DNA of 64,000 nt, taken from IMG/VR virus record IMGVR_UViG_3300048599_000194, positions 239,177 to 303,176 of that record. One strand, given 5' to 3'. The notes under the pieces are model-generated. The model saw nothing but the letters and a program-made list of their open reading frames with translations. It made no database searches and had not been told where the DNA came from. How positions within the stretch are numbered: position 1 is the stretch's first letter; every line of letters starts with the position of its first letter. Shown one piece after another: positions 1 through 64,000 of the stretch. The translations under genes were made by a program, and so were the position numbers. The stretch is from a virus (Duplodnaviria > Heunggongvirae > Uroviricota > Caudoviricetes).

Positions 1-91
1 AGCCATCATGCATTCTATACTACATTGGAGTTCGTACTCCCGCATAGTGAGCTTTGTGCCATCAGGAAGATCAATATCTAATTCTGCTGTA

Positions 92-379
92 TCATACATG
101 CTCATTAGTATTACCTTTACGCTTGAATAGTTTAGGTGTTTGGCAAATCAAATGACCTATGATTATACCCAGCCATCCAATATATACGAACAAGATCAGA
201 AATGCTTCCATTAAACCGCTAAAAAATGTATGATAATCAATCCTATGATATTTCAACGTGATTTTAATTTTTCGTGCCAATACTACCAAGTTGGAATGAA
301 TAATTAGATACCCGAGAATGAAATACAATGCAAGTGTTGCAATGATAGCACCATTAACAAAAGGTTCGTTAAATGGCAT
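92..379 (-). CDS. hypothetical membrane protein (hydrophobic, ~2 TM helices)
   Basis: 95-aa ORF, hydrophobic segments; abuts next gene. Confidence 0.5.
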   Translation of the reverse strand: MPFNEPFVNGAIIATLALYFILGYLIIHSNLVVLARKIKITLKYHRIDYHTFFSGLMEAFLILFVYIGWLGIIIGHLICQTPKLFKRKGNTNEHV

Positions 380-380
380 T

Positions 381-683
381 TTATCCTCCCAGGTGTTTCT
401 GCAGGTAAGGCTTCAGTTGATCAATCTTAGCTTCGAAACTAAGATACATTTCGTCGCGTGCAGGTGTATCAGAAAAACCCCAAATCGAAACCAGACGAAT
501 TGCATTGTCGTCAAGAATCTCATTAATTAGTTCAGTGATTAGCGCAATTTGATTGGCCAGTGGAACTTTACATGCATTGTCTAGAATTGCATTCAATTCA
601 TTATTGTGATGGCATGCCTCGACTAGGCAATCCCAAACATAGCCCCATCCCTCATTAATTTCACCTGAGGTGATTTTATACAT
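381..683 (-). CDS. hypothetical protein
   Basis: 100-aa ORF; start overlaps upstream stop (TAATG). Confidence 0.5.
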   Translation of the reverse strand: MYKITSGEINEGWGYVWDCLVEACHHNNELNAILDNACKVPLANQIALITELINEILDDNAIRLVSIWGFSDTPARDEMYLSFEAKIDQLKPYLQKHLGG

Positions 684-856
684 TATTGTGCCTCAGTATT
701 ATCTGTCTTATTTTCCTTGCCAGCATTGATTCGACTAAAAAGAACCTTCAATGCTTCTCCGACCTGAACAAATGCAACGCAGGTCGAAATGCAAATAAAA
801 AGAGCAATGAAGAAGGTTACAGTACTATTCTTATCCATGTAGGTAAAAATATCCAT
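683..856 (-). CDS. small hydrophobic protein (58 aa)
   Basis: Read by eye: ATG with GGAG SD; TAATG overlaps with both neighbours; not in >=60 aa ORF track. Confidence 0.4.
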   Translation of the reverse strand: MDIFTYMDKNSTVTFFIALFICISTCVAFVQVGEALKVLFSRINAGKENKTDNTEAQ

Positions 857-1416
857 TATTCATCTCCTTCAATTTTGCGTGCATCAGACATGAACTTCTC
901 CATTGTTGGTAGCTCATTTAGAGAATAGCTAAGAACCAATCGAACCGGATAATAAGTGGTATCGTTGATTTCAGTTCGTTCCACACTATGCATATCAGCA
1001 AATCGCCCCTTATCATGAGGAGCCTTCTGAAATCCGACATATACCTCAAATACATTCGCATCGAGGTCAATCACATACGCATATTCGCAGAATAGAGAAT
1101 CTTCAGCAAATGAGCTTTGATCATACAGTTCAATTAGAGGGAGCGAAGAATTTTCGATAATAGACAAAATCTTACACCCAGTATCCCGAGTCATCAATTC
1201 ACGCTCATGAATCGACCCATTCAACATGGCATCGCCTCTAGCCGCATCAACGAAAACAACCCTATTCAAATTATCTTCAAACTTCTGGCGATCCCAATTA
1301 TGAAGATATTCGAGAATGTTAGATCCAGAGCCTGAGATATATCCATCCCACTGGCCATACTGTGCAACCTTAAATTCGCCGTTCTTGACGACCGCAGTTA
1401 GATTTCTAGTTCCCAT
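856..1416 (-). CDS. hypothetical protein
   Basis: 186-aa ORF in minus-strand operon. Confidence 0.55.
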   Translation of the reverse strand: MGTRNLTAVVKNGEFKVAQYGQWDGYISGSGSNILEYLHNWDRQKFEDNLNRVVFVDAARGDAMLNGSIHERELMTRDTGCKILSIIENSSLPLIELYDQSSFAEDSLFCEYAYVIDLDANVFEVYVGFQKAPHDKGRFADMHSVERTEINDTTYYPVRLVLSYSLNELPTMEKFMSDARKIEGDE

Positions 1417-1428
1417 TATTTCCTCCCT

Positions 1429-1866
1429 TTACCAATATTCATGAATTTGTATTTCACTGCAAGAAAAGAATGGGAATGCGTTATCCCATTTCTTTGAACT
1501 GGTCATTTCAGATCGAATCCAATCTTTGATATTGGCATCTGCATCCCGCCAGCAAGTATCATGATCTGCCAGAATTTGCCAGTTTGGGGTCGGAAGATCT
1601 CTGAAATCCTTCTTGTAAACAGCCAACCGATTCCAATCCACCATTACATATGAACTGCCAGCCTTAATATGAAACCTGATCTGAAATTGAACTCGCATCT
1701 CCTCAGAATTATCAGGATCATCATTATCGTTATAGTATCTTGCATTGAGTGACATTGTTGCCGTAATATCATAAGTCTTGTTCTTACCTCGATGGGCCTC
1801 GACAAGACTTTCAAGAGTGCTCATAGCTCCATCAAATGCAAAAAGAGGAATCATATTTTTGGACAT
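1429..1866 (-). CDS. hypothetical protein
   Basis: 145-aa ORF; promoter motif just upstream. Confidence 0.55.
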   Translation of the reverse strand: MSKNMIPLFAFDGAMSTLESLVEAHRGKNKTYDITATMSLNARYYNDNDDPDNSEEMRVQFQIRFHIKAGSSYVMVDWNRLAVYKKDFRDLPTPNWQILADHDTCWRDADANIKDWIRSEMTSSKKWDNAFPFFSCSEIQIHEYW

Positions 1867-1889
1867 TGGATACTCCTTTGATATTGCAT

Positions 1890-1920
1890 AAGATACTTGA
1901 GATTTCCCCAGATGTCAACC
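1890..1920 (-). promoter_or_regulatory. conserved early-promoter-like motif (plus text AAGATACTTG-N14-GTCAACC)
   Basis: Bipartite motif recurring >=22x upstream of minus-strand starts. Confidence 0.55.
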
Positions 1921-1948
1921 AGACTACGTGACTTACGAGTTCACTTTT

Positions 1949-2311
1949 TCAGCCACGATGCTTGAACGTGTTATGAAGTTCGAGGTGAACTCGATCATTC
2001 AGTTCTTTCTTCTTTCTAAGTATTTCTTCATCTTCTATGATTTTGGAAAATACCATTTGCAACTTACTTTCAACATTTCTCCATATCACAGTGAGAACTT
2101 CAAGAGTAACTCGTTCATCAGAATACTCAACAAAATCCCACTTAGGAAAAACTGCCGACTCAGAAAAGAAAAATCCACTATCACTGAAGCATTTCGCGTG
2201 ATTGAATACTGGAATTGCCATACTAAGATCGACCATAATGTTAAGCCGATCAAAGGTAGACACGCCTAAAGAAATCTGATTTGCAAGAATCCTTGATTTA
2301 ATGTTACTCAT
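1949..2311 (-). CDS. hypothetical protein
   Basis: ORF trimmed to Met preceded by AAGGGGTGG SD to remove 137-nt overlap. Confidence 0.5.
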   Translation of the reverse strand: MSNIKSRILANQISLGVSTFDRLNIMVDLSMAIPVFNHAKCFSDSGFFFSESAVFPKWDFVEYSDERVTLEVLTVIWRNVESKLQMVFSKIIEDEEILRKKKELNDRVHLELHNTFKHRG

Positions 2312-2693
2312 ATTTGAACCACCCCTTAATAGGTTTTTCGTCGGCGTTGATGGTATATGTCTTGTTAGATATAGTTGCGCATAAAAGATCGATGAACTTG
2401 TATTGTGAAATATAAAGGCGCGAAGTATCATCAGGCTCACGACCGGAAATGTCGATTTCGATGGTGATCTGATCTTCCCTGAAAATCAGTCGATTACCAT
2501 CATTGCTCTTTTCACATTCGAAGGCGTGAATTGTATGACGACCCTTATCAGAAAATTGAGAGGGGTGTGGATTTTCTTCAATGGCTTCGATAATATCGTC
2601 ATCGTTGAAAAAGAGGTTAGAATTAAATTCGTTATCTTCATCACAGGATCTACACGAACAAGAACTGTGATGGTAAATTGCATAGCATTTCAT
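2304..2693 (-). CDS. hypothetical Cys-rich acidic protein
   Basis: ORF trimmed to MKCY start (ATGA overlap with upstream stop). Confidence 0.5.
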   Translation of the reverse strand: MKCYAIYHHSSCSCRSCDEDNEFNSNLFFNDDDIIEAIEENPHPSQFSDKGRHTIHAFECEKSNDGNRLIFREDQITIEIDISGREPDDTSRLYISQYKFIDLLCATISNKTYTINADEKPIKGWFKYE

Positions 2694-2887
2694 GAAACAC
2701 CTCGATTCAAATAGAGAGGTTCTGGTGTAGTTCGGATTCCCGCGCAAGCCTTCCAGTCACGATCACCGTACTGACGAATAAGAAAAGCCTTTTCCTCATC
2801 GGTCAGGCAATTCTCATCAACTCCGCTAAATTCTCGATAGATTTCTTCATCGATTCCAGAACTGATCATAGTACACCTCCTGTTCAT
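2690..2887 (-). CDS. hypothetical protein
   Basis: 65-aa ORF. Confidence 0.45.
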   Translation of the reverse strand: MNRRCTMISSGIDEEIYREFSGVDENCLTDEEKAFLIRQYGDRDWKACAGIRTTPEPLYLNRGVS

Positions 2888-2888
2888 T

Positions 2889-2919
2889 AAAGATACGTGA
2901 GGCGCGTGAAAAAGTCAAC
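2889..2919 (-). promoter_or_regulatory. promoter-like motif (AAGATACGTG-N15-GTCAAC)
   Basis: Motif instance; overlaps stop of upstream ORF. Confidence 0.45.
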
Positions 2920-3179
2920 TACCAAATATCTTCACTATATAACTGAGGTCTTTCAAGAGGCCGAATATTCTGTCCATTTTTCTTCACCAGTTCAAGAGCT
3001 TCTAATCGATCAAGAAATTTTCCATCTTTTCCAATGAATCCTTGAATTGCATCCTTTGTGACTGGCTTAGGAACACCAAACTTAACCATTTCGACAATTA
3101 CATCGCCATGTCTATTTGGAGCACCAAGTGCATATATCACCCCATCTCGCTTAATTGCAACACCAGTAATTTCATTCAT
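2919..3179 (-). CDS. hypothetical protein
   Basis: 86-aa ORF. Confidence 0.5.
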   Translation of the reverse strand: MNEITGVAIKRDGVIYALGAPNRHGDVIVEMVKFGVPKPVTKDAIQGFIGKDGKFLDRLEALELVKKNGQNIRPLERPQLYSEDIW

Positions 3180-3820
3180 GCTACGTTAAGAAATGCATTA
3201 ATTTGGCAGATGAATTCATCCACCGTATTAAATTCTTTATACCTCTTCCACGGAATACCACCGAGAGAAAAAATAAATTCGTCTGGCATTACCCAAGAAT
3301 TTTTATGATGATTAAATCGAACAAGAGTTCCTGCATATTGACCCGCATGAATTACCATCGCCATCACGGGTTCACTTTCATCCATCGCATCCATTACAAA
3401 AGTTTCACATACATGTACGTCAGTTTCACTGAGATTCAGCTTTTTAATGATTTCGATCACCATATTAGGAATATGAGTACAATGACCACCCCCGAATCCA
3501 TCGGTGAAGTGCCCAATGTGACTGTCAATTACCCCATCCACATAAATTTGCCTCTTAGAATTATAGTCATCATTAAATTCCAATCGAAGAATTCGCCCAA
3601 TTGGTTCAAATTCAAGATCGACTCGATGCTGTTCAAGAGCTTCACCTAGATTTGTAATTACATTCTTAAAAGTATAAGGCATTTCTTTCTGGAGAAAATT
3701 CTTTAGTGCCTCAAAAGTCTGAGCGTCGCCCTTCAATGTCAAATCATTCATTAGAGCGGAATCACCAACATCAGAATATACAGGTATCTTAAGATCAACT
3801 TTAATAGATACTCCCATCAC
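3176..3820 (-). CDS. hypothetical protein
   Basis: 214-aa ORF. Confidence 0.55.
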   Translation of the reverse strand: MMGVSIKVDLKIPVYSDVGDSALMNDLTLKGDAQTFEALKNFLQKEMPYTFKNVITNLGEALEQHRVDLEFEPIGRILRLEFNDDYNSKRQIYVDGVIDSHIGHFTDGFGGGHCTHIPNMVIEIIKKLNLSETDVHVCETFVMDAMDESEPVMAMVIHAGQYAGTLVRFNHHKNSWVMPDEFIFSLGGIPWKRYKEFNTVDEFICQINAFLNVA

Positions 3821-4038
3821 CTCACCTCTTTATTTTTTATTGGAAGTTCACCTGAATAAATTAAACCCCTCAAATATTCATGTGTTCTATTATTATATTT
3901 ACTCTTATGATATTTTCTAAGTATATTATCTGCTTTTTTAGTATACACGTCATTATCGTCAAATTCAACACCAAATACAATACAAGCAGACTCATATTCA
4001 TAAATGTCATCCGCGATTTTAGACATTAAATCTGACAT
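3817..4038 (-). CDS. hypothetical protein
   Basis: ORF trimmed to Met with GAGGG SD; TAATG overlap. Confidence 0.45.
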   Translation of the reverse strand: MSDLMSKIADDIYEYESACIVFGVEFDDNDVYTKKADNILRKYHKSKYNNRTHEYLRGLIYSGELPIKNKEVR

Positions 4039-4904
4039 TAAGCCCTCAAGCACATAATCAATGGAACCTTACCAGAAAGAATGAATGTTCCATTAAACTT
4101 ATCGACAGGTAATTCAAATCCTGCGGCATTCTTATGTCCGCCACCGCCAAATCTCTTACAAATCACCGACACGTCAAAATCACCAACAGACCTTAATGAG
4201 AATTTGTAAGTGTTTGGAGTATATCTGTAATACGTTCCCGCAAATTGGGCTTTCTTTTCTTTAATGAATTTAGTGAAAAGTGCGTTTCCGAATTCAGACA
4301 TATGCAAGCATGAATTTACCGCCAGCATAGTAAATTCATCAATCGCCAGGGTATGCATTACTTCAAATCCCATCTGGAGATTATGGTCAATAACCTTCTG
4401 AATCACAATACCTTCTGCAATTCGATCAGCTATTGACTTTTCGGCACCCTTAATGAATGCTTCAAGTGTCAGGTCTTCCTGGTAAAGACTATTCTTCACC
4501 GATTTAGAATCGGGAAGTGCAAATCTCCAGAGGTCAGCGTCTTCAATATAATTGATATAATCAGGTCGCGGAATATTTGGGTGAAAATGATCCCATGCCA
4601 ATCCGGCCCCTGATTTGTTCATGTCAAAAATGGCGTTAGGATGCCCTTCTAGGTCGAGCATCGCGCTCTTATGATGGTCGATCACCAGAACACTCTGCAT
4701 CCGCTGTACGAGCTTATCTAGGTCAGATCGAGGATAACTAAAGTCGAGGATGTAAACGTGAGATCCATCATCCAATTCAGGTCTAGGTCTTCCGTAATCT
4801 ACTGGAATATATTCAACATTCTCAGAACCCAATGCCTTATATGCGGCATATGCGGCTCCAAAACCATCCGGGTCATTGTGGTGTAAAACGTATGTCTTAG
4901 GCAT
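4038..4904 (-). CDS. DHH/DHHA1-family phosphoesterase (NrnA-like oligoribonuclease/pAp phosphatase-like)
   Basis: DHH motifs LHHNDPDGFG and VIDHHK; DHHA1 GGGH motif near C-terminus. Confidence 0.7.
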   Translation of the reverse strand: MPKTYVLHHNDPDGFGAAYAAYKALGSENVEYIPVDYGRPRPELDDGSHVYILDFSYPRSDLDKLVQRMQSVLVIDHHKSAMLDLEGHPNAIFDMNKSGAGLAWDHFHPNIPRPDYINYIEDADLWRFALPDSKSVKNSLYQEDLTLEAFIKGAEKSIADRIAEGIVIQKVIDHNLQMGFEVMHTLAIDEFTMLAVNSCLHMSEFGNALFTKFIKEKKAQFAGTYYRYTPNTYKFSLRSVGDFDVSVICKRFGGGGHKNAAGFELPVDKFNGTFILSGKVPLIMCLRA

Positions 4905-4916
4905 TTTAGTTATTCC

Positions 4917-5678
4917 TTAGTCGATGTGCAACAATGCTTCAAGTTCGCGAATGTCTTCTTTACTTGGTTCAGTCTTCATTATAGCCGTAAGGATCTTTGA
5001 CTTATAGCTATCGTCTCTCCCGATCCAATCTTCAAATACTTGGATAATCGTCTTGATATTGCACCAATATCCCTTTTCCATGTATTTCGAGATTCGATAG
5101 ATTTGTGCAATCGGGCAGTGAATATTTTTCACTGTTAGTATTTTCTTAGAATCGTCTCTAGGGAAATCCTTATCTGCAATTCCTTCAAGATTCTTCAATG
5201 TTTCATTTGTTATCGCGGCTCTTGCGATTGTAAAGTCAAAATTATTGAGAATGTCCTCGACATTCTCAGAAGATAATAGTACATGACCTTCATTTAGAGG
5301 TTTAATCAATTGAATGGGCAAAGAACCACCAAAAGACGAAAGCATTGTATTTGCGGCTTCTGAGGTTCTCTTCTCATAGTATCCAGCTTTCTTTAGTCGT
5401 AAAAGAATCGCTTGATATTGTTCATCACCTCTACAATAAATGTCAATATCTCCACATTCGACTGGATTCTTCACCGTCGAAACGCTGAGTCTAGCAAATC
5501 CACCGCAAATAAATCCATCTTCATGAATTATATTTTCAAAGAGATCCTTTAGCAATTCTTCATTGCGCTGAATCTTTAGATATACATAATCTTTAGACGC
5601 AGTGTACTTCAATTCTACCTTAGTGTCAGTGTTGTCTTTGCTGACTGCCTCTAGCTCTTGAATTAGTCCGTCACTCAT
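4917..5678 (-). CDS. hypothetical protein, possible minimal nucleotidyltransferase fold
   Basis: GG...(16)...DID segment resembling Pol-beta NTase signature; weak. Confidence 0.4.
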   Translation of the reverse strand: MSDGLIQELEAVSKDNTDTKVELKYTASKDYVYLKIQRNEELLKDLFENIIHEDGFICGGFARLSVSTVKNPVECGDIDIYCRGDEQYQAILLRLKKAGYYEKRTSEAANTMLSSFGGSLPIQLIKPLNEGHVLLSSENVEDILNNFDFTIARAAITNETLKNLEGIADKDFPRDDSKKILTVKNIHCPIAQIYRISKYMEKGYWCNIKTIIQVFEDWIGRDDSYKSKILTAIMKTEPSKEDIRELEALLHID

Positions 5679-6475
5679 TATGGAAGCATCTCCTCGATTG
5701 CAAAAATCATTTTCTGAACATCGATAGCATATAGACCAGATGAGTTAATTGAATTTACTTCAATCACTTTTAACCCGTCAGGTGTAATGGCCACATCTAA
5801 CACAAACGCTCTATCAGGTTGATAACAATCAACCATTTTCTGAGCAAATTCAATTATATATTCATCAACTGCAGATGAATAATATACAGTTCCTCCGCTC
5901 TTATATAGAGATTGTGTAATTACTTTCCCATCAACAACAAAAAAACGATATTCGGAAAAAATCTCTTTAGGACTTGCAATTACTACTTTAGTATCTGGAG
6001 TAACAGTTGAATATTGATCACCCATTGCCATGATCTTATTCTTAAAAATCAAAAAATCATCTCGACTTATTATCTCAGCAGTAAAAGCCTTAGTATCTTC
6101 ATTAGGTTTGATGAAAAATTCAGAGATATTAGGAATTAACTCGTCTGAGCATCCAAAATTGACCACTATTGAATCATAATTCAACATATTCTCGCCATAA
6201 TACTTCATCAAATTATCAATTGCACTATTATTGCTAATGAATGCCCCCGGAAAATATCCGCGCCGTACTGCATGTTTGCTTAGACTATATGAACCATAAC
6301 AGTAAATATTCCCATTTGAAGGAACGGGAGATTCTAACTTAATACCATCATCACTATCGGAAAATGGAATTACAGTGCAAAACGAATGAGGTATCCCCAT
6401 TCGCTCTACCGATTCGATAAGTTTCAGATATTGACGATCTGAATCGAACCCTCGCTGTATTAACCAGTGCGCCAT
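5678..6475 (-). CDS. ATP-grasp domain protein
   Basis: C-terminal ATP-grasp-like pattern (EYRFFVVDGKV...LDVAI...VIEVNS). Confidence 0.6.
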   Translation of the reverse strand: MAHWLIQRGFDSDRQYLKLIESVERMGIPHSFCTVIPFSDSDDGIKLESPVPSNGNIYCYGSYSLSKHAVRRGYFPGAFISNNSAIDNLMKYYGENMLNYDSIVVNFGCSDELIPNISEFFIKPNEDTKAFTAEIISRDDFLIFKNKIMAMGDQYSTVTPDTKVVIASPKEIFSEYRFFVVDGKVITQSLYKSGGTVYYSSAVDEYIIEFAQKMVDCYQPDRAFVLDVAITPDGLKVIEVNSINSSGLYAIDVQKMIFAIEEMLP

Positions 6476-6502
6476 CTATAACCTCATTAGTAGTTAAAAG
6501 TA

Positions 6503-6531
6503 ACATACTATGAGAAACCGAAGGCGTCAAC
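6503..6531 (-). promoter_or_regulatory. promoter-like motif, divergent (ACATACTATG-N15-GTCAAC)
   Basis: Variant of recurring motif upstream of ATP-grasp gene. Confidence 0.4.
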
Positions 6532-6536
6532 TAAAA

Positions 6537-6737
6537 TCAAAAATCAAAGTCAAAATATACTTTAATTTTGGGGTCACGCTTCTCTTCTAACAATCCATAA
6601 TCAGAATATCTGATTTTGAAATATACATTCTCAGATAATTTCTGGGTATATTTTAATCCAAAAGTACCAAATTCTCCGCCGCTTTTAGCTATTGGAGTTA
6701 GATATAGTGTTGTCGATAACAGTGCCATCTTCAACAT
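6537..6737 (-). CDS. small hypothetical protein
   Basis: 66-aa ORF; overlaps next ORF by 53 nt in another frame, one may be spurious. Confidence 0.3.
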   Translation of the reverse strand: MLKMALLSTTLYLTPIAKSGGEFGTFGLKYTQKLSENVYFKIRYSDYGLLEEKRDPKIKVYFDFDF

Positions 6738-7002
6738 TATTAGACTCTCCTTCTAGCTTCTTTTCCATCTTAGCTAATTCTTCATAATATCGAGGGGACT
6801 CGGCTAAATGATCTCGCGCAATATCCAAAGCCAATGCAAGTTTTGCAGGATCATTCAAATCTCCAACATGCTCTTTTTCAATTGCCGCACCCTGGGCCAA
6901 TAATCCTATGTCAAAACTCTGACCATCTCCAACCCCACCATTAATTGGATTAGAAAGGTCTATGTTTTCGTATAAATGATTTTTGTATATGAAGCGTTTC
7001 AT
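6685..7002 (-). CDS. hypothetical protein
   Basis: 105-aa ORF. Confidence 0.4.
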   Translation of the reverse strand: MKRFIYKNHLYENIDLSNPINGGVGDGQSFDIGLLAQGAAIEKEHVGDLNDPAKLALALDIARDHLAESPRYYEELAKMEKKLEGESNNVEDGTVIDNTISNSNS

Positions 7003-7017
7003 GTATCGTATTTATCA

Positions 7018-7046
7018 GAAAAAAAGCTCTAGGTATCCCTAGAGCC
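7018..7046 (-). terminator. rho-independent-type terminator
   Basis: GCTCTAGG-tatcc-CTAGAGC hairpin followed by T-run on minus strand. Confidence 0.6.
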
Positions 7047-7051
7047 TCTTT

Positions 7052-7804
7052 TCACATTTCAATCCAGCGCCTCCCTGAATTCACTGAAAAGTCATGTACC
7101 ATTGCATCACAGTCGAAAACAAGACACTGTCGATCTAATTCATCCCCATCTCGACCAAGTCCAACATTAATGAATTTTCCATCTGGATGAATTCCACGGG
7201 CCACGAATCTTTCATGATAGTGTCCATGAATTACATACTTCGGCTTGATTTCATCAACAATTGACTGAAGTTTAAGGCGATGACTATATGTAAGGGGATC
7301 CCTCTTGTTATCCAGATAGTCCTCGATGTCTACACTTTCAGGACAATCATGAGAGATAATAATGTCGGCTTTCACATCGACAGAGGAATAAATGTCCGAA
7401 TTAGAAATCTCCTCATTAGGCCACTTGTCTACTCCAAATGTTCGTTTCCAGCCATCAATAGAGTAAGCGCCTCCAACTGCACAAAAAGTATATTCGCCCC
7501 ACTGCCACGTTGTCATATTAGGGTGATAGTAGATTCTGGGGGAAACTTCAGAAACAGGTGCAGTATACTGCGCCAAATATTCATGATTGTCATGGTTTCC
7601 CTTGACAAAGTGAATCTCCATGTCACGGCGAACTAACTCAGTAGACAGGTAATAGAGAAATGCCCTCCCGTCAATGTCATGAGGCCAATATCCAAAATCA
7701 CCAACCGACAGGAGAATTTTACATCCACGCGACTCTGCATAATCAAGAACATTGTCAAGATTATATAGATTCATATGACTATCCCCAAAAATCAAAATTC
7801 GCAT
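7052..7804 (-). CDS. calcineurin-like metallophosphoesterase
   Basis: GDSH, GDFGYW, GNHDN motifs. Confidence 0.65.
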   Translation of the reverse strand: MRILIFGDSHMNLYNLDNVLDYAESRGCKILLSVGDFGYWPHDIDGRAFLYYLSTELVRRDMEIHFVKGNHDNHEYLAQYTAPVSEVSPRIYYHPNMTTWQWGEYTFCAVGGAYSIDGWKRTFGVDKWPNEEISNSDIYSSVDVKADIIISHDCPESVDIEDYLDNKRDPLTYSHRLKLQSIVDEIKPKYVIHGHYHERFVARGIHPDGKFINVGLGRDGDELDRQCLVFDCDAMVHDFSVNSGRRWIEM

Positions 7805-7830
7805 GGTAATACCTCCACTGTGATGACATG

Positions 7831-7860
7831 AAGATACTACCGCGAGTATCCTAAGTCAAC
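7831..7860 (-). promoter_or_regulatory. promoter-like motif (AAGATACTAC-N14-GTCAAC)
   Basis: Motif instance upstream of 7804 start. Confidence 0.55.
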
Positions 7861-8570
7861 TGCAATTTCTTATGATCAAACGTCCCTTGATTGATCATTG
7901 CCTTAAACCCAGCAGTGTTATACTTCCGATATTTCCCATTCAATTCGCAGGTAATGATAGTATTTGTCACCGTGTCAATTAGGAAACAAATCTTCTTAGT
8001 GCCCCACACCATAGCCGAAGTCGAATCCTTTCGGCGCTGATTTCGATACAGATATCCATCGTATGCAATGCGCTTACCAGAATTAAAAACTTCAAGCATT
8101 TTTGCGATAAGCTCTTCATCGCTTGCAGGCTTGAAATTCTTGTCAATGATATAATATCGCCAAATGAATTGATTCTTTGCATGAGTAGTAGGAGTCACCG
8201 TCATTGATTCCCCATTCTTCTTCATGCAATGAAATTCATTGTACTGCTCAATCGAAACTCCGGGAACTACAATCGGCGTTCGAATTTGACGATTATTCTT
8301 AATCTCCTCGGCAACTTCAGCCAACGTCTTTTCTGGCTTCTTTTGAGTGGGATTCTGCTTTTTCGACTTTGCGATAGATGGCTTGATCTTACGAGCCAAA
8401 ATACTTTCAGTGATTCGCTTATATTCTTCAGTTTTACTCAACGGAATTTCAATAACAACATCAATCGGCTCGGTTGGATCAATGATCTTAGGCTTGGTTC
8501 GATCTACGATCTTAAGCATACGTTCCTCCTCTCTTCTAATTGAACAAAATAGAAAAACTATAATGTCCAA
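7851..8570 (-). CDS. hypothetical basic protein
   Basis: 239-aa ORF with Lys-rich region. Confidence 0.5.
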   Translation of the reverse strand: MDIIVFLFCSIRREEERMLKIVDRTKPKIIDPTEPIDVVIEIPLSKTEEYKRITESILARKIKPSIAKSKKQNPTQKKPEKTLAEVAEEIKNNRQIRTPIVVPGVSIEQYNEFHCMKKNGESMTVTPTTHAKNQFIWRYYIIDKNFKPASDEELIAKMLEVFNSGKRIAYDGYLYRNQRRKDSTSAMVWGTKKICFLIDTVTNTIITCELNGKYRKYNTAGFKAMINQGTFDHKKLQLT

Positions 8571-8612
8571 TTATCTAGTGGTTTCTGGGGTGAATAGACA
8601 CCCCACGCCAAC

Positions 8613-8644
8613 AAGATACTACAAGAAAGGGGTCGTCGTCAACC
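8613..8644 (-). promoter_or_regulatory. promoter-like motif
   Basis: AAGATACTAC-N15-GTCAACC. Confidence 0.55.
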
Positions 8645-9024
8645 TAGCAGAAACTATCCCACCTCACTCCGTCAACCGAAAATTTAGAATTTCCGTTTTC
8701 GTCCGGAACTTCATTGATGTAGAAGGGATTGCATATCATAGTATCATATGATACAATGCGACGAACTTTTACAAAAGCCGCACGGAAATTCTTAAATTCA
8801 ATTTCAGTCATGAATTTAGTTATTTCTGGCAAATAATGATTTACGAAATACTGCCAATCTTCTGAATCAGCCAATAGAGTGTGATCACACAACTCGCCAA
8901 ATTCATAAACCTGCATTTTAGGTTCTAATGCGGAATTGTTATACTTATCAGTCTCAAATCGATTGAGATACTTAAGTTCACCATCAACTTTGGCACAAAT
9001 CGCGTACATGATTGTCTCCTTCAA
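8644..9024 (-). CDS. hypothetical protein
   Basis: 126-aa ORF. Confidence 0.5.
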   Translation of the reverse strand: MKETIMYAICAKVDGELKYLNRFETDKYNNSALEPKMQVYEFGELCDHTLLADSEDWQYFVNHYLPEITKFMTEIEFKNFRAAFVKVRRIVSYDTMICNPFYINEVPDENGNSKFSVDGVRWDSFC

Positions 9025-9040
9025 ACTTAAAATACTTTAC

Positions 9041-9472
9041 CTATTGCAACCCGTCACGGATTTCTTGTCGAATATGCATTAGAATTCTACCTAAGAAATT
9101 TCGACCAACTCCAGTATGTTTATTCACACCCCAGAACTCATCCCCCCAATCATTACCTTCTATTAATTCCTGATTTCCAGTCGCTAATAATTTACTTTGT
9201 AATTCCGGAATTGAGAATTTAATTCTGAGTACTTCAAACATTACACGAATTTTAATTCGATCCCAATCAGATCGTAGTTTAATAGATCTTGATTTCTTCT
9301 TCACATCGGCTGAACTATTTGTCGCACAGAATTCTTTCCATTTAAGGTCTTCTCTTTTTTCTGACATATATGCACATTCAGATGAACTGTATACAAAATG
9401 TCCATATGGTATTTCACATTTATAGAAATTAGACAAAAACCTATTACCCGGCGTGTGAAAATCGTCAATCAT
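9041..9472 (-). CDS. NADAR (YbiA-like, DUF1768) family protein, putative ADP-ribose-processing hydrolase
   Basis: FLSNFY...HFVYSSSECAYMSEK...LLATGNQELIE pattern typical of NADAR/YbiA. Confidence 0.6.
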   Translation of the reverse strand: MIDDFHTPGNRFLSNFYKCEIPYGHFVYSSSECAYMSEKREDLKWKEFCATNSSADVKKKSRSIKLRSDWDRIKIRVMFEVLRIKFSIPELQSKLLATGNQELIEGNDWGDEFWGVNKHTGVGRNFLGRILMHIRQEIRDGLQ

Positions 9473-9526
9473 ATCTTTATTCTAATTTAGCTCATGGCAA
9501 CCGTCAATATTTTCTAAATAAATCGT

Positions 9527-9913
9527 ATGCATCACACTGAACCCGTATTTGAATTGCTAAAAGAAGAACATCATCACTGCGGATGTGACGGCGATCATCA
9601 TTTTAGAGTTGAATGTGGTCGTGAGCATAGAATATATGGTGAAGATTTTCAATTTCTTCCAGGAGATTTCATTTACTGGGATTCAACTGAATTGAAATAT
9701 CTATCTGCGGTTGAGGGTAAATGCGACTTATTAGTATTGAGAGTAGATAGATATGGGACTTGGATCGAAGCCGCGAACATAGGGGAATTTAAGATTAAGA
9801 ATTTCACTTTGAAGGGTGCATTATATCTAAATTCACTTGGCGAATTAACAAATACACAAACGACCACTAAACTAGGGTTTATAGAAAATGGTCATTTGTA
9901 TCTAAACATCTAA
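9527..9913 (+). CDS. hypothetical protein (His/Cys-rich N-terminus)
   Basis: 128-aa ORF, one of three plus-strand genes. Confidence 0.45.
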   Translation: MHHTEPVFELLKEEHHHCGCDGDHHFRVECGREHRIYGEDFQFLPGDFIYWDSTELKYLSAVEGKCDLLVLRVDRYGTWIEAANIGEFKIKNFTLKGALYLNSLGELTNTQTTTKLGFIENGHLYLNI

Positions 9914-10224
9914 GGTTTATCTAACCAAACATCCGACCATGTTAGATTATCATTGCGTTTGCAATTGGGAGTTATGCAGACACCTAGGCTATCCCACGTC
10001 ATGAAACGATTACCCAAATGACCATATAGTCGAGAGCCTGACAACGAATCAATTCTCGGGTATTTATTGTTCACAGTTTTTACTAGTGGAGATGCATCCA
10101 TCCCATGTTTGTATGTATCCATACTTAACTCGAAATATACATAACCAATATCAAATTGACCTGCGAACAATAAACTAAGAATCATTCCAAGCATATCAAT
10201 ACTCAGTCTGAGATACCAGCGCAC
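9910..10224 (-). CDS. hypothetical protein
   Basis: 104-aa ORF. Confidence 0.4.
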   Translation of the reverse strand: MRWYLRLSIDMLGMILSLLFAGQFDIGYVYFELSMDTYKHGMDASPLVKTVNNKYPRIDSLSGSRLYGHLGNRFMTWDSLGVCITPNCKRNDNLTWSDVWLDKP

Positions 10225-10621
10225 CGTCTACGACGTTAAGAACAACATCGCCTTTACGTAGAGGCTGAGTAATTTTCCAACTATTCGTATTGACTATGAT
10301 ATGGCTCCAGTCATTATTACGCATGTTGGAACGCAAGATTTCTTCTTTAGGGTCATTCCTGGCACAAACTTCTTCATAACTTTCAACCAATCCACCAAGA
10401 TAATACATCTTGCTTTCATCGATCACCTTACTATCCATTTCATGATCATGCCGACCACGAGTACGGAAATAGAAACCAAAAGGTTTGCTATTATACCTTT
10501 CATTAATGTCCTTAGATAGTTCGATTGCCTTTCGAACATCCCAACTATCAATTTCCTTTGTGCTAGTTTCATGCACAAATGAACCTGGACTGCAAAACAC
10601 TACGTAGTCCTGTGTAATCAT
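10196..10621 (-). CDS. hypothetical protein
   Basis: Trimmed to Met with AAGGAGAT SD. Confidence 0.5.
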   Translation of the reverse strand: MITQDYVVFCSPGSFVHETSTKEIDSWDVRKAIELSKDINERYNSKPFGFYFRTRGRHDHEMDSKVIDESKMYYLGGLVESYEEVCARNDPKEEILRSNMRNNDWSHIIVNTNSWKITQPLRKGDVVLNVVDGALVSQTEY

Positions 10622-10622
10622 T

Positions 10623-11084
10623 TTACTTATCTCCTTCGTACATTTTTCTGTGACTTGCAAAAATCAACATTCGATTTTTAGCAATTTCCGGGTTGTGTCC
10701 ATCCCATTCATCAGCTTTTTCTTTTTCGGGAATGTCAAACATATTCCAATAGTTCAGTTTATAGTGATTACTAACCTGCCCCGTTGGTAGATTAGCCATC
10801 ACAATAAACCATCCACCTCCGAAGCATTCTTCTCCAGTAAAATGGCGTTTTGATTTATGTACTCCGTATTTCCCTTGAGCGGCAAATTCATTGAATAGCA
10901 TGGCATTATATACCATTCGATATTCATACAATTCATCAAATGTATGATGACCATCTGAAATACAACCCAAACTATAATTTCTAGGAACCTCGTTAAATAC
11001 TTTGATCCTATTACAAATATCGTCTAGAATTCCTTTATCGACTACGTCTTTGAACCAAACATCTAATCGCTTGATGATATTCAT
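10623..11084 (-). CDS. hypothetical protein
   Basis: 153-aa ORF. Confidence 0.5.
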   Translation of the reverse strand: MNIIKRLDVWFKDVVDKGILDDICNRIKVFNEVPRNYSLGCISDGHHTFDELYEYRMVYNAMLFNEFAAQGKYGVHKSKRHFTGEECFGGGWFIVMANLPTGQVSNHYKLNYWNMFDIPEKEKADEWDGHNPEIAKNRMLIFASHRKMYEGDK

Positions 11085-11398
11085 CAGAGTGATCCATCAT
11101 TGCGTGGCGCATTTTCTCTTGCTTCAATTTGACTTTTTAGTTTAAGCCATTGCCGCTTCTGAATATTCTCAAAATAATCGTCGGGAATTCCATAAACGGC
11201 TCGCAATGCGTCAATCATTTGAAGAACATCAGCCATTTCAACTGCTACATCTTCTAGCGTACAACGACCTCGATCATAATGACTAACTGCAACTAGAAGT
11301 TCACCCATTTCCTCATGAAATTGCCTGAATTGGCTTGATAGTCCAAAAACTTTAATCGATTTTTCTATTAGATCTTGCTTATCAATTTGATTATCCAT
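11084..11398 (-). CDS. MazG-like nucleotide pyrophosphohydrolase
   Basis: EEMGELLVAV...LEDVAVEMADVLQM resembles MazG EExxE/ExxD helices; start at Met with GGTGGGG SD. Confidence 0.55.
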   Translation of the reverse strand: MDNQIDKQDLIEKSIKVFGLSSQFRQFHEEMGELLVAVSHYDRGRCTLEDVAVEMADVLQMIDALRAVYGIPDDYFENIQKRQWLKLKSQIEARENAPRNDGSL

Positions 11399-11675
11399 AT
11401 ATACCCCACCTTCCACGCTCAATTGCTTCTCGTTCACCAACTGCGATCCGATGTAAATCAAGTTCCCATTCATTTTCAGATGCTTTTTTTCTTAGAGCTT
11501 CCAGTTTTGGATTCATTTTTTCAAATACTTCTTTTTTACCTTCTTGCAGGCCAAGTTGATATGCCACCCGAGCCTCAAAAGGCCATTTCGACTTATCCAT
11601 TGCCAATAATCTAAGGCATTCAGCTTCATATTGTTCTTTAGATATTCCCATCAAAAATATCCTCGCAAAAATCAT
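11391..11675 (-). CDS. hypothetical protein
   Basis: 94-aa ORF. Confidence 0.4.
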   Translation of the reverse strand: MIFARIFLMGISKEQYEAECLRLLAMDKSKWPFEARVAYQLGLQEGKKEVFEKMNPKLEALRKKASENEWELDLHRIAVGEREAIERGRWGIYG

Positions 11676-12048
11676 GTTGAATCTTGTCTCGCAAGGTATT
11701 CAATCCATCCATAAATGCAATTTCACCTGCAACATATGAAGGCTTAGTTAAAATCACATGATTCATTTCCTTATGATGAGCATACATATATGCGTTAAAA
11801 TCCATCATGTCGGTTAATTGGTCCATATTAATTTCAACATCACCATCACCTTCAATCGTAATAGTAGAACTATCTCCAAAATCATCATCCTTACACATCT
11901 TCAATATTTCATCCAATACTTCATATAAACTATCTTTATTCAGTTGCCTCATCAAATTCAGTAAATCAATAATAGTCAGTTCAACATTAATGTCAGTGTA
12001 TGCATTTTGAAATCTATCGCCGCGATCAACACTGTGCTTAAATCTCAT
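11638..12048 (-). CDS. hypothetical acidic protein
   Basis: 136-aa ORF. Confidence 0.5.
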   Translation of the reverse strand: MRFKHSVDRGDRFQNAYTDINVELTIIDLLNLMRQLNKDSLYEVLDEILKMCKDDDFGDSSTITIEGDGDVEINMDQLTDMMDFNAYMYAHHKEMNHVILTKPSYVAGEIAFMDGLNTLRDKIQHDFCEDIFDGNI

Positions 12049-12686
12049 CCCAGCCTCACGTTCTGAGTAGGTCGAATACTCTCAGAAATATACTTTTGAG
12101 TGTCTTTTGAGAGTGTTACTACATTACACAACGTAAGTAGTTTAGGATCAGCCTCTTGACATTCCTTCATCAGTCGAATCATACTAACACAATCATCAAA
12201 TGCCATGTGAGCATTCTCAGAACTTGTAATAGCTGATAGTTTTCCAACCCCATAATGCTTCTTGAACATTGGAAGAGTATCTCTGAATATGCAATTATTC
12301 TCAAGTCCCAAGAAATCACAATACCACTGTACGAATGTTTTCTCGAACTTTGCATTATGTGCAATACAAATATGGCCTTTTACGAATTCGTAAAATTCTT
12401 TGAAAGCTGTAAACGTATCCGGTGAATCTTCCACCATTTCATTACTAATCTTAGTCAATTCCGTGATTTTATACGGGATCCTAATTGGAGACTTTGGGGA
12501 AAATGCAAATGGCTTGGCGAGAGTATGGAAAATTTCATTCCCTGTCGGAGTCACCTTAATAGCGGCATATTCAATAATTCTAGCGGCTTTCCACGGAACG
12601 AATCCAGTGGTTTCAAAGTCAATAAAGACAATTGTTTTTGTTTCGGATAGCGCGAGGTGCGGTATATCCCAGCTACGTGGCTCCAT
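12045..12686 (-). CDS. DEDDh-family 3'-5' exonuclease (DnaQ/RNase T-like)
   Basis: Exo motifs IDFETTG, AHNAKFE, H...AFDD. Confidence 0.65.
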   Translation of the reverse strand: MEPRSWDIPHLALSETKTIVFIDFETTGFVPWKAARIIEYAAIKVTPTGNEIFHTLAKPFAFSPKSPIRIPYKITELTKISNEMVEDSPDTFTAFKEFYEFVKGHICIAHNAKFEKTFVQWYCDFLGLENNCIFRDTLPMFKKHYGVGKLSAITSSENAHMAFDDCVSMIRLMKECQEADPKLLTLCNVVTLSKDTQKYISESIRPTQNVRLG

Positions 12687-12711
12687 CTATCTCCTCCAAG
12701 GTATTATTACT

Positions 12712-12742
12712 AAGGTACTACTAATCTTAAAGATCGTCAACC
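12712..12742 (-). promoter_or_regulatory. promoter-like motif variant (AAGGTACTAC-N14-GTCAACC)
   Basis: Same spacing as canonical instances. Confidence 0.45.
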
Positions 12743-12782
12743 AAATTCTCCAGTAATTTAATTACATGCTAGAATAATTCTT

Positions 12783-13214
12783 ATGGGTGGACCACATATC
12801 AATTCTAGATTTGACGACGACATACTATTAGCCAGATCACTACACAGATTACAGCATCCAAAAAAAGAAAAAACTAAAGAACAAATAATAAAATCTTATT
12901 GGCATTCAATGAATTCAAGAATCAAAAAAGGCTGTTATCTAGAAAAAGGCATTAAGGTTGAATGGACATTTGAAGAATTTTCTAATTGGTTTAATCTTAG
13001 ATGGCGATTATTTGAAGAGATCAAATCTGCAGGTGAAACCCCATCAATAGACAGAATATATTCAAATGGGAATTATTGTGAAGCAAATTGTAGAATGATA
13101 CCGACTTCAGTAAATAGCGCACTTGGTGAAGTAAACATGCTAATTAGTCGAATGAAGACTGTTCAAGCCTTCTTAAAGAAAAATGAACATTGGTTAAAAG
13201 AGGAACGGCTGTAA
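12783..13214 (+). CDS. HNH homing endonuclease-like protein
   Basis: IDRIYSNGNYCEANCRMIP...N resembles HNH/AP2-type motif; opposite strand to neighbours. Confidence 0.55.
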   Translation: MGGPHINSRFDDDILLARSLHRLQHPKKEKTKEQIIKSYWHSMNSRIKKGCYLEKGIKVEWTFEEFSNWFNLRWRLFEEIKSAGETPSIDRIYSNGNYCEANCRMIPTSVNSALGEVNMLISRMKTVQAFLKKNEHWLKEERL

Positions 13215-13625
13215 TTCATACTCCCCTCCTTTTTCTAGATATGGACTTCTATGTACATCAAATGGACTCTTACATGGGTATACTGTGACTGTCAAATTAA
13301 TTGAAGTGAGTGTACCAAGTCCTTCATTAAAAGATGTGACCCAGCCAAATAATTTACTAATGTTGATTGACGCATAATCTTTTCCGTCTCTAAACTCAAG
13401 CAAATTCAAGGTTCTCTTATCTTTATCGTCAATATCAATCTCGATATGAAATCTAAAATTAGGCATATCTGTTATTACAATACCCTTATCTGTAGTTGCT
13501 TGATCCAAATGAACTAATACCACATGGTCGTGCAATATAAACGGAACGATGTAATCAACACATTCAGATACATTGGTGTATTGTGTTACAATTGGAGTAT
13601 CGTCTTGATTATCATGTTCGTGCAT
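13194..13625 (-). CDS. hypothetical protein
   Basis: 143-aa ORF. Confidence 0.5.
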   Translation of the reverse strand: MHEHDNQDDTPIVTQYTNVSECVDYIVPFILHDHVVLVHLDQATTDKGIVITDMPNFRFHIEIDIDDKDKRTLNLLEFRDGKDYASINISKLFGWVTSFNEGLGTLTSINLTVTVYPCKSPFDVHRSPYLEKGGEYELQPFLF

Positions 13626-13675
13626 ATGTGTCCTATTAAATTAGCGCAGATATATTTATCTGCACTATATTTGTT

Positions 13676-14452
13676 CTATAGATAAACCTTAATTTCAGAT
13701 ATTTCACTAAACTCATCGAGTTCAGAATCCATCGACTTGAATTCAGGTCGGCTCGACAGTAAAAACTCTCTCCACTGTCGCATTATAGAATCATGTCTAC
13801 CAATATCCCCTACACATTCTAATCTAATTTCGGATTCTTTATATTGAATCAGTTGTACGTATTCTCGATATATCGAGTTTTTACGCATATTCTCGCCAAT
13901 CATATGATCTCGAATATTAACAATCTTATCTCGATTCATAAAAGGTCCAATTTGCTCAACTCGACCCTTAGAAGTCTTGGTGAATTGATAGCCAATCACA
14001 TAATCTTCTAATAGAGGATTCGTTTCTTCAGATTGCTCGAATATTTTACGATACTTGATAACAGCATTGACTACAACTTCCCAATCCCTAAGTTCAAATC
14101 CAGCTTTATCATCTAATAGTACATTATAGAAAAACTTCTTAGAGAAATCTCCAGTCTTGCTATCACATATTTCTGGATTTTCATTGAAGTACGTGAAATT
14201 GACTCCATATTTCCTAAAATGTTCAATGTATTCATCGTGATGATATGAGGAGGAAAACAGAATTAAAACAATCTCAGGAAACTCGTTTAATTTCCGTAGA
14301 GCATCCATCGCAGTTTCAATTACATCGGGCATTTCATCTGCGTAATTGGCCATTGCGATAGTGTCATGTATGTCGATTGCGATATACACACTCTTACGTC
14401 CAACCTTTTTATTGTATACATACGCATTATGAATAGTCTTATCGAGATTCAT
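13676..14452 (-). CDS. hypothetical protein
   Basis: 258-aa ORF. Confidence 0.5.
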   Translation of the reverse strand: MNLDKTIHNAYVYNKKVGRKSVYIAIDIHDTIAMANYADEMPDVIETAMDALRKLNEFPEIVLILFSSSYHHDEYIEHFRKYGVNFTYFNENPEICDSKTGDFSKKFFYNVLLDDKAGFELRDWEVVVNAVIKYRKIFEQSEETNPLLEDYVIGYQFTKTSKGRVEQIGPFMNRDKIVNIRDHMIGENMRKNSIYREYVQLIQYKESEIRLECVGDIGRHDSIMRQWREFLLSSRPEFKSMDSELDEFSEISEIKVYL

Positions 14453-14595
14453 ACGTCAGACCCCCTTCACGACCGTCTCCTAGCCCCTTCAGGAGGCGAT
14501 CATATGCTTGTTGGTGTGGCTGGGGCTTTGGTGTCTGGACATAGCTAGGAAGGCTTCCTGTCCCAAATACCCCGTACATTGTGGATGTGAGTATC

Positions 14596-15231
14596 TTAGT
14601 GACCATAGTAAATTAAGTAGTTATTTTTGAAGTTGAAGGTCTTGTATAAATGAATCAAATTGAAAATTGCATATTCATATGACCATGAAGTGGAAATGAA
14701 TTCGTCGGGTCCAGGATTATCTAGCTTATACGCCGGAACCCAACCACCATCCAAAATTTCCCATTCAAATACACCTCGACGCAAACGCTCCTTAATGCAG
14801 TGAAATGCTTCAGCGTCTTTGCTTTCATAATCTTGTAGTGCATCAATATTCTTGAATTCCTCATAGACTTCTTCCAGTTTCTTCTTATCAGTCAGTCGCT
14901 TCATAATATCATGCATTTTCACATAGTTCGCATGAATTGCACTTCTATATTCCTCGATAACCTTTGCAAGGAATTCCTTATCAACCACAACGAATTCACC
15001 ATCTGGGTGTTCGAAGCTAAAGAAATTCTTATATTTTCCGCCGCGAGTGAAATCAACATACTTACCAAGGCAAATAAGTTCTTTCAAATGTGGGAAAGAA
15101 GGAGGCCAAAAGTATTTGGACTCCTCCTCATCTGGGTCTTTGAATTCAGCGGCAAGAGCCTCAGAAGAGGCTTTCCGATATTTCCTCATCCCCTTACGAG
15201 GAATCGATCCAAGGTACAATCTATATCCCAT
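14596..15231 (-). CDS. hypothetical protein
   Basis: 211-aa ORF. Confidence 0.5.
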   Translation of the reverse strand: MGYRLYLGSIPRKGMRKYRKASSEALAAEFKDPDEEESKYFWPPSFPHLKELICLGKYVDFTRGGKYKNFFSFEHPDGEFVVVDKEFLAKVIEEYRSAIHANYVKMHDIMKRLTDKKKLEEVYEEFKNIDALQDYESKDAEAFHCIKERLRRGVFEWEILDGGWVPAYKLDNPGPDEFISTSWSYEYAIFNLIHLYKTFNFKNNYLIYYGH

Positions 15232-15234
15232 TAT

Positions 15235-15792
15235 TCACTCCGGATGCCGTACTGGTGTTAGAGTTCTAGCATTCATGTATTTCTCAATTTCTGCAAATGT
15301 ATATGGGCGTTGCTCCGGGTGAGTATCGATTCCAACGTCCATTCGCTTATACTGAGTATCGTCAACTTTATGCCCGTGGTAATGACCATGCAACTGCCAA
15401 CTACCATCTTCGGCGTCTTTCCATGAAGCCATTGGAAAGTGACATGAATGAATCAATCTATTTCCAACTCGATAAATTTTCGAATCGAATATATTCTCCC
15501 GACCAAAAGCGTCAACCACTTCAGAATAATAATCGTGATTTCCAAGTATCAAGATAATTCTGCCATTTAGACGATTTCGATATTCACGGATCTTAGATTT
15601 TGAAGCAAATGCAAAATCGCCATGATGAATTACAACACCATCAACTGGAACTAAAGAGTTCCAGTTGTTGATAATTGCCTCGTTCATCTCATTCACATCA
15701 GAATATACTCGATTTGGTTGATAGCGCAAGATTGACTTGTGCTTCAAGTGAGTGTCTGATGTGAAAAACGTGTTTTCAGGTTCTAGCGTCAT
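15235..15792 (-). CDS. calcineurin-like metallophosphoesterase
   Basis: FFTSDTHLKH, HHGDFAF, GNHDYY motifs. Confidence 0.6.
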   Translation of the reverse strand: MTLEPENTFFTSDTHLKHKSILRYQPNRVYSDVNEMNEAIINNWNSLVPVDGVVIHHGDFAFASKSKIREYRNRLNGRIILILGNHDYYSEVVDAFGRENIFDSKIYRVGNRLIHSCHFPMASWKDAEDGSWQLHGHYHGHKVDDTQYKRMDVGIDTHPEQRPYTFAEIEKYMNARTLTPVRHPE

Positions 15793-16429
15793 CTTCCTTT
15801 ACTTTCCTATTAAATGCGACAAATGCCGACTTCATTGAAAGTAGAGTCTTATATCCAAGGATCTTAGAAATTTCCTCAGGACTCATACCATTCGAGTGTA
15901 GTTCTTTGTACTTGTTGAATTTCTCTTCTAGACTCACTTGATTATCCAACCGAAGAGGGAACAAATCAACCCCATGCCGAGTACGGAGCTTCGAAATATA
16001 CGAAGCGGCGCTAGTCGGAGTCTTGCCGATATTGTACTTTTCAGTCAATTCAGCCAAAGACATTCCAGCATTCCAATCATAACTAATGTTAACAACTCGA
16101 TCATAATCAGACTGATCATTTTTCTTGGAAATTTCAATCAACTCGGGATTAGAATCAATGATTCTCTTAAGTTTACTCTTACAGATTCCAAGTTCTTTGC
16201 AAATCTCGACGTGTGTCTTCTTTGCAATCAACATTCCCTTAATTGTATCCGCAGATTCATTTAGGCGCATATGCTTTCGAGAGGCAAGTTCCTCAGAAGT
16301 ATAAAGCTGATGAAACATCTGCGATACTAGCTGACGAGACACATTGAAATGCGCCCTCACTTCACTTTCGCTCGCCAAAGGATTCGCCTTTGCATAATCC
16401 TTAATCTGTTCAGAAATCGTCTTTTCCAT
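15776..16429 (-). CDS. hypothetical protein, possible DNA-binding regulator
   Basis: 217-aa ORF, helical; HTH-like segments; weak. Confidence 0.4.
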   Translation of the reverse strand: MEKTISEQIKDYAKANPLASESEVRAHFNVSRQLVSQMFHQLYTSEELASRKHMRLNESADTIKGMLIAKKTHVEICKELGICKSKLKRIIDSNPELIEISKKNDQSDYDRVVNISYDWNAGMSLAELTEKYNIGKTPTSAASYISKLRTRHGVDLFPLRLDNQVSLEEKFNKYKELHSNGMSPEEISKILGYKTLLSMKSAFVAFNRKVKEDDART

Positions 16430-16465
16430 GATAAACTCCTTTGATTGGACGCATCTTCTACGAAT

Positions 16466-16496
16466 AAGATACTACGTAAGTGTTACTTTGACAACC
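16466..16496 (-). promoter_or_regulatory. promoter-like motif variant (AAGATACTAC-N14-GACAACC)
   Basis: Motif instance upstream of 16429 start. Confidence 0.5.
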
Positions 16497-16734
16497 ACCT
16501 AAAGAATCTTGACGGCAACACCCCAACAATAAACATAACACTCCCACCTACGATCCACAAAACAATTCCAATTTTCGATTTAATTGAAGATTCTCCTGGA
16601 ATCGTAGCAAGAGATGTGCATTCATCAATAAATGAAGCCAATGACGAAATCAAAAACCATACAAATGCCATCAGATAAATGAGTGTGCCAATCCAAGCCT
16701 TGATAGACCATTCATCAGTCAAGGCTTGATTCAT
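16483..16734 (-). CDS. hypothetical membrane protein
   Basis: Trimmed to Met with GAGGA SD; hydrophobic. Confidence 0.45.
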   Translation of the reverse strand: MNQALTDEWSIKAWIGTLIYLMAFVWFLISSLASFIDECTSLATIPGESSIKSKIGIVLWIVGGSVMFIVGVLPSRFFRWLSK

Positions 16735-16741
16735 GCAATCC

Positions 16742-17062
16742 TCAATGAAGTAAGTAATGCATTTTGACGACATCCAGAGTCATCCTTTCATGTTTTGGAT
16801 GTGGGATCTTTTCAATTTGAAAAAGATCATAGTAAATTTCATCCATTTTCTTCGAGTTCAACTTAATCGCCCCATTGAATAGATAATTGGCATATCCATT
16901 ATCAACGAGAGATTGAATATCCTCATTAGAAATATCAATCTTTCTTCCAAGTCTCGGAGATTCACAATAGAATGAAATTCCATTGAAAATAATCCGACCG
17001 CCATTTACGACCATAGTACATTCAGTGATGATACCCTTGAGAAAATCATTAATGTCATTCAT
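16742..17062 (-). CDS. hypothetical protein
   Basis: 106-aa ORF. Confidence 0.45.
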   Translation of the reverse strand: MNDINDFLKGIITECTMVVNGGRIIFNGISFYCESPRLGRKIDISNEDIQSLVDNGYANYLFNGAIKLNSKKMDEIYYDLFQIEKIPHPKHERMTLDVVKMHYLLH

Positions 17063-17319
17063 TGAAACACTCCAAATCCGCGATGAGTGATGAGAGCAAA
17101 ATGAATAGTCTTGGCAATATCGCCATACCAGCGAATCACCCTTGGACCTCTAGGCATTGGAATGGTGTCTCCGAACATCTCCACGATCAAAGAAAGTTCA
17201 TGACCATCTGCCTGTACGTATTCGATTGAAGGGATTTTATCATCCTCGCGATCAAGGTCAAGTCTATCCCCAATATGGTAGTCTTGCCAGTCGCCATCTG
17301 GAACATGAGCATAGTACAT
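17059..17319 (-). CDS. hypothetical protein
   Basis: 86-aa ORF. Confidence 0.45.
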   Translation of the reverse strand: MYYAHVPDGDWQDYHIGDRLDLDREDDKIPSIEYVQADGHELSLIVEMFGDTIPMPRGPRVIRWYGDIAKTIHFALITHRGFGVFQ

Positions 17320-18006
17320 TTACGGCCTCCCCTTTGGGTTTTCAATTCCATCGACATAACCCTTTCGAGTATATCTAGTGTCAATGTATTGCATGTTAAC
17401 GGAAGGGCTAGTTGCCCCATCTTGAATTGCAACTGAAAGTATAACTTCAAGCGTAGGATGCTTACGATTCCTTAGAATCGACCACACCTTTCCAAATCTA
17501 TACTTGGATAGATTCCCGTTCCTATCTTGCCTAAGTGCATATTCTTCCTGAAGCGTGAAATTTCCATTCATCGCTTCTTTCTCAGTGGTTGCCTCGTAAG
17601 GATTCCTAAACGAATATACATATTCAACGGAATCATATAATCCAGATTCAACAATTCGATCTCGAAGAGTAAAATACAAATTCAATACTTCAGGATACTG
17701 ATCTGCCATTTCTTCAGAGGGAGTCAGGAACATTCCAATTTCACGCAAATTACCCTTACTAGAGAAGATAAATTCGACAAATCTAGTCTGCTGAATACCC
17801 TGGAACTTGTAACCTTCGTAGTGATAAACGGTTCCACCGTCATATACCTTTCTCGTAGCAAGCGGTGCCATGTAATGCATCTGCCAATCGACAGTCTCAA
17901 CTCCAACGCCAAACGGAATATGATCAATGACGCATGGCGTGGAATCACACACTTCAGAAAAATCGACCATCTGACCAAAAATCAAAGACAAGATCAAATA
18001 TATCAT
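17320..18006 (-). CDS. hypothetical protein
   Basis: 228-aa ORF. Confidence 0.5.
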   Translation of the reverse strand: MIYLILSLIFGQMVDFSEVCDSTPCVIDHIPFGVGVETVDWQMHYMAPLATRKVYDGGTVYHYEGYKFQGIQQTRFVEFIFSSKGNLREIGMFLTPSEEMADQYPEVLNLYFTLRDRIVESGLYDSVEYVYSFRNPYEATTEKEAMNGNFTLQEEYALRQDRNGNLSKYRFGKVWSILRNRKHPTLEVILSVAIQDGATSPSVNMQYIDTRYTRKGYVDGIENPKGRP

Positions 18007-18024
18007 ATGGCACCTCCTATCAAT

Positions 18025-18054
18025 AAGATACGGAAGAGAATGACGCCCGTCAAC
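18025..18054 (-). promoter_or_regulatory. promoter-like motif (AAGATACGGA-N14-GTCAAC)
   Basis: Motif instance. Confidence 0.5.
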
Positions 18055-18057
18055 GGA

Positions 18058-18828
18058 TTAATCATAGTCAATCGTTACATTCTTAGGAGGGTCGTAAATA
18101 AATTGGATTTGCTTACCATGATCAACTCTTCGCTGATGAATCGAATGGTATCGACCACCTGCAAAATCAGAATAAGAAATCTCAATCATCCTTCCTAGTT
18201 TCATCCATTTTTTTTCGCTAATGACCTTTCCGAACCCGGACATCCTCTTTGATCCAATTCCGGCTTGAAATGTAATATCAAGCATTGCAGTTTTTACCTG
18301 TGCAGGCGCATTCTCCAAATTAGGATACTTAAATGTCAACTGTCTCCAAATATACACCTTCAATGTATTGCAGATATGGCCTGCAACTTTATCTCCAATA
18401 TGCACTTGATTGCGACGAATCCATTCTTGACTACCCGAACCTCTAATTGAAGTAGCCTTGATTAGAATCTGATAAATGCTATCAGATACATTATACTTCA
18501 ATATTTCGGCCACTGTTTTATATCCGGCATTACCCAAATCTAAGCCACATGAAATAGTAGGTCCAGATGCTCCACCCGGATATACCAAAGAATCAGTGCA
18601 TCCTTCATGTTGTTCTATTTCAAACGTCGAAAAGTCAAATGGAGGAATATCTGGCATTTGAGTCAAATATGAAGTATCTTCTTCAACCGCATTAGGCGTA
18701 TTCTCCTTAATCACTGTAGCATGGCTGACAGGATTAGGAGTAACCATCACCTCATGAGATTCATTCTGAAATATAGAAATGATTGGGAAGACTAGTAATA
18801 GTATAGGGGTAAAGCAAAGATATTTCAA
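18058..18828 (-). CDS. hypothetical secreted protein (N-terminal signal-like segment)
   Basis: 256-aa ORF, hydrophobic N-terminus. Confidence 0.5.
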   Translation of the reverse strand: MKYLCFTPILLLVFPIISIFQNESHEVMVTPNPVSHATVIKENTPNAVEEDTSYLTQMPDIPPFDFSTFEIEQHEGCTDSLVYPGGASGPTISCGLDLGNAGYKTVAEILKYNVSDSIYQILIKATSIRGSGSQEWIRRNQVHIGDKVAGHICNTLKVYIWRQLTFKYPNLENAPAQVKTAMLDITFQAGIGSKRMSGFGKVISEKKWMKLGRMIEISYSDFAGGRYHSIHQRRVDHGKQIQFIYDPPKNVTIDYD

Positions 18829-19043
18829 TACAGTTCTCCATTTTGAATGGCTTCTATTTTTAGGTGTGCAAGTTCCGTTGATGTAATACCTAGTTCTTTC
18901 TGCTTATTCCGAATCCATGCATTTCGGCGGCATGCTTCGGCATTTGCTTTTTTACCTGTGGGTCCGATCATCCCCATTTCTCGCAAGCGATCAAACCACA
19001 AGGCTTTGCGAACTAGAGCATCAATGTGATCTTGTTTAGACAT
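18825..19043 (-). CDS. hypothetical protein
   Basis: 72-aa ORF; promoter motif starts only ~6 nt upstream of ATG, so leader is very short or start is an internal Met. Confidence 0.4.
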   Translation of the reverse strand: MSKQDHIDALVRKALWFDRLREMGMIGPTGKKANAEACRRNAWIRNKQKELGITSTELAHLKIEAIQNGELY

Positions 19044-19048
19044 AAGAA

Positions 19049-19079
19049 CAAGATACTATTGAAATGATAGATCGTCAAC
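19049..19079 (-). promoter_or_regulatory. promoter-like motif
   Basis: AAGATACTAT-N14-GTCAACC. Confidence 0.55.
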
Positions 19080-19084
19080 CAATT

Positions 19085-19558
19085 TTAATCACGAACGCCA
19101 AACGTGTCAATTCTGCCGAAAATTCCAGAGAGCGTTGTATCGTCAACCATGTCATCAATTAATATGAATCGATCACATTTTCCAGCATTATCAAATACGT
19201 TTCGAATGAACATTTGAAATACACATTCTTTACCTAATGATCTACATATTTCTTCAAACTCAATGAAATCAATATTTCCGAATTTGGATCTAAAGAATGA
19301 GAAAAAATCATCGCGAAATATAACGCTACTGAATTTAATTCCTAGTCGATGTTCTACTTGAGTGATTAGCCACTTCTTTGAATCTAAATCTGAACTAGAA
19401 GTAATCGCCCAGGAAAATAAATGAAATTCATCGGCCTCGGATAAATTTCTAATGAACCACTGACTTTCAATGAAATTTGAAAGGAATACCGGATTATCAA
19501 TGGATTCTATGATAGTTCCTTCTAAATCTAGAAATAATGAATTTTTGATGAATGACAT
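19085..19558 (-). CDS. hypothetical protein
   Basis: 157-aa ORF. Confidence 0.5.
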   Translation of the reverse strand: MSFIKNSLFLDLEGTIIESIDNPVFLSNFIESQWFIRNLSEADEFHLFSWAITSSSDLDSKKWLITQVEHRLGIKFSSVIFRDDFFSFFRSKFGNIDFIEFEEICRSLGKECVFQMFIRNVFDNAGKCDRFILIDDMVDDTTLSGIFGRIDTFGVRD

Positions 19559-19575
19559 ATATACCTCCCGGTACT

Positions 19576-19606
19576 AAGATACTACAGTTAAGTCAAAAAA
19601 TCAACC
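19576..19606 (-). promoter_or_regulatory. promoter-like motif
   Basis: AAGATACTAC-N15-(A)TCAACC. Confidence 0.5.
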
Positions 19607-19767
19607 AAAGTCCTCTCGGACCTCATCAACTGGAATAGAATCACTAGAAATTTCCTCATTATCAAGCAATAAGGAAACCTTGATTTCTTTCTTGTACTGT
19701 CCCCATTTTGAATCAATACGAACAGAAAGCCTAGTTTTAATTAGTCTCATTACATCATCATGATTCA
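19601..19767 (-). CDS. small hypothetical protein (55 aa)
   Basis: Read by eye; below ORF-track cutoff. Confidence 0.3.
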
Positions 19768-19995
19768 TTATCTGTTCCTTTTTACATGGCCTCTAGTTGA
19801 AAGCATGCGCCTCAGATGATTCACATATGCCTCATCGAACGCCAGAGCAATTATCGCATCGTCGTCGGCAGGTGAATAGCCATAATACCATATTTGGCAC
19901 GACTTATGCCTAACATAGTCACGACACTTTTTGAAGTGATTCAAAAGTCGAGAATCATTCATTTTTTCAAGAACTGCTTGATTCAATCTTAGCAT
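19768..19995 (-). CDS. hypothetical protein
   Basis: Trimmed to Met with AAGGGGGAT SD. Confidence 0.4.
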   Translation of the reverse strand: MLRLNQAVLEKMNDSRLLNHFKKCRDYVRHKSCQIWYYGYSPADDDAIIALAFDEAYVNHLRRMLSTRGHVKRNR

Positions 19996-20195
19996 ATATC
20001 CCCCTTGAACAGATAAACATCCATTCCTTTGTGTGTGTCGTAAACATACCATCTACATTTTGTGACTTCACCCATGATTTTACATACTTCAATTGCAGTG
20101 TCTATTGATTTATCTTCATCATATGGGCTAGTAAATGGGTATCCATATTCAGTACAATATATTGAATATCTAAACATAAAAAAGACTCCCCTCAT
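19989..20195 (-). CDS. hypothetical protein
   Basis: 68-aa ORF. Confidence 0.4.
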   Translation of the reverse strand: MRGVFFMFRYSIYCTEYGYPFTSPYDEDKSIDTAIEVCKIMGEVTKCRWYVYDTHKGMDVYLFKGDIC

Positions 20196-20210
20196 TTTTA
20201 GAGGAGAGTC
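20177..20210 (-). terminator. rho-independent-type terminator
   Basis: GACTCCCCTC/GAGGAGAGTC hairpin followed by T-run on minus strand. Confidence 0.5.
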
Positions 20211-20233
20211 TCCGGGAAAACTCCCTCTTGACT

Positions 20234-20656
20234 TTAGTTGCCGTGACAGGGCTTGGAGTTGGGATACCTCTTATAGAAAGCGGTAGTCAATACTCGGCTC
20301 ATGGCAAGAGTCCACTCGGGATTCTCAGCAAGCACCAGCTTCAGCTTCTCCAGCGCCTCACGCCGACCACGAGGAGCGTTGAACTGGTCATCCAGGCAAT
20401 TCGAGACACTGACAGTCGCAACCTGGACCTCGGATCCCTCTTCGAGCCGCATGAGGGTCGCAGTGGTACGGCACTTGCGATGAGTCGCCTTAGCCTTGTT
20501 GCGCCGCATGCGAGAAAGAGCGGAAGAAAGCTCCTTTACCGACAGATCGCTCAGCGGCTTGGAAGCAACATCAACAGGGTGAGCCTCCATCGAATGGCCG
20601 ACCTCCTCGGTACGCATCTTGAGGACGTAAGCGGAATTTCCAATTTCAATACGCAT
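20234..20656 (-). CDS. hypothetical protein encoded in a GC-rich island
   Basis: 140 aa from Met with AAGGAGAAUCAA SD; local GC ~55% vs ~36% flanks. Confidence 0.5.
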   Translation of the reverse strand: MRIEIGNSAYVLKMRTEEVGHSMEAHPVDVASKPLSDLSVKELSSALSRMRRNKAKATHRKCRTTATLMRLEEGSEVQVATVSVSNCLDDQFNAPRGRREALEKLKLVLAENPEWTLAMSRVLTTAFYKRYPNSKPCHGN

Positions 20657-20710
20657 TTGATTCTCCTTGTGTGTAGTAGATAGCCGACATTCAGCTTTCC
20701 ATCTCATTCA

Positions 20711-20741
20711 TAAGATACGATGGCCATCGTACACTGTCAAC
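20711..20741 (-). promoter_or_regulatory. promoter-like motif (AAGATACGAT-N14-GTCAACC)
   Basis: Motif instance. Confidence 0.5.
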
Positions 20742-20746
20742 CATTT

Positions 20747-21073
20747 TTAATCAACCCAACCATTAATCCGAATGTAATGATTGCAGTAATCGCGATCATT
20801 GTCAACCATATGCTTTGCGTGAAGATTAAGCTCCTGCTGAATTCTAATTTGCAGGGCCAAACCAACGACCGTACACGCCGCATCATTGGTTAATTGATAA
20901 TCGACAGATCCTTGACGGGCCTTTGCCGCATCAATACATGCCTTCTTAATCAATGGCATTTGAATTCGAACCTGCGCATCGACAAATGACTGAGTCGAAC
21001 TCTTGAACTCTTTTACAAGTTCGTCCTTAAAGGTATTTCCGGCCATTTGATCCTCCAAGCTAAGGTGTATCAA
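20747..21073 (-). CDS. hypothetical protein
   Basis: 108-aa ORF. Confidence 0.45.
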   Translation of the reverse strand: MIHLSLEDQMAGNTFKDELVKEFKSSTQSFVDAQVRIQMPLIKKACIDAAKARQGSVDYQLTNDAACTVVGLALQIRIQQELNLHAKHMVDNDRDYCNHYIRINGWVD

Positions 21074-21095
21074 AAAGATACTACTATGGCGTCAA
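21065..21095 (-). promoter_or_regulatory. promoter-like motif
   Basis: AAGATACTAC-N14-GTCAACC. Confidence 0.55.
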
Positions 21096-21109
21096 ATCGT
21101 CAACCGTTC

Positions 21110-21457
21110 TCATGCGTATTGTTCTTCGGAAGAGTCTCTTTGCTCAGGTGCCGTCTCGGATGATGAATTCTCATCAGCCAATTGTTGTTCCTTCAGAGCA
21201 CCATCAATTTCTTTAGATTGCTGTTCCATGTCGTCCAAACTCTTAGGTGCATAATCAGTTCCTTTAATCTTTTCATTAAAGGTATCCAATGTCTTATTCA
21301 TCAGCGAAGACATTGCCTTTTTCTGATTACCGTCATGTACGATATTTAATACTGCATCAAAATTTTCAACAGCCTGTTGCATTTTACCGTGAATAAATTT
21401 CAACTCTTTTTCATTAAGTGATTCGTAAATATATCCTTGGAATGCAATCTTAGTCAT
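21110..21457 (-). CDS. hypothetical acidic protein
   Basis: 115-aa ORF. Confidence 0.45.
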   Translation of the reverse strand: MTKIAFQGYIYESLNEKELKFIHGKMQQAVENFDAVLNIVHDGNQKKAMSSLMNKTLDTFNEKIKGTDYAPKSLDDMEQQSKEIDGALKEQQLADENSSSETAPEQRDSSEEQYA

Positions 21458-21465
21458 GTCTATAT

Positions 21466-22089
21466 TTAGTCAAAACGATTCCTACGATTCCGCCAATAAT
21501 TAAATCCAAAAATTGAATATCCTAGTTCACTGAGCATCCCGCTTAGAATGAACTTATTTGGGTCAATGTTTGGATTCATGGTAGTAAATTCATCAGAATC
21601 TAATCCCAAATGATATGCAATAGCAGAACCTACTGCAGATGATCTAGAAATTCCCGCATGACAATGCACAATTAGAAGTTCATTTGATTCTTCGTAGTGA
21701 GTAATTGGCTCATATGGAGATAAACAGAAATTACAAATATTTTTAGCAATCTCTTCATTAAAATAAATGAATTTTGATCTATCTAAATTCTTACGTTTAA
21801 CAATAGATTCCCATATTTCGCCACCAATGTCATCGAATCGATACGATTCAATATAAGTAAAATTATATTTTTCCCGCAGTGTTTTTTTCTCATCGTCGGT
21901 TAGAAATGGTTCATCACAACCATTGATAGAAACCAATCTAATTCCATCATTTGGGGGTAAACTAGCCAATACACTAGGAATATAATATTCATATCCTGGA
22001 TTTACTAAAGTTTGAATTGCCATTCTAGGTAAAATTTTAACTGCCTTAATCATTCCAATTTCCCATTTCATTGATTCCAGCGCCATCAA
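21466..22089 (-). CDS. protein-tyrosine/dual-specificity phosphatase-like protein
   Basis: CX5R P-loop HCHAGISRS; true start may be an internal Met. Confidence 0.6.
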   Translation of the reverse strand: MMALESMKWEIGMIKAVKILPRMAIQTLVNPGYEYYIPSVLASLPPNDGIRLVSINGCDEPFLTDDEKKTLREKYNFTYIESYRFDDIGGEIWESIVKRKNLDRSKFIYFNEEIAKNICNFCLSPYEPITHYEESNELLIVHCHAGISRSSAVGSAIAYHLGLDSDEFTTMNPNIDPNKFILSGMLSELGYSIFGFNYWRNRRNRFD

Positions 22090-22408
22090 TTAATCTTTTA
22101 GCTAAAGCAAAAGCCATGTCTTTCCAATATGTTTCAATTGGAATTGGATTTTCGTGTTCATATCGCTTAACCATGTCGCGAGTTGAATATCCACCTGGAT
22201 AAAACCCAAATGAAAAAGACATTTCAGAAAATTCCTGCGGGGTAAATCTAAAATTAGATCCTCTGATCTTCGGATTGAGCATGTCTGCAAAAAGACCTGC
22301 AGTTGATGCATGTATTTGCATATTCAAATTATCTAACAGTCGCCCTCGAATTATTTTAGGCTTCACGTTGTCTCCAAAAAAAGAGGAGGCCAGTGCCCCC
22401 TCTTCCAT
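22046..22408 (-). CDS. hypothetical protein
   Basis: ORF trimmed to internal Met to limit overlap; start uncertain. Confidence 0.4.
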   Translation of the reverse strand: MEEGALASSFFGDNVKPKIIRGRLLDNLNMQIHASTAGLFADMLNPKIRGSNFRFTPQEFSEMSFSFGFYPGGYSTRDMVKRYEHENPIPIETYWKDMAFALAKRLIDGAGINEMGNWND

Positions 22409-22418
22409 TATAGCAAAT

Positions 22419-22952
22419 TCATTCCCAATCAAAGAGCTTATCGAGAGTAGACCACATCTTAGCGGCTTCGAGGTGATCAACTCTATAAAGAGTTTCTCTG
22501 AAATACGGATATTCCCTACGATATTTCCGCCACTGTTTCAAATTCGACGTGAATTCACTGTATTCGATATTAGTGATTCGATCTGCGAGCTTCACTAGAA
22601 TAGCATCGGCATTGGTAGCAAGTAGAGGATATGTGGCTCGATGCCGCTCTTCACGAGTCTCACCGGGCTGATCTGTAACCAGCTTCACGATGTCAGCCAC
22701 TTGATCACCAAAACGGGACCGAACTTCCTTGATCTTTACGTCAGTATCCTCAACCACATCATGCAAGATTCCAGAAACTTGCAGGTGAGGGTGCGACTCA
22801 ACGGTAAATCCAAATCTATTCAAAGTCTGGCATACGTTAGCCAGATGGAAAATATACGGCTTGTCCTTATCGTAGAACTGTGATCCGTGATTCTCCGTGG
22901 CAAAAATCAATGCCTGGAAATAGATACTTTGAGAGTCTGCCAACTTATTCAT
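22419..22952 (-). CDS. HD-domain hydrolase, SpoT/Mesh1-like (putative (p)ppGpp hydrolase)
   Basis: H...ILHDVVEDT...KLADRITN pattern of RelA/SpoT HD domain; start at Met with GAGGAGG SD. Confidence 0.6.
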   Translation of the reverse strand: MNKLADSQSIYFQALIFATENHGSQFYDKDKPYIFHLANVCQTLNRFGFTVESHPHLQVSGILHDVVEDTDVKIKEVRSRFGDQVADIVKLVTDQPGETREERHRATYPLLATNADAILVKLADRITNIEYSEFTSNLKQWRKYRREYPYFRETLYRVDHLEAAKMWSTLDKLFDWE

Positions 22953-23298
22953 CGTCGTCCTCCTCGTTAGTCGTATCATTAAGATACGGGAGTTCTCCCT
23001 TAGCTTCTACCAGCTTTTCCATGTGAGTAGTGATTAGGGTGTGCTCTCCATGATGGCGAATGATCTTGCCATTGACTTCCATTGTGGTGGGATTATCACC
23101 ACTAAAACTATCATACCCATCATCACTCTTAATTGGCTTGCGAGTAATTTCAAGATACTTATCGTCTCTTCTAGGAAACCAGCGAATCTCAATTAGGTCA
23201 TCTTCGTATTTGTCAGAATCACCTAATATGATTCGAGCCATTCTAACAAAAGCATCTGGCTTGCATCTTTTACGAACAATAGTACTCAAAAGTACCAT
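22945..23298 (-). CDS. hypothetical protein
   Basis: 117-aa ORF. Confidence 0.45.
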   Translation of the reverse strand: MVLLSTIVRKRCKPDAFVRMARIILGDSDKYEDDLIEIRWFPRRDDKYLEITRKPIKSDDGYDSFSGDNPTTMEVNGKIIRHHGEHTLITTHMEKLVEAKGELPYLNDTTNEEDDDE

Positions 23299-23299
23299 G

Positions 23300-23893
23300 T
23301 CAATTCTCTATTTCTAAGGTGGTGATTGCCGGATCATTATCAATTTCACAATCAGTAGTTTCAGGTTCATCGATAATAGTCTTAAAAGGATCTTCACCAT
23401 TCAAAACCCTAATAACCAACTCACCAACTCCATTACACTTCGCTAATCGCTCCCAATGAGCAATCACATTTGGATGTGCATGTTGCTTATTTTCAAGATT
23501 TGATTTAGCTTCATTTGAAATCCATTCGGCTGAATCTCCAATAAATTCATCCAGTCTATCATGTGGATTATGCTGAGGATATAATACATCATCTAATTTA
23601 AGAATAGTATAAGGGGATTTAATGCACCGTTGCCTACGAAGGGTCACCAAATCGGCGCAGGATGCCTGAAATCCAGAGCATCCTAATTCAGATCCCATAT
23701 AATTCAAAGTAGCAGATGCAACAAGGCCCATTGCCTCAACAACGGATCCATATGTATGTGTTCCGCTTGTAACTTCATGAATCAAATTATTGAGTTCCTG
23801 AAGAGTTTTAGGCCATACAGTTGCTCTCTCCCTTAAGACCTGTTCGCGGTCGCTGTTATTTTCAAAATCTGCATTCCAAGTATGCTCAGACAT
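23300..23893 (-). CDS. hypothetical protein
   Basis: 197-aa ORF. Confidence 0.5.
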   Translation of the reverse strand: MSEHTWNADFENNSDREQVLRERATVWPKTLQELNNLIHEVTSGTHTYGSVVEAMGLVASATLNYMGSELGCSGFQASCADLVTLRRQRCIKSPYTILKLDDVLYPQHNPHDRLDEFIGDSAEWISNEAKSNLENKQHAHPNVIAHWERLAKCNGVGELVIRVLNGEDPFKTIIDEPETTDCEIDNDPAITTLEIEN

Positions 23894-24906
23894 TACTTAC
23901 CACCCTTCGCAAATCCACCCTTACCGTCTCGCTTCTGACGAAGGTAATTAAATCGAGTATCCTTGATGATTTCATCAACAGTTCTAATGAATTCATCGTG
24001 TAGAAGTTTAAGACTATCGGCTCGATAGGTAACTCCATCAAGCAAACGATGCTTATGCGAAATAATACCCATCCAATTACCAGTCCCCATTTCCTTATGG
24101 GTTCCAATAATCCCAAAATGCTCAAATCGCTCTCGATCCAGTTCAATCTCAGGCTCATCATTGAATCGAGGTTCATTGAATTCGCCACTAATAGTATCAA
24201 TGACTTGATAACGGCACACACGCATCTTCATTCCATTATAGTCATATGGAATAGACACTACATCTGCAGGATTCACTTTAACCGATACAATAGTGGAACT
24301 ATTCTTAACATAATTCCACGCCGCCACATGAAGACCTCTGGAACAGGTCTGAGAGGAATCGGCATCAACATCATCTCGATTCATAGACAATGTATTACCA
24401 GGATGATTCTTGTACTTAGAATCATGGCATGCGGAGAAATCAGAATTTACATACTTATATGCAACAAAATATCCATCATTCGTAATGGGTATTCCATTGT
24501 GTTCAAGAAACGAAAGAAGTTCAATTCTAGAACGCTCAGACGGATTGTTTCTGAGATTTTCCCAAAACTTCACCATCGGCTCAAAATCGTATTTCTTATC
24601 CATGAAATCAAGAATGCGCTTGGCAATAATCGGCGGCACAAACTCACCGTCGATCTTGATGTTTCCTTCAATGACTTCAAAATGTCCATTGGCGGCATTT
24701 CTTAGATCAGATTCTCTATCAATAAGCCGAAGAATTCGATGGATCTTCTCAGAATCTTCCAACTGCTGATCATCGGGAAGTCCCATTCCATCCATGATGA
24801 CAGCGACAACGTCATTATAGATCGGAGATGACGCTGGAATACTCTTCAATCCCTTTCCTGGAATATGAATATTCGCGCCTGCGGGTGTGATGATTGATGT
24901 GAGCAT
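23893..24906 (-). CDS. hypothetical protein
   Basis: 337-aa ORF immediately downstream of GHKL ATPase gene. Confidence 0.5.
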   Translation of the reverse strand: MLTSIITPAGANIHIPGKGLKSIPASSPIYNDVVAVIMDGMGLPDDQQLEDSEKIHRILRLIDRESDLRNAANGHFEVIEGNIKIDGEFVPPIIAKRILDFMDKKYDFEPMVKFWENLRNNPSERSRIELLSFLEHNGIPITNDGYFVAYKYVNSDFSACHDSKYKNHPGNTLSMNRDDVDADSSQTCSRGLHVAAWNYVKNSSTIVSVKVNPADVVSIPYDYNGMKMRVCRYQVIDTISGEFNEPRFNDEPEIELDRERFEHFGIIGTHKEMGTGNWMGIISHKHRLLDGVTYRADSLKLLHDEFIRTVDEIIKDTRFNYLRQKRDGKGGFAKGGK

Positions 24907-24918
24907 TTTTATTTCTCC

Positions 24919-27051
24919 TTAGTTGTTGTCTTCGTTTGCAAAGTCGCGATCAATAGAATACACATATTCACAAATCGCCTTATGTAGAGCATTTACCTGA
25001 ATGTCCCTATTGTATCCATCCTCGAAAACCCATAGCATTGGATATGAAGCATGAATCAAATTGTAAGTATTAGTTACAACATCAACAGCTTCGAAGGTTT
25101 CATCTAGTTGGACATACTGCTTCAAATAGTTATACCTAAGCAAAGCGGTCTTCACATTCTCAGTGAGTTCATTCTTCTCAGGCTTGCTAATTTTCTTCCA
25201 GTAATTAATAATGTGATCATCTGGTAAATTATCAGTAAAATCACAAATGCTCGGCAAATTACGACGAAACGTAGAAGATTCGTTAATAATTACGGTATTT
25301 GCAATTTCTTTATTATCGTTCAAATAGGAAACCAATTTCCTCAGATATGCCCATAAGTATACTTCATGTGAAATTAGATTTGGATTTGCCTTGGCTTCCT
25401 TCATTGAACGAGAAGGCATTCCGTATATAGGGAGTTTACAAAATTCACGAAAATGAATGAAATACGTTCTACTATCCTGAACGTCAAATTTCCCTCTAGA
25501 AATCGGAAAATATACGCCTTCATCTAGATCAGCAACTTCACCAAATTCACGATCCCATGAATCACGAGGAGTGCTATATGGGCTAGTAAACGTATAGTAT
25601 TCAACCTTGGCTGAATTCACACCAAAACGTCTAGCTCTCCACATATTCTTAGTTGGATATTCAGACAAATCGGTCCATTGAAAATACTGAAATCCATATT
25701 GATCTAGAATAGGATCAGTGGTAGGAACTTTAAGAACAATTAACTGGCAATGCAAGATAGTGTTAGAACCGAGCATCGCATTAAGAAGCTGATTCTTACT
25801 AAAAGTCTTTCCCTCTTCAACTTGAACCACAAATATGCGATGATAATTATTCATCGTTCGTTCGCCAAAATCAATATCACTACCAACACTCTTACTCTTT
25901 ACTCCGTATCCTATCCCTTCTTCATTTCCTCTTTTAGTAATATCAATTCGGTGAACACATCCGATTTCAGTGGGGATCGACAGATAATTTCCATTAATCT
26001 CCAAATTGTTCCACTTGAAACTCTTAACCATGTGATCAAGTCGTAGTCTATTGTACATTGTTCGAAGCTCAAACATTTCATCTAGCTTCTCGCATTTAGA
26101 AATGGATTCCATAACATGATTTCTGAAGTGAGTATTGATCTCGCTTAGAATTTCATGTATTTTATTCAACGTCTTATCATCTGACACTAGAGCTTCACGG
26201 TTTGATGCAATGGTAACGTCGCCTGTACGCAACTTAACGACAAATGGGCATCGAGCCAATTCCTTCAAGTCGCCATCAAATCTCGAATCTTCTGCCGGGA
26301 GATTGAAAGTATATGGAATCCCTTCAACACAATACAAAATCTCATTAGTCTGATAAGTGTAGCTCTTTTCCATAAGCGCCCAATTATCTTCGGTAAAATA
26401 AACCTTGCGATTCGAGTAGCTAACATTCCCAATAATGTCAGGTCGAATATCCCAGTATTCCGTAATCATTGAAATTGCATTACAGACCCTATAAATGTCA
26501 TCTTCTAGAATATGTATTGAAATAAGGGTTCCGGATTCTTCTTCGGTCAGCTCTTTAGCAATAAGTGGCATCTCGCCAACATCCGATGAATCAATATGCG
26601 GGGCGTAAGTGTATTTAATACCCTCGCAGATTGTAGTCACTTCAAATGCATCGCAGTACGAAAATGCACTCTTAGCTCCAATTCCAAAACCACCAATTTG
26701 ATCATTGGTATGTCTCTTAGTGGATGCACCATATGCTACAAATACGCTATCAATTAGTTCAGGGGAAATACCCTTTCCATAATCTCTAATCTTTAGATAC
26801 GGGGAAATGGTTGTGGGGCATGTAATTTGAATTGGCCGTTCAGGGATCTTTGCATCCATGTGCGCATCTCGCGCATTATTGGCGTATTCTTGCACAATGA
26901 TCCTAGTTGGATTTGCGTACATATTCTTACGAAGAATTGCAAGAATGTTGACTAATCCTTCGTCATCGATACGAAAACGACGACGTTCGCCCTCAATAGA
27001 AGTGAATACTGGGCGTTCAATTTTCTCAACTATCATATAGCGATCCTCCAT
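24919..27051 (-). CDS. HSP90-like GHKL (Bergerat-fold) ATPase domain protein
   Basis: N-terminus IIVQEYANNARDA and IGGFGIGAKSAF resemble HSP90 ELISNASDA / IGQFGVGFYSAF ATP-lid motifs; C-terminal 450 aa unassigned. Confidence 0.55.
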   Translation of the reverse strand: MEDRYMIVEKIERPVFTSIEGERRRFRIDDEGLVNILAILRKNMYANPTRIIVQEYANNARDAHMDAKIPERPIQITCPTTISPYLKIRDYGKGISPELIDSVFVAYGASTKRHTNDQIGGFGIGAKSAFSYCDAFEVTTICEGIKYTYAPHIDSSDVGEMPLIAKELTEEESGTLISIHILEDDIYRVCNAISMITEYWDIRPDIIGNVSYSNRKVYFTEDNWALMEKSYTYQTNEILYCVEGIPYTFNLPAEDSRFDGDLKELARCPFVVKLRTGDVTIASNREALVSDDKTLNKIHEILSEINTHFRNHVMESISKCEKLDEMFELRTMYNRLRLDHMVKSFKWNNLEINGNYLSIPTEIGCVHRIDITKRGNEEGIGYGVKSKSVGSDIDFGERTMNNYHRIFVVQVEEGKTFSKNQLLNAMLGSNTILHCQLIVLKVPTTDPILDQYGFQYFQWTDLSEYPTKNMWRARRFGVNSAKVEYYTFTSPYSTPRDSWDREFGEVADLDEGVYFPISRGKFDVQDSRTYFIHFREFCKLPIYGMPSRSMKEAKANPNLISHEVYLWAYLRKLVSYLNDNKEIANTVIINESSTFRRNLPSICDFTDNLPDDHIINYWKKISKPEKNELTENVKTALLRYNYLKQYVQLDETFEAVDVVTNTYNLIHASYPMLWVFEDGYNRDIQVNALHKAICEYVYSIDRDFANEDNN

Positions 27052-27073
27052 ATGAACATAGTATGTCCATAAG

Positions 27074-27103
27074 AAGATACTACATGATTATCGACTCGTC
27101 AAC
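27074..27103 (-). promoter_or_regulatory. promoter-like motif
   Basis: AAGATACTAC-N14-GTCAACC ~23 nt upstream of ATG 27051. Confidence 0.55.
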
Positions 27104-27115
27104 CAACTATTTCGA

Positions 27116-28429
27116 CTAAGATGCGAACTTCTGAACAAATGGTAGTTTATTGGCGTCAAACCCATGTATTGTAGCCAGTATTGACAAGTATAGCATCATA
27201 GCGTGATCTTTTCCTTCTTGCGTATTAGATCCCGTTCCAATTAGTTGAATTGCCTTAGACGATCCAACCTTTTTAATATCTAAATTAGGCTTTCTTCCGA
27301 ATTCATCTATTGCATCATCAACATCTCCACTAAGTGAAGTAATTAAAAATCTAAGAGATGGGTTAGATTGGACTGGATGTTCTATTTCCGGTAATATCAT
27401 TAATACACTGAATACCTTAATATCTTCATCCTCGATAAACTTTATTATTGGCTCATATCGACCAATGAATGAAATAGCTATCAAATATTCCTTTGAATTT
27501 AATAGTCTCTCATGAACAATTGAATCTGCACCAAATACAGAGTTAATTCTAGTTTTTAATTCAGCTATCCTATTATCTTCAATGCCCAGATATGAATTGA
27601 CAATCTCAGACATAGTATTCTTAGCCAATTCGACTAGTGAATCCAATCGCTGAAGATAGAATGTTATTAATGGCCTATAGTTATCAATCTCTTCATCAGA
27701 AACTCTATCAGTGAGTAAATCTTCAATTTGATTCATGACCTTGCCAAATAATTTAGGACTTATGGAATGTATTTCATTAATGGTTTCTACGTATGTAGAT
27801 TCGTTTTCAGAAAACATGTCTAGAAGTTTCCGTACAATCTTTTTATTTGATTTCATCGCTTCGTCGTATGACATTGATCGATCTGATGATAATTGATTAT
27901 ACAGATTAATCAACGGTTTGAAGATGCTTACAGGATTTTCTTTGAATTTATCAAATAGTAAAGATATAATCTTAAATCTATCTGAATCTTCTTTCTTGAA
28001 TTCTCCGGTTAATTTTGATAATACCATTCTAAGGTCATTAAATTCACTTTCCGAATTTCTAACACTTGAGATAATTTCTAAATTCTGGCTCGTTTCAATT
28101 ATGTCTACAAGTTCAGATAAAATTCTGATAACCTTAATAGAATTTGGATCTCTAGATTTAACTCCATCAAAACTACCATTCAATATGTCTTGTAATGCAA
28201 CCTTTACTTCATTATTTACTGACCCGTAGAATCTAGAAAGCGCCGGAATTGCATACTTGGCGTGCTCATCCCTGCTACCAAATAATTTCTCATATATTTC
28301 AGAATAATTAACTTCAATTGGCTTATCTAGTTTGATGGATAGCAACACCTTAAACTCATTAATTCCGTCATACACTCCAAAATTCGAAGTAATCTCGTTT
28401 TTTAGCGTGATTAAGTAATTACTCAACAT
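27116..28429 (-). CDS. hypothetical protein
   Basis: 437-aa helical ORF. Confidence 0.5.
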   Translation of the reverse strand: MLSNYLITLKNEITSNFGVYDGINEFKVLLSIKLDKPIEVNYSEIYEKLFGSRDEHAKYAIPALSRFYGSVNNEVKVALQDILNGSFDGVKSRDPNSIKVIRILSELVDIIETSQNLEIISSVRNSESEFNDLRMVLSKLTGEFKKEDSDRFKIISLLFDKFKENPVSIFKPLINLYNQLSSDRSMSYDEAMKSNKKIVRKLLDMFSENESTYVETINEIHSISPKLFGKVMNQIEDLLTDRVSDEEIDNYRPLITFYLQRLDSLVELAKNTMSEIVNSYLGIEDNRIAELKTRINSVFGADSIVHERLLNSKEYLIAISFIGRYEPIIKFIEDEDIKVFSVLMILPEIEHPVQSNPSLRFLITSLSGDVDDAIDEFGRKPNLDIKKVGSSKAIQLIGTGSNTQEGKDHAMMLYLSILATIHGFDANKLPFVQKFAS

Positions 28430-30149
28430 TTTCTACAACTCCTAGTCTATTTTGATTTTCCGTAGTTAGTAAACTTCTATAGTCTAATAAGAATGACTGA
28501 ACTTTTTCGATTTTGTTAGGGTCGCCCTTGGTTTTTCTCATCATCCATGTAATAATATCATCTTGATCTTTAATCAATACTTTCTTAAATAACTGCTCAA
28601 ACAATTTATTCAATTCGATTCCATTTAATGCAACATCATATGCAACGTGAGATAGTACATAAGAAACATCATTGAATAATTCTGGATTTTTCATTGCTGT
28701 CTTTAGAGCATTATAGGTTAAAATATTAATCGCATCGCCTTTATGTTTTCTAACAACTTTCAATATGTCTTCTATAGGGAATGTAGTTTCTGGATGCTTC
28801 GCAAGTCTCTTAACTAGTGAAAAAACTTCCTCTTCATATTCAGTAAGGCTGAAATCTTTTAGTATCGCAAAAACCTTAATGTATTTCTTAGCCAATTCCA
28901 ATTCATTAAGTGATATTGAGGATGAAACTATTGAATTACCTTCAACGCTGAAAGAATATTCTCCTAAATCGAAATTTTCTGGCATTGGCTGATTTGTTAA
29001 TATGCTCGATGCGTTCTTTATCGATTCTATGTCAAGCAACTTAGATGCATGCAATAATAAGTTCTTAGTTCCGAATATTGAATCATATGCATAATAAAAT
29101 CCATACTGAGGAATATTCTTAATTTCACTATACATGTCAATAAAAGTTAATTTAACAGACCCAGATTCACCTAATGCCTTTATTGCATTAGCGGCTGTCT
29201 CAAAATCTATAGATGAAATAGTCGGAATTACAACAGTAAATCCTTGATTGTTTAAGGTTATCTGAAACTCGGCATCAATTTCATTACCCAATTCCAATTT
29301 CAAGTTTGAAACTATTTGATTTTTGTCTTTCTTATTAGTAAATTTAGAATACGATGTAGTTGTATAATTTGAACCTTGCTCTTTTTTTAATAATTCATCG
29401 AAATACGCCAAATATAAAAGTTTAGAAGAAATCTTCTTCAAGTCTCCTCGATTCTCTTCAAAGTAATGACTTACCACATCATAATTCTGACCAGTAATAG
29501 TTTTTAGGGGAGAATCTTCAGTCTTTTTTGATGATAGTGATGCGACTTCATCTAATACGTTTTCAATTAATGTCTGATTCATTACATACGTGGAGTATAA
29601 CTTTTGCTTAAGTTTTCTACTCCTTGCATTTTCCTTGCCATTGTCTAATGTATTAAGATATTCTTCGTATACACTAAACAAGCCATCTAATACTTTTGCC
29701 CTATTATCTTTGAATCTATCATATATTGCTTTAACCTTGTGAAGTACAATCGAACTATCACTTTCAATCAATCGATAAAATTCCAAGAATTTATTTACTG
29801 CTTCGAAATATGTTTTCCCGAGTGATAGCACTGGAGTAAACTCATCAACTATGGAGGATTTATTGGAAAACGGACCTACCAACATAGCGGCGATAGGGTA
29901 TAACACATCCAAAACATCTTCGTATTTTCTATCTAACACTGCCCTGAAAAAAGTGACTACATATGGACGAGTCGCAGATACTATATCTGCGACTTTATCT
30001 ACATTCAACCCTCGAATATATTCTTTGGTAATGTCTGAATTGAACTCAGGATTAAGAGAATTCTCTTTTGAAATTACGGTGAATTGAGATTTAATGTCAA
30101 ATGGAGATTCTTCAAGGGTTGCCGCTTCTGTTAAAACATTTAGTCTCAT
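28419..30149 (-). CDS. hypothetical protein
   Basis: 576-aa ORF. Confidence 0.5.
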   Translation of the reverse strand: MRLNVLTEAATLEESPFDIKSQFTVISKENSLNPEFNSDITKEYIRGLNVDKVADIVSATRPYVVTFFRAVLDRKYEDVLDVLYPIAAMLVGPFSNKSSIVDEFTPVLSLGKTYFEAVNKFLEFYRLIESDSSIVLHKVKAIYDRFKDNRAKVLDGLFSVYEEYLNTLDNGKENARSRKLKQKLYSTYVMNQTLIENVLDEVASLSSKKTEDSPLKTITGQNYDVVSHYFEENRGDLKKISSKLLYLAYFDELLKKEQGSNYTTTSYSKFTNKKDKNQIVSNLKLELGNEIDAEFQITLNNQGFTVVIPTISSIDFETAANAIKALGESGSVKLTFIDMYSEIKNIPQYGFYYAYDSIFGTKNLLLHASKLLDIESIKNASSILTNQPMPENFDLGEYSFSVEGNSIVSSSISLNELELAKKYIKVFAILKDFSLTEYEEEVFSLVKRLAKHPETTFPIEDILKVVRKHKGDAINILTYNALKTAMKNPELFNDVSYVLSHVAYDVALNGIELNKLFEQLFKKVLIKDQDDIITWMMRKTKGDPNKIEKVQSFLLDYRSLLTTENQNRLGVVENVE

Positions 30150-30170
30150 TATGTGGGTATTTAGAAAATA

Positions 30171-30578
30171 TCAGTACCAATATAGCTCAGTTAGCTCTGC
30201 TTTTGTTACATCTGCCTTTGGATCTCGTTCGTGTGTTGGGAAAAAATATATGCATGGATACATATATGATTCATTTTCTCCAGGGAAAACTTTTTCCTCA
30301 TAAAAATGAACGCCCGAATATTCAATGTGATATTTCTCGAATAAAAACTTAATAACGGCTCCGTAGCAATCGCATCCACTAACAACAAAACGGCTTTTCC
30401 ATTTGCTAGTTTCGTGCGAGTCAAATCGACCCCATCTAGAATGATCAATATCCCAAGGCTGAGGATCTGAAACAGAAAATACTACACCTTCGCCTCGACA
30501 AGTAGGGCACAAGTAAGGCTCCCCTTCCAAGTCATATAAGTAAAGTTCTCCATTACCTTTACAATCAGGACACTTCAT
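30171..30578 (-). CDS. hypothetical zinc-ribbon protein
   Basis: CPDCKGNG...CPTCRGEG Cys pairs. Confidence 0.45.
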   Translation of the reverse strand: MKCPDCKGNGELYLYDLEGEPYLCPTCRGEGVVFSVSDPQPWDIDHSRWGRFDSHETSKWKSRFVVSGCDCYGAVIKFLFEKYHIEYSGVHFYEEKVFPGENESYMYPCIYFFPTHERDPKADVTKAELTELYWY

Positions 30579-30961
30579 TGATCACACTCCATGTTAGCAA
30601 GTTCCAAGAGAAAATCTCCATGACATCTACTCGGTGAGCAATAACAGACAAGGTTCTTATCTCTTAATTCTATTTTAGCGCGTTTAATCCTGGAGGGGTC
30701 TTCTAGGAACCATTTAATGTATTTTTCTATCACTTCATCCCTGGTACCATCCTGCCCAATATGAAATGGATTGCCCCAATACGACCCACGCCCAATATAG
30801 ACTGCATCTTTAGGAACTCCATGCACATGTTTATTCAACACTCTAGGTTTAGATTCTCCCTTACCTGAACAACCTCTACAAGTACGATTTTCATATTCTA
30901 ATCCAGCCATGTCAAGATATATTTTTTCAAATCCACTTCCATTACAGATTTTACATTTCAT
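30575..30961 (-). CDS. hypothetical protein with GNPF and CYCSPxxCHGD motifs
   Basis: Start at MKCK; ORF-track N-terminus reads through terminator hairpin and is discarded. Confidence 0.45.
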   Translation of the reverse strand: MKCKICNGSGFEKIYLDMAGLEYENRTCRGCSGKGESKPRVLNKHVHGVPKDAVYIGRGSYWGNPFHIGQDGTRDEVIEKYIKWFLEDPSRIKRAKIELRDKNLVCYCSPSRCHGDFLLELANMECDQ

Positions 30962-30977
30962 CAAAACACTCCATGAA

Positions 30978-31005
30978 CAAAAAAAGGGAGAGGTTACCCT
31001 CTCCC
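30978..31005 (-). terminator. rho-independent-type terminator
   Basis: GGGAGAGG-ttac-CCTCTCCC followed by T7 on minus strand, just after flotillin stop. Confidence 0.65.
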
Positions 31006-31030
31006 TCATTATAACCTGTCTACCAGCGCC

Positions 31031-32968
31031 TTAGGCGACCTTAGCGCCCTTAGCCGCAACCCTGGGGTCTTGGACCTTGGCGGAGTCCTCCAGGATCTCA
31101 GGAACGGTCTTTCCAGTGGCCTGCTGAGATGCCAGCAAACCAAGGAACGACTCCGCCACACTGGTACTTCCATTGCCTCCACCCATGACAATATCAGGCA
31201 CGAGCTTGAGATTACCCTTAGATAGCTTTTCGGCTACCTGAATGGCGGCATAGTTAGACTGACCCATCGCATCAGTCTGCTTTCTGGTGACTTCTGCCTG
31301 TGCCTCACCTTCAAGCGTAATCTTTGCGGCATTCGCCTCAGCAATTAGCTTGATCGAATCGGCTTCATTGGTAGAACGGAGCTTGAGGGCCTGACCTTCG
31401 GAATCAGCCGCGATCTTTCGAGTCTCAGCCTCCGCCTCAGCCCTTGCAATCGAAACCTTCTTATTACCTTCAGCTTCGGCAATCGAAGCGGCGGCTCTCT
31501 GACCTGCAATCTTAACCGCCTGCTCAGACTGAACCACCTCTCGCTGGGAATCGGCAAGTGCAGTCTGACGCTCCTTCTCCTGACGCTTCTCTTCCAGCTT
31601 CATCTGCTGTTCAACCGTAATTGCACCTTCTTCGGCCAACTTACGATCCTGAAGAGTCTTCATCAACTCCGCAGGCGGCTTCATTTCACCAATAAAGGTT
31701 CCGACTCCAACCACATTGTATTCCGCAAGAGCCTTGGAAATATATTCCTGTGCGGCCTGCTGACGCTCCTTACGGGAATTAAAAAACTCCTTAGCGTCAA
31801 TAGACTGAACCGCATTTCGGAAATAGTTTCCGATCATAGGCTCAAGAACCTGAGAAACCAACTGCTTGACATTTCCGAACTGAGCGATGATCTTGGGTGC
31901 CTCGCCGTAAGGAATGTGAATAACCTGCTGAACCTCAAGGGGGAATGTGAATCCGTCCTTGGACTGCACAACAATAGTTCCGAGGTTATTATCTAGGCCG
32001 TGATCCTCATGCTTGTTATTGCTCCAGTTAAGAACAATAGACGAAGTCTGAACATTCTCAACCCGAATAACCGCAGGATTGTAGGGGTAAATACCTGGAT
32101 TCTTGATTACATTCCAGACGCCTCGGCATCCTTCGGCAACCAATTCACCATTCTTGAAAGTATCCCCGGAAACATCTTCTCCGCGAGGTCCAACCGCCGA
32201 AAATACAACTCCAACATGGGCCATTGGAACGGTGATCACATCCTCAATCTTGACAGAGGCAAACCAAGGATTAATAATCCATGCGCCAGATCGAAGAACC
32301 TCTTGCTGAAGACCTCTGCATCCCTTATTGATAATGAATGCCTGAGGATTCTGGAACGATGAGTGTCCATCAACATTAGGAGCGGCAACTTCGCCTTCAG
32401 GTAGTTCAATACCATCAAATGTAGTGACAACGCCAATGTTATTAGCCGGAACTTCAATAATTCGAAGCTGATGCGGCTCAAGTCCAAAATTCTTGCAATT
32501 CTGGGAAGTAATGACAGTGAATAGCGCAGTATTAATGCGATATACACCAGTGGTCAAAACATCAAGTTGCTGACCCTTACATCCATTATTGGTAATGAAT
32601 GTGCGTCCATCCTGGTAGGAATTAGAAAACACACTATCACCAAATCGACGCCCCTTGGGAACCTCTCTACCGTCATTGGCAATCACCAATGCAATTTCAC
32701 CCTTAGGGACTGCGACTAGATTAACCTTATCAACGCTATACTGCCACGGCCAGTAGAAAAAGTGCCATCCCGGAGCGAGAGTATCAACCTGAATACCTGC
32801 CTCACCTTCAAGCGCAACAATTCTACCGTTCTGAAGACTCTTACCGAAGTTCTTCGAAACAATACCCACCTTATCCTCGTTAATGATAACGAGTCCAATC
32901 GCCCATCCAAGGAATGCAATTCCTACAATAGCGACAAGTGCAATGATTCCAATCATGAGAAGACTCAT
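31031..32968 (-). CDS. flotillin/SPFH (band-7) family protein
   Basis: N-terminal TM then SPFH region; C-terminal Ala/Glu-rich coiled-coil repeats typical of flotillin/YqiK; 3' third is GC-rich (~58%). Confidence 0.65.
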   Translation of the reverse strand: MSLLMIGIIALVAIVGIAFLGWAIGLVIINEDKVGIVSKNFGKSLQNGRIVALEGEAGIQVDTLAPGWHFFYWPWQYSVDKVNLVAVPKGEIALVIANDGREVPKGRRFGDSVFSNSYQDGRTFITNNGCKGQQLDVLTTGVYRINTALFTVITSQNCKNFGLEPHQLRIIEVPANNIGVVTTFDGIELPEGEVAAPNVDGHSSFQNPQAFIINKGCRGLQQEVLRSGAWIINPWFASVKIEDVITVPMAHVGVVFSAVGPRGEDVSGDTFKNGELVAEGCRGVWNVIKNPGIYPYNPAVIRVENVQTSSIVLNWSNNKHEDHGLDNNLGTIVVQSKDGFTFPLEVQQVIHIPYGEAPKIIAQFGNVKQLVSQVLEPMIGNYFRNAVQSIDAKEFFNSRKERQQAAQEYISKALAEYNVVGVGTFIGEMKPPAELMKTLQDRKLAEEGAITVEQQMKLEEKRQEKERQTALADSQREVVQSEQAVKIAGQRAAASIAEAEGNKKVSIARAEAEAETRKIAADSEGQALKLRSTNEADSIKLIAEANAAKITLEGEAQAEVTRKQTDAMGQSNYAAIQVAEKLSKGNLKLVPDIVMGGGNGSTSVAESFLGLLASQQATGKTVPEILEDSAKVQDPRVAAKGAKVA

Positions 32969-32987
32969 TTAGATACGACCTTTCTGT

Positions 32988-33179
32988 TTAACCGATGATT
33001 TGCTTGACATAGGTAACTTCCTTGATCGCAGGATGCTCCACGATCAAGTAAATGCCACCTTTAGAACCAACTCGGAACATTCCTTCTCCGAGTGCTTCAT
33101 TACCCGCAATAGTTGCGGCTCCAAAGGTATTAAAGGTTTGAGCCTCTTCTACCTTCACAGTAAATATTACCTTCTTCAT
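32988..33179 (-). CDS. small protein upstream of flotillin gene (possible NfeD-like partner)
   Basis: 63-aa ORF 20 nt upstream; beta-rich; assignment speculative. Confidence 0.35.
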   Translation of the reverse strand: MKKVIFTVKVEEAQTFNTFGAATIAGNEALGEGMFRVGSKGGIYLIVEHPAIKEVTYVKQIIG

Positions 33180-33244
33180 TAACCACCTTTCACATGATGA
33201 CGCTGTCTTTTTGAAACTATGCCAATGTAATGCGTCAAATTACA

Positions 33245-34006
33245 TTAGAATGTGAAACTCTGACCCTTTGTGACAAATCCATTAAATCCATCTGCGATTG
33301 CATCCGGCTTATCTCCCGGCTGATAATGGTAAAGCCACATCTTAGATTTGGTATTCTCAGGGAGATTCTTCAAATCAGAATAATGTGCATGCACTCCGCT
33401 CTTGAATGGTGCAGTTTCACTATCATGGAAAATGACATCTGCCATATCATAAAACTTAGTCAATTGATTTGGAGCAAACTGAGTATCTCCGGTGAAGAAA
33501 ATAGTTGGCGCTCCGACCACCATATCTTGAATCATGTAGCCGTAAGACTCAACGATCTTAAATCCATTCATGACATGAACCGTCTGAACCGGACGGAATT
33601 GAATTCCTTCCCATTCAAAAGTCTCATTAGGGCTGACAAGATTAAGTGGAAAATAATCTTCCAACTTTAGCATCTTACCTTCGACCGATTCAAGGCCACC
33701 TGCAAGGGACTTATTCCAAATATCATGGAGAAGACTACCAACTCCATACAATTCAGGTTTACGACCAGGAACAAAGTATCGAGAGAACGCCAACCACTCA
33801 ACACCACCACAATGATCTGCATGTGCATGAGTAAGAGTAAATGCGTCAATGTCCTTGGCAGACAGACCCAATTCAGCAAGACCGAATCGAGCATCTCCAC
33901 CAATATCGATTAGGAAATTCTTACCATTCTTCTTCACAAGAAGATTGGATTGATAGTATTCCTTGGTAGTAAATGCACTACCACAGCCGACAAATTGAAG
34001 TTCCAT
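33245..34006 (-). CDS. MBL-fold metallo-hydrolase
   Basis: THAHADHCGG (HxHxDH) motif; AAGGAG SD. Confidence 0.65.
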   Translation of the reverse strand: MELQFVGCGSAFTTKEYYQSNLLVKKNGKNFLIDIGGDARFGLAELGLSAKDIDAFTLTHAHADHCGGVEWLAFSRYFVPGRKPELYGVGSLLHDIWNKSLAGGLESVEGKMLKLEDYFPLNLVSPNETFEWEGIQFRPVQTVHVMNGFKIVESYGYMIQDMVVGAPTIFFTGDTQFAPNQLTKFYDMADVIFHDSETAPFKSGVHAHYSDLKNLPENTKSKMWLYHYQPGDKPDAIADGFNGFVTKGQSFTF

Positions 34007-34008
34007 GA

Positions 34009-34174
34009 TTTACTCCTTGGTTATATCCTTAATTTTGGCCGAAAGTCTATCTATTTCTTCGTTTCTACAACGAAGTTGAAAAACATATGACTTAATCTGA
34101 TATTCAACTTCGTTGTAAATGTGAGGTGGGAATTCTTGCTTCCATCTCTCTAGCATTTGCTCGGTTGTTTCCAT
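34009..34174 (-). CDS. small hypothetical protein (55 aa)
   Basis: Read by eye; below ORF-track cutoff. Confidence 0.3.
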
Positions 34175-34177
34175 GTA

Positions 34178-34474
34178 TTAGTCCCTCGAAAACTCAGGAT
34201 GCCTGATCACATCCTTCAGTTTATCTACTTCAGATCCATACCAAAGATGACGAGTGTTCCGAAGATTCACAACTTCAGATTCTTCCGCAGGAAATACTTC
34301 GACTGCAAACACTTCTCCAATCACCAACGTCTTAATTCTCTGAAGAGTTTCCCACGAAATAGGATCCTGAGTAGAGGATTGAATCGCAATTCGATCTGCA
34401 TAAACTCGAACACTATATCCTTCGCAAGATACAATCTTAATCAATCCAACTCGTGATTTTTCATACCAGTTCAT
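34178..34474 (-). CDS. hypothetical protein
   Basis: 98-aa ORF. Confidence 0.45.
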   Translation of the reverse strand: MNWYEKSRVGLIKIVSCEGYSVRVYADRIAIQSSTQDPISWETLQRIKTLVIGEVFAVEVFPAEESEVVNLRNTRHLWYGSEVDKLKDVIRHPEFSRD

Positions 34475-34477
34475 ATT

Positions 34478-34672
34478 TTAGTCCTCGTAGTTCATTCGTT
34501 TTGCAGACCAATCGCTAAATTTATTAAGCGCAAAGAGTCTGACGTTTCGAGTTCCATTGTAATACCAGAATCCGTGATACACGAATCCAGTGCCAGAATA
34601 ATAAATGCTCTTTCCGAAAATTTTACATACCTTTTTCATTTCAGCGCCAGCCATTATTACTCCTGATTCCAA
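34478..34672 (-). CDS. hypothetical protein
   Basis: 64-aa ORF. Confidence 0.4.
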   Translation of the reverse strand: MESGVIMAGAEMKKVCKIFGKSIYYSGTGFVYHGFWYYNGTRNVRLFALNKFSDWSAKRMNYED

Positions 34673-34820
34673 GGGAAGTGATACCCGTGTGCATAGCTAG
34701 TCAATCCAATGTTAATGGACAGCAACGGAATGCGAATATTAAGCATTTTTGGCTGTGGATCATATTCAATCCACAATCCAATGCCTCGCTTAAAATACAT
34801 TGAAAATCGATACTGGCCCA

Positions 34821-35627
34821 TTACGAAACCACTTCAGGAGGCATTGCATATCCGTCCATTTGCGGAACAAACTTAAAGAAATATCCTTTATCTTGTGAGA
34901 GAATCGGACCTTCCTTATCGATCTTCCAGCCACTCTCATCACGAACCACGAATGCTCCACGCTTACAATCGGTCGGATAATCATTCCAATTCTGACCAGC
35001 TTCCACAATCATGTCGTGTAGTTGTGGGATTTTCTTCGACTGTAGCTTTCCGTGACTATATAGAGCGCGAGCAACCATCTGAACCGAGTTCTTAGAAGCA
35101 TCGTTCTGACGCCAAAGAACTGCGTTGTAGGCTTCCCAGCATTCCGAAACAGTGTATGCCCGAGAATCAAAGTGCGCCAACTTCATCTTGGAAATGAAAT
35201 CGTTAATTTCATCTCGACGGTAATCAAGATCAAACTCAAAACTATCATGAATGCACTTCAATAACCACCGTTTGTTGAATTCAGCAGTTGCAATTGCCGC
35301 AGAAACAGAAACCATCTTCTGAAGATTTCCGTCGAACCATTGAGCGGTTCCTCGCTCATCAAAGTCGGTGAGGATCAAAGTGATCTCATCGCTCTGAGTA
35401 TATCCAATCTTGACATTCTGGATATTCTCACAGAGCGCCAAGGTAGTCGCCTGCATGCAATCCATCAAACTTCGATCAAATGGCTTCTCACATCCACGAG
35501 TGAAAGTGTGAAATGACTTTCCGTCGAGTCGAATAATCGTGTAAGTGCGACGAGGAAGATAGTACCGAGTACGATCTTCGTGCATCTTCATCCGATCTCC
35601 GAGAGAATCCTTGCTATTCATAGACAC
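34821..35627 (-). CDS. Thg1-like protein (tRNA-His guanylyltransferase family)
   Basis: RLDGKSFHTF...EKPFD...VKIGYTQSDEITLIL matches Thg1 core RxDGxxFhxF / GQSDE region. Confidence 0.6.
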   Translation of the reverse strand: MSMNSKDSLGDRMKMHEDRTRYYLPRRTYTIIRLDGKSFHTFTRGCEKPFDRSLMDCMQATTLALCENIQNVKIGYTQSDEITLILTDFDERGTAQWFDGNLQKMVSVSAAIATAEFNKRWLLKCIHDSFEFDLDYRRDEINDFISKMKLAHFDSRAYTVSECWEAYNAVLWRQNDASKNSVQMVARALYSHGKLQSKKIPQLHDMIVEAGQNWNDYPTDCKRGAFVVRDESGWKIDKEGPILSQDKGYFFKFVPQMDGYAMPPEVVS

Positions 35628-35644
35628 ACCTCCAGTTTCTTAGT

Positions 35645-35675
35645 AAGATACTATGAGTGGCACCCATCGTCAACA
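35645..35675 (-). promoter_or_regulatory. promoter-like motif
   Basis: AAGATACTAT-N14-GTCAACA upstream of Thg1-like gene. Confidence 0.55.
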
Positions 35676-35690
35676 ACTAAATACAAATTA

Positions 35691-36398
35691 ATGAGCACTT
35701 CAATTAAAATCAGACCAATAATAGAAAGCAATGATAGTAATAAATGTAAATTGCACGTTTTTCATCTACCATGTTCTAACACAATCAAATTAAATATATG
35801 TGATTCTTTAGAATTTTACTCAGATGTAGATCTTCCGTTCGTAATCGATCCTGATTCAGATATTCAAAGCATGATTAATTTCTTCGAAATGTTATGTTCT
35901 AACTATAGGGCAAAACTATCAGAATTAAATGAACTAATAGAAAAATACAATACAGAATCTACAGAATATAGCAATGATCTAATACATAACTTATTCACAC
36001 TATTGAGAATTGTTAAGCAAGGTAGAGCACATTCAATTGAATTCTCTGCAGGTCTTGAAAAAATAATAAAAGAATATAATTCAACGAAATTGAATGAATA
36101 TTTTATTGACGTTACTGAAATTCAATCCGAATTTGAAATTCTAGCTGAAATGGTAACTGATACAGTGGAAATGGTATCTCATTTGAATGAAAATGATACA
36201 AATAACTTAATGAAAAAACTAACAAAATATACTTTAATATTCACCCCATTAAACTTGTTAGCTGGAATGGGTGGAATGTCTGAATGGAGCACATTTGTCG
36301 CATATGCTGGATTAGGTGGATTCTGGGGTTATATATTGTTCGCAATATTATTAATTATTATTGGAATATCAACCTCATATTATTTCAGAACTAAGTGA
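35691..36398 (+). CDS. CorA-like transporter-family protein, truncated, with variant GMS in place of GMN
   Basis: C-terminus LIFTPLNLLAGMGGMSEW + 2 TM + YYFRTK resembles CorA TM1-GMN-TM2; plus strand; start at first Met after minus-gene overlap. Confidence 0.5.
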   Translation: MSTSIKIRPIIESNDSNKCKLHVFHLPCSNTIKLNICDSLEFYSDVDLPFVIDPDSDIQSMINFFEMLCSNYRAKLSELNELIEKYNTESTEYSNDLIHNLFTLLRIVKQGRAHSIEFSAGLEKIIKEYNSTKLNEYFIDVTEIQSEFEILAEMVTDTVEMVSHLNENDTNNLMKKLTKYTLIFTPLNLLAGMGGMSEWSTFVAYAGLGGFWGYILFAILLIIIGISTSYYFRTK

Positions 36399-36770
36399 AC
36401 TCTCCATTGCGATTTTCTCGTCTAGTGTTAATTCAGAACATTCTATTCCATTGAAATTAAACCATTCAGATACCAATTTCCGATGACAGAATTGTCCTGG
36501 TGGTTCATAGCAACAAAGAATAGCACCATCGCCTAACCATTTAGCTAACTTATACAATCCGTCTGGCTCAAGAAATGCCATTTTCATTCCAAAATACATG
36601 GAATATATGTCAGAATCATGAGTCTCCATGTATCGATCATATACTTCCTTTCGGGGGGCTAATTTAAGACAATGCTTTTTATCCCACCCATCGGGAGGCC
36701 ATCCGGATATGGAGACTGCTTTAGGTAAATGGCCCGCAAATCCATACCATGAAGTGTAAAGTTTCACCAT
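36375..36770 (-). CDS. DUF488-like protein
   Basis: KLAPRKEVYDRY and ILCCYEPPGQFCHRKLV resemble DUF488 (YeaO-like) motifs. Confidence 0.45.
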   Translation of the reverse strand: MVKLYTSWYGFAGHLPKAVSISGWPPDGWDKKHCLKLAPRKEVYDRYMETHDSDIYSMYFGMKMAFLEPDGLYKLAKWLGDGAILCCYEPPGQFCHRKLVSEWFNFNGIECSELTLDEKIAMESSLSSEII

Positions 36771-37069
36771 CTCACCTCAATATAAGACAATCCAAAAACC
36801 CATCCACCTGTTTTTCCAGAATCCACAGTAAATCCATCATCTTCAAGTTTTCTTATGATACTAGCCTTAATTTTAGGAGTATCATCGTCCAATCCATATT
36901 GTCTATATTGGTCAATAAAAATACGAAAAGATGTTGAACCTATATGTGCCATTCCTTTCATATCGGCCAATAATCTTTGATATAAATCTTCAAGTGTTAA
37001 TTGATTTGTTTCATCCACACTCAATGATCTACTATTAATTGCCATTTGTCTGAAATCGTTACATAGCAT
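36764..37069 (-). CDS. hypothetical protein
   Basis: 101-aa ORF. Confidence 0.45.
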   Translation of the reverse strand: MLCNDFRQMAINSRSLSVDETNQLTLEDLYQRLLADMKGMAHIGSTSFRIFIDQYRQYGLDDDTPKIKASIIRKLEDDGFTVDSGKTGGWVFGLSYIEVRW

Positions 37070-37296
37070 TATCCAATACCCTCAATGTCGTAGAATTCAC
37101 GAAGCCACTTCTTGGGTAAATTCTGACCCACGATCAAATAGATCAAGGAGATACTAATGTAATACATGCAATACGGTTCAGGTATTAGTGCAAATGACAG
37201 GATGAATATCATAAAACACATTAGATTCCACTTAGGATCGGCAATGATAATCCTAGGGTAGAAAAAATACTTAACTATCCATTTGAATGGATTCAT
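37069..37296 (-). CDS. hypothetical membrane protein
   Basis: 75-aa hydrophobic ORF. Confidence 0.4.
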   Translation of the reverse strand: MNPFKWIVKYFFYPRIIIADPKWNLMCFMIFILSFALIPEPYCMYYISISLIYLIVGQNLPKKWLREFYDIEGIG

Positions 37297-37298
37297 GT

Positions 37299-37736
37299 TC
37301 AGATTCTCACTTTCACTCGATGAAATTCAGTTTCACAATCTTCGAATGTGAAACTAGATCCCCCTCGCTCAAAAGCATTCCATTCCTCTGCAATTTCAGA
37401 TCCATCATTAATGTCGAAATGTAACAATGAGGTTGCTCTTTTTCTAGCCGCTTCGATGGTTAAATACGATTCCCTAGGATACTTATCCATCGCCGAATAA
37501 TCAACCCATACAAATATTTCGGTCAATTTCTCTGCACCAAATAGTCTATCGCATTCTGCTTTTATGGTATCGAGTTTGTTGAGTGGATGGTCATCGTCCC
37601 ACTCTCCAATATCAGCTTCCTTACAGTCTATAACCGAAGGATACCATCCTCTTAGACTAGATAGGCAAACCTTAGCATCTTCCATTCCGTAATTTTCATG
37701 ATCCACTATCAATACACTCGCCAAGTATGCTTTCAT
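37299..37736 (-). CDS. hypothetical protein
   Basis: 145-aa ORF. Confidence 0.45.
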   Translation of the reverse strand: MKAYLASVLIVDHENYGMEDAKVCLSSLRGWYPSVIDCKEADIGEWDDDHPLNKLDTIKAECDRLFGAEKLTEIFVWVDYSAMDKYPRESYLTIEAARKRATSLLHFDINDGSEIAEEWNAFERGGSSFTFEDCETEFHRVKVRI

Positions 37737-37787
37737 TATTCCACTCCCTTTTCTTTCATTTCTTCAAACTCTAACTTTATTTGAATT

Positions 37788-38498
37788 TTATGCCTCAAAG
37801 AAGTTTTTGATTTTCTTAATTTTAATTTGATCGTCTATTTCAGGGTTCCATTTCATCGGAGTTTTACCCTGTTTAATCTGCCTATATCTTACTAACTTGC
37901 GATATAACTGCCGCTCTACAGAATCCTCTGACAATTGACTTGGAACTCTTCCATGTCTCTTGTAAAATCTAAAAAGATCGCTGACTTCAGATGAAGCAAT
38001 CTGTCCTTGAATCGCAGTTCCAAAAAAATCAGGAAATCCAATTTCAGCCATCATATTATCGTATTCAGGATACCAAATACCCTGTAGTTTTCCAATTTTA
38101 ATGCTAGTTAGATTATTCAACCTAATTCTATGTTTTCTCTCAACTAAATCTTTAATAGTATATCCAGGCAATCGACCATTGGAAATAATCCAGTCAACCG
38201 TTTCTTTTAATTTACTAATTGCAGTTTCTTTAGTCCGAACAGGCTCGAAAATATTTGGAACATTTCTATCAATTGCAATTTCTTCAAGGGACGGATAAAA
38301 CACTCGGCCATTAGAAGAGTTATGCCATTTTGATTGCTTGAGTCCACCGATAAATGATCCAAGAGCCTTTTCTTCCGGATCGGACGAATATGCACTTGGG
38401 ACTATCCTCTTAGCCCCTTGATTTCTTTTTAATTTGCTAATTTGAATAGCTCGTTTTAACTTGCGTTCAGCAAGTACTTTTCTATCTGAGTATTTCAT
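37788..38498 (-). CDS. hypothetical protein
   Basis: 236-aa ORF. Confidence 0.5.
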   Translation of the reverse strand: MKYSDRKVLAERKLKRAIQISKLKRNQGAKRIVPSAYSSDPEEKALGSFIGGLKQSKWHNSSNGRVFYPSLEEIAIDRNVPNIFEPVRTKETAISKLKETVDWIISNGRLPGYTIKDLVERKHRIRLNNLTSIKIGKLQGIWYPEYDNMMAEIGFPDFFGTAIQGQIASSEVSDLFRFYKRHGRVPSQLSEDSVERQLYRKLVRYRQIKQGKTPMKWNPEIDDQIKIKKIKNFFEA

Positions 38499-38501
38499 GA
38501 A

Positions 38502-38849
38502 TTAAACCTTACCCAATCTTTTACGGTGCATGTAAATGAATTCTTCAATATCCCATTCACAATCAACGATATATTCCCACAGAAACCCTCGAACACCTAA
38601 TTCTGCCCTAGTAACATCCCATAGTACATATCTACGATCTCCATAGTCTTTATTATATTTCTCAATAAACTCACTAATATCTTCATTTTTTACCAATAAC
38701 GAGTACAAATAATTCAATTCACATTCTAGGAAAAACAATTCGCGTTTAACAATTGAACTTGTAACTAAATGATTTAGCATTGCATCTGGATGTGCATGGG
38801 ATGTTTTAATCTTCATTTGCATTCTCATGGATAAATTGTGAATGCGCAT
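38502..38849 (-). CDS. hypothetical protein
   Basis: 115-aa ORF. Confidence 0.45.
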   Translation of the reverse strand: MRIHNLSMRMQMKIKTSHAHPDAMLNHLVTSSIVKRELFFLECELNYLYSLLVKNEDISEFIEKYNKDYGDRRYVLWDVTRAELGVRGFLWEYIVDCEWDIEEFIYMHRKRLGKV

Positions 38850-39115
38850 TGAATTCCGCAGTTCACTTCATTTAGTTTATCTGGATTGAAAAGCTCTTCT
38901 CTGAAATGTTCTATTTCATATTCGTTGGCTTTCCATTGCTTTAATATCTCTGAAGCATTCTGGAAATTCGAAAATACATCAATAGGTGTTCTCTTTGAAA
39001 TTTGGCGATACAGTATATTAATTGATTTTTTGCCGAAGCAGTGATACTCAACTTCTATTCTACACTTAAATTCAGAAAAAGTTACTCTACATGTTAACAT
39101 TTCATTTTCCATCAA
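38825..39115 (-). CDS. hypothetical protein
   Basis: 96-aa ORF. Confidence 0.4.
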   Translation of the reverse strand: MMENEMLTCRVTFSEFKCRIEVEYHCFGKKSINILYRQISKRTPIDVFSNFQNASEILKQWKANEYEIEHFREELFNPDKLNEVNCGIQCAFTIYP

Positions 39116-39118
39116 TAC

Positions 39119-39391
39119 TCAATCTAATTCTGTTACCTTTACTACGTGTGCTCCGTCGTCTTTTGAAATCTTATCAATATCAACCAATGCACCAATTCTT
39201 TCGTTTAGTTCAGATCTTAATATTTTTGGATTATTCAGTAACATTTCCTTAATCGAATAAAGAGTGTGATAATATTCAGATACACTACTGCATTTAGTCT
39301 CTAAATCTAGATCTGGACCTGTAGCATTAAGTGAAATAAATTCATCATTTGAGCGTCTATGTATTATGTAGAATCTTCTAATACTCATCAT
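39119..39391 (-). CDS. hypothetical protein
   Basis: 90-aa ORF. Confidence 0.4.
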   Translation of the reverse strand: MMSIRRFYIIHRRSNDEFISLNATGPDLDLETKCSSVSEYYHTLYSIKEMLLNNPKILRSELNERIGALVDIDKISKDDGAHVVKVTELD

Positions 39392-39602
39392 CTATTTCCT
39401 TTCTTTGTTCACCTATGGTTTTCTCTCCAAAGTATTTACGAGGATTTCCACAGAATACACAGCTACAATCGCTTCCATGTGTGCTATAGTGCTTCCCTAC
39501 AGCCTTAGGAGACGTTTCCTGACCGTACCCTCTACTCTTCAATACCCTTGCGGCCTTAGCCTTTTCTCGGGCCTCATCGGCCCTTCTGCGATCTAGAGTC
39601 AT
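39378..39602 (-). CDS. hypothetical basic protein
   Basis: 74-aa ORF. Confidence 0.4.
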   Translation of the reverse strand: MTLDRRRADEAREKAKAARVLKSRGYGQETSPKAVGKHYSTHGSDCSCVFCGNPRKYFGEKTIGEQRKEIDDEY

Positions 39603-39623
39603 GTTGTTATTGTAACAATCATC

Positions 39624-39947
39624 TCAGGCGGATGGCCAACGCTTCAATTCTCGAATACCTTGATCTATAATATCCAAGCGAGAATCTTTCCCTTTAATTT
39701 TCAAAACAGCAGTATCTATTGAAGTACATCCGCAAAAATGAGAAAGATTGATTATTACCTCATTACCTTTATTTCTTGCTTCTACTAATACCCATATTGC
39801 GCACCGGAGGCATAATCTAGCACCCCTAACTCCAACCATATATTCATCAATTGCGATTGATATGGTGTTCTTAGTTCCAGGAATTTTGATTGAAGTTGTA
39901 TCGTATCCATACAATTCTGTGTTGCATCGTGCGCATTTCTTACACAT
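39624..39947 (-). CDS. hypothetical Cys-rich protein
   Basis: 107-aa ORF. Confidence 0.45.
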   Translation of the reverse strand: MCKKCARCNTELYGYDTTSIKIPGTKNTISIAIDEYMVGVRGARLCLRCAIWVLVEARNKGNEVIINLSHFCGCTSIDTAVLKIKGKDSRLDIIDQGIRELKRWPSA

Positions 39948-39967
39948 TCTTAACCACCTTCTTCAAG

Positions 39968-40375
39968 TTAGTCAATTCTCATTAGTAATTCACATAAGTC
40001 CGGATCAATCGTTTGCGGACATGGGGCGTCTTCAGGAGTCACCGCATCTAACTCTTGAATCTTATCTAATGGCGCAAATAAATCATGCAGTGATCCACCA
40101 TATGCAGTAAATCCATTCACTAATAACACTTGGCCTACGTCATTGAACTCGCAGATACATGCATACGATACTTGACATATTAGATCATATTCACCGTCTT
40201 CAATTCTCTTCACGTCTCGTGAATCAGAAGGTTCCAATATATTATGCCATAACGCAATTGCACACGCCCGTCTAACAAGTTCATCGTATGCGTACACCGC
40301 AGGATTCTTTCGAGCTTCAATCTGCTCGTTCTGAACCTTCATCAAATTTTTATATGAAAACTTATCCAATTTCAT
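39968..40375 (-). CDS. hypothetical protein
   Basis: 135-aa ORF. Confidence 0.45.
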   Translation of the reverse strand: MKLDKFSYKNLMKVQNEQIEARKNPAVYAYDELVRRACAIALWHNILEPSDSRDVKRIEDGEYDLICQVSYACICEFNDVGQVLLVNGFTAYGGSLHDLFAPLDKIQELDAVTPEDAPCPQTIDPDLCELLMRID

Positions 40376-40412
40376 TGCAATAGTCTCCTATTTTCAATTT
40401 GCAAATTGCAAA

Positions 40413-40862
40413 TCAATATCTTCCTATGTAATAATTGAAAAATGGTTGAGGTCTAGGTTCTCCGAAAAGGTAATGTCGAATCACATCAGTCAACCAGAAA
40501 ATAATAGGAGTTAAAAGTAGCCAGCAAGTTGAATGAATATAATCAATTTGACCTAGGAAGTTAAATTTAGAGCTACTATAATCCCAAATATTGAACTTTA
40601 GCCAAATATTAAGAATGATGCCACTGACTAATTCAATTAGAGTAATCAATCCGGCACCTGCTATGATATCGAGTGGATATTTCAACTTATGCTTGTAATT
40701 ACTCCAAGCACCAACCGCCATTCCAAGATAACCGCCAACAATAAACATCCAAACAGAGCTAGAGCCAGTTAACCTCCAATGCAGACTTGTAAATGCCGAG
40801 AAAAATACCTCAATGCAGACATATACTATGCCCATGAGGATGAAAATGGTTAGATTCTTCAT
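40413..40862 (-). CDS. hypothetical membrane protein (multi-TM)
   Basis: 149-aa ORF with ~4 hydrophobic helices. Confidence 0.5.
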   Translation of the reverse strand: MKNLTIFILMGIVYVCIEVFFSAFTSLHWRLTGSSSVWMFIVGGYLGMAVGAWSNYKHKLKYPLDIIAGAGLITLIELVSGIILNIWLKFNIWDYSSSKFNFLGQIDYIHSTCWLLLTPIIFWLTDVIRHYLFGEPRPQPFFNYYIGRY

Positions 40863-40877
40863 TCTATTGTCCTTTTT

Positions 40878-41053
40878 TATGGGTGAACGCTCAAAACCGA
40901 AAGAATATGATGAACTTCCGTCACTTCAGACTCTAATTCTTCATGACATTCTTCATATTCATCGACAGTACCATCACGATTGAGATACACTGTTGCAATT
41001 TCAGTGACGATTCTTGTAATTTTAGCCTTAACTTTTCTAGGTTTTCCAGTCAT
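40878..41053 (-). CDS. small hypothetical protein (58 aa)
   Basis: Read by eye; AAGGAGAT SD; ATGA overlap with upstream stop. Confidence 0.35.
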
Positions 41054-41772
41054 TCGTAAATCTCCTTAATTTCATCCGCTAGTTCTTGGCTAAAACAGTT
41101 ATATTTCTCTAGAATTAGCCTAAGAGATCTAACTTTATCTCTAGTTTTCATGTCTTTAGGGGCGAGCGCCTTAAATTCACTAGAAGTTTTGTTAAATACT
41201 TCTTTGTATCTGGCATTTATTTTATCCCAAAGAATATCAGCGTCATACTGTTCACCTAGTTTACATAGTTCAACCCATAGCCAATTGCTTTCATGATAGT
41301 CATGTATCATACCAGTTCTAGCAATTTGGCTTCCAAACTTAAGAATTCTAATTGAATGAAAAATCGATTTCAGTGCGGCTTTCTTATCGTAATCACCAGA
41401 GATTATTAGTTTCTTTTTCCCTTTAACCCATGAATTATTAGCTATAGTTGAAATTGATTCTCTTAGTCTATTGAGATTTAATCTAAAATGCTTACGGTAA
41501 TCATAAATGTTTGGATACTTAGGATCATCCGTTGGCAGAAATATACATTCGAGGGCCGAAATGTCGTGATTTTCTATCTTACTCAACCATTCTGCATGAG
41601 TGTATATTTGATAGTGGAAATCACCCTCCATGCGAAGAGACGTATCTTTAATTACATTTTCCGGCAGGATCTCGATAATATCGTAATCTGAATCAATACT
41701 TGCAGTTCCATATACTCGGGAACCAAACAAATATCTCGCATTATATTCAACTTTGTTCAATTCAGAAATCAT
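41050..41772 (-). CDS. nucleotidyltransferase-fold protein
   Basis: GSRVYGTASIDSDYD = GS...DxD Pol-beta-type NTase signature. Confidence 0.5.
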   Translation of the reverse strand: MISELNKVEYNARYLFGSRVYGTASIDSDYDIIEILPENVIKDTSLRMEGDFHYQIYTHAEWLSKIENHDISALECIFLPTDDPKYPNIYDYRKHFRLNLNRLRESISTIANNSWVKGKKKLIISGDYDKKAALKSIFHSIRILKFGSQIARTGMIHDYHESNWLWVELCKLGEQYDADILWDKINARYKEVFNKTSSEFKALAPKDMKTRDKVRSLRLILEKYNCFSQELADEIKEIYE

Positions 41773-41775
41773 TTA

Positions 41776-42105
41776 TTACACCTCACGTATCATGTCGTCC
41801 AGTATATCTAAATCCTTAATAGCTTCATAATCATTGATAATTGAATTTTCGTAGGCAATGGATTTTAGTTCAGAATATAATTCAATGCCAGCGCAATCGT
41901 AATACATTTTCTGTTCGATCCAATTAGTCAATGAACCAGTATAAGTTATAGCCAATCCTTCAATATTAATTGAAATGCGAGAATCGCTATTTGGATTACA
42001 TATTAATTCATCAGTTGCAGGTTTTAATTCCCACTTTAATTTACCATTTCTAGTATATTCAATAACTCGACTAAGCATTGCGACTAAATTCATCTGTATG
42101 TTCAT
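41776..42105 (-). CDS. hypothetical protein
   Basis: 109-aa ORF. Confidence 0.45.
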   Translation of the reverse strand: MNIQMNLVAMLSRVIEYTRNGKLKWELKPATDELICNPNSDSRISINIEGLAITYTGSLTNWIEQKMYYDCAGIELYSELKSIAYENSIINDYEAIKDLDILDDMIREV

Positions 42106-42140
42106 GCCATCAAAATACTATATATTATCTGAATAGTCAA

Positions 42141-42170
42141 CAAAAAAGCCCTCTATTCCTAGAGGGCTTT
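42141..42170 (-). terminator. rho-independent-type terminator downstream of tRNA-His
   Basis: AAGCCCTCT-attcct-AGAGGGCTT followed by T6 on minus strand. Confidence 0.65.
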
Positions 42171-42172
42171 AG

Positions 42173-42255
42173 GGTGTAAGACGGGACTCGAACCCGCAAG
42201 CCTCTCGGCACCAGAGTCACAGTCTGGAATGTTTACCAATTCCATCACCTACACC
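42173..42255 (-). tRNA. tRNA-His(GUG) with encoded G-1
   Basis: Cloverleaf; anticodon loop CUGUGAC; extra 5' G pairs with C73; T-loop TTCGAGT. Confidence 0.8.
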
Positions 42256-42261
42256 ATTAGG

Positions 42262-42600
42262 TCATCTGTAGAGGCACATATGACACCCATGATCTCCATT
42301 TCGATAACCTCTACGGCAAAGAAATGAATACAGGTTGTCGTTCAATATACTCTCAACAAATACAACTCTCGAATATTTATCTGCGAGCTTCTCGATTTCA
42401 TCTAGAAATGAAGAGAAGTATCCCTCTCCGCGAAATTCCTCAACAATTTCAATAGTTGCAAGATCTATTGTATTCCTCATTTGGCCTTCGATTAACCTCT
42501 GAGTTATACGATAGTAGAGATTAAGATGATACTCAGGAAGATAGATCCACTTATTGGTTCTACCACCCAACTTCAACTCATTCTCTATGGCATCAATCAT
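42262..42600 (-). CDS. hypothetical protein (possible GNAT-like)
   Basis: 112-aa ORF; weak resemblance only. Confidence 0.4.
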   Translation of the reverse strand: MIDAIENELKLGGRTNKWIYLPEYHLNLYYRITQRLIEGQMRNTIDLATIEIVEEFRGEGYFSSFLDEIEKLADKYSRVVFVESILNDNLYSFLCRRGYRNGDHGCHMCLYR

Positions 42601-42609
42601 CGTGTATGT

Positions 42610-42640
42610 AAGATACTATGTATGACCTTGTACGTCAACC
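42610..42640 (-). promoter_or_regulatory. promoter-like motif
   Basis: AAGATACTAT-N14-GTCAACC. Confidence 0.55.
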
Positions 42641-42646
42641 ACCTTT

Positions 42647-43144
42647 TCACATTCTATAAATCAAAATTCCAATTTTGAACTCGTGCGGAATTTCAAACTT
42701 CTCCAATACATTCTGCAGATGACGAATCTTCGCAGTATTGTGAATGTCCAAAACAGGAGAATCATACACCCCAAACGTATCGCACATGGAATGTACTTCG
42801 ATGGATTCGCATTCTTCTTCACAGATGTAAATGTGATCATGCTTCACATATCGATGACCTCGAAATTCGGTCGTAATGTTGGTATACGTGTCGAAAAACT
42901 CGTCTTCAGATCCAAATTCATGGAGAAACTCATCCACCTCATCGTAGCAGGTACGCTCAATCTTAGTTTTTGTAGTATACTCCACCTTAGGGGCACCACA
43001 CATGGAACAGAAAGCTCCATCTCCGGACTTCTTATCTCCATGAACATTACACTTAAGTCGAACTTCGAACTTATCTTCTCCAGGTACTCGCATATCTGGA
43101 ACGATAATCATAGGTCCATTGTGAACGTAACAAGAATATCCCAT
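42647..43144 (-). CDS. hypothetical protein
   Basis: 165-aa ORF. Confidence 0.45.
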   Translation of the reverse strand: MGYSCYVHNGPMIIVPDMRVPGEDKFEVRLKCNVHGDKKSGDGAFCSMCGAPKVEYTTKTKIERTCYDEVDEFLHEFGSEDEFFDTYTNITTEFRGHRYVKHDHIYICEEECESIEVHSMCDTFGVYDSPVLDIHNTAKIRHLQNVLEKFEIPHEFKIGILIYRM

Positions 43145-43172
43145 CGTATCCTCCTAGATTTTAGTGTACTAG

Positions 43173-43204
43173 AAAGATACTACGAGAGCCTTAAAATGTC
43201 AACC
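43173..43204 (-). promoter_or_regulatory. promoter-like motif
   Basis: AAGATACTAC-N15-GTCAACC. Confidence 0.55.
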
Positions 43205-43207
43205 GCC

Positions 43208-43774
43208 TCACTGCTCCGTCTTACACTTACATGCATCTTTGGCTAGAAACGATGCTCCATTCGAGATCAGATTAGCCAATTCACGCTTGCTCATGGGGAT
43301 GTCAATGACGCCTGCCCCTGGGATGTTGATTGACACGATAGCCTCTAAATCGTCGCCTGGAGCCTCTTCTGCCGCTTCCTCTACGGATTCTTCGGAGTCC
43401 TCCGCCTTAGTTCCAGGAAGCTCGAAGTGATATGCGCCTTCAAACCACTCAAGATACTCATCAACAATATCCTCAAAATCAGACAATTCAGAGTAAATAA
43501 CAGTTTCTGGGTCTAATTTGAGTGAGAAATTAGTATATAGGATAGCTTCCTGCGCTTGTTCTCCAACTAGAATTGGCTGGCGATTATATCCCTCAGGCAT
43601 CTCAAATTCCTGAAAGTATTCACGAACGGTGTTATGTTTTACAAACACTCCACTAGTACGAACAATCTGAGTGACGTTATATGCAGTAAAAGACTTTCCT
43701 GCATCAACCAACATCTCAACAACGGTCGCAATATTCTGGACGATGTCCTCATTAGTTAAAATCAAATTACTCAT
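43208..43774 (-). CDS. hypothetical acidic protein
   Basis: 188-aa ORF. Confidence 0.45.
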   Translation of the reverse strand: MSNLILTNEDIVQNIATVVEMLVDAGKSFTAYNVTQIVRTSGVFVKHNTVREYFQEFEMPEGYNRQPILVGEQAQEAILYTNFSLKLDPETVIYSELSDFEDIVDEYLEWFEGAYHFELPGTKAEDSEESVEEAAEEAPGDDLEAIVSINIPGAGVIDIPMSKRELANLISNGASFLAKDACKCKTEQ

Positions 43775-43991
43775 TCTCAGTTTTCTCCTTGTTTATTTCT
43801 CTCACTAGTTCAGTCATCTGCTTTTTTTGACTTTTCGTCATAGAGCCGATGATCATCATTAAGTCCACTGGAGGTGGAGGCTTAAACATCACAATATCAT
43901 TCTCGACCCACATTTCGACACCAATTGATTTGATGTGATATAAAAGACTAAGTATGACATTCGTACTCTTTCCATTATTACGCATGCTCAA
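43767..43991 (-). CDS. hypothetical protein
   Basis: 74-aa ORF. Confidence 0.4.
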   Translation of the reverse strand: MSMRNNGKSTNVILSLLYHIKSIGVEMWVENDIVMFKPPPPVDLMMIIGSMTKSQKKQMTELVREINKEKTENE

Positions 43992-45264
43992 ACTCCACCA
44001 AGTACGTTAGGTTAGCTTGATTCACATTATATACAATCATTTCATTATTCTGAACTCCAGACTTACCGCCTACTGCGTAAGTGGAATCATAGCCCTTCAT
44101 TGGAAGATTAGAAGATGATCTGCTAGGAGTATATGCCTTACCCATTGCAACATCTGCCAAGAACATGAAACAATTATTATTGCGCCCTTTACCACTATGC
44201 CAATAACCTGTAGCATAGTTAAGCGACTTTGTGGATTGATCACTGAAATACAATCCATCTCCAAACATTCTACCACATACATGAGGCGCATTTGATCGAG
44301 GGATTACTAGACCTTGTTTCAGAATCGAAAGCACATTAGAAATCTGAGTTCCATGCCAATACTCATTGACATTACCAAGTTTCTTCGCCACTGGCTCAAA
44401 TCGAATAGTAGTTTCTGGCATCTGAACTTCAAACACTCTAAACAGCTTATACGCAGATGAAGAGTGAGAACGATTCAAGGTACTCTTGAACTTTTTCTCG
44501 ATTCTATCAATCACCTTCTTATCAGCGACCAAATTGAGAGATACGTTAAAAATCTTAGGAGTCTCTATATTCTCCACTTCAACAACAGTATCCACCTGAG
44601 AATTGACCATTAGGAGAGACGCTTCGAGCGAATCAAGAATCGAATTCTGCTGGAGAATATCTGCATCTGAAGTGTATAGTTGATCGGGACGGATGCGCAT
44701 CCCAACATTCTGAGGAATGAATGTCAAATACTTCTGAAGCATCTCATGATACTTCGAATCTTCAAACTTCTTTGCAAGAATGAAGTCAGACATAGAAATT
44801 AGGAGTTTTCGCGCAGAAGTGATAGAATTCGAGGATACTATTCCAATCGGAGTACTGAAAAGTCCAGTATCCACGTTATACGTCATCGTAGTAGATGACA
44901 GAATTTCATGGACGTTCATCTTCGCCAGTTGCTTAATCAAATCCCCGACTACCGAGGAATTCGAACCAATCTGAGATACCGCAACGCTCTCCAATGTTGT
45001 GCTTGGGGCAACAGAAACAGATTTACCTGTTTCGATCACATCCTGCTTAACATATCCCTTTGCTTCCTTGGATCTCATTTTTGAGTGAGCCGCTTGAAGA
45101 CCTTTATCATGCGATCCAAAATTCTTGGTGGTCGAATCACCTGCGTATCCAATCCGACCCCATTCAAAAACAACATTTCCATCATCGTGAACGGTGTATT
45201 TCCAGAACTTATTATTGTTTCCTGAAATATTGGTCAAGGTTAATGTTGCAGTTTCAAGTACCAT
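43978..45264 (-). CDS. PARP-like ADP-ribosyltransferase (WGR domain + PARP catalytic domain)
   Basis: N-terminal WGRIGYAGD (WGR); C-terminal YWHGTQ..N..SIL, GRMFGDGLYFSD..SKS..Y, NNEMIVYN match the PARP H-Y-E signature blocks. Confidence 0.65.
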   Translation of the reverse strand: MVLETATLTLTNISGNNNKFWKYTVHDDGNVVFEWGRIGYAGDSTTKNFGSHDKGLQAAHSKMRSKEAKGYVKQDVIETGKSVSVAPSTTLESVAVSQIGSNSSVVGDLIKQLAKMNVHEILSSTTMTYNVDTGLFSTPIGIVSSNSITSARKLLISMSDFILAKKFEDSKYHEMLQKYLTFIPQNVGMRIRPDQLYTSDADILQQNSILDSLEASLLMVNSQVDTVVEVENIETPKIFNVSLNLVADKKVIDRIEKKFKSTLNRSHSSSAYKLFRVFEVQMPETTIRFEPVAKKLGNVNEYWHGTQISNVLSILKQGLVIPRSNAPHVCGRMFGDGLYFSDQSTKSLNYATGYWHSGKGRNNNCFMFLADVAMGKAYTPSRSSSNLPMKGYDSTYAVGGKSGVQNNEMIVYNVNQANLTYLVEFEHA

Positions 45265-45350
45265 TTTCGCCCCTGAATCTATTATAGCATTTTCACGCTA
45301 TGTTGACGTTCTTTGATCGCATTACACACAGCTAATTACAGAAAATCAAA

Positions 45351-45422
45351 TTTCCCCCACAGGATTCGAACCTGTATTCGCGGGACCAAAACCCGCTGTC
45401 CTGCCAATTGGACGAAAGGGAA
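45351..45422 (-). tRNA. tRNA-Gln(UUG)
   Basis: Cloverleaf; anticodon loop UUUUGGU; U1-A72. Confidence 0.75.
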
Positions 45423-45542
45423 GTTAGGATTGGCATGTCCAGTAGGGATTTCACCTACACTGCAGAATCGTCATCCTGACACCTCTAAGCCGAGGCCGCT
45501 ATCATATTCACCCTAAACAGGTCATTTTTGCGTATGGACAAA

Positions 45543-45615
45543 TGCACGATGAGGGACTCGAACCCACGGTGTTCTGCGTGTAGGGCAGATGCTTTAGCCG
45601 CTAAGCTAATCGTGC
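45543..45615 (-). tRNA. tRNA-Val(UAC) (C33 instead of U33)
   Basis: Cloverleaf; anticodon loop CCUACAC; one T-stem mismatch. Confidence 0.55.
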
Positions 45616-45741
45616 ATGGTGACATGGCTAAACCGAAATTCCATGTCGTAAGTTGAGCCGTTATACGGTATAGCTCATCTATTTTTTGAGAGGTTGCAGT
45701 GCATCCACCAAGAACCCACCTCACAAGAATGGGGATGTTCA

Positions 45742-45823
45742 ATTAAAATAGACCGCACAGGACTCGAACCTGTCATCTAGGAGTGTCCACCTAAGCATTG
45801 CCCAGAATGCTCCACCGCCTATC
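45742..45823 (-). tRNA. atypical tRNA-like element (class-II-like; 5' acceptor not resolved)
   Basis: Perfect T-arm ACAGG-TTCGAGT-CCTGT, extra arm, anticodon-like hairpin GCATT-CUGGGCA-AATGC; no partner for 3' acceptor strand. Confidence 0.3.
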
Positions 45824-45825
45824 TA

Positions 45826-45896
45826 ATTGAAGTTGGGACGAGAGGATTCGAACCTCTGTTAACCGAGTCAGAGTCGGCCTTCCTGCCACTAGAAGA
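45826..45896 (-). tRNA. tRNA-Gln(CUG)
   Basis: Cloverleaf; anticodon loop CUCUGAC; U1-A72. Confidence 0.75.
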
Positions 45897-46018
45897 CATC
45901 CCAAGTAAACTGCGCGGAATTCCTATTATCTCATCTTCAGTCTCGGTATTCGCCCCCGATTAATCTGAATACTCCTTCATAGGCGGTTTCGAATTCGTGT
46001 TCCCGCTGACACGCACCT

Positions 46019-46228
46019 TCAACTTACTGTTAATTGTTCCGTCATACTGGTCGATGATCTATATATTAACTGACCTCCATTACTACAGTTTCTAATAACT
46101 CCGAGTCGATATGGAGATGTTCTAGTGAGTTTTAACTTAACGTCACATTCAGAACAGTATCCAGTAGACTCATATGGATCATACGAATTCAACGTACTGA
46201 TTTCTTCTCCGCACATTGGACACTTCAT
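46019..46228 (-). CDS. small zinc-ribbon protein
   Basis: 69-aa ORF with CPMCGEE...CSEC. Confidence 0.4.
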   Translation of the reverse strand: MKCPMCGEEISTLNSYDPYESTGYCSECDVKLKLTRTSPYRLGVIRNCSNGGQLIYRSSTSMTEQLTVS

Positions 46229-46388
46229 TATTTCCTACTTCCCGCATTCACATGGTTCTTTTCCACATCCAGGGCATAAACCCTCTCTTAGTCTCTTATG
46301 TATCTTACATTCTGCAATCGTATCGAATCGAAACGGTCTGCCGTTAATATGAGATGTTCCATCGAGATCCGTCTCTTTTCCAGTTGTT

Positions 46389-46544
46389 CTAGGCTTCCGA
46401 TTCATTCAACAATTCCTCTAATTCTTTTTTCATTCGAATACGAGTCGATCCAGTATCTCGTTCCCTTGGGTCATATGGATCATCGTTAGCACCATATGGT
46501 TTCATTTTAGGTGGAGCGTGTCTTGTTGGCTTATTTCTTTTCAT
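46389..46544 (-). CDS. small hypothetical protein (51 aa)
   Basis: Read by eye; below ORF-track cutoff. Confidence 0.25.
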   Translation of the reverse strand: MKRNKPTRHAPPKMKPYGANDDPYDPRERDTGSTRIRMKKELEELLNESEA

Positions 46545-46563
46545 ATTAACTTCCTTTACTTAG

Positions 46564-46647
46564 TACCGGAGGAGGGACTCGAACCCTCACGCCCTTTCGG
46601 GCAACGGATTTTGAGTCCGTCGCGTCTACCAATTCCGCCACCCCGGC
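46564..46647 (-). tRNA. tRNA-Leu(CAA)
   Basis: Class II cloverleaf; anticodon loop CUCAAAA; resembles E. coli Leu tRNA. Confidence 0.8.
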
Positions 46648-47035
46648 ATCATGGAGTTGAGGGAAATCGAATCCCTGTCCTAAACAGCTTCAAAAAAGAC
46701 ATCTACAAGTTTAGTTTCTATTTTAATCTCACAGAATCAATCGTCTAAAAACAAACTAGAGATTCTGCCAGTCCATTAATCTCGGTTACATGCATGAACT
46801 ACTTTGCAACCTATCCAATATGTTGAACGCTTGCGACTATTATGGAATTTCGTCGTAGCGCCTCGCCGTTACTTAAGCGGCGAGAGCGTAAGAGTAGGAC
46901 TCTTCTGCATTTATTGTTTTCAGGTTTTTACGAGGCCACCTGACCCTCGACTTGCATTCTCATTCTACCCTATTCAGTCGAAACCTTTACAACCCCTTAA
47001 TCCCTTAAAGCGTCAAGTCACGATTTAAGAGAAGT

Positions 47036-47118
47036 GCGCAAGGAGGGACTCGAACCCTCACGCCCGAAAGGGCACTACCACCTCAAAGTAGCGGGTCTAC
47101 CAATTCCCCCACCTGCGC
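47036..47118 (-). tRNA. tRNA-Leu(GAG)
   Basis: Class II; anticodon loop UUGAGGU. Confidence 0.75.
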
Positions 47119-47122
47119 ATAT

Positions 47123-47311
47123 TCACAAATTCAATTCTTTCAAGAATTCTCTCGAAATTTGACGACTACGTCTAATTTCTTCTTCAGTTATTGGAGTTTC
47201 TCTAACAGATTCAGATCTTATTAATCCATTTGAATATCTAGAATTTTCTTCATGTCTTTTCAAGATTCGATCAATTTCTGACATTCCATCATTTTCGTCA
47301 ATGTCGCTCAT
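47123..47311 (-). CDS. small acidic protein (62 aa) between tRNAs
   Basis: Start with GGAGGG SD; longer ORF-track version would overlap a tRNA. Confidence 0.4.
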   Translation of the reverse strand: MSDIDENDGMSEIDRILKRHEENSRYSNGLIRSESVRETPITEEEIRRSRQISREFLKELNL

Positions 47312-47328
47312 CAATATACCCTCCAGAG

Positions 47329-47412
47329 TGCGCAAGGTGGGACTCGAACCCACACGCCCTTACGGGCACCAGATCCTAAGTCTGGCGCGTCTACCAATTC
47401 CGCCACTAGCGC
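47329..47412 (-). tRNA. tRNA-Leu(UAG)
   Basis: Class II; anticodon loop CUUAGGA; U-U at 5-68. Confidence 0.75.
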
Positions 47413-56110: not shown

Positions 56111-56214
56111 TGGGGGAGGCCGGATTCGAACCAACGATCAAGAAGTCGGACCATTGTCTGCTGACGCATTGACTGGCACTGCCTCTTAGCTTTAAGCCTC
56201 TAAGCTACTCCCCC
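56111..56214 (-). ncRNA. oversized tRNA-like RNA (104 nt)
   Basis: Perfect acceptor GGGGGAG/CTCCCCC, canonical D-arm GCTT-AGAGGCTTA-AAGC, T-arm with two G-U pairs; ~48-nt multi-hairpin insert replaces anticodon arm. Confidence 0.35.
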
Positions 56215-56402
56215 ATTTTCCTGAAATCCTACCAGAAAGTGCCGTTTCTAGATAACGACTAAAGATTAAAACACCTTTCTAGCATTTCTCATTCTGACAA
56301 TCTTTCTTGTTGCAAAATGAGTTTTTCGACTTTCCTATTATTCAAATAAGAGGATTGAAAAACAAAGACTGAAAACAACCACTAGTCTAGGATTTCAGGA
56401 AG

Positions 56403-56475
56403 CTGGGGATGCAGGGATCGAACCTGCGACGGGTTGGTTAACAGCCAACTGCTCTACCTACTGAGCTAATCCCCA
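56403..56475 (-). tRNA. tRNA-Asn(GUU)
   Basis: Cloverleaf; anticodon loop CUGUUAA; U1-A72. Confidence 0.8.
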
Positions 56476-56704
56476 ATTTAGTCACAACCCCTGTTTCCAG
56501 AGGCCAAATTAATGTACTTCCTAAATGAAGTTAGAGGGTTCGATGCCTTTATTCATTTAGTTTTCGAAAGTCGTTTTCGTTCGATTTGATGAGGTATTTG
56601 CAGATCGTAAACCGACTGCCAGAGCCTACCCGACTTACTTTTTCGAATGTGGATCCATATCCGTGCCTAAAATCGACAAAGCACTACATTCTAGAAGTAC
56701 AAGT

Positions 56705-56777
56705 GGACACATGTGGGATTCGAACCCACGACATCCTGCGTGCAAGGCAAGCGTTCTACCAACTGAACTAATGGCCC
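56705..56777 (-). tRNA. tRNA-Ala(UGC)-like with mispaired acceptor stem (possible pseudogene)
   Basis: D, anticodon (CUUGCAC) and T arms fold; acceptor has 2 mismatches. Confidence 0.4.
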
Positions 56778-56963
56778 ATTTCAAATGTTCGGAGTTTCCT
56801 GCAATCTTTTTAGAATCTAGACATTGCAATATCGTTGATTCCTGTTAGTGCAGTTTTCGTCTAATAGTCCGAGGGATTAGTGGACTTCAAAGACTTTTTC
56901 GAGTTTCTATACAAAGATGCCGGAAATTTCCCCCGAACGACCTTAACTCTAGAAACTCCGAAG

Positions 56964-57035
56964 TGGAGAAGATGGGACTTGAACCCACAACAATCTGCTT
57001 GCAAAGCAGGCGCTCTACCATTGAGCTACGACCCC
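56964..57035 (-). tRNA. tRNA-Ala(UGC)
   Basis: Anticodon arm CCTGC-UUUGCAA-GCAGA like E. coli alaT; G3-U70 present; two acceptor mismatches. Confidence 0.6.
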
Positions 57036-57198
57036 AGCAACTAATTGTCGATGACCACTACACCAAAATACCTTTCGAGGGGCTATGAGTAGTGTCTTTC
57101 GCTGTTTTGTTTGGTTCCTAACAGTACCTCATGTTTTTCGGATTGCATTTCTGCTAGATTCTATAGCCAAAAAAAGAATCTTCCTAGTCATCGACAAA

Positions 57199-57272
57199 GT
57201 GTGCAAGGGTGGACTCGAACCACCGACCTTCTCCGTATCAGAGAGACGTTCTAACCAACTGAACTACTCGCA
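57199..57272 (-). tRNA. tRNA-Ile(GAU)
   Basis: Cloverleaf; anticodon loop CUGAUAC. Confidence 0.8.
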
Positions 57273-57356
57273 CATTAACGGTTCCAGAGGGAGGACTACC
57301 TCCTATCCAACTAGCTATCTTGGAATTATTCACGAACATTGAATTCGTCTCTGAAG

Positions 57357-57432
57357 TGCCCCAGGTCGGACTCGAACCGACCACCTTTGGATTTTCAGTC
57401 CAACGCTCTGACCTCGTATGAGCTACCGGGGC
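57357..57432 (-). tRNA. tRNA-Phe(GAA)
   Basis: Cloverleaf; anticodon loop CUGAAAA. Confidence 0.8.
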
Positions 57433-57560
57433 ATTGAGTCTTGATGTGTATTTGGCTGACTCTTCGCCATATGTGATGCACATCTCACCTTGCAACATCT
57501 ACCGATTATCTATTGCACGTTCTTTATCAGATTCTTTCGAATCATCCTCGGAAGAAGCAG

Positions 57561-57632
57561 AGCACTGAGTGGGAGTCGAACCCACGTCTTCAGATTGGAA
57601 ATCTGAGATAATAGCCGTTATATGACCAGTGC
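57561..57632 (-). tRNA. tRNA-Gly(UCC)
   Basis: Cloverleaf; anticodon loop UUUCCAA; U73. Confidence 0.8.
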
Positions 57633-57646
57633 ATTGACTATCACAG

Positions 57647-57720
57647 TGCGTTAGGAGGGAATTGAACCCCCGACCTAGAGCTTAGAAGGCTCCCGCTCTA
57701 TCCAACTGAGCTACTAACGC
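57647..57720 (-). tRNA. tRNA-Arg(UCU)
   Basis: Cloverleaf; anticodon loop CUUCUAA. Confidence 0.8.
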
Positions 57721-58007
57721 ATTAATTGCTATATGACGGAATCGAACCGTCCGGATAAACTCAAGTGATTTCGTTCGCCACTACTTTCGTCCTTGAAACC
57801 AACAGCTTACCCTCATTCTTTCGAACTCAGGATTGCGTTGTCCCTACCCAATACAGCGTATGTCTCGATTTCCTTTTCAGGGGTTTCGAGACGATTTTTT
57901 GCTGTATGCATCTCCGAACCATTCGGAAGGAGAATGCGACCAAAGATGTCAAAGATTTCGTCCCCTTTTTGAGGCGAACCCCGGAGCGATTAGCTTGCCG
58001 AGGATTT

Positions 58008-58038
58008 TAAGATACTAGAGCTTTTCTTTCGAGTCAAC
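58008..58038 (-). promoter_or_regulatory. promoter-like motif upstream of tRNA array (distal of a tandem pair)
   Basis: AAGATACTAG-N15-GTCAAC. Confidence 0.55.
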
Positions 58039-58110
58039 TTTTTTCTTCGTTGATTTTGGAGAGAAGCTCGGATTACCAAGTTTTTGATTTCTCATTACCC
58101 TGGTAATCCT

Positions 58111-58141
58111 AAGATACTATGTCCCACCGGGGCAGTCAACC
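58111..58141 (-). promoter_or_regulatory. promoter-like motif upstream of tRNA array (proximal of a tandem pair)
   Basis: AAGATACTAT-N14-GTCAACC. Confidence 0.55.
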
Positions 58142-58283
58142 ATTTTTTGGCTGAGGAAGTTGGATGTCCCTTCCTAGTATCTCTTCTAATTTTTATTATA
58201 TCATCAAAAATCAAAAAGGTACAGGAATATTAACATCACGTCTGCGATAGAAGTATTTAGAAGAAAATTTTCAAAAATAAAAA

Positions 58284-58721
58284 TTATTCATCGTCTTCCC
58301 CGTCCTGATCACAGTTGTATATCCACGGAAATACAAAAGCGCATGCTATTGGAGTTGCAAATGAATTCAATAACTCACTTAGTTCGTCATTAGGTTTATC
58401 TAAACAAGTTAAATCGTCGGCATCTAATACTATATAACCACTATCAATACTCAAATAAATTGTAGTTCCTGTATTATAGAAACAATTTTCATCAAATACA
58501 ATCCACCATTCGAAATCATCAATTATTTTCTTACTAGTATTAGTTTTTAGTTCACTTCCGCATATTTTACAAAATTTCCCATCTTCTTGAATATGTCCAT
58601 TAATACACGTTTTTGTTTTAATGTCTTCATATCCATGTAATTCTATTACTCTTCGCTCAAGTTCACTGAGATTGTCTTTAGTTAGTTCCCATCGAAACCC
58701 AATGTGCAGTTCAGTTTGCAT
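58284..58721 (-). CDS. hypothetical protein with zinc-ribbon and acidic tail
   Basis: 145-aa ORF. Confidence 0.45.
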   Translation of the reverse strand: MQTELHIGFRWELTKDNLSELERRVIELHGYEDIKTKTCINGHIQEDGKFCKICGSELKTNTSKKIIDDFEWWIVFDENCFYNTGTTIYLSIDSGYIVLDADDLTCLDKPNDELSELLNSFATPIACAFVFPWIYNCDQDGEDDE

Positions 58722-58740
58722 TGATTAATCCCCCAAATGT

Positions 58741-58775
58741 AAAAAAGGAAGAGGCAATTGTAGCCCCTTCCTTCT
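58741..58775 (-). terminator. rho-independent-type terminator
   Basis: GGAAGGGG/CCTCTTCC imperfect hairpin followed by T7 on minus strand. Confidence 0.5.
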
Positions 58776-58800
58776 TAGTGAAGAAAATCTCTTTCGAGAA

Positions 58801-59211
58801 TTACTCCTCGTCCTCTCCCTGCAAGGAGGCAAACTGAGCGCGAAGCTCTTCGAGCGACTTGCCCTTGAGTGCGTCTCCTTCCTTCTCGGAGATAAGAGCC
58901 AGAAGCTCCTGTGCCTTCTGCTTACGCTCAGCGGCCTTTGCCTTCTTGTCCTTCTCAGCGGCAAGAGTCTCAAAGACATACTTGACAATGTCCAGCTTTA
59001 GCTTGACGATTGCAGAAGCCTTTGTTGCCCTGGAAGCAATCAAGCCCTCTCCCTCAGAATCAGAAGTCTTAGCTTCCTTGCTCAGAGCGCGGTAGATTTC
59101 GTCCAACTGCTCCAGCTTCAACTCCCACAGATCATAGAGGGAGATTGTTCCCTTGTAGGTGAAGGTGATCTTGGAACGGAGAGCCTTTTCAAAAAGATTG
59201 TCAATTGACAT
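58801..59211 (-). CDS. hypothetical protein (GC-rich 3' end)
   Basis: 136-aa ORF; RS-rich ORF in the alternative frame judged spurious. Confidence 0.45.
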   Translation of the reverse strand: MSIDNLFEKALRSKITFTYKGTISLYDLWELKLEQLDEIYRALSKEAKTSDSEGEGLIASRATKASAIVKLKLDIVKYVFETLAAEKDKKAKAAERKQKAQELLALISEKEGDALKGKSLEELRAQFASLQGEDEE

Positions 59212-59237
59212 TTCTATTGTCCTTTGTTTATGTGTGA

Positions 59238-61271
59238 TTAGAACTTGATCTTAAGAGTGCGATTCACTCGACCGCCAACTCGCACGGTGAGTTCGTCTCG
59301 CTTGGTTGCCGAGAAACCAACTCCAGACAACTGAGAATCAGTGGGTTCCACCTTCATCTTGCCGCCAAGAGCCGAGAATACTCGCTTGTGCTTCATGAAT
59401 TCATCTCGAAGGTATTCATTGAAGAATCCATTTGGGCTTTCCTCGTTGACAGCGCCCTTCAACATGAAGAAGTAGTGGCGATGTCCAATTCCGTCCTGTT
59501 CGTCCCAGTAATTGGGCGAGTACATGCAGACATGCACTGGATGGAACTGCTGAGTCATGAGATTCCAGGTCTTTCGAGGGGTCATTGTCGAATTAATGAC
59601 CGGGATGAGCTTGAATCCGTTTGCACGAGAATACTCAACCTTAGCCACATCGACGTATTCGTTACCCCTTAGATTCCTAGCACATTCGAACTGATGAATT
59701 TCTCCATCAAATTCGATCTCTGCAGTGAATCCACCCTGACTAGTGCGACCAGCGAAATTATGAACCTTGAATTCATATACACCTTCCTGCAATCGATTAC
59801 GATCAGGCCAAGTGATATTCTCTACTGCAATTGCCTTACCAGGGACTCGAATGTCTACATCCAGATTACCTCCAGATCGATGACCATTGCGCTGTCCAAA
59901 GTAAATGTGATTGTGATTAGGCTCGTGAGCATGTGCATCGAAATCGATGTTATTGTCGCCCTTATCGTTCCACTGAATAGAGAACCTCAAAACTCCATCC
60001 ACCTTACCACCAGCGGACTTGACCCGCTCCTTCATGGAATCCGTCATGTTTCCATTGTAAGCCCAGGAGAATCCATTGTTCCACTTGAATAGGGTCTGAC
60101 TCTCCTTATTCTCAGGTGCAATCAGAGAAACCATATTCTGAGAATGACGATTCTCCAAATACACTTCTAGCGAAGTTGCAGTGGGTAGAACGCCCTTCAA
60201 GAAATCATCAATTGAGATTTCCTCAACTCGACCAAGCGACTTCTGACTAACTCCCTGGTCTTCCTTCATTTCATCGAAAATCGAACCCTTGGTGAGCTTA
60301 CGACTAACCTTTCGATCTGCGAATAGAATGTTCTGGATGGTAATGTCGTCCAGCGTTGCGTGACGACGACCCAGAGAATCAATTAGACCCTCTTCAGTCA
60401 ACATCTTTTCCGCATCTTCGATCATCTTCTTGGTAAATACTTCCTTAGGTCGCATGTAATTGCTAGGAGCAACAACCTTCTCATAGCGAGTAAGAGCCTT
60501 GTCAAGATCCATTCCCTCGGAAAGATCAATCAAAAGGGTTCCAATCGAATGATTGCGAATCTTACCAATTACAGGTCCAACTGCAACGGACTCAACCCAG
60601 CAGAACAAATCCTTATGCTTAGAAGAATTATACTTCTTCTGAAGCATCAAGAACTTCTCAAGATTAGCCTTCCACTCCTCTCCCTTGTAAAGGGACTTCT
60701 GGCGAATGAGATCCAATACAGTCTCAACTGAATCGATGCTGAGTTCCTTAAGAGAACGCTCGAAAACCTGACGAGTTGAATTGTATTCACTCATTGCACT
60801 TCCGATAGTCTCGCGTCCAGTGTACTTGAACTTGCCATCAATGGTGCAATGGAAGTGATTCCATTCCTTGGTCTTTCCATCTTCGCCCATTTCATAGGAC
60901 TTGTCGGTGCCAAAGCTCAAATCACGAGTGACGAATACATTCTCAATTCGCTTGACCTTAACGAACTTTGCGAGTGCATCCACGACGGCCTGCATATCAG
61001 AATCGCCAGCATCAAAATCCCAAATGGTAGTAACGACGCCACCATCGAGGGAAACCACATTTCCGAATGCCTTGACGAAATGCCTGCAACAAGAACAATC
61101 GAACTCCCTACGCTTGCGATACATCGGATTCGTACCCTCAGGGAACGAATCAAGATAAACATTCCAAAGCTCATCCTTATCGAGAGCAATGGTAAAAAGA
61201 GTATTGATGTTCTTGGTCAACTGCTTGACATGCGCCTGCAACCGAGCATTAAACTGCTTAAACGGGATCAT
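59238..61271 (-). CDS. large hypothetical protein (677 aa)
   Basis: Long ORF, GC above local average; family not recognised by eye. Confidence 0.55.
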   Translation of the reverse strand: MIPFKQFNARLQAHVKQLTKNINTLFTIALDKDELWNVYLDSFPEGTNPMYRKRREFDCSCCRHFVKAFGNVVSLDGGVVTTIWDFDAGDSDMQAVVDALAKFVKVKRIENVFVTRDLSFGTDKSYEMGEDGKTKEWNHFHCTIDGKFKYTGRETIGSAMSEYNSTRQVFERSLKELSIDSVETVLDLIRQKSLYKGEEWKANLEKFLMLQKKYNSSKHKDLFCWVESVAVGPVIGKIRNHSIGTLLIDLSEGMDLDKALTRYEKVVAPSNYMRPKEVFTKKMIEDAEKMLTEEGLIDSLGRRHATLDDITIQNILFADRKVSRKLTKGSIFDEMKEDQGVSQKSLGRVEEISIDDFLKGVLPTATSLEVYLENRHSQNMVSLIAPENKESQTLFKWNNGFSWAYNGNMTDSMKERVKSAGGKVDGVLRFSIQWNDKGDNNIDFDAHAHEPNHNHIYFGQRNGHRSGGNLDVDIRVPGKAIAVENITWPDRNRLQEGVYEFKVHNFAGRTSQGGFTAEIEFDGEIHQFECARNLRGNEYVDVAKVEYSRANGFKLIPVINSTMTPRKTWNLMTQQFHPVHVCMYSPNYWDEQDGIGHRHYFFMLKGAVNEESPNGFFNEYLRDEFMKHKRVFSALGGKMKVEPTDSQLSGVGFSATKRDELTVRVGGRVNRTLKIKF

Positions 61272-61329
61272 TATTTCACCTCACAAAAAGTGACTTGATA
61301 TAGGGTACCTTACCCATCATCGCACGGAC

Positions 61330-61359
61330 AAGATACTACAATAACAGTGCAAGGTCAAC
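61330..61359 (-). promoter_or_regulatory. promoter-like motif
   Basis: AAGATACTAC-N14-GTCAAC upstream of 61271 start. Confidence 0.55.
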
Positions 61360-61822
61360 TATTTTTTGGAAAGAACGGGAAGTGCTCAATTGGTCTAGCG
61401 AGTCGATTATGAGGCAACATGCTATCCGTCTCGCCAACAGTTCCAGCCGCTTTTATCATCTTATACAAGATCTCATGATCTAGTGGATTATCACTTGCGT
61501 AAAATACATAGTATACCGTTGGTCTAGCACCGTCAAAGGTTAATTGCTTCCACAAGAGATCCCAGTCCTGATCATAATTAGTGATTATGTAATCAGACTG
61601 CAATGACCCTCTCCATGAATGTTCATATTCTATTGCAATTACAATGTCTTTTGATTCATCTATTAATTGTTTAACGTCTTCGGCAAACTCAAAAGTAAAT
61701 CTAGATTCATAACATCGTTCAGGAGTTTCTCTAAACTCAATACATACTTCAGAGTTCTTTTCCAGTAAAGACTTATTCAGTGCATGTAATTTCTGTTCTA
61801 ATTCAAAAGTATTCATTTTCAT
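61355..61822 (-). CDS. hypothetical protein
   Basis: 155-aa ORF. Confidence 0.45.
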   Translation of the reverse strand: MKMNTFELEQKLHALNKSLLEKNSEVCIEFRETPERCYESRFTFEFAEDVKQLIDESKDIVIAIEYEHSWRGSLQSDYIITNYDQDWDLLWKQLTFDGARPTVYYVFYASDNPLDHEILYKMIKAAGTVGETDSMLPHNRLARPIEHFPFFPKNS

Positions 61823-62112
61823 TGTTTATTGGCTTTCTTAGAAAACGTATTCATTACTTGTCTAACTATCTCAGCTAGTTCAATTTCTTCAGACTCAGCA
61901 GTGTTTATCTGCTTACGTGCAGAATAGTTAATAATCAATTCAAATGCATGGAGAGACGCATCAATAATTTCAATTGTTCTATCTCCGTTCATATCAAAAT
62001 CATTGACGTTACATAATCTATATCCATGATGCGAAATATCACGGCCAGAATAAATGGCGAAATTCTTATCTCCATGAGCTTCTATCGAAAAAGTTCTATT
62101 TTCTAGCATCAC
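61819..62112 (-). CDS. hypothetical protein
   Basis: 97-aa ORF. Confidence 0.45.
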   Translation of the reverse strand: MMLENRTFSIEAHGDKNFAIYSGRDISHHGYRLCNVNDFDMNGDRTIEIIDASLHAFELIINYSARKQINTAESEEIELAEIVRQVMNTFSKKANKQ

Positions 62113-62870
62113 AAGCTCCCACTTATATATTCTTGCGCAGTCATCGCTTTACATTCAGGTGCTGATTGTACTGTAATATTCCTTAAAAAATCCGTAATTT
62201 CAGTAACTTCGGGTTCAGGAATTGAACTCCAACATCCACGATTATCTAGGTCTTTAATCTTATCCCAAATTGGATTTTGCGTGAACTGAATTTTAGAATA
62301 GTTTGGAATATATCCTTCATCCATTAAATCTCTAATAATAGTTAGCCACTTAAATACAGTGTGTTCTTCACCATACTGAATAACTTCAGGCTCGTCTTCG
62401 CGGTCAGGCATCATCCCAACAGTAACTGCATATCCATTGAAATATTCAGCTTGCATTCGCTCGTATATAACAAAACTAGGAAATACCGAAGTGTCAAAGG
62501 TCTTAGAAACTGCAATATTCGCAGATTTGAGTGATTCAAATTTACAGTCGCCGTTTAATAGACTAATAGGATACATTAATCCGTCTTTTCCGAGAAAAGC
62601 CTTCAATGCCTTATTGTATACATAAAATTCTTGCTTTGTTTTGCTTTCTTTTAACATTAAATTAGTATGAGGAAGCCCATTCATTAACTTGTAATGTAAT
62701 TCATCAGATCTAATTTTATACGGAGCTTCGTCTGACTTATGCTTTTTCTTAGTAAATGAAAAAGGGATAGTCTCCCATCCAAATTCAAGTCCAGATAAAA
62801 CTCGAATTGTATTAGGAACCATCCCCATCATACATTGTAGATTGTGAATTAACTTACCTGCGTTCATCAT
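62109..62870 (-). CDS. hypothetical protein
   Basis: 253-aa ORF. Confidence 0.5.
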   Translation of the reverse strand: MMNAGKLIHNLQCMMGMVPNTIRVLSGLEFGWETIPFSFTKKKHKSDEAPYKIRSDELHYKLMNGLPHTNLMLKESKTKQEFYVYNKALKAFLGKDGLMYPISLLNGDCKFESLKSANIAVSKTFDTSVFPSFVIYERMQAEYFNGYAVTVGMMPDREDEPEVIQYGEEHTVFKWLTIIRDLMDEGYIPNYSKIQFTQNPIWDKIKDLDNRGCWSSIPEPEVTEITDFLRNITVQSAPECKAMTAQEYISGSL

Positions 62871-62888
62871 GACCTCCTATGTAGGTCA

Positions 62889-64000
62889 TTATAGCGCCTT
62901 AGTACGCTTCTCCACCTCTTCCATATATTTTTCCAGAGCGAGCTTCTCGTTTACTACCTTCTTAGTGTAAATTGCCACAATTAGCATTCTCTGAGCATCT
63001 CCAAGTGCCTTACCCATGTAGCCTTTATCCATCAGCCACTGAGAATCAATGGCCAATTCTTTATTGCTCAATGGAACTCCATTCAGAGATTTCAATTTAT
63101 TAAGCAGTTCAGAATCATTCATCGAATCAGCCGCATCTTGCATATATTGGAGATAATGTCTATTTTTGAACATTACATTCAAAGCATCCATTGTCTTCAA
63201 CATGCGAGCCAAAGTAATTGCATGAGATACTTCAGTTGGTAATTTCAGCTTGGTATAATCTCCACCGTTCAGAAACAACAATATCAGATTAACTACGAAC
63301 TTATCTCCCTTCACTAGCGAAACTTTCACTGGAATGAAATTTTGACCGAAAATATGCTTTCCAAGACCAGTTTCATTGAGTAAATCAATGATTTTTTCAT
63401 TAGAATGAAATTTTCCCTTAGTGAAAGCCTTCTTGAATTCCTCAAGAATTCTCTCGCCCGTGATATTATCGATTAGTCCAACATTTTCCTTGATAGCTTT
63501 CAAGGTTTCAGGTTCAATTTCAAATCCAAATCGATTTGCGAACTGAATTGCTCTAAGCATTCTCAAAGGATCTTCAGAGAAACGCTCCTTTGCATCTCTA
63601 ACTGCCTTAATTCTGCCCTTTTTGATGTCTTCAATACCGCCAAACGGATCTATGTATTCACCGGTTTCAACATCCTTCGCAATTGCATTGAAGGAAAGAT
63701 CACGACGGCTCAAATCAGCTTCGACTGATAGCGAAGGATCTCCAAAAGTCTGAACATCATCGTGTTTCCCAGATCCGCCGTATACTTCGGTACGAGGAAT
63801 CGCAAAATCATAGGGTTCTTCAGAACCATCAATGATGGCCTTAATGACCTGCATCGATTCTCCAACTCCAGTAGATACGATCTTATCTGAAATTGTAGAT
63901 AATGCCTTCTTAAGATCATCAAATGCAACATTTGTAACCAAATAATCAATATCCTTGGACTTTGCTCCGAAAATTTCATCTCGAACAACTCCACCAACTC
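62889..64000 (-). CDS. cca: tRNA nucleotidyltransferase (CCA-adding enzyme, class II head domain), 5'-partial at window edge
   Basis: Same frame continues to window end and encodes VGGVVRDEIFGAKSKDIDY (GGxVRD...DxD); downstream RRDLSFNAIA and DPLRMLRAIQFANRFGF motifs. Confidence 0.7.
   Translation of the reverse strand, partial: VGGVVRDEIFGAKSKDIDYLVTNVAFDDLKKALSTISDKIVSTGVGESMQVIKAIIDGSEEPYDFAIPRTEVYGGSGKHDDVQTFGDPSLSVEADLSRRDLSFNAIAKDVETGEYIDPFGGIEDIKKGRIKAVRDAKERFSEDPLRMLRAIQFANRFGFEIEPETLKAIKENVGLIDNITGERILEEFKKAFTKGKFHSNEKIIDLLNETGLGKHIFGQNFIPVKVSLVKGDKFVVNLILLFLNGGDYTKLKLPTEVSHAITLARMLKTMDALNVMFKNRHYLQYMQDAADSMNDSELLNKLKSLNGVPLSNKELAIDSQWLMDKGYMGKALGDAQRMLIVAIYTKKVVNEKLALEKYMEEVEKRTKAL

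Follow-up and report, generated by a model that had tools for sequence, protein, structure and literature searches.

A stretch of 64,000 nucleotides from an uncultivated large phage, referred to here as the window, carries a short bipartite motif repeated many times on one strand, which raises the question of whether the copies are promoters and, if so, which RNA polymerase reads them.

Occurrence and placement of the motif

In the consensus form (G/A)GTTGAC-N14-RTAGTATCTT the motif occurs 22 times in the window, on the minus strand each time; these copies are termed class I sites (Table 1). A search for GTTGAC-N17-GTATCTT with at most one mismatch returned 21 matches, all on the minus strand, against a chance expectation of 0.05 (mean of 100 dinucleotide-preserving shuffles of the window; maximum 1), and the strict form of the motif given in the original prediction yielded 8 matches against 0.00 expected. 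The 22nd copy (8613-8644) has a spacer 1 nt longer than that of the other 21. The earlier count of at least 22 thus becomes exactly 22, and the outermost copies (1890 and 61330-61360), the tandem pair preceding the tRNA array (58009 and 58111) and the two copies within it (55531 and 48763) were all recovered as described.

No site on the plus strand of the window lies within one mismatch of GTTGAC-N17-GTATCTT, and the half-sites are also skewed, GGTTGAC being found 18 times on the minus and never on the plus strand, and TAGTATCTT 14 times and twice, respectively. All 22 copies are located in the 16% of the window outside ORFs and tRNAs, or at most run into the final bases of the ORF upstream, and each lies shortly 5' of a minus-strand ORF or tRNA. 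In the protein-coding part of the window (1-45264) a copy is present in 18 of the 22 gaps of at least 45 nt. It should be emphasized, however, that one relative (L039) carries the same motif on both strands. The statement that it always drives the minus strand holds for the window, but reflects the orientation of the genes.

The genes downstream are of early or auxiliary type, and include rIIA/rIIB, PARP, NADAR, Apyc1, Thg1, CCA enzyme and tRNA genes in the window, and genes for ADP-ribosyltransferases, NAMPT, NUDIX proteins, RNA ligases and ThyX in relatives. All are non-structural, in a sample (the window and the relatives' contigs) that holds none of the structural genes of this lineage. 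Transcription from the class I sites is probably early. The repeated motif is genuine and, judged by its sequence, represents 22 near-identical promoters of bacterial type serving auxiliary genes and a tRNA array.

Table 1. Putative promoters (class I), class II candidates and predicted intrinsic terminators in the window
Feature	Position	Strand	Context
Class I	61330..61360	-	5' of 677-aa ORF 59238-61271; ATG 58 nt past -10, conserved leader between
Class I, P1	58111..58141	-	First of tandem pair preceding tRNA array; orthologous copies in L164, L205
Class I, P2	58009..58039	-	Second of tandem pair; ~290 nt before first tRNA (57646-57720)
Class I	55531..55561	-	Within tRNA array; 5' of PP-loop-like ORF 54898-55503
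Class I	48763..48793	-	Within tRNA array; 48 nt ahead of tRNA-Tyr (48630-48714)
Class I	43174..43204	-	5' of ORF 42647-43144
Class I	42610..42640	-	ORF 42262-42600, ATG 9 nt past -10; leader almost absent
Class I, -10 TATTTT	42112..42142	-	ORF 41776-42105, ATG exactly 6 nt past -10 (leaderless, predicted); terminator directly upstream
Class I	35645..35675	-	5' of Thg1-like ORF 34821-35621
Class I	27074..27104	-	5' of rIIA-like (24919-27036) and rIIB-like genes
Class I	21075..21105	-	5' of ORF 20747-21046
Class I	20712..20742	-	5' of ORF 20234-20656
Class I, -35 GTTGAT	19576..19606	-	5' of ORF 19085-19558
Class I	19050..19080	-	ORF 18825-19043, ATG exactly 6 nt past -10, no Shine-Dalgarno (leaderless, predicted)
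Class I	18025..18055	-	5' of ORF 17320-18006
Class I, -35 GTTGTC	16466..16496	-	5' of ORF 15776-16429
Class I, -10 TACCTT	12712..12742	-	5' of ORF 12045-12686
Class I, 18-nt spacer	8613..8644	-	5' of ORF 7851-8570; sole spacing variant
Class I	7831..7861	-	5' of ORF 7052-7804
Class I, -10 TATGTT	6502..6532	-	5' of ORF 5678-6475
Class I	2890..2920	-	5' of ORF 2690-2869
Class I	1890..1920	-	5' of ORF 1429-1866
Class II candidate, extended -10 TGATATAAT, no -35	58195..58203	-	Upstream of P1/P2
Class II candidate, TGCTATAAT	51911..51919	-	Intergenic gap within tRNA array
Class II candidate, TGCTATAAT	49359..49367	-	Between tRNA-Gly and ORF 48795-49337
Class II candidate, TGCTATAAT	45281..45289	-	5' of PARP-like gene 43978-45264
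Class II-like, TGCTAGAAT	12767..12775	+	7 nt ahead of ATG of plus-strand HNH endonuclease ORF 12783-13214
Terminator	58740..58771	-	9-bp GC-rich stem + T7; conserved in L164, L205
Terminator	42141..42168	-	After tRNA-His; abuts 42112 promoter
Terminator	30978..31006	-	After SPFH/Band-7 gene; -20.2 kcal/mol, T8
Terminator	22375..22403	-	After ORF 22419-22952
Terminator	20176..20211	-	-24.2 kcal/mol, T7
Terminator	7018..7046	-	After ORF 7052-7804

Architecture and conservation

In a position weight matrix built from 21 window sites GTTGAC and GTATCTT are invariant, and the 14-nt spacer and both flanks are uninformative. Site by site, TTGAC is unchanged at 20/21 window sites and at 39/39 in relatives, with a variable sixth base, and the two hexamers are 17 bp apart in 21 sites and 18 bp apart in one, no other spacing having been found. 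The -10 hexamer TATCTT matches TATAAT at four of six positions (T-12, A-11 and T-7 are invariant), and 5' of the -35 element is an A-rich, UP-like tract at positions -7 to -3 before it (about -43 to -38). Matrix and spacing thus support the proposed sigma70 architecture, in which TTGAC would be the -35 element and TATCTT the -10 element, separated by a 17-nt spacer.

Conservation does extend well beyond the hexamers, as had been claimed, both in the window matrix and at the relatives' sites. C-9 and T-8, although at odds with TATAAT, are fixed (19/21 window sites, 37/39 in relatives), and T-15, A-14 and G-13 are fixed to the same degree, with A-14 in 17/21 window sites and G-14 in none; canonical sigma70 contacts require neither group. 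The extended -10 (TGn) class was ruled out for class I, which has T-15 A-14 G-13 instead of T-15 G-14, an element found only in a separate class of sites (see below). The Y-R-T-A-G block is similar to the '-16 region' of Gram-positive promoters (TRTG), but has A and not G at -14. A T4 middle (MotA/AsiA) type was likewise rejected, since such promoters have a TGCTT-type MotA box centred at -30 and no -35 element, whereas the upstream box here is TTGAC at -35 with 17-bp spacing.

The 39 non-redundant sites in relatives display the same flanking preferences (GTTGAC preceded by R, GTATCTT preceded by Y-R-T-A, and 29/39 with a purine at +7), although the flanks were not used in the search. Across eight orthologous promoter pairs, which include pairs from relatives retrieved through protein homology and not through the motif (L164 and L205), the boxes are identical at 133/136 positions (98%) and the spacers at 43/112 (38%), and at the 61330..61360 promoter L034 and L164 retain identical boxes around a scrambled spacer. 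Such retention of the boxes with loss of the spacers is the pattern that selection on protein contacts leaves. The motif is restricted to a narrow lineage, and phages further removed that share the 677-aa gene lack it.

Predicted start sites, second promoter-like class and terminators

Seven nucleotides after TATCTT there is a purine in 19/21 window sites (A in 15, G in 4), and at four independent sites (19050 and 42112 in the window, one in L038 and one in L039) an ATG without a Shine-Dalgarno sequence follows TATCTT by exactly 6 nt. The remaining start codons lie 16-36 nt from the -10 element, preceded by GGAGG. The four ATGs would place the start site there and predict leaderless mRNAs; together with the purine they back the suggestion that transcription begins about 7 nt after TATCTT, and the start is probably that purine. 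The very short leader proposed for ORF 18825-19043 was correct as to distance (6 nt, 19050 copy), but a leaderless mRNA fits better. Reading TAGTAT as the -10 element was rejected, as the +1 purine and the leaderless ATGs would be misplaced. Most transcripts would carry a leader of 10-30 nt with a GGAGG Shine-Dalgarno sequence as its sole content, and a few would begin with the ATG itself.

A second, rarer promoter-like class (class II) consists of TGcTATAAT without a -35 element. The candidate at 58195..58203 is conserved in L164 (TGCTATAAT) and L205 (TGTTATGAT). The presence of these canonical sites in the same genome suggests that the two -10 types may be read differently. Six strong hairpin-plus-T-run intrinsic terminators lie on the same (minus) strand as the promoters, and transcription units would either end at these or continue into the unit that follows.

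Which polymerase reads the class I sites

The observed occurrence, strand, placement, geometry and conservation in relatives are best explained if the 22 copies are functional promoters, driving the early/auxiliary region, for a bacterial multisubunit RNA polymerase with a primary (sigma70/sigmaA-type) sigma, most likely the unmodified host holoenzyme, and we regard this as probable; the sigma is assigned from the form of the sites. Region 4 of sigma would contact the perfect -35 element (G)GTTGAC, the rigid 17-bp spacer would set region 2 over the TATCTT hexamer, in which A-11 and T-7, the two key bases, are retained, and the A-rich tract may provide a proximal UP subsite for alpha-CTD. Near-invariance would then result from selection for a large set of promoters, all uniformly strong and strictly dependent on the -35 element, that out-compete those of the host, as for T4 early promoters. 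Similar to E. coli sigma70 and B. subtilis sigmaA promoters, the class I sites combine TTGAC, a 17-bp spacer, T-12, A-11 and T-7, a purine 7 nt on and a proximal UP-like A-tract; in contrast with those cellular sets, their information content is far higher, the spacing is rigid, and C-9 and T-8 are fixed.

As with the early promoters of T4, the copies are many and closely packed, about one per 3 kb, in the non-structural region, and precede rII genes, tRNA genes, small ORFans and enzymes of host takeover, in a genome rich in ADP-ribosyltransferases. The T4 -35 hexamer is GTTTAC, in contrast with TTGAC here, and the 'UP/-35/TGn/-10' form of the T4 promoters has a near-consensus -10 with TGn in place of TATCTT and the invariant TAG (T-15 A-14 G-13). 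The likeness is one of promoters only and does not imply kinship, rIIA identity being about 24-29%. T4 early promoters are nevertheless of sigma70 type, with an A/T-rich upstream tract and a consensus that extends past the hexamers, and are read by the unmodified host holoenzyme (PMC2988021). Thus, extra conservation alone is not evidence for a phage factor.

It could be argued that a phage-encoded or phage-modified component, such as a sigma70-family factor, a co-activator or ADP-ribosylation, re-specifies the polymerase, with YRTAGTATCTT as the phage-specific determinant; in a variant of this proposal the block would also serve as an operator at which a phage repressor silences all the promoters together. 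The non-consensus bases T-15 A-14 G-13 and C-9 T-8 do not vary over 60 sites, separate class II sites with a canonical -10 but without a -35 occur in the same genomes, and the motif is confined to its narrow lineage, all of which favour such a factor. The lineage is also rich in ADP-ribosyltransferases (a PARP in the window and five ART-PolyVal proteins in relatives), and modification by T4 Alt stimulates some early promoters (PMC2988021). We nevertheless consider this explanation unlikely, since the -35 element agrees exactly with the consensus for primary sigma and is placed at the optimal distance of 17 bp, the downstream genes are those that a phage requires first, when none of its proteins yet exist, and T4 reaches this conservation without a phage factor. 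Furthermore, a search of the window and about 120 kb of relatives (~190 kb in total, part of the genome) revealed neither a sigma70-family gene nor one for RNA polymerase; its sigma query, an RpoD fragment, would miss gp55-like sigmas. Of the original interpretation, the sigma70-type promoter and its predicted start site are supported and the phage sigma, activator or modified polymerase is not, a phage sigma or co-factor encoded elsewhere in the genome being a lesser possibility.

A polymerase encoded by the phage itself, either single-subunit (T7/N4-like) or multisubunit and non-virion (phiKZ/AR9-like), would suit a large phage with many gene-expression genes of its own, and promoters of such enzymes are typically this invariant. 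Known examples are, however, contiguous blocks, hairpins or AT-rich -10-only elements, whereas a bipartite -35/-10 motif with an uninformative 17-bp spacer, UP-like A-tract, +7 purine and hairpin-plus-T-run terminators points to a sigma-dependent bacterial polymerase. Pfam scans covering the window and the relatives' contigs, part of the genome, revealed no RNA polymerase domain, which together with the bipartite motif speaks against the T7-like, N4 and phiKZ/AR9 class; its likelihood is very low. Only slightly less improbable is the view that the copies are mainly a dispersed repeat or recombination cassette, whose conservation owes more to homologous exchange and the shuffling of genes than to contacts with polymerase. 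T4-type phages contain PeSLs, promoter-terminator cassettes in which an early-promoter sequence is repeated between variable genes (PMC2839356, PMC4122927). Repeated copies flank small ORFan genes densely here as well, and a difference of ~6.2 kb between L014 and L034 is bounded by two conserved copies. In contrast to PeSLs, there is no composite unit, and homology ends with the two boxes; the 14-nt spacer and the flanks on either side are uninformative, leaving too little continuous homology for recombination, orthologues keep the boxes and lose the spacers, and there is no sign of recent duplication. A stem-loop lies directly upstream of only 1-2 of the 22 copies (an upstream hairpin and T-run are clear only at 42112 and marginal at 19576), and the cassette was thus ruled out.

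Returning to the host holoenzyme as the preferred reader, the motif represents the expected route by which such phages capture the RNA polymerase of the host, and no new mechanism is involved. The invariant T-15 A-14 G-13 and C-9 T-8 possibly leave room for a phage specificity or shut-off factor. In Thermus phage P23-45, gp39 distinguishes -35-dependent from extended -10 promoters. Weak, -35-dependent -10 elements (class I) beside -35-less TGnTATAAT (class II) recall this system and that of T4 AsiA, an analogy of logic and not of membership, and, unlike in T4 and P23-45, no AsiA- or gp39-like gene was identified here. AsiA blocks -35 recognition and spares promoters with other elements (PMC2988021). 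That YRTAG-TATCTT is a code for phage-specific control, whether through a sigma, a co-factor or an ADP-ribosylated polymerase, or as a deliberately weak -10 for switch-off by an AsiA-like protein or repressor, is a tentative proposal and rather doubtful. If the weak -10 is indeed deliberate, about one promoter per 3 kb would be strictly -35-dependent, and a single AsiA-like or repressor protein could end the whole early programme, upon which the TGcTATAAT class would take over.

Results

The motif is confined to one strand and to the gaps between genes

The window has a G+C content of ~39% and nearly all of its genes lie on the minus strand, where the original prediction had counted at least 22 copies of a bipartite promoter-like motif. 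When up to one mismatch is allowed, GTTGAC-N17-GTATCTT occurs 21 times, always on the minus strand (shuffled sequence, 0.05), and a copy at 8613-8644 with an 18-nt spacer brings the total to 22, in agreement with that count; the strict pattern yields 8 copies against 0.00 expected. There are no copies in the window at spacings other than 17 or 18 nt, and no plus-strand site with one mismatch or fewer. All 22 copies, here termed class I, reside within the 16% of the window outside ORFs and tRNAs, or overlap merely the final bases of the upstream ORF; the motif is clearly neither as common inside genes as between them nor balanced between the strands, an outcome that had been named as speaking against it. 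In the protein-coding part a class I copy is present in 18 of the 22 gaps of at least 45 nt, and the copy-free gaps contain intrinsic terminators or accompany the few plus-strand genes. A scan with the generic sigma70 consensus gave 80 matches against 72 expected and was uninformative; only the specific motif stands out above expectation. The T4 late motif TATAAATA has zero copies in the window, an avoidance that is not significant because only ~1.5 per strand are expected. A literature search with sequence words returned noise only.

Anatomy of the class I sites and the predicted start of transcription

The class I consensus comprises t-(G/a)-GTTGAC, 11 uninformative bases and Y-Y-R-T-A-G-T-A-T-C-T-T, which can be read as a -35 element TTGAC(n), a 17-bp spacer and a -10 element TATCTT; the T-12, A-11 and T-7 of this -10 are invariant. 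An A-rich stretch at -43 to -38 (such as ccaaaaaatGGTTGAC) resembles a proximal UP subsite, while the base 7 nt past the -10 is A at 15 and G at 4 of 21 sites. The promoter reading of the original prediction is supported by this purine at the predicted +1, together with the placement of the copies and the -35/-10 geometry. The start codon usually lies 16-36 nt past the -10 and is preceded by a GGAGG-type Shine-Dalgarno sequence. At 19050 and 42112 in the window, and at independent sites in two metagenomic relatives (L038 and L039), an ATG without a Shine-Dalgarno sequence is located exactly 6 nt past TATCTT; at 42610 the ATG is 9 nt distant. Leaderless translation needs a 5'-terminal AUG, and the four ATGs therefore provide an internal ruler that would place +1 at the seventh base. 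They also argue for TATCTT as the probable -10, against the overlapping TAGTAT. No homologues of the three predicted leaderless ORFs were found in the relatives or in PHROGs. Immediately upstream of the 19050 site is a near-consensus match, TTGACA-17-TAAAAT (11/12; 19082-19110), and the two may form a tandem arrangement before the leaderless ORF.

Conservation among relatives

Scanning IMG/VR for the exact motif gave singletons at about the number expected by chance and multi-copy contigs from three samples (3300035208, 3300037067 and 3300014204), which carry 2-6 copies each, mostly co-oriented with genes. One relative, L034, shares the right end of the window at 77% nucleotide identity, and a motif-independent search with the protein of the 677-aa ORF (59238-61271) identified L164 (88% identity) and L205 (68%). 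The tandem pair ahead of the tRNA array (P1 at 58111 and P2 at 58009 in the window) is represented by two promoter copies in L164 and three in L205. Across eight orthologous promoter pairs 133 of 136 box positions are identical, compared with 43 of 112 spacer positions, the pattern expected of selection on protein-DNA contacts and not of recent duplication. The same flanking preferences, which lie outside the search pattern, recur at 39 non-redundant sites in relatives. Genes served there are non-structural and encode five ART-PolyVal ADP-ribosyltransferases, NAMPT, NUDIX, NADAR, RNA ligases, ThyX and a helicase. The motif was absent from the 41 kb scanned of the huge phage LR756504, and TTGAC-N18-TATCTT from phages at a greater distance that carry the 677-aa gene; the motif thus belongs specifically to a narrow lineage. 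A second motif-variant scan and a 677-aa protein scan, both of IMG/VR, retrieved no long contig of this lineage. The interval separating two orthologous class I promoters is ~6.2 kb longer in L014 than in L034, the extra DNA including a 1229-aa ORF without a Pfam match, and gene content therefore varies in promoter-bounded blocks.

Non-coding sequence is also conserved. Ahead of the tandem promoters lies a block of ~130 nt (58150-58290; TCTAAATACTTCTATCGCA...GTTAATATT...TGATATAAT) that is more conserved in the window, L164 and L205 than the adjacent ORFs and may have a role in regulating the tRNA array. The predicted 5' end of the P1 transcript contains a stem-loop, GGATTACCA...TGGTAATCC (58040-58104), which can also be formed from different sequence in L164 (3245-3316) and L205 (1732-1804); covariation in this hairpin is weak, as only three sequences are available. 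The 677-aa ORF has a 58-nt 5' leader (61272-61329) that is almost invariant in the window, L034 and L164, and the spacer of the promoter just upstream is scrambled. Within the leader is a GGGTA-AGG-TACCC hairpin, in which the relatives show a U-G-compatible change; the leader may be a cis-regulatory RNA.

Genes of the window

The window is the auxiliary and host-takeover section of a large phage. Its tRNA array (42172-57720; 42.1-57.7 kb) comprises 40 tRNA genes and a tmRNA, a set with which Rfam agrees while adding a 104-nt tRNA-like match at 56111-56214 missed by ARAGORN; the tRNA-His is 83 nt according to ARAGORN. Encoded proteins include rIIA-like, rIIB-like, WGR-PARP, CCA-adding enzyme, Thg1-like, PP-loop and NADAR proteins, the Apyc1 anti-Pycsar nuclease, several phosphoesterases, SPFH and a CorA-like protein. 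PARP, NADAR and Apyc1 in the window, with the five ART-PolyVal proteins, NAMPT and NUDIX of the relatives, make up a large NAD/ADP-ribose toolkit. No DNA near-identical to the window was present among 50,697 phage records, and protein searches gave distant matches only (rIIA, 24-29% identity); the best match of the CCA enzyme (36% identity) is in LR756504, an uncultured 636-kb phage. An exact-protein lookup found the rIIA protein on no contig on record, and an IMG/VR search with rIIA gave no match.

Features of the window and candidate class II sites
Feature	Coordinates	Strand	Remarks
Class II candidate	58195-58203	-	Upstream of tandem class I pair; conserved in L164 and L205
Class II candidate	51911-51919	-	Intergenic
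Class II candidate	49359-49367	-	Intergenic
Class II candidate	45281-45289	-	Before PARP gene
Class II candidate	22407-22415	-	Intergenic only if downstream ORF start is 22366
Class II-like TGCTAGAAT	12767-12775	+	7 nt before ATG of HNH endonuclease gene 12783-13214
tmRNA	46652-46996		Tag AEESYSYALAA
PARP protein, complete	43978-45264		WGR, PARP regulatory and PARP catalytic domains
Thg1-like tRNA-His guanylyltransferase	34821-35621		

A second class of sites and terminators

Five minus-strand sites match TG(C)TATAAT, an extended -10, without a -35 (class II; see table), and four of these clearly fall between genes. In the relatives, all four TG(C)TATAAT sites point the same way as class I sites and lie ahead of start codons. 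Six strong hairpin-plus-T-run terminators are intergenic and on the minus strand. The polymerase therefore appears, from these signals, to be of the bacterial multisubunit kind, reading a canonical extended -10 and using rho-independent terminators. At 22375-22415 a strong terminator hairpin with a T8 run comes no more than 4 nt after TGCTATAAT; the arrangement either arose by chance where a gene ends or gives a very short transcript. The HNH endonuclease gene is an opposite-orientation insert among minus-strand genes, and the spacing of its extended -10-like site suits a leaderless start.

Clues to the host

A motif scan of 185,579 species genomes for a host sharing the promoter yielded chance-level singletons and a single phage contig, L099 (JBAZEQ010000109.1, 8 kb), from an 'Ignavibacteria' MAG bin of a Southern Ontario landfill, a data set described in PMC12607003. 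L099 has promoters in common with L042, and three identical copies are shared with IMG/VR contig 3300035208_000466. As L099 is a phage fragment, it is no evidence for bacterial use of the motif. Phage promoters occur both on L099 and on another 8-kb contig, L045 (JBAZEQ010000106.1), of the GenBank MAG 'Ignavibacteria bacterium SO_2017_LW3_13'; this phage DNA in a bacterial bin is either mis-binning or contamination, or a weak host hint. Shine-Dalgarno usage in an Ignavibacteriota locus gave no information on the host. Two Gemmatimonadota-type MAG contigs (L056 976-1006, L089 4619-4649) carry a conserved promoter-like pair ~270 nt apart; the second site, GGTTGACAGGTG...GTAGTATCTT with an A/T tract ahead, is a single bacterial case of the extended sequence.

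The motif suggests that the host has a canonical primary sigma and relies on Shine-Dalgarno sequences for translation. Strong Shine-Dalgarno sequences of the GGAGG type and TGnTATAAT sites are atypical of Bacteroidota, and their presence argues against Bacteroidota proper. The tmRNA tag AEESYSYALAA and the MAG binning may hint at a host in the wider FCB group.

Discussion

The reading best supported by the sequence is that class I sites are early or auxiliary-gene promoters that would be recognized by the host primary-sigma holoenzyme, numerous, uniform and predicted to be strong in their -35 and UP-like parts. T4 early promoters represent the same strategy of many uniform strong promoters, with a consensus that extends beyond the classical elements and no need of a phage protein (PMC2988021). 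The bipartite geometry does not fit promoters of phage-encoded polymerases. The PeSL recombination cassette (PMC2839356, PMC4122927) was rejected as a model, since the feature that defines it is lacking: the copies have neither a composite stem-loop unit nor homology outside the boxes.

C-9, T-8 and T-15 A-14 G-13 are invariant, and the same genomes also use TATAAT. Canonical sigma70 contacts do not require these bases and do not explain their invariance. It may be an idiosyncrasy of the host's own sigma, or may reflect a phage factor, an operator or a modified polymerase; within the partial genome available, Pfam scans of the window and relatives detected no sigma70-family or RNA polymerase domains, and a phmmer search with a C-terminal fragment of RpoD found nothing. 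It could also be argued that a weak -10 has been selected, so that the class would depend strictly on its -35 and could readily be switched off, a logic similar to that by which AsiA tells promoter classes apart (PMC2988021).

The motif yields a transcription map of a 64-kb region in a lineage known from metagenomes only, with a predicted 22 class I promoters, ~5 class II candidates, 6 terminators and 3-4 leaderless mRNAs. It is also a sequence tag that retrieves other fragments of the lineage from public data, and the class I sites are candidates for strong portable promoters. The concept repeats the T4 early-promoter strategy, which makes the finding descriptive in value unless the unusual -10 encodes a phage-specific switch.

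Follow-up and report, generated by a model that had tools for sequence, protein, structure and literature searches.

A stand-alone NADAR-domain protein of an uncultured jumbo phage and its candidate role as an AdfN-like eraser of base ADP-ribosylation

The 64-kb stretch of DNA analyzed here, referred to as the window, belongs to a jumbo phage of about 306 kb. Its GC content is 39.7% and almost all of its genes lie on the minus strand. At 9041-9472 the window carries what its unbroken reading frame and profile matches identify as a real, intact gene of the NADAR superfamily. The gene and the features that surround it are as follows.

9041..9472, minus strand: NADAR-domain CDS, 143 aa, stop codon included; the core domain alone without an N-terminal extension
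9479..9507, minus strand: sigma-70-like promoter candidate, TTGACG-17 nt-TAGAAT, 10/12 matches
8644..9009, minus strand: 121-aa ORFan, 31 nt 3' of the NADAR stop codon, with its own AAGGAG ribosome-binding site
8631..8644, minus strand: weak terminator-like hairpin closing the two-gene unit, followed by a T-rich stretch; found by a consensus scan
9527-9913, plus strand: conserved 128-aa gene directly upstream of NADAR, with a His/Cys-rich N-terminus

The NADAR ORF runs from an ATG at 9472-9470 to a TAG stop codon at 9043-9041. The motif pattern on which a preliminary description of this DNA had relied is present in the translation well beyond chance, with FLSNFY at residues 12-17, HFVYSSSECAYMSEK at 25-39 and GNQELIEGN at 99-107. 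The NADAR/YbiA-like family proposed there was borne out by a Pfam profile search, in which NADAR (PF08719) matched the 143-aa protein with an E-value of 7.4e-22 and 78.8 bits (gathering score 35.1). The match spans residues 9-139 of the protein and positions 9-163 of the 163-position profile. The protein also matched PHROG 1017 (1e-37) and, among PDB sequences, Escherichia coli YbiA (2b3w, 1.2e-12) and a Phytophthora NADAR (8bau, 3.5e-9). In a six-frame hmmsearch of the window, the NADAR locus scored 8.5e-62 and the runner-up 0.12, and no second NADAR was found within the 64 kb. Among 5.8 billion proteins searched, 142 homologues were found at E≤1e-10. Near-identical DNA was absent among GenBank phages, suggesting that the phage has no close cultured relative.

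The length of the protein matters for its interpretation. The open frame begins just three codons 5' of the ATG, so this ATG is the sole start that gives the full domain. In the public JGI annotation the identical gene, on a 306,252-bp contig, is called as a 108-aa protein (P0008) that starts at M36, and the calls P0008, P0013, P0014 and P0122, for this NADAR and several orthologues, all begin at M36 and are shortened to 108-114 aa. A start at M36 removes both FLSNFY and E32 from the protein. Since the N-terminal 35 residues are conserved to the same degree as the remainder, the 143-aa reading is correct and the shorter public calls are not. The true start was likely missed in those calls because a Shine-Dalgarno sequence is absent there.

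To the full-length protein we transferred the residue roles described by Schuller et al. 2023 (PMC11543638) through a HMMER alignment to 8bau, the structure of PnNADAR. In PnNADAR, E43 positions the ribose, K50, R79, W89, R93, D130 and W133 contact the pyrophosphate and E125 is the catalytic acid (PMC11543638). The equivalent residues of the phage protein are E32 (E43), K39 (K50), R62 (R79), W70 (W89), K74 (R93), E105 (E125), D111 (D130) and W114 (W133). K74 replaces R93 of PnNADAR; the other residues are identical. Across 102 aligned homologues, no variation was seen at E32, K39, E105, D111, F5, L13, S14 or N15, while W70 and W114 are kept in at least 90%; the ligand-contacting and catalytic set as a whole, R62 included, is thus unchanged or almost so. 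The conserved catalytic residues expected from the preliminary family call are thus all retained in the alignment.

An AlphaFold2 model of the protein, which rests on the homologue alignment, reached a mean pLDDT of 97.3 and predicts a YbiA-like alpha-helical core flanked by small beta-sheets. In Foldseek, the model aligned to YbiA (2b3w) with a TM of 0.86 and to PnNADAR (8bau) with a TM of 0.81, and no unrelated fold scored better than E=2. Comparison with orthologues on related metagenomic contigs gave dN/dS values of 0.05-0.09, rough figures because dS is saturated, which point to strong purifying selection on the gene. The conservation of the catalytic set under such selection favors catalysis over mere binding.

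The NADAR superfamily comprises four groups: NADAR proper, YbiA-type, DarG1 and the T4-type phage NADARs (PMC11543638, PMC12945103). DarG1 proteins have a catalytic Asp, an N-terminal extension and an adjacent DarT1, and the T4-type proteins have a His (PMC11543638, PMC12945103). The phage protein begins only 11 residues ahead of FLSNFY, and the ORFs neighboring NADAR, like the conserved neighborhood in its relatives, showed no ART or DarT domain. The glutamate at position 105, the missing N-terminal extension and the missing adjacent ART together indicate that the protein is neither of the DarG1 nor of the T4 type.

DarG1, as represented by the E. coli C7 and G. lovleyi (8bat) proteins, shares with the phage protein its superfamily and the expected hydrolysis of guanine-linked ADP-ribose. 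The proposed reaction is common to both, with the phage as its user here and the host as its user in the case of DarG1. The phage gene, however, has no neighboring DarT1, and its product lacks the beta1-beta2-alpha1 N-terminal extension and has E105 where DarG1 has a catalytic Asp (D171 in E. coli C7). In addition, the Foldseek TM of our model to G. lovleyi DarG1 was only 0.50 and the family profile fails to detect DarG1. An antitoxin of the DarG1 type was rejected on these grounds. Gp30.3 of T4, the AdfN of that phage, is likewise an orphan core-domain NADAR that a lytic phage uses in counter-defence. It differs in that His replaces Glu in T4-type proteins (PMC11543638, PMC11825919), whereas E105 is retained here, and in that full activity of the T4 protein requires other T-even factors. 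BLASTP with the phage protein gave no match to T4 gp30.3 at E up to 10, and the T4 type was also rejected.

The closest experimentally characterized relative is instead AdfN of phage Bas32 (bas32_0066), with 42% identity over 139 aa and an E-value of 4e-36. In BLASTP, Bas32 scored 108 bits and YbiA 63.5 bits. The best GenBank phage match is a Nitrincola phage protein (49% identity), and a homologue of phage IME392 is 38% identical. A neighbor-joining tree, crude in that it has no support values and leaves out archaeal references, placed the phage protein together with those of Bas32, the Nitrincola phage, IME392 and CM1, with YbiA branching outside. These sequence comparisons place the protein closer to AdfN-Bas32 than to the other characterized NADARs compared, and in the same broad clade. 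Both are stand-alone phage NADARs of about 145 aa without an N-terminal extension, both have a Glu-type active site and both genes lie amid genes of nucleotide and DNA metabolism. On the model for the YbiA equivalog (TIGR02464, cut-off 73.7), the two proteins are alike in scoring below the threshold, with 64.1 bits for the phage protein and 66.3 for Bas32, whereas E. coli YbiA scored 169.5. On the model for the DS32_2 NADAR of anti-phage defence (NF053876), the phage protein scored 52.9 bits, below the cut-off of 240. The differences from AdfN-Bas32 are in 58% of the residues and in the phage itself, Bas32 being a T5-like siphovirus and the present phage a jumbo phage of about 306 kb.

YbiA is the top structural match and is 33% identical to the phage protein. 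It shares the core fold with its N-terminal beta-hairpin and has Glu at the E125-equivalent position. It differs in that the phage protein falls under the TIGR02464 cut-off and lacks the LexA or rib context, and in that YbiA lies outside the neighbor-joining clade that contains the phage protein.

The arrangement upstream of the gene suggests how it may be expressed. The gene upstream of NADAR is on the opposite strand, which means that NADAR needs a promoter of its own. The best promoter-like site of the region, TTGACG-17-TAGAAT, lies in the 54-bp gap upstream of NADAR, and no other such match in the window directly precedes a start codon. In three related metagenomic lineages both hexamers are kept and the spacer between them differs; it is on the consensus match and this conservation in three lineages that the promoter is proposed. 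The candidate -10 box ends 6 nt short of the NADAR ATG and no Shine-Dalgarno sequence was found upstream of this ATG, which would imply a leaderless or near-leaderless transcript made by the host RNA polymerase. Early deployment of NADAR would fit this arrangement.

The 121-aa ORFan was found directly downstream of NADAR in all relatives examined (L012-L015), and it is probably co-transcribed with NADAR given its position and strand. The two genes possibly form one transcript of the host RNA polymerase, which may be leaderless. The terminator-like hairpin at its end has a 5-bp stem with 3 GC pairs, and 2 such sites were found in the region against 0.8 expected, so that it is at best a weak candidate terminator. 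In the search of 5.8 billion proteins the ORFan had just 5 protein clusters, all from the same lineage. It matched no Pfam or PHROG family, and its AlphaFold2 model (pLDDT 40) was unusable. It could be a lineage-specific partner of NADAR.

Gene order around NADAR is conserved in relatives L012-L015 (65-88% identical). It reads RNase T-like exonuclease, WDGH, a 140-aa ORF, the opposite-strand 128-aa gene and NADAR, followed by the 121-aa ORFan, a 226-aa ORF, a metallophosphoesterase, DUF5661, R2K ATP-grasp, a Gad2-like gene and a DHH phosphoesterase. The MazG, exonuclease and phosphoesterase neighbors of NADAR resemble those of the Nitrincola phage NADAR, and NADAR lies in an accessory region alongside Apyc1-like and Gad2-like genes. 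The opposite-strand 128-aa gene matched no Pfam family. In two relatives, L014 (6222-9945, minus strand) and L015, a fibre-like protein of about 1,050-1,095 aa adjoins the 128-aa gene on the same strand. Its repeats are of the YadA-head, collagen-like and beta-roll kinds, and the window lacks this protein.

The activity of the Bas32 protein provides the basis for a functional proposal. Bas32 is Escherichia phage Bas32/IrisVonRoten, and AdfN stands for anti-DarT factor NADAR (Johannesman et al. 2025, PMC11825919). AdfN-Bas32 neutralizes DarT1 in uninfected E. coli and allows RB69, T5 and Bas25 to form plaques again on DarTG1 hosts, while the thymine-directed DarTG2 is unaffected by it (PMC11825919). 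Of the two proteins, it is that of Bas32 for which anti-DarTG1 activity has been demonstrated. With moderate confidence, we propose that the protein described here is a stand-alone, AdfN-like NADAR N-glycosidase that would clear ADP-ribose from nucleobases to undo a DarT1-like host defence. We infer in this proposal the enzymatic activity, the substrate, the timing of expression and the counter-defence role. The suggestion in the preliminary description that the protein is an anti-defence factor is the best-supported reading of the gene, owing to its 42% identity to the DarT1-neutralizing AdfN-Bas32; as that description had coupled it to a phage ADP-ribosyltransferase as well, its interpretation as a whole is supported only in part.

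According to this proposal, the host RNA polymerase would use the sigma-70-like promoter of NADAR to transcribe the gene, probably at an early stage, and the mRNA may be leaderless. The protein would bind the ADP-ribose moiety through K39, R62, W70, K74, D111 and W114, and E32 would position the distal ribose. E105 would then drive hydrolysis of the N-glycosidic bond between ADP-ribose and the nucleobase, predicted to be guanine at N2 and perhaps cytosine. ADP-ribosylation placed by a host DarT1-like toxin on phage DNA, and possibly on RNA, would thereby be erased and replication could resume. Cytosine is considered a possible further substrate because Glu-type NADARs remove both G- and C-linked ADP-ribose from DNA and RNA (PMC12945103, PMC11833690). 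YbiA and T4 gp30.3 are active in vitro yet do not rescue DarT1 toxicity (PMC11125620), so hydrolysis of guanine-linked ADP-ribose in vitro does not predict protection in vivo. An identity of 42% to the Bas32 protein may also leave room for another substrate.

Several other features of the window bear on alternative roles for NADAR.

30575-31009, minus strand: DUF4326 protein (1.2e-23), with an N-terminal CXXCXGXG zinc-finger-like segment
36375-36770, minus strand: borderline DUF488-N3a protein, 27.0 bits, equal to the cut-off
42172-57720, minus strand: translation-RNA array of 40 tRNAs (ARAGORN, all 20 amino acids) and a tmRNA
46649-46996, minus strand: tmRNA, Rfam 189.9 bits, with the tag AEESYSYALAA
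42172-42254, minus strand: tRNA-His, unusually long at 83 nt
34821-35627, minus strand: Thg1-like tRNA-His guanylyltransferase (5.6e-29)
62889-63941, minus strand: CCA-adding/poly(A) polymerase-like enzyme
54898-55503, minus strand: ORF with an SGGxDS PP-loop motif, inside the tRNA array
43978-45264, minus strand: eukaryote-like PARP, 428 aa, with WGR (2e-16), regulatory (2e-6) and catalytic (2e-31) domains

The protein might act on soluble molecules derived from NAD+ or ADP-ribose rather than on modified nucleic acid, either by degrading immune signals or toxic ADP-ribose derivatives or by binding ADP-ribose to block an NADase effector. Iyer et al. argued that, for the most part, phage NADARs target soluble derivatives of ADP-ribose and not macromolecular adducts (PMC9503650). 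They predicted that DUF4326, of the rhodanese-phosphatase clade, processes ribose-linked phosphates of ADP-ribose, noted that it is often found with NADAR, Macro and SLOG domains, and linked both DUF4326 and DUF488-N3a to the processing of ADP-ribose (Iyer et al. 2022, PMC9503650). The window encodes both of these as well, the latter at borderline score, but they lie 21-27 kb from NADAR and are neither fused nor adjacent to it. For one phage NADAR-like protein, a Retron-Eco1 study cited in PMC11825919 reported an effect that does not depend on catalysis. In the present case, however, the full catalytic set is kept and is under selection. The phage protein of the Retron-Eco1 study is reportedly T5 U56, which binds ADP-ribose. 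To our knowledge, cleavage of a soluble immune signal has yet to be demonstrated for any NADAR. The nearest tested homologue, moreover, works on DNA adducts (PMC11825919). On this evidence we regard a role on soluble ligands as rather unlikely.

Alternatively, NADAR might shield RNA rather than DNA by stripping ADP-ribose from the G or C bases of tRNA, tmRNA, rRNA or mRNA after modification by an ART defence or toxin directed at RNA. The investment of the phage in tRNAs and the activity of NADARs on RNA make this plausible. NADARs reverse ADP-ribosylation of RNA guanosine, and members of the Glu-type NADAR and YbiA groups that of cytidine as well (PMC11833690, PMC12945103). The window has 40 tRNAs, a tmRNA and Thg1-like and CCA-adding-like enzymes, and Iyer et al. 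found NADAR genes in early regions beside RNA-repair functions (PMC9503650). Against this, NADAR is 33 kb from the tRNA array and its tested relatives were assayed only on the DNA-directed DarT1. We know of no phage defence that ADP-ribosylates G or C bases of RNA, and consider this role quite improbable. Two observations on the array itself may be added. A 104-nt Rfam tRNA match at 56111-56214 was not called by ARAGORN and may be intron-bearing or atypical, and the PP-loop ORF is probably the source of a PF01171 match (4e-34) in the window.

The presence of a PARP in the same window raises two further possibilities. With its WGR, regulatory and catalytic domains and visible WHGT, GLYFSD and NEMIVY motifs (H-Y-E), the ORF at 43978-45264 is by its sequence a genuine PARP. 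Homologues were found in just 17 GenBank phage records, the best being those of Xanthomonas phage XacN1 (39%), Xoo-sp13, Stenotrophomonas phages CM1 and RAS14 and three Klebsiella phages. No recognizable ADP-ribose hydrolase is encoded by its immediate neighbors. There is little chance, in our estimate, that NADAR, PARP, DUF4326 and DUF488-N3a make up an ADP-ribose circuit that edits the phage's own marks or shields its 40 tRNAs and tmRNA. Such a circuit, if real, would have a role beyond the known anti-DarT1 repair of DNA.

The second possibility is that NADAR is the eraser partner of the PARP, for self-immunity or as part of a regulatory cycle, as the preliminary description had suggested in proposing that NADAR regulates a PARP-like ART of the phage. 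The PARP is real, and since Macro, PARG and ARH domains were all missing from the ORFs of the 64-kb window of the approximately 306-kb genome, NADAR is the sole recognizable ADP-ribose hydrolase there. Co-occurrence was examined by tblastn with a chimeric PARP+NADAR query, with the whole CM1 genome and with the CM1 NADAR as a query. A NADAR is also present in XacN1, Xoo-sp13, CM1 and RAS14, the four phages whose PARPs are closest. The two genes, however, are 35 kb apart here and 111-205 kb apart by record coordinates in those four phages, and NADAR is missing from the three Klebsiella phages with a PARP. A NADAR was found in at least 489 phage records and a PARP homologue in 17. Since about 48% of medium and jumbo phages contain a NADAR domain (PMC9503650), its co-occurrence with PARP is as chance predicts. 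In vitro, the NADARs tested, of which the enzyme named is the DarG1-type E. coli C7 NADAR, left phosphate-linked ADP-ribose in place on the ends of DNA and RNA, also where PARP14 had modified them (PMC11833690).

A different role is suggested by YbiA, namely that of a housekeeping N-glycosidase that clears reactive riboflavin intermediates (5-amino-6-ribosylaminouracil derivatives). YbiA is the best PDB match by both sequence and fold, the key residue E105 is the Glu of the YbiA type, and relatives are labelled 'ribA/ribD-fused uncharacterized protein' in source databases. The protein nevertheless scores 64.1 bits on TIGR02464, under the cut-off of 73.7, and groups with AdfN-Bas32 and not with YbiA. 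Furthermore, no ORF of the 64-kb window has a Pfam domain of riboflavin synthesis (RibA/RibD), and riboflavin damage control would be of no evident use to a lytic phage. The sub-threshold score and the absence of rib genes from the window led us to reject this role as very unlikely. Finally, a functional pairing of NADAR with the PARP is rejected as very unlikely, as the two genes co-occur in one Xanthomonadaceae jumbo-phage group but are always unlinked, and three Klebsiella phages have the PARP alone.

The NADAR family, its chemistry, its presence in large phages and the use of orphan antitoxin-like members in counter-defence have all been published. The phage protein is an uncharacterized NADAR of this known anti-defence enzyme family from an uncultured jumbo-phage lineage. 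What is added here is the corrected gene model, which lengthens the protein from 108 to 143 aa and regains E32, and a conserved promoter-like element at the start codon, a candidate for leaderless early expression. Further additions are the conserved pairing of NADAR with an ORFan in one unit and the evidence that speaks against a link to the PARP. If the proposed AdfN-like function is true, this jumbo phage would have an eraser of base ADP-ribosylation and the anti-DarTG1 NADAR clade of the Bas32 type would reach an uncultured lineage of phages of about 306 kb and their relatives. The host population would then be implied to use DarT1-like or other base-modifying ADP-ribosyltransferases.

Other genes of the window are unusual as phage cargo.

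24919-27051, minus strand: 710-aa protein with a GHKL/HATPase domain
31031-32968, minus strand: 645-aa SPFH/Band-7 protein
35580-36398, plus strand: CorA-like Mg2+ transporter-like ORF, on the opposite strand

Two additional ORFs were noted on the minus strand. The first, at 33245-34006, has a metallo-beta-lactamase fold with an HxHxDH motif and is probably the source of a Pfam Anti-Pycsar Apyc1 match (2.5e-29). The second, a 253-aa protein at 4917-5678, had no match in the Pfam copy used; it is 80% identical to a relative with the precomputed Pfam label Gad2 (Gabija anti-defence). By these resemblances, both are candidate anti-defence genes.

Follow-up and report, generated by a model that had tools for sequence, protein, structure and literature searches.

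The DNA analyzed here (the window) is a stretch of 64,000 nucleotides from a large uncultured phage genome; it has a G+C content of 39.7%, and its minus strand carries nearly all of the genes. Among them is a gene for a Thg1-like protein (TLP), which shares the window with a tRNA-His gene, a large array of further tRNA genes and a CCA-adding enzyme (Table 1). The mechanically called open reading frame of the TLP (34821..35627, minus strand) comprises 268 aa from a GTG codon at 35627. Judging from the local sequence, however, translation almost certainly begins with the ATG at 35621, because the GGAGG motif lies 7 nt upstream of this codon, whereas the GTG follows the motif by only 1 nt, and because the closest homologs begin with MSSKDSLGD at the equivalent methionine. 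Further upstream there is one promoter candidate. Sigma-70-like sites are no more frequent in this upstream region than in shuffled sequence, and a similar element (TTGACC-17-TATCTT) occurs in the related contig L001, where it is located 3' of the tRNA-His terminator. Seven related phage contigs retain the TLP gene, and its dN/dS against the orthologs in four related contigs is 0.08-0.16, which indicates a real gene that is expressed as protein and is under purifying selection.

Table 1. Coordinates of the TLP gene, its signals and the other features discussed, numbered from the first nucleotide of the window.
Feature	Position	Strand	Evidence and remarks
TLP coding sequence, 266 aa	34821..35621	(-)	Stop codon at 34821-34823; Pfam, PHROG, PDB, AF2/Foldseek, dN/dS
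Shine-Dalgarno sequence GGAGG	35629..35633	(-)	Read from the sequence; 7 nt upstream of the ATG at 35621
Candidate sigma-70-like promoter, TTGACG-17 nt-TATCTT	35645..35673	(-)	Consensus scan; weak evidence
54-aa ORF	34657..34821	(-)	ATG shares 1 nt with the TLP stop codon; translationally coupled
Apyc1 (anti-Pycsar phosphodiesterase; metallo-beta-lactamase)	33245-34006		Pfam PF23023, 102.9 bits; PDB 7U2S, E = 5e-29
tRNA-His(GUG), class-II shaped, with a long variable arm	42173..42255	(-)	ARAGORN 42172-42254; Rfam tRNA 42173-42254, 51.4 bits
39 further tRNA genes, a tmRNA and one 104-nt tRNA-like RNA	45351..57720	(-)	Candidate TLP substrates
Class II CCA-adding enzyme	62889..63998	(-)	Runs off the window end; Pfam PolyA_pol head and RNA-binding domain

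We also analyzed the neighbourhood of the TLP gene, which contains a DUF488 gene, a CorA-like gene on the opposite strand, the 54-aa ORF, a 58-aa ORF, a DUF7694 gene and Apyc1. Seven related metagenomic contigs with TLP identities of 70-97% share this gene order. Apyc1 begins 815 bp downstream of the TLP stop codon, apparently in one transcription unit with the TLP gene, and this linkage is present in all seven. The order is lost, however, in the next clade out (contigs L005 and L006, TLP 54% identical), and therefore the synteny reflects relatedness and not a functional module. The 54-aa ORF directly follows the TLP gene in L001, L003 and L007-L010 and is absent from the more distant L005 and L006; the small ORFs 3' of the TLP gene were accordingly rejected as conserved partners, being restricted to the immediate clade. 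The conserved neighbours (DUF488, the two small ORFs, DUF7694 and Apyc1) give the TLP no tie to RNA repair. A scan of approximately 58 ORFs in the window revealed neither an RNA ligase nor a polynucleotide kinase, and the TLP gene therefore does not lie in a classical repair operon. Two other candidates for tRNA processing were considered and rejected. The gene that we assign to Apyc1 matches RNase Z only at E = 4e-4, far more weakly than it matches Apyc1, so that it does not represent an RNase Z in a tRNA-processing operon; and an RNase_T-family protein (12045-12686) is grouped by NCBIfam with DnaQ/PolC-type DNA exonucleases, which speaks against a tRNA 3' trimmer. A Pol-beta nucleotidyltransferase (41050-41772) adjoins the tRNA-His gene and shows only weak MntA-like matches, so that it was given no assignment.

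Next, we examined the family membership and the active site of the protein. An earlier note on this DNA had recognized the core of the Thg1 family in the reading frame at 34821-35627 and had proposed a Pfam search, and the outcome leaves the Thg1-family annotation solid. The match to PF04446 (Thg1) has an E value of 5.6e-29 and a score of 101.1 bits against a cut-off of 29.2, and spans profile positions 2-129 of 130. The protein also matches PHROG 4717 ('tRNA-His guanylyltransferase', E = 2.9e-77) and the TLP of Bacillus thuringiensis (BtTLP, PDB 4KGK; 40% identity, E = 2.2e-52, no gaps over residues 7-119), and no NCBIfam model matched it. Both characteristic motifs are present, namely RxDGxxFHxF as R33-L-D35-G-K-S-F39-H40-T-F42 and the second block as T77-Q-S79-D80-E81. 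In BtTLP, D30, D75 and E76 are the metal-binding carboxylates, R28 binds the nucleotide, and K43 and S74 act in activation (PMC3701042). The gap-free alignment, with an offset of +5, places these residues at D35, D80 and E81, R33, K48 and S79 of the phage protein, so that all of the catalytic residues defined in BtTLP are present. D35, D80 and E81 are also the equivalents of D29, D76 and E77 in hTHG1. In addition, K104 pairs with a lysine of both 4KGK and 3WBZ, and R156 with the arginine of the 'FDGR' sequence in BtTLP; these two residues correspond, by alignment position only, to K95 and R130 of hTHG1, which together with R27 form its nucleotidyl-transfer set. The earlier note had made its assignment depend on the conserved carboxylates and basic residues, and these have been retained: in an alignment of about 36 homologs (46-97% identity), D35, D80, E81, R33, K104 and R156 are invariant, as are K14, G36, F39, H40, W172, R173, D176 and N180.

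The structural analysis gave a consistent picture. An AF2 model built on the homolog alignment (mean pLDDT 88.1, pTM 0.87) predicts that the phage protein has the Thg1 fold, with a palm domain and a helical domain. When the model was compared with the PDB by Foldseek, ranks 1-32 were all Thg1 or TLP structures, the best being BtTLP 4KGM (TMt 0.88, 40% identity); the first match outside the family appeared at E = 0.013, with weak GGDEF and Cas10 matches at E values of about 0.01-0.1. The sole structural peculiarity is a variable insertion of approximately 29 residues (approximately 120-148), which in the model lengthens one helix and adds another short one; it differs among close relatives and is missing in many homologs. 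By homology, the active form would be a homotetramer, that is, a dimer of dimers. Taken together, the conserved residues suggest a catalytically intact enzyme of the palm-domain 3'-5' RNA polymerase type.

The Thg1 superfamily includes both bacterial-type TLPs and eukaryotic tRNA-His guanylyltransferases, and the earlier note had favoured the former. We therefore compared the E values against representatives of each type. The value was 2.2e-52 for BtTLP, compared with 6.6e-9 for Candida Thg1, 2.9e-6 for an archaeal TLP (5AXK) and 6.9e-5 for human Thg1. HINNLYN is a eukaryote-specific Thg1 motif, the histidine of which stacks on the anticodon of tRNA-His (PMC6471195). Opposite the HINNLYN of the Candida protein, the phage protein has CWEAYNA, and the consensus of the homolog family in this region is DPWEVxNxFxWRQ. 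Given that HINNLYN is missing and that the protein is far closer to BtTLP than to eukaryotic Thg1, the choice of the earlier note was correct and the phage protein can be assigned to the bacterial type, an assignment based on pairwise E values and the motif. A eukaryotic-type enzyme would also be expected alongside a tRNA-His gene without G-1, to which G is added opposite A73, and here G-1 is encoded opposite C73. The database name 'tRNA-His guanylyltransferase' thus overstates what is known.

To characterize this encoded nucleotide, we analyzed the tRNA-His gene together with the flanks of all 40 phage tRNA genes. G1 is located at 42254 and the 7-bp acceptor stem extends to C72, so that the genomic G-1 (42255) faces C73 (42173). 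In the alignment of the flanks, position -1 is T in 35 of the 40 genes and G in only one, which is tRNA-His. The tRNAs also have a TAAT consensus at positions -4 to -1, and in tRNA-His this consensus is moved one base upstream (cTAAT-G-G1), ending before G-1. Bacterial RNase P prefers U at -1. If cleavage of the other tRNAs occurs directly 3' of TAAT, the cut in tRNA-His would keep G-1. The tRNA-His genes of contigs L001, L007 and L010 all retain AAT-G(-1)-G1 and C72-C73, and the encoded G-1 is a conserved and selected feature. The earlier statement that this tRNA carries a G-1 in its gene, paired with C73, was thus borne out by ARAGORN and Rfam, by the flanks of the 40 tRNAs and by the three related contigs. 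From this the earlier note had concluded that G-1 addition is not needed. The conclusion stands for de novo addition, which is not obligatory when G-1 is encoded, but it does not extend to the restoration of a lost G-1; such a role is possible despite the encoded nucleotide because BtTLP and Dictyostelium TLP2 add G-1 opposite C73. As a separate observation, the class-II shape of this tRNA-His, which gives it the look of a remoulded tRNA-Leu, was the most unusual item met in the analysis. In contig L007, where the TLP is 97% identical, the tRNA-His is of the ordinary class-I shape.

The other RNA genes and the enzymes acting on tRNA provide the context of the TLP. CCA is almost never encoded in the 40 tRNA genes, the consensus of the 3' flank being N73-C-T-T. 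The CCA-adding enzyme, which matches PDB 1MIV at E = 4.8e-23 and whose translation contains the motif GGVVRD...DID, is the counterpart of the TLP for the 3' end, and a protein with a TilS N-domain (TIGR02432, 129 bits) is encoded inside the tRNA array. The TLP is thus one element of a set for tRNA supply and maintenance, which comprises the 40 tRNAs, the tmRNA, the CCA-adding enzyme and the TilS-like protein. The earlier note had also suggested that the TLP matures oversized tRNA-like RNAs, and we found no support for this. In the 104-nt tRNA-like RNA (56111-56214), the 7-bp acceptor stem is perfectly paired, position -1 is T and the 3' end reads A73-C-T, all as in the ordinary tRNAs; there is no sign of a special link to the TLP, and nothing in this RNA suggests a need for the enzyme.

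We also searched for homologs in phages and cellular genomes. Homologs of the TLP occur in 162 deposited phage genomes, all of them large, with at most 44% identity to the protein described here; they include those of Bacillus phages Eldridge and Goe8, Staphylococcus phage PMBT8, Fusobacterium phage FNU3 and Xanthomonas phage XacN1. Metagenomic and genomic protein sets contain at least 7,980 homologs at E <= 1e-10, and the genomes of bacteria and archaea contain more than 547 homologous loci. The TLPs in bacterial genomes are taxonomically scattered and at most 50% identical to that of the phage. PMBT8 has a complete genome of 88 kb that encodes a TLP with 44% identity and no tRNA gene at all; therefore, the TLP family cannot depend on a phage tRNA-His and can serve host RNAs. 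FNU3 encodes a TLP, an RNA ligase and five tRNAs, one of which is a tRNA-His with G at -1. The search found no near DNA match to the surrounding phage sequence, and the rIIA-like protein of the phage is at most 29% identical to the versions in cultured phages. Given that there is no near DNA match and that the nearest TLP of a deposited phage is only 44% identical, the phage belongs to a new uncultured lineage.

What, then, is the function of the enzyme? We consider it probable that the TLP serves the general repair of the 5' ends of phage and host tRNAs, with the restoration of G-1 as a special case. The activity, the substrates and the source of the damage in this reading are those that we infer from the homologs, the individual steps being modelled on BtTLP and MaTLP. 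The TLP would bind the acceptor end of a tRNA that is short of one or more 5' nucleotides, and the 5'-monophosphate would be activated with ATP or GTP via K48 and S79, while D35 and D80 hold two Mg2+ ions. NTPs would then be added singly in the 3'-5' direction and selected by Watson-Crick pairing against the 3' strand of the acceptor with the participation of R33, K104 and R156, and addition would end once the acceptor stem is full. On a tRNA-His with C73, the same reaction would restore G-1 where it has been lost. In this way the TLP may keep the 5' ends of phage and host tRNAs intact against mis-processing, exonucleases and host defence nucleases, and it would complement the phage CCA-adding enzyme, which acts on the CCA-less tRNAs. 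Counting against 5'-end repair, we know of no physiological source of 5'-truncated tRNA in bacteria. The reading agrees with the kinetics of BtTLP, which prefers 5'-truncated tRNAs over full-length ones by 5-160-fold and accepts tRNAs other than tRNA-His; a kinetic preference for 5'-truncated tRNAs of any identity is on record for BtTLP and MaTLP only (PMC3061083). Repair is also favoured by the G-1 encoded in this phage and its relatives, by PMBT8 with its TLP but no tRNA gene, and by the CCA-less tRNAs accompanied by the CCA-adding enzyme and the TilS-like protein.

In the main rival reading, G-1 is the dedicated target. In such a case, the host RNase P would sometimes or always cut pre-tRNA-His at +1, and the TLP would install or maintain G-1 by adding the G again. 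C73, the template needed for this, is present in all four related phage tRNA-His genes, and BtTLP acts on a tRNA-His with C73 with a kcat/KM of 5500 M-1 s-1, which equals that of yeast Thg1 on its own substrate (PMC3061083). There are also precedents, because RNase P is reported to strip an encoded G-1 in plant mitochondria (PMC3061083) and DdiTLP2 adds G-1 opposite C73 in vivo in Dictyostelium mitochondria (PMC6471195). In addition, no tRNA lies nearer to the TLP gene than tRNA-His, at a distance of about 6.5 kb, and the class-II shape of this tRNA-His is odd. However, the register of the conserved TAAT leader fits a mature tRNA that begins with G-1, which speaks for the retention of this nucleotide, and PMBT8 has a TLP without a tRNA-His gene. 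Furthermore, BtTLP favours truncated tRNAs (PMC3061083), and the TLP does not track the odd tRNA, as seen in L007 with its nearly identical TLP and class-I tRNA-His. We therefore regard a role dedicated to G-1 as rather unlikely.

A narrower form of the repair hypothesis concerns host defence. The TLP may rebuild 5' acceptor strands that have been clipped by an anti-phage nuclease of the host or by a 5'-3' exonuclease, working in tandem with the CCA-adding enzyme. We consider this counter-defence role unlikely as a specific proposal. If true, it would parallel at the 5' end the way in which T4 counters the host anticodon nuclease PrrC with Pnk/Rnl1, and it would provide the first physiological role for bacterial and phage TLPs.

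We also considered the possibility that the enzyme acts mainly on a target other than ordinary tRNAs, such as the tmRNA, the 104-nt RNA or the 5' ends of other phage RNAs, or that it has a role in nucleotide signalling or counter-defence. The phage does encode a tmRNA and an oversized tRNA-like RNA, and Apyc1 lies downstream of the TLP gene in all seven relatives; moreover, the palm fold of Thg1 is common to GGDEF and CRISPR polymerases (PMC2904730), and the model has weak GGDEF and Cas10 matches. However, every known residue for the 5' activation of tRNA and for nucleotidyl transfer is conserved, the 5' ends of the oversized RNA and of the tRNAs are normal and fully paired, the linkage with Apyc1 is missing in the next clade out, and no TLP is known as a maker of signalling nucleotides. 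Such a target is very unlikely.

Finally, we inspected all 40 acceptor stems for the kind of mismatches that are edited in mitochondria. Pairs 1:72, 2:71 and 3:70 are standard in 38 of the tRNAs, the exceptions being one tRNA-Met (U1xU72) and one tRNA-Ala (G3.G70 and C4.U69). Initiator tRNAs of bacteria are normally marked by a mismatch at 1:72, and rewriting the tRNA-Ala from its 3' strand would not yield the G3:U70 alanine identity pair. A TLP3-like editing system would be expected to come with several tRNAs mismatched in pairs 1-3, of which only these two were found, and 5' editing of the type carried out by DdiTLP3 in Dictyostelium mitochondria (PMC6471195), in which mismatches in the first three acceptor pairs are excised and rewritten by the TLP, is therefore extremely improbable here.

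General 5'-end repair, the reading that we prefer and that the earlier note had also proposed, is the standard interpretation of the family. Rao et al. argued in 2011, on the basis of biochemistry, that the enzyme must carry out repair in bacteria and archaea, where G-1 is encoded (PMC3061083), and Iyer et al. listed Thg1 in 2021 among the RNA-repair enzymes of jumbo phages that restore 5' nucleotides, on the basis of comparative genomics (PMC7824862). The family had likewise been catalogued in phages already (PHROG 4717, 162 deposited genomes), and our literature search found no published test of the activity of any phage TLP. The practical value of the present analysis is a corrected annotation, in which the gene starts at 35621 and encodes a protein of the TLP, or 5'-end repair, type and not a 'tRNA-His guanylyltransferase'. 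Because the phage is uncultured, it is not a convenient experimental system. We suggest that a phage setting is a reasonable place to seek the physiological role of the bacterial-type TLPs.

A comparison with known systems places the enzyme as follows. The eukaryotic Thg1 proteins of yeast, human and Candida (3OTB, 3WBZ) have the superfamily, the fold and the two-metal active site in common with the phage TLP. However, the identity is only about 20% (E = 6.6e-9 and weaker), the phage protein is without HINNLYN, and the eukaryotic enzymes act on a tRNA-His without G-1, adding G opposite A73 in a non-templated reaction, whereas the phage G-1 is encoded and faces C73. The TLPs of Dictyostelium (TLP2 and TLP3) and Methanosarcina acetivorans (MaTLP, 5AXK-5AXN) are of the TLP type with demonstrated templated 3'-5' addition: TLP2 adds G-1 opposite C73, TLP3 carries out repair after 5' editing, and MaTLP binds tRNA without reading the anticodon. 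They differ from the phage TLP in that their sequences are distant (E = 2.9e-6 to 5AXK) and in that the phage tRNAs are without editing-type mismatches. BtTLP resembles the phage enzyme in the palm domain, which aligns free of gaps, in the D/D/E, R, K and S set, in the fold and in that the tRNA-His of its source organism encodes G-1; the differences are that the phage TLP is encoded by a phage and not by a cell, and that it has the insertion of approximately 29 residues. The phage genes of PHROG 4717, members of this family that are 40-44% identical across more than 90% of the length, come from phages of 88-385 kb, the number of tRNA genes in phages with a TLP ranging from zero (PMBT8) to 40 (the phage described here). 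Although T4 Pnk/Rnl1 and the CCA-adding enzymes are unrelated proteins with unrelated chemistry, and target the anticodon loop or the 3' end instead of the 5' end, they follow the same logic as the one proposed for the phage TLP, namely that a phage enzyme restores the integrity of tRNA.

The tRNA-His of the window has a D stem of 3 bp, a D loop of 11 nt and a variable arm of 15 nt with a stem, and it is 72% identical to the tRNA-Leu(UAG) encoded by the same phage at 47328-47412, with which it shares an identical anticodon stem. From this resemblance, the gene looks like a tRNA-Leu that was remoulded into a tRNA-His through the gain of GUG, C73 and G-1. The long form also occurs in L010, one of the related contigs carrying orthologs of the Thg1-like protein (TLP), where, compared with the window, three acceptor pairs differ by compensatory changes and the variable arm is longer by one pair. 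An ordinary tRNA-His lies at the equivalent site in two further related contigs, L001 and L007 (TLP 97% identical). A limited literature search found no description of a natural long-arm tRNA-His.

We also analyzed the sequences flanking all 40 tRNA genes in the window, which are strongly conserved across the array (45351-57720, minus strand). On the 5' side, TAAT directly adjoins the tRNAs, with T at -1 in 35 of the 40; the 3' side reads N73-C-T-T (C74 in 29 and T75 in 35 of 40), and therefore CCA is not encoded in these tRNAs. Judging from this pattern, the flanks likely constitute a uniform processing signal. Two tRNA-Ala(UGC) genes have mismatches inside the acceptor stem: in one, G3.G70 and C4.U69 occur and the alanine identity pair G3:U70 is missing, while in the other G3:U70 is retained and pairs 5:68 and 6:67 are mismatched. 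The first acceptor pair is mismatched (U1xU72) in one initiator-like tRNA-Met(CAU).

The tRNA-like RNA listed in the table received no ARAGORN call. Its acceptor, D and T arms are normal, about 40 nt that fold as an extended arm stand in place of the anticodon loop, and a 7-nt anticodon loop is not obvious in this arm. It has T at -1 and A73-C-T, so that its flanks are similar to those of the other window tRNAs.

Coordinates of the features in the window and in other TLP-bearing phages (L001, L007 and L010, related contigs; L013, Fusobacterium phage FNU3)
Feature	Location	Strand	Support
tRNA-His, class-II shape	window 42173-42255	-	
tRNA-His, long form	L010 5031-5116		
tRNA-His, normal 73-nt	L001 7515-7588; L007 3036-3108		
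tRNA-His, FNU3	L013 38498-38569		
Two tRNA-Ala(UGC) and one tRNA-Met(CAU) with acceptor mismatches	window 56705-56777, 56963-57035, 55706-55778	-	
tRNA-like RNA, 104 nt	window 56111-56214	-	Rfam tRNA 40.6 bits
Class II CCA-adding enzyme	window 62889-63998, continues past window end	-	motif GGVVRD...DID
TilS N-terminal PP-loop domain protein, 201 aa	window 54898-55503	-	TIGR02432, 129 bits
WGR + PARP regulatory + PARP catalytic domains, 428 aa	window 43978-45264	-	PARP E=2e-31
Apyc1-family phosphodiesterase (anti-Pycsar), metallo-beta-lactamase fold	window 33245-34006	-	Pfam PF23023 102.9 bits; PDB 7U2S E=5e-29
CorA-like membrane protein	window 35691-36398	+	Pfam CorA E=1e-11
DHH/DHHA1 phosphoesterase, R2K ATP-grasp, calcineurin-like phosphoesterase, NADAR, HD_4	window 4038-4904, 5678-6475, 7052-7804, 9041-9472, 22419-22979	-	

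The phage encodes a CCA-adding enzyme and a TilS-like protein that consists of the N-terminal PP-loop domain only and whose gene is placed among the tRNA genes, close to three tRNAs with CAU anticodons. Among the neighbouring genes, that of the Apyc1-family protein is found in all related contigs (78-94% conserved). The CorA-like gene is divergent from the TLP gene on the opposite strand; it is present in L007-L009 (236 aa, reverse strand) and absent in L001 and L003, and is therefore a variable insert. The DHH/DHHA1, R2K ATP-grasp, calcineurin-like, NADAR and HD_4 genes form a nucleotide/NAD-related set, which is likely tied to counter-defence. The WGR/PARP gene adjoins the tRNA array, an arrangement conserved in L001, L003, L007 and L010, and the PARP architecture of its product is eukaryote-like.

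Staphylococcus phage PMBT8 (MK893987.1; L011 and L012) also carries a TLP and has zero tRNA genes. Fusobacterium phage FNU3 has both a TLP and an RNA ligase, and its tRNA-His, with CCA encoded, bears a genomic G(-1) that faces A73, an arrangement that is eukaryote-like.

Follow-up and report, generated by a model that had tools for sequence, protein, structure and literature searches.

A 15.5-kb block within the 64-kb stretch of DNA analysed here (the window) carries a tRNA array, which we regard as highly probably the translation island of a virulent-type phage, large and uncultured, whose tRNAs and own maturation enzymes would sustain phage translation. ARAGORN identified 40 tRNA genes and one tmRNA gene, all on the minus strand between 42172 and 57720, and no tRNA gene in the remainder of the 64-kb window. 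Rfam cmscan, run at gathering thresholds (tRNA cutoff 29 bits), recovered the same 40 tRNAs with scores of 36.9–71.7 bits, the tmRNA with 189.9 bits, and one additional tRNA match at 56111–56214. All 20 amino acids are represented. Folding by hand, an initial annotation had proposed about 40 minus-strand tRNAs for every amino acid, and its coordinates proved correct almost to the base. Judged from its sequence, the tRNA set looks functional and complete for the 20 amino acids.

In the direction of transcription (all genes minus strand and called by ARAGORN; Rfam bits in brackets after the coordinates), the array begins with tRNA-Arg(TCT) (57646..57720; 71.7), tRNA-Gly(TCC) (57560..57632; 55.6), tRNA-Phe(GAA) (57356..57432; 64.8), tRNA-Ile(GAT) (57199..57273; 69.1) and two copies of tRNA-Ala(TGC), one with G3:U70 and mismatches at 5:68 and 6:67 (56963..57035; 60.7), the other with an irregular acceptor stem (56705..56777; 56.1). 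These are followed by two copies of tRNA-Asn(GTT) (56402..56475; 67.6 and 55780..55853; 65.5), initiator tRNA-fMet(CAT) (55706..55778; 67.4), ileX-type tRNA-Ile2(CAT) (54819..54892; 70.6), tRNA-Pro(TGG) (54733..54805; 58.9), tRNA-Pro(AGG), whose A34 is unusual for bacteria (54576..54649; 63.9), elongator tRNA-Met(CAT) (54497..54569; 59.9), tRNA-Trp(CCA) (54100..54175; 48.6), tRNA-Glu(CTC) (53196..53268; 66.0) and two copies of tRNA-Glu(TTC) (53118..53192; 44.6 and 53028..53103; 44.3), the latter with C33 in its anticodon loop. The central part comprises tRNA-Thr(TGT) (52296..52367; 54.6), tRNA-Thr(CGT) (52090..52162; 65.0), tRNA-Thr(GGT) (52015..52085; 62.3), tRNA-Ser(CGA) (51354..51443; 50.4), tRNA-Ser(TGA), which has an atypical D-arm and is identical in the related locus L016 (51251..51335; 37.5), tRNA-Cys(GCA) (50949..51022; 58.1), tRNA-Ser(GCT) (50162..50252; 51.8), tRNA-Lys(CTT) (49951..50025; 63.9), tRNA-Val(GAC) (49679..49752; 64.1), tRNA-Arg(CCT) (49455..49527; 52.5), tRNA-Gly(GCC) (49372..49443; 59.3) and tRNA-Tyr(GTA), class II as in bacteria, whose anticodon stem differs from that in L016 by a compensatory change (48630..48714; 36.9). 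Then come tRNA-Asp(GTC) (48322..48398; 67.6), tRNA-Lys(TTT) (47607..47680; 69.5), tRNA-Arg(ACG) (47522..47597; 63.8), tRNA-Leu(TAA) (47428..47510; 55.6), tRNA-Leu(TAG) (47328..47412; 58.1), tRNA-Leu(GAG) (47034..47118; 49.0), tRNA-Leu(CAA) (46563..46647; 57.7), tRNA-Gln(CTG) (45832..45903; 57.4), tRNA-Val(TAC) (45542..45616; 62.6), tRNA-Gln(TTG) (45351..45422; 52.0) and, at the end, tRNA-His(GTG) (42172..42254; 51.4).

The four Leu, three Ser, three Thr and three Arg isoacceptors, with the initiator and Ile2(CAT), are those that the initial annotation had named. The three genes with the anticodon CAT can be told apart: the best E. coli matches of the ileX-like gene are annotated tRNA-Ile genes (89% identity); the initiator-like gene, 87% identical to the 4-copy E. 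coli tRNA-Met genes, shows the mismatch U1.U72 together with A11:U24; the third is the elongator. With few exceptions, the genes of the array have intact stems. Given the irregular acceptor stems of both tRNA-Ala genes and the C33 of one tRNA-Glu, some of the tRNAs may function poorly or not at all.

Several RNAs in the array are unusual. The tmRNA (46649..46996, minus strand) matches the full-length Rfam model, encodes the tag peptide AEESYSYALAA, and has G3:U70 and no encoded CCA. The tRNA-His resembles class II tRNAs in its 13-nt variable arm; G-1 is encoded at 42255, and the 3′ end is C73-C74-T75. The gene recurs at 94% identity in the IMG/VR loci L023 and L024, where a compensatory change affects 4:69. 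A tRNA-Arg(CCG) gene (56110..56214, minus strand), the sole dedicated decoder of CGG in the array, is interrupted by a 31-nt insert between nucleotides 31 and 32; it scores 40.6 bits, with 40 nt where 9 are expected in the Rfam alignment, and is identical in L001. To our knowledge, there is no bacterial splicing route for such a gene. A 218-nt tRNA-like RNA (47906..48123, minus strand) combines perfect acceptor, D and T arms with a structured domain of some 170 nt in the place of the anticodon arm; it matched no family in Rfam, is identical in L016, and has a 92% homologue in L027 with four compensatory and no broken pairs among 65. The tmRNA, the tRNA-Arg(CCG), the 218-nt RNA and the long-variable-arm tRNA-His with its G-1 were missing from the initial annotation, as was a gene for a PARP-like protein. 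This gene (43978..45264, minus strand) lies between tRNA-Gln and tRNA-His; the protein has WGR, regulatory and catalytic domains, keeps the H-Y-E motifs, and is syntenic in L011, L014 and L019.

CCA, which had been described as absent from most of the tRNA genes, is in fact encoded by none of the 40 canonical and none of the 42 tRNA-shaped genes. The 3′ end reads N73-C-T in 31 of 42 tRNA-shaped genes (p=3e-30), and 19 of 42 are preceded by an AAT leader (p=5e-18), which directly precedes position +1 or, in tRNA-His, G-1. Many genes are spaced by just 1–15 nt. Identity elements seen by eye include G-1/C73 in tRNA-His, G3:U70 in tRNA-Ala, U73 in tRNA-Cys and tRNA-Gly, G73 in tRNA-Trp, tRNA-Ser, tRNA-Asp and tRNA-Asn, and C1-G72/A73 in tRNA-Pro. 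These mostly agree with the bacterial rules; the discriminators of tRNA-Thr, tRNA-Gln and tRNA-Glu deviate from those of E. coli.

Three tRNA-maturation enzymes are encoded in the window, as the initial annotation had claimed. A mini-TilS of 201 aa (54898..55503, minus strand; TIGR02432, PP-loop/TilS_N, 129 bits against a cutoff of 93.6) ends 5 nt upstream of tRNA-Ile2(CAT), in one predicted transcription unit with it; in the distant relative L010, a CAU tRNA follows 48 nt after that locus's own mini-TilS. The presumed TilS substrate is tRNA-Ile2(CAT). The protein consists of the PP-loop N-terminal domain only, with an SGGVDS motif, and aligns to residues 28–229 of the 317 of Aquifex TilS (1WY5). 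In cellular TilS, the C-terminal domains bind tRNA; since both are absent here, the specificity of the mini-TilS is uncertain. The Thg1-like protein (34821..35627, minus strand; PF04446, E=5.6e-29; phrog_4717) aligns with the B. thuringiensis TLP 4KGK (E=2e-52), including the RxDG and SDE motifs, and keeps the catalytic, metal-binding carboxylates; by homology, it is of the bacterial repair type (TLP). Because the tRNA-His gene itself includes G-1, there is no strict need for the TLP, and a role in repair or proof-reading is more likely than obligatory G-1 addition. The class II CCA-adding enzyme (62889..64000, minus strand), an ORF cut by the window end, has the PolyA_pol head and RNA-binding domains and the motifs GGVVRD...DID, RRD and EDPLR (motifs A, B and D), with GGVVRD/DID lying upstream of the ORF start listed at 63941. 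Its best structural relative is the B. stearothermophilus enzyme (1MIV), and its orthologue in L001 has at least 379 aa. An MBL protein resembling RNase Z was rejected as such and is the anti-Pycsar protein Apyc1. The 64-kb window yielded no aminoacyl-tRNA synthetase, RNase P, RNase Z or TadA, so the phage is not autonomous: as far as the window shows, it depends on the host for RNase P, 3′ trimming, TadA and every aminoacyl-tRNA synthetase. The observations of the initial annotation are confirmed, and its suggestion that the phage would supply both substrates and enzymes for decoding is supported at the level of sequence.

A promoter motif, gGTTGAC-N14-tAGTATCTT, occurs on the minus strand only (18 loose regex matches, 17 good copies). 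Two tandem copies lie upstream of the array (58139–58111 and 58037–58009), one (TTGACG-N17-TATCTT) before TilS (55531..55559), one upstream of tRNA-Tyr (48763..48791), one upstream of ORF 42262–42600 and tRNA-His (42610..42638), and further copies at 43202–43174 and 42140–42112; the motif also stands ahead of rIIA (27102) and Thg1 (35673). An intrinsic terminator with an 11-bp stem and a T run (42145..42170, minus strand) directly follows tRNA-His. Positions 48763 and 55531, previously noted as internal promoter copies, are the -10 element ends of two motif copies. The internal copies are real repeats, and they would divide the array into several early transcription units.

From these genes, structures, motifs and conserved synteny, which are observed, we infer when the genes are expressed, how the transcripts are processed, what the enzymes do and which selective advantage results, as follows. 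Polycistronic tRNA operons spanning about 15.5 kb would be expressed early from a host-sigma70-like promoter common to rIIA, Thg1 and other early genes, delivering 40 tRNAs for 20 amino acids, the initiator and the tmRNA. The 5′ ends of the precursors are probably cut by host RNase P, with an AAU leader strongly preferred, and the short 3′ trailers would next be trimmed. As no gene encodes CCA, the phage CCA-adding enzyme would then complete the 3′ ends. The mini-TilS, co-transcribed with tRNA-Ile2(CAU), presumably converts C34 to lysidine, so that the tRNA escapes charging with Met and decodes AUA as Ile. The Thg1-like enzyme presumably puts back G-1 of tRNA-His, or 5′ nucleotides that are missing, by a templated 3′-5′ reaction. 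As a net effect, translation of the AT3-rich phage genes would continue where host tRNAs run short, are degraded in the course of takeover or are cut by tRNA-targeting defences; such defences can be countered by phage tRNAs (PMC10264068, PMC11555353).

It is possible, though a good deal less probable, that the array mainly compensates for codon usage, supplying codons commoner in the AT3-rich phage than in its host, without replacing the tRNA pool or evading defences. The phage genes have a GC3 of only 35%; the duplicated tRNAs (Ala-UGC, Glu-UUC and Asn-GUU) read the most used codons of abundant amino acids; and the unusual A34 tRNA-Pro(AGG) pairs exactly with CCU, the commonest Pro codon. However, the tRNA set is full, not selective. 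The use of all three stop codons shows that the genetic code is standard, and by standard wobble rules the array decodes at least 57 of the 61 sense codons; those without secure coverage are GCC, UCC and CCC, which need extended U34/I34 wobble, and CGG, read by the interrupted gene. Against this alternative, C34 isoacceptors are present even for the rare codons ACG, TCG, AGG and GAG (RSCU 0.49, 0.72, 0.70 and 0.64), and these, the initiator and the tmRNA would be needless for supplementation.

Comparison with relatives bears on a second, improbable alternative, a largely selfish or neutral cassette in which tRNA genes would build up and turn over as cargo and targets of homing endonucleases and of recombination, with a considerable share of them non-functional. 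In close relatives, genes for HNH, LAGLIDADG and DUF559 endonucleases lie between tRNAs (at the site of tRNA-Asn 55780–55853, L001 has a divergent allele and an HNH endonuclease gene instead), and between near-identical genomes whole modules are swapped inside tRNA genes. Two tRNA-shaped genes have large insertions, both tRNA-Ala acceptor stems are imperfect, and the class II tRNA-His is 94% identical in otherwise unrelated arrays. Against this, the exchanged stems are fully paired: in tRNA-Asn 56402–56475, the anticodon stem is almost wholly exchanged relative to L001 (4 of 5 positions per strand) with pairing kept. Across the compared genes, loops and anticodons are preserved, with none of 87 anticodon positions changed. 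All 40 genes exceed the Rfam threshold; gene order is conserved (Leu-tmRNA-Leu-Gln-Val-Gln-PARP in L011, L014, L016 and L019), as are the signatures of 5′ and 3′ processing and the dedicated enzymes; and no recognisable endonuclease gene lies within the window's own array, where an orphan ORF of 180 aa (48795..49337, minus strand), 44% identical to an ORF of L016, matched nothing in family searches. Similar orphan ORFs lie at 50455–50865, 51448–51819, 53498–54025 and 47687–47887, the last with codon-spaced substitutions. Mobility accounts for turnover, not for maintenance.

More doubtful still is a role mainly outside translation, in which the tRNAs would act as decoys or sponges for tRNA-targeting toxins or donate aminoacyl groups to phage pathways, e.g. 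DNA hypermodification. Neutralisation of tRNA-directed defences by phage tRNAs is documented (PMC10264068, PMC11555353), tRNA-dependent hypermodification of phage DNA has been reported (PMC13219725), and odd members such as the class II tRNA-His and the 218-nt RNA may not decode; but a balanced decoding set, an initiator, a tmRNA, TilS for AUA and a CCA enzyme are what translation needs, and the window has no sign of a tRNA-consuming pathway. That the array is bacterial or plasmid-borne, as in mycobacterial genomes, is very improbable: dense tRNA arrays are known from bacterial mobile elements (PMC6515697), and TilS, TLP, CCA enzyme and tmRNA are cellular families, but the window has rIIA, rIIB, Apyc1 and PHROG-specific families, a single-strand early-gene layout with its repeated promoter motif, no ribosomal, metabolic or plasmid genes among the scanned ORFs, relatives only among viral (IMG/VR) and metagenomic contigs, and a conserved 576-aa phage protein that, in a scan with this one protein, had no relative in the GTDB species-representative genomes.

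The array is real and well organised, and of a kind already known from big phages, since comparable tRNA sets have been published; some details of its tRNAs are unusual. Its mini-TilS is 43% identical to the published TilS of phages PA5oct and MIJ3. In phage XacN1, 56 tRNAs together cover the 20 amino acids (PMC5852040), compared with 40 here, and the tmRNA and CCA-adding enzyme of the window are likewise found in huge phages, which carry up to 67 tRNAs (PMC7162821).

The tRNA genes of the window lie in one block on the minus strand. Over the entire 64-kb window, ARAGORN finds 40 tRNA genes and one tmRNA gene, all on this strand between 42172 and 57720, and no tRNA gene outside that range. Rfam, at its curated thresholds, recovers the identical 40 (36.9–71.7 bits; cutoff 29) and gives one extra tRNA match, at 56111–56214. 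The two methods agree on a density of 40 tRNAs per 15.5 kb of a single strand. All 20 amino acids are served by the array, with four isoacceptors for Leu (anticodons CAA, GAG, TAG and TAA), three for Ser (GCT, TGA and CGA), three for Thr (GGT, CGT and TGT) and, among the ARAGORN calls, three for Arg (ACG, CCT and TCT). The initial annotation had claimed about 40 tRNA genes, all on the minus strand and for every amino acid, with these same numbers of isoacceptors: ARAGORN and Rfam bear out the count, the anticodons agree with those called by ARAGORN, and the coordinates of the array match the ARAGORN range exactly.

Three genes have the anticodon CAT, i.e., those for tRNA-Ile2, the initiator and the elongator tRNA-Met (54497–54569, minus). 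The gene at 54819–54892 is of the ileX type, its top E. coli matches being annotated as tRNA-Ile (89% identity). The gene at 55706–55778 is the initiator: it has the U1·U72 mismatch and A11:U24, and is 87% identical to E. coli tRNA-Met genes that are present four times per genome. The presence of both an initiator and a tRNA-Ile2(CAU), which had been read from the sequence, can be resolved to these two genes by comparison with E. coli and by pairing features.

Several members of the set depart from the usual pattern. The tRNA-Pro(AGG) gene (54576–54649, minus) carries A34, which is rare in bacteria except in tRNA-Arg(ACG), and a tRNA-Leu(AAG) is found in the related locus L014 (1505–1587). Two tRNA-Ala(UGC) genes (56705–56777 and 56963–57035, minus) have irregular acceptor stems, one with a 1-nt bulge and the other with two mismatches; in tRNA-Glu(UUC) (53028–53103, minus), C33 replaces U33. 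The odd tRNA-Ala pair and the C33 tRNA-Glu are the same in the close relative L001 wherever L001 covers them.

The tmRNA gene (46649–46996, minus), which the initial annotation did not include, matches the full RF00023 model with 189.9 bits. It encodes the tag AEESYSYALAA, has G3:U70 as read from the sequence, lacks an encoded CCA, and has a tRNA-Leu gene on either side, one at a distance of 4 nt. The tmRNA is conserved in the related locus L011; in another, L016, the tag terminates in ALVA.

Across 74 ORFs, the codon usage of the phage is AT3-rich (GC3 35%), and each of the three stop codons occurs. At least 57 of the 61 sense codons can be read by the set under the standard wobble rules of bacteria; GCC, UCC and CCC are readable only by extended U34/I34 wobble, and CGG is readable via an interrupted tRNA-Arg(CCG) or a host tRNA. 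The most used codons are matched by duplicated genes and by the A34 tRNA-Pro, CCU being the commonest Pro codon of the phage. C34 tRNAs for rare codons, an initiator and a tmRNA show that the set is complete and is not a selective supplementation. Suppressor tRNAs or recoding can be dismissed, as there is no suppressor anticodon in the set and all three stop codons serve.

CCA is not encoded in any gene of the array. The initial annotation had described it as lacking from most of the tRNA genes: the absence stands, and its reach is wider than was claimed. The discriminator base is followed by C-T in 31 of the 42 tRNA-shaped genes (the 40 canonical genes, the interrupted tRNA-Arg and a 218-nt tRNA-like RNA; p = 3e-30 against the local dinucleotide frequency), and in 19 of the 42 the three bases preceding position +1 are AAT (p = 5e-18). 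In tRNA-His, AAT sits before the encoded G-1, which suggests that AAT is the mark of a 5′ processing site. Many of the genes are spaced 1–15 nt apart, so cleavage of a downstream tRNA by RNase P would leave the upstream tRNA with a short 3′ trailer.

A promoter motif, gGTTGAC-N14-tAGTATCTT, gives 18 loose regular-expression matches in the window, every one of them on the minus strand. There are 17 good copies, at 61358, 58139, 58037, 55559, 48791, 43202, 42638, 42140, 35673, 27102, 21103, 20740, 19078, 18053, 7859, 2918 and 1918; the eighteenth match, at 15515, is weaker. The copies at 58139 and 58037 are upstream of the array. Within it, the copy at 55559 precedes the TilS gene, that at 48791 precedes tRNA-Tyr, and those at 43202 and 42638 precede the last ORFs and tRNA-His; elsewhere, the copies at 27102 and 35673 precede rIIA and the Thg1-like gene, respectively. 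The positions 48763 and 55531, at which internal promoters had been proposed, are the −10 ends of two motif copies. Given the promoter copies inside the array and a strong terminator directly after tRNA-His, the array is best read as several early-type transcription units. For tRNAs presumed to be expressed and used in translation, the array shows promoters, terminators and intact structures. The phage genes use Shine–Dalgarno sites, which says nothing more about the host.

Three enzymes of tRNA maturation had been proposed for the window, and each is supported by protein models. The first is a TilS-like PP-loop ATPase adjoining the ileX-like tRNA-Ile2. Its 201-aa ORF (54898–55503, minus; here called mini-TilS) scores 129 bits with TIGR02432 (lysidine_TilS_N; cutoff 93.6), and its PP-loop, CSGGVDS, aligns to that of Aquifex TilS (1WY5). 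Mini-TilS covers just residues 28–229 of the 317-aa Aquifex enzyme, the C-terminal tRNA-binding domains (CTD1 and CTD2) are absent from it, and its score with the full-length model PRK10660 is 58.5 bits (cutoff 606). No split C-terminal ORF lies beside it, because the gene is immediately preceded by a promoter and immediately followed by a tRNA: its stop codon is 5 nt before tRNA-Ile2, with which it shares its own promoter. From this genomic pairing with an ileX-type tRNA, mini-TilS is presumed to make lysidine at C34 of tRNA-Ile2. Relatives of mini-TilS occur in the huge uncultured phages LR745206 and LR756502, each larger than 630 kb, and in L010, a distant IMG/VR relative tied to the window solely via this gene, which has a CAU tRNA 48 nt downstream of it. 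L010 also contains a tRNA-Leu(UAA) gene (6443–6760) with a 230-nt insert at the canonical position 37/38, resembling a classical group I intron.

The second is the Thg1-like protein (TLP; 34821–35627, minus), which matches PF04446 (E = 5.6e-29) with its catalytic carboxylates aligned: RLDG and QSDE correspond to RIDG and QSDE of the Bacillus thuringiensis TLP (BtTLP, 4KGK). The E-value is 2e-52 against BtTLP and 7e-9 to 7e-5 against yeast and human Thg1, and by these comparisons TLP is of the bacterial subtype, not a eukaryotic Thg1. Its family, phrog_4717, is already named tRNA-His guanylyltransferase in phages. A Thg1 pattern search of IMG/VR gave no match; homologues were recovered by protein search.

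The third, at the end of the window, is a probable class II CCA-adding enzyme (62889–64000, minus), whose ORF runs past the window end so that its N-terminus is outside the window. The in-frame translation to the window end contains motifs A (GGVVRD...KDIDY), B (SRRDLSFNA) and D (EDPLRMLRA), and the domains PF01743 and PF12627 match. The nearest structure is the CCA-adding enzyme of B. stearothermophilus (1MIV); 1MIV and NF009814 are the best matches, all under equivalog cutoffs, and PcnB and A-adding models also match, so the sequence is compatible with CCA-, CC- or A-adding specificity or with a poly(A) polymerase.

Other candidates for tRNA maturation were rejected. An MBL-fold protein (33245–34006, minus), considered as RNase Z since such an enzyme would suit tRNA genes without CCA, scores 57 bits with TIGR02651 (cutoff 293), and RNase Z was dismissed because Pfam assigns the protein to Apyc1, an anti-Pycsar cyclic-nucleotide phosphodiesterase (PF23023, 102.9 bits; cutoff 50). 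The RNase_T-family exonuclease (12045–12686, minus) has PolC proofreading domains as its closest structures and was not retained as a 3′ trimming enzyme. A 428-aa ORF (43978–45264, minus), considered as TilS, proved PARP-like.

Three tRNA-shaped genes do not have canonical architecture. At 56110–56214 (minus), ARAGORN with introns allowed finds a tRNA-Arg(CCG) with a 31-nt insert between nucleotides 31 and 32. CGG is the sole codon for which the set has no other possible decoder. A group I intron would need more length than this insert has, Rfam gives no intron match for it, and the inspected fold contains no bulge-helix-bulge; we know of no route in bacteria by which an insert of 31 nt at 31/32 would be removed. 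It occurs once in the window and is identical in L001, a 98.7% relative; an exact search of IMG/VR with the 3′ half of this tRNA gave no match.

The second gene (47906–48123, minus) specifies a 218-nt RNA with perfect acceptor, D and T arms and an N73-C-T trailer like those of the other genes, in which about 170 structured nucleotides take the place of the anticodon arm. It has no match among Rfam families. The RNA is identical in L016 (6409–6626), and the metagenome contig L027 has a homologue (1230–1447, minus) with 92% identity; this was the one true homologue in a metagenome scan, nine other matches being unrelated tRNA-Gln pairs. Eight of the 17 positions that differ form four compensatory pairs, two are G·U-compatible, and none of the 65 predicted pairs is broken. 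It is probably a stable structured RNA.

The third is tRNA-His (42172–42254, minus). In place of the 4–5-nt variable loop of class I tRNAs it carries an arm of 13 nt that contains a stem of 3 bp, and its D-arm resembles that of tRNA-Leu. It keeps the encoded G-1 (42255), C73 and the anticodon GTG, features also kept in the tRNA-His of L023, L024, L014 and L019. The long-arm form is found at 94% identity, with a compensatory change at 4:69, in two unrelated arrays, L023 (1495–1577) and L024 (2095–2177), and in sister phages a normal tRNA-His occupies the corresponding slot. An exact scan of GTDB species-representative genomes with a 21-nt stretch of this tRNA gave no match, and in a limited literature search no phage tRNA-His with a long variable arm came up. 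Arm-less tRNA-Leu genes and long-arm tRNA-Gln and tRNA-Val genes are present in related arrays (atypical variable-arm genes at 316–390 and 4010–4094 of L011; 595–669, 1266–1340 and 3545–3630 of L014; 808–1096 of L024), so the gain and loss of a variable arm is a recurrent event among related phages.

The window represents an early-gene region on one strand; it contains rIIA/rIIB, Apyc1, members of PHROG families and many orphan ORFs, and no structural phage genes. On the evidence of these genes, and of relatives confined to IMG/VR and metagenome contigs, the array is located in a phage genome. Megablast against 50,697 phage records found no DNA-level relative of the array and returned isolated 70–80-nt matches to single tRNAs, mostly of 80–90% identity (90–99% for the best nine). 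The rIIA protein is at most 30% identical to those of known phages, and a search of GTDB genomes with one conserved protein gave no relative. Other minus-strand genes encode a DHH phosphoesterase (4038–4904), an R2K ATP-grasp protein (5678–6475), an HD_4 domain protein (22419–22979) and a 677-aa DUF8224 protein (59238–61271; phrog_1735, E = 1.6e-260). The last shares 50% identity with Bacillus and Clostridioides phage proteins, and it is widespread among phages of Salmonella, Klebsiella and Caulobacter. On the plus strand, the region has a single well-supported gene (35580–36398), which has no assigned family and overlaps the start of the Thg1-like gene by about 48 nt; its counterpart in L019, L020 and L022 is a 236-aa ORF on the opposite strand beside that gene.

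Five related metagenomic loci (L001, L016, L019, L011 and L014) have in common the order tRNA array–PARP–...–Thg1–Apyc1–Band_7–rIIA/B, and their Thg1-like proteins, where the locus includes the gene, are 73–97% identical to that of the window. The PARP-like gene has WGR, regulatory and catalytic domains, retains the H-Y-E motifs, lies inside the array at its downstream edge and is syntenic in L011, L014 and L019. In these five relatives, genes for HNH_2, HNH_3, LAGLIDADG and DUF559 endonucleases are found between the tRNAs; tblastn with these endonucleases detected neither genes nor remnants in the array of the window. When 8126–9082 of L001 is set against 55780–55901 of the window, divergent alleles with the same acceptor stems replace tRNA-Asn and tRNA-fMet beside the L001 insertion. 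Near-identical genomes show exchanges of whole tRNA modules that leave the pairing intact. In L001 this affects tRNA-Asn (56402–56475), at its anticodon stem; in L016 and L019 it affects tRNA-Val(TAC) (45542–45616), at the acceptor stem; and in L016 it also affects tRNA-Gly(GCC) (49372–49443), at the D-arm and the anticodon stem. None of these exchanges alters an anticodon, and overall the fewest changes fall in the anticodon and T loops.

The feature as initially annotated is real and was correctly interpreted. The transcripts would be processed by host RNase P and 3′ trimming, followed by the CCA enzyme, TilS and TLP of the phage, and the best-supported reading is that an early-expressed tRNA supply would largely free phage translation from dependence on the tRNA pool of the host. 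Candidate advantages are codon matching, survival of host shut-off and escape from tRNA-cleaving defences (PMC10264068, PMC11555353). Simple codon compensation would account for the matching of the most used codons; since the set is complete and not codon-selective, models of host independence or defence evasion fit better. The array offers, in a lineage without a cultured relative, a well-resolved case for the debate about the reasons for tRNA genes in phages. It approaches self-sufficiency in decoding, with 20 amino acids, an initiator, AUA via its own TilS, a tmRNA and its own CCA enzyme. The operon of TilS and tRNA-Ile2 can be seen as a natural minimal system for substrate choice by a TilS without tRNA-binding domains. 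A further idea, which we regard as rather unlikely, is that this lineage uses tRNA architectures beyond the bacterial canon as working parts, its tRNA bodies being actively diversified and not merely copied from hosts. The long-arm tRNA-His that moves between unrelated arrays, the interrupted tRNA-Arg(CCG), the 218-nt RNA and the exchange of stem modules may be parts of this. If true, such diversification could, for example, escape host nucleases that recognise tRNAs, with identity elements kept.

The arrays of jumbo and huge phages are among the closest known systems. Xanthomonas phage XacN1 serves all 20 amino acids with 56 tRNAs (PMC5852040); in huge phages, up to 67 tRNAs, a tmRNA and a CCA-adding enzyme occur (PMC7162821). 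Like these arrays, that of the window packs dozens of canonical tRNAs, for all amino acids, densely onto one strand, with a tmRNA and genes for tRNA maturation or modification in the same genome. Unlike them, no aminoacyl-tRNA synthetase, ribosomal protein or initiation factor is seen in the window, and the array, within the window, is not in terminal repeats.

The T4 cluster comprises eight tRNAs and two stable RNAs of unknown function; some of its tRNAs are without CCA and require host CCA addition and RNase BN, and the cluster has the homing endonuclease SegB. The two clusters share closely spaced, polycistronic tRNAs and CCA-less genes that need 3′ trimming and CCA addition, and the 218-nt RNA is a possible counterpart of the stable RNAs. 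As in T4, genes for homing endonucleases are present within the cluster in the relatives of the window, not in its own array. The array is five times larger than that of T4 and complete for 20 amino acids, and its CCA enzyme, TilS and TLP are phage-encoded. Mycobacteriophages of cluster C, e.g. Momo, have 34 tRNAs and a tmRNA (PMC4472892), and such phage tRNAs have been proposed to evade tRNA-targeting defences (PMC10264068). A large tRNA set with a tmRNA and a myovirus-size genome are shared with this type; the host type differs (the window phage has about 40% GC), and searches of phage databases revealed no sequence relationship.

The enzymes, too, have precedents. Pseudomonas phages PA5oct and MIJ3 have a short TilS of about 203 aa (PMC6892783). 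Over their full length, the TilS proteins of PA5oct, MIJ3, LR745206 and LR756502 are 43–48% identical to mini-TilS (43% for PA5oct and MIJ3), and each consists of the N-terminal domain alone. The PA5oct TilS gene is beside no tRNA, whereas that of the window ends 5 nt before tRNA-Ile2. The TLP family is annotated in Bacillus and Ralstonia phages; the TLP of the window contains about 29 aa that BtTLP lacks, inserted after residue 119, and its partner tRNA-His in the genome is the long-variable-arm form. Complete or near-complete tRNA sets, phage tmRNA, phage TilS and phage Thg1-like genes are already known, and since all of these have been published, the array belongs with a documented type of feature. 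What it adds is its operon logic (TilS with tRNA-Ile2; no encoded CCA with its own CCA enzyme) and its non-canonical tRNA-shaped genes.
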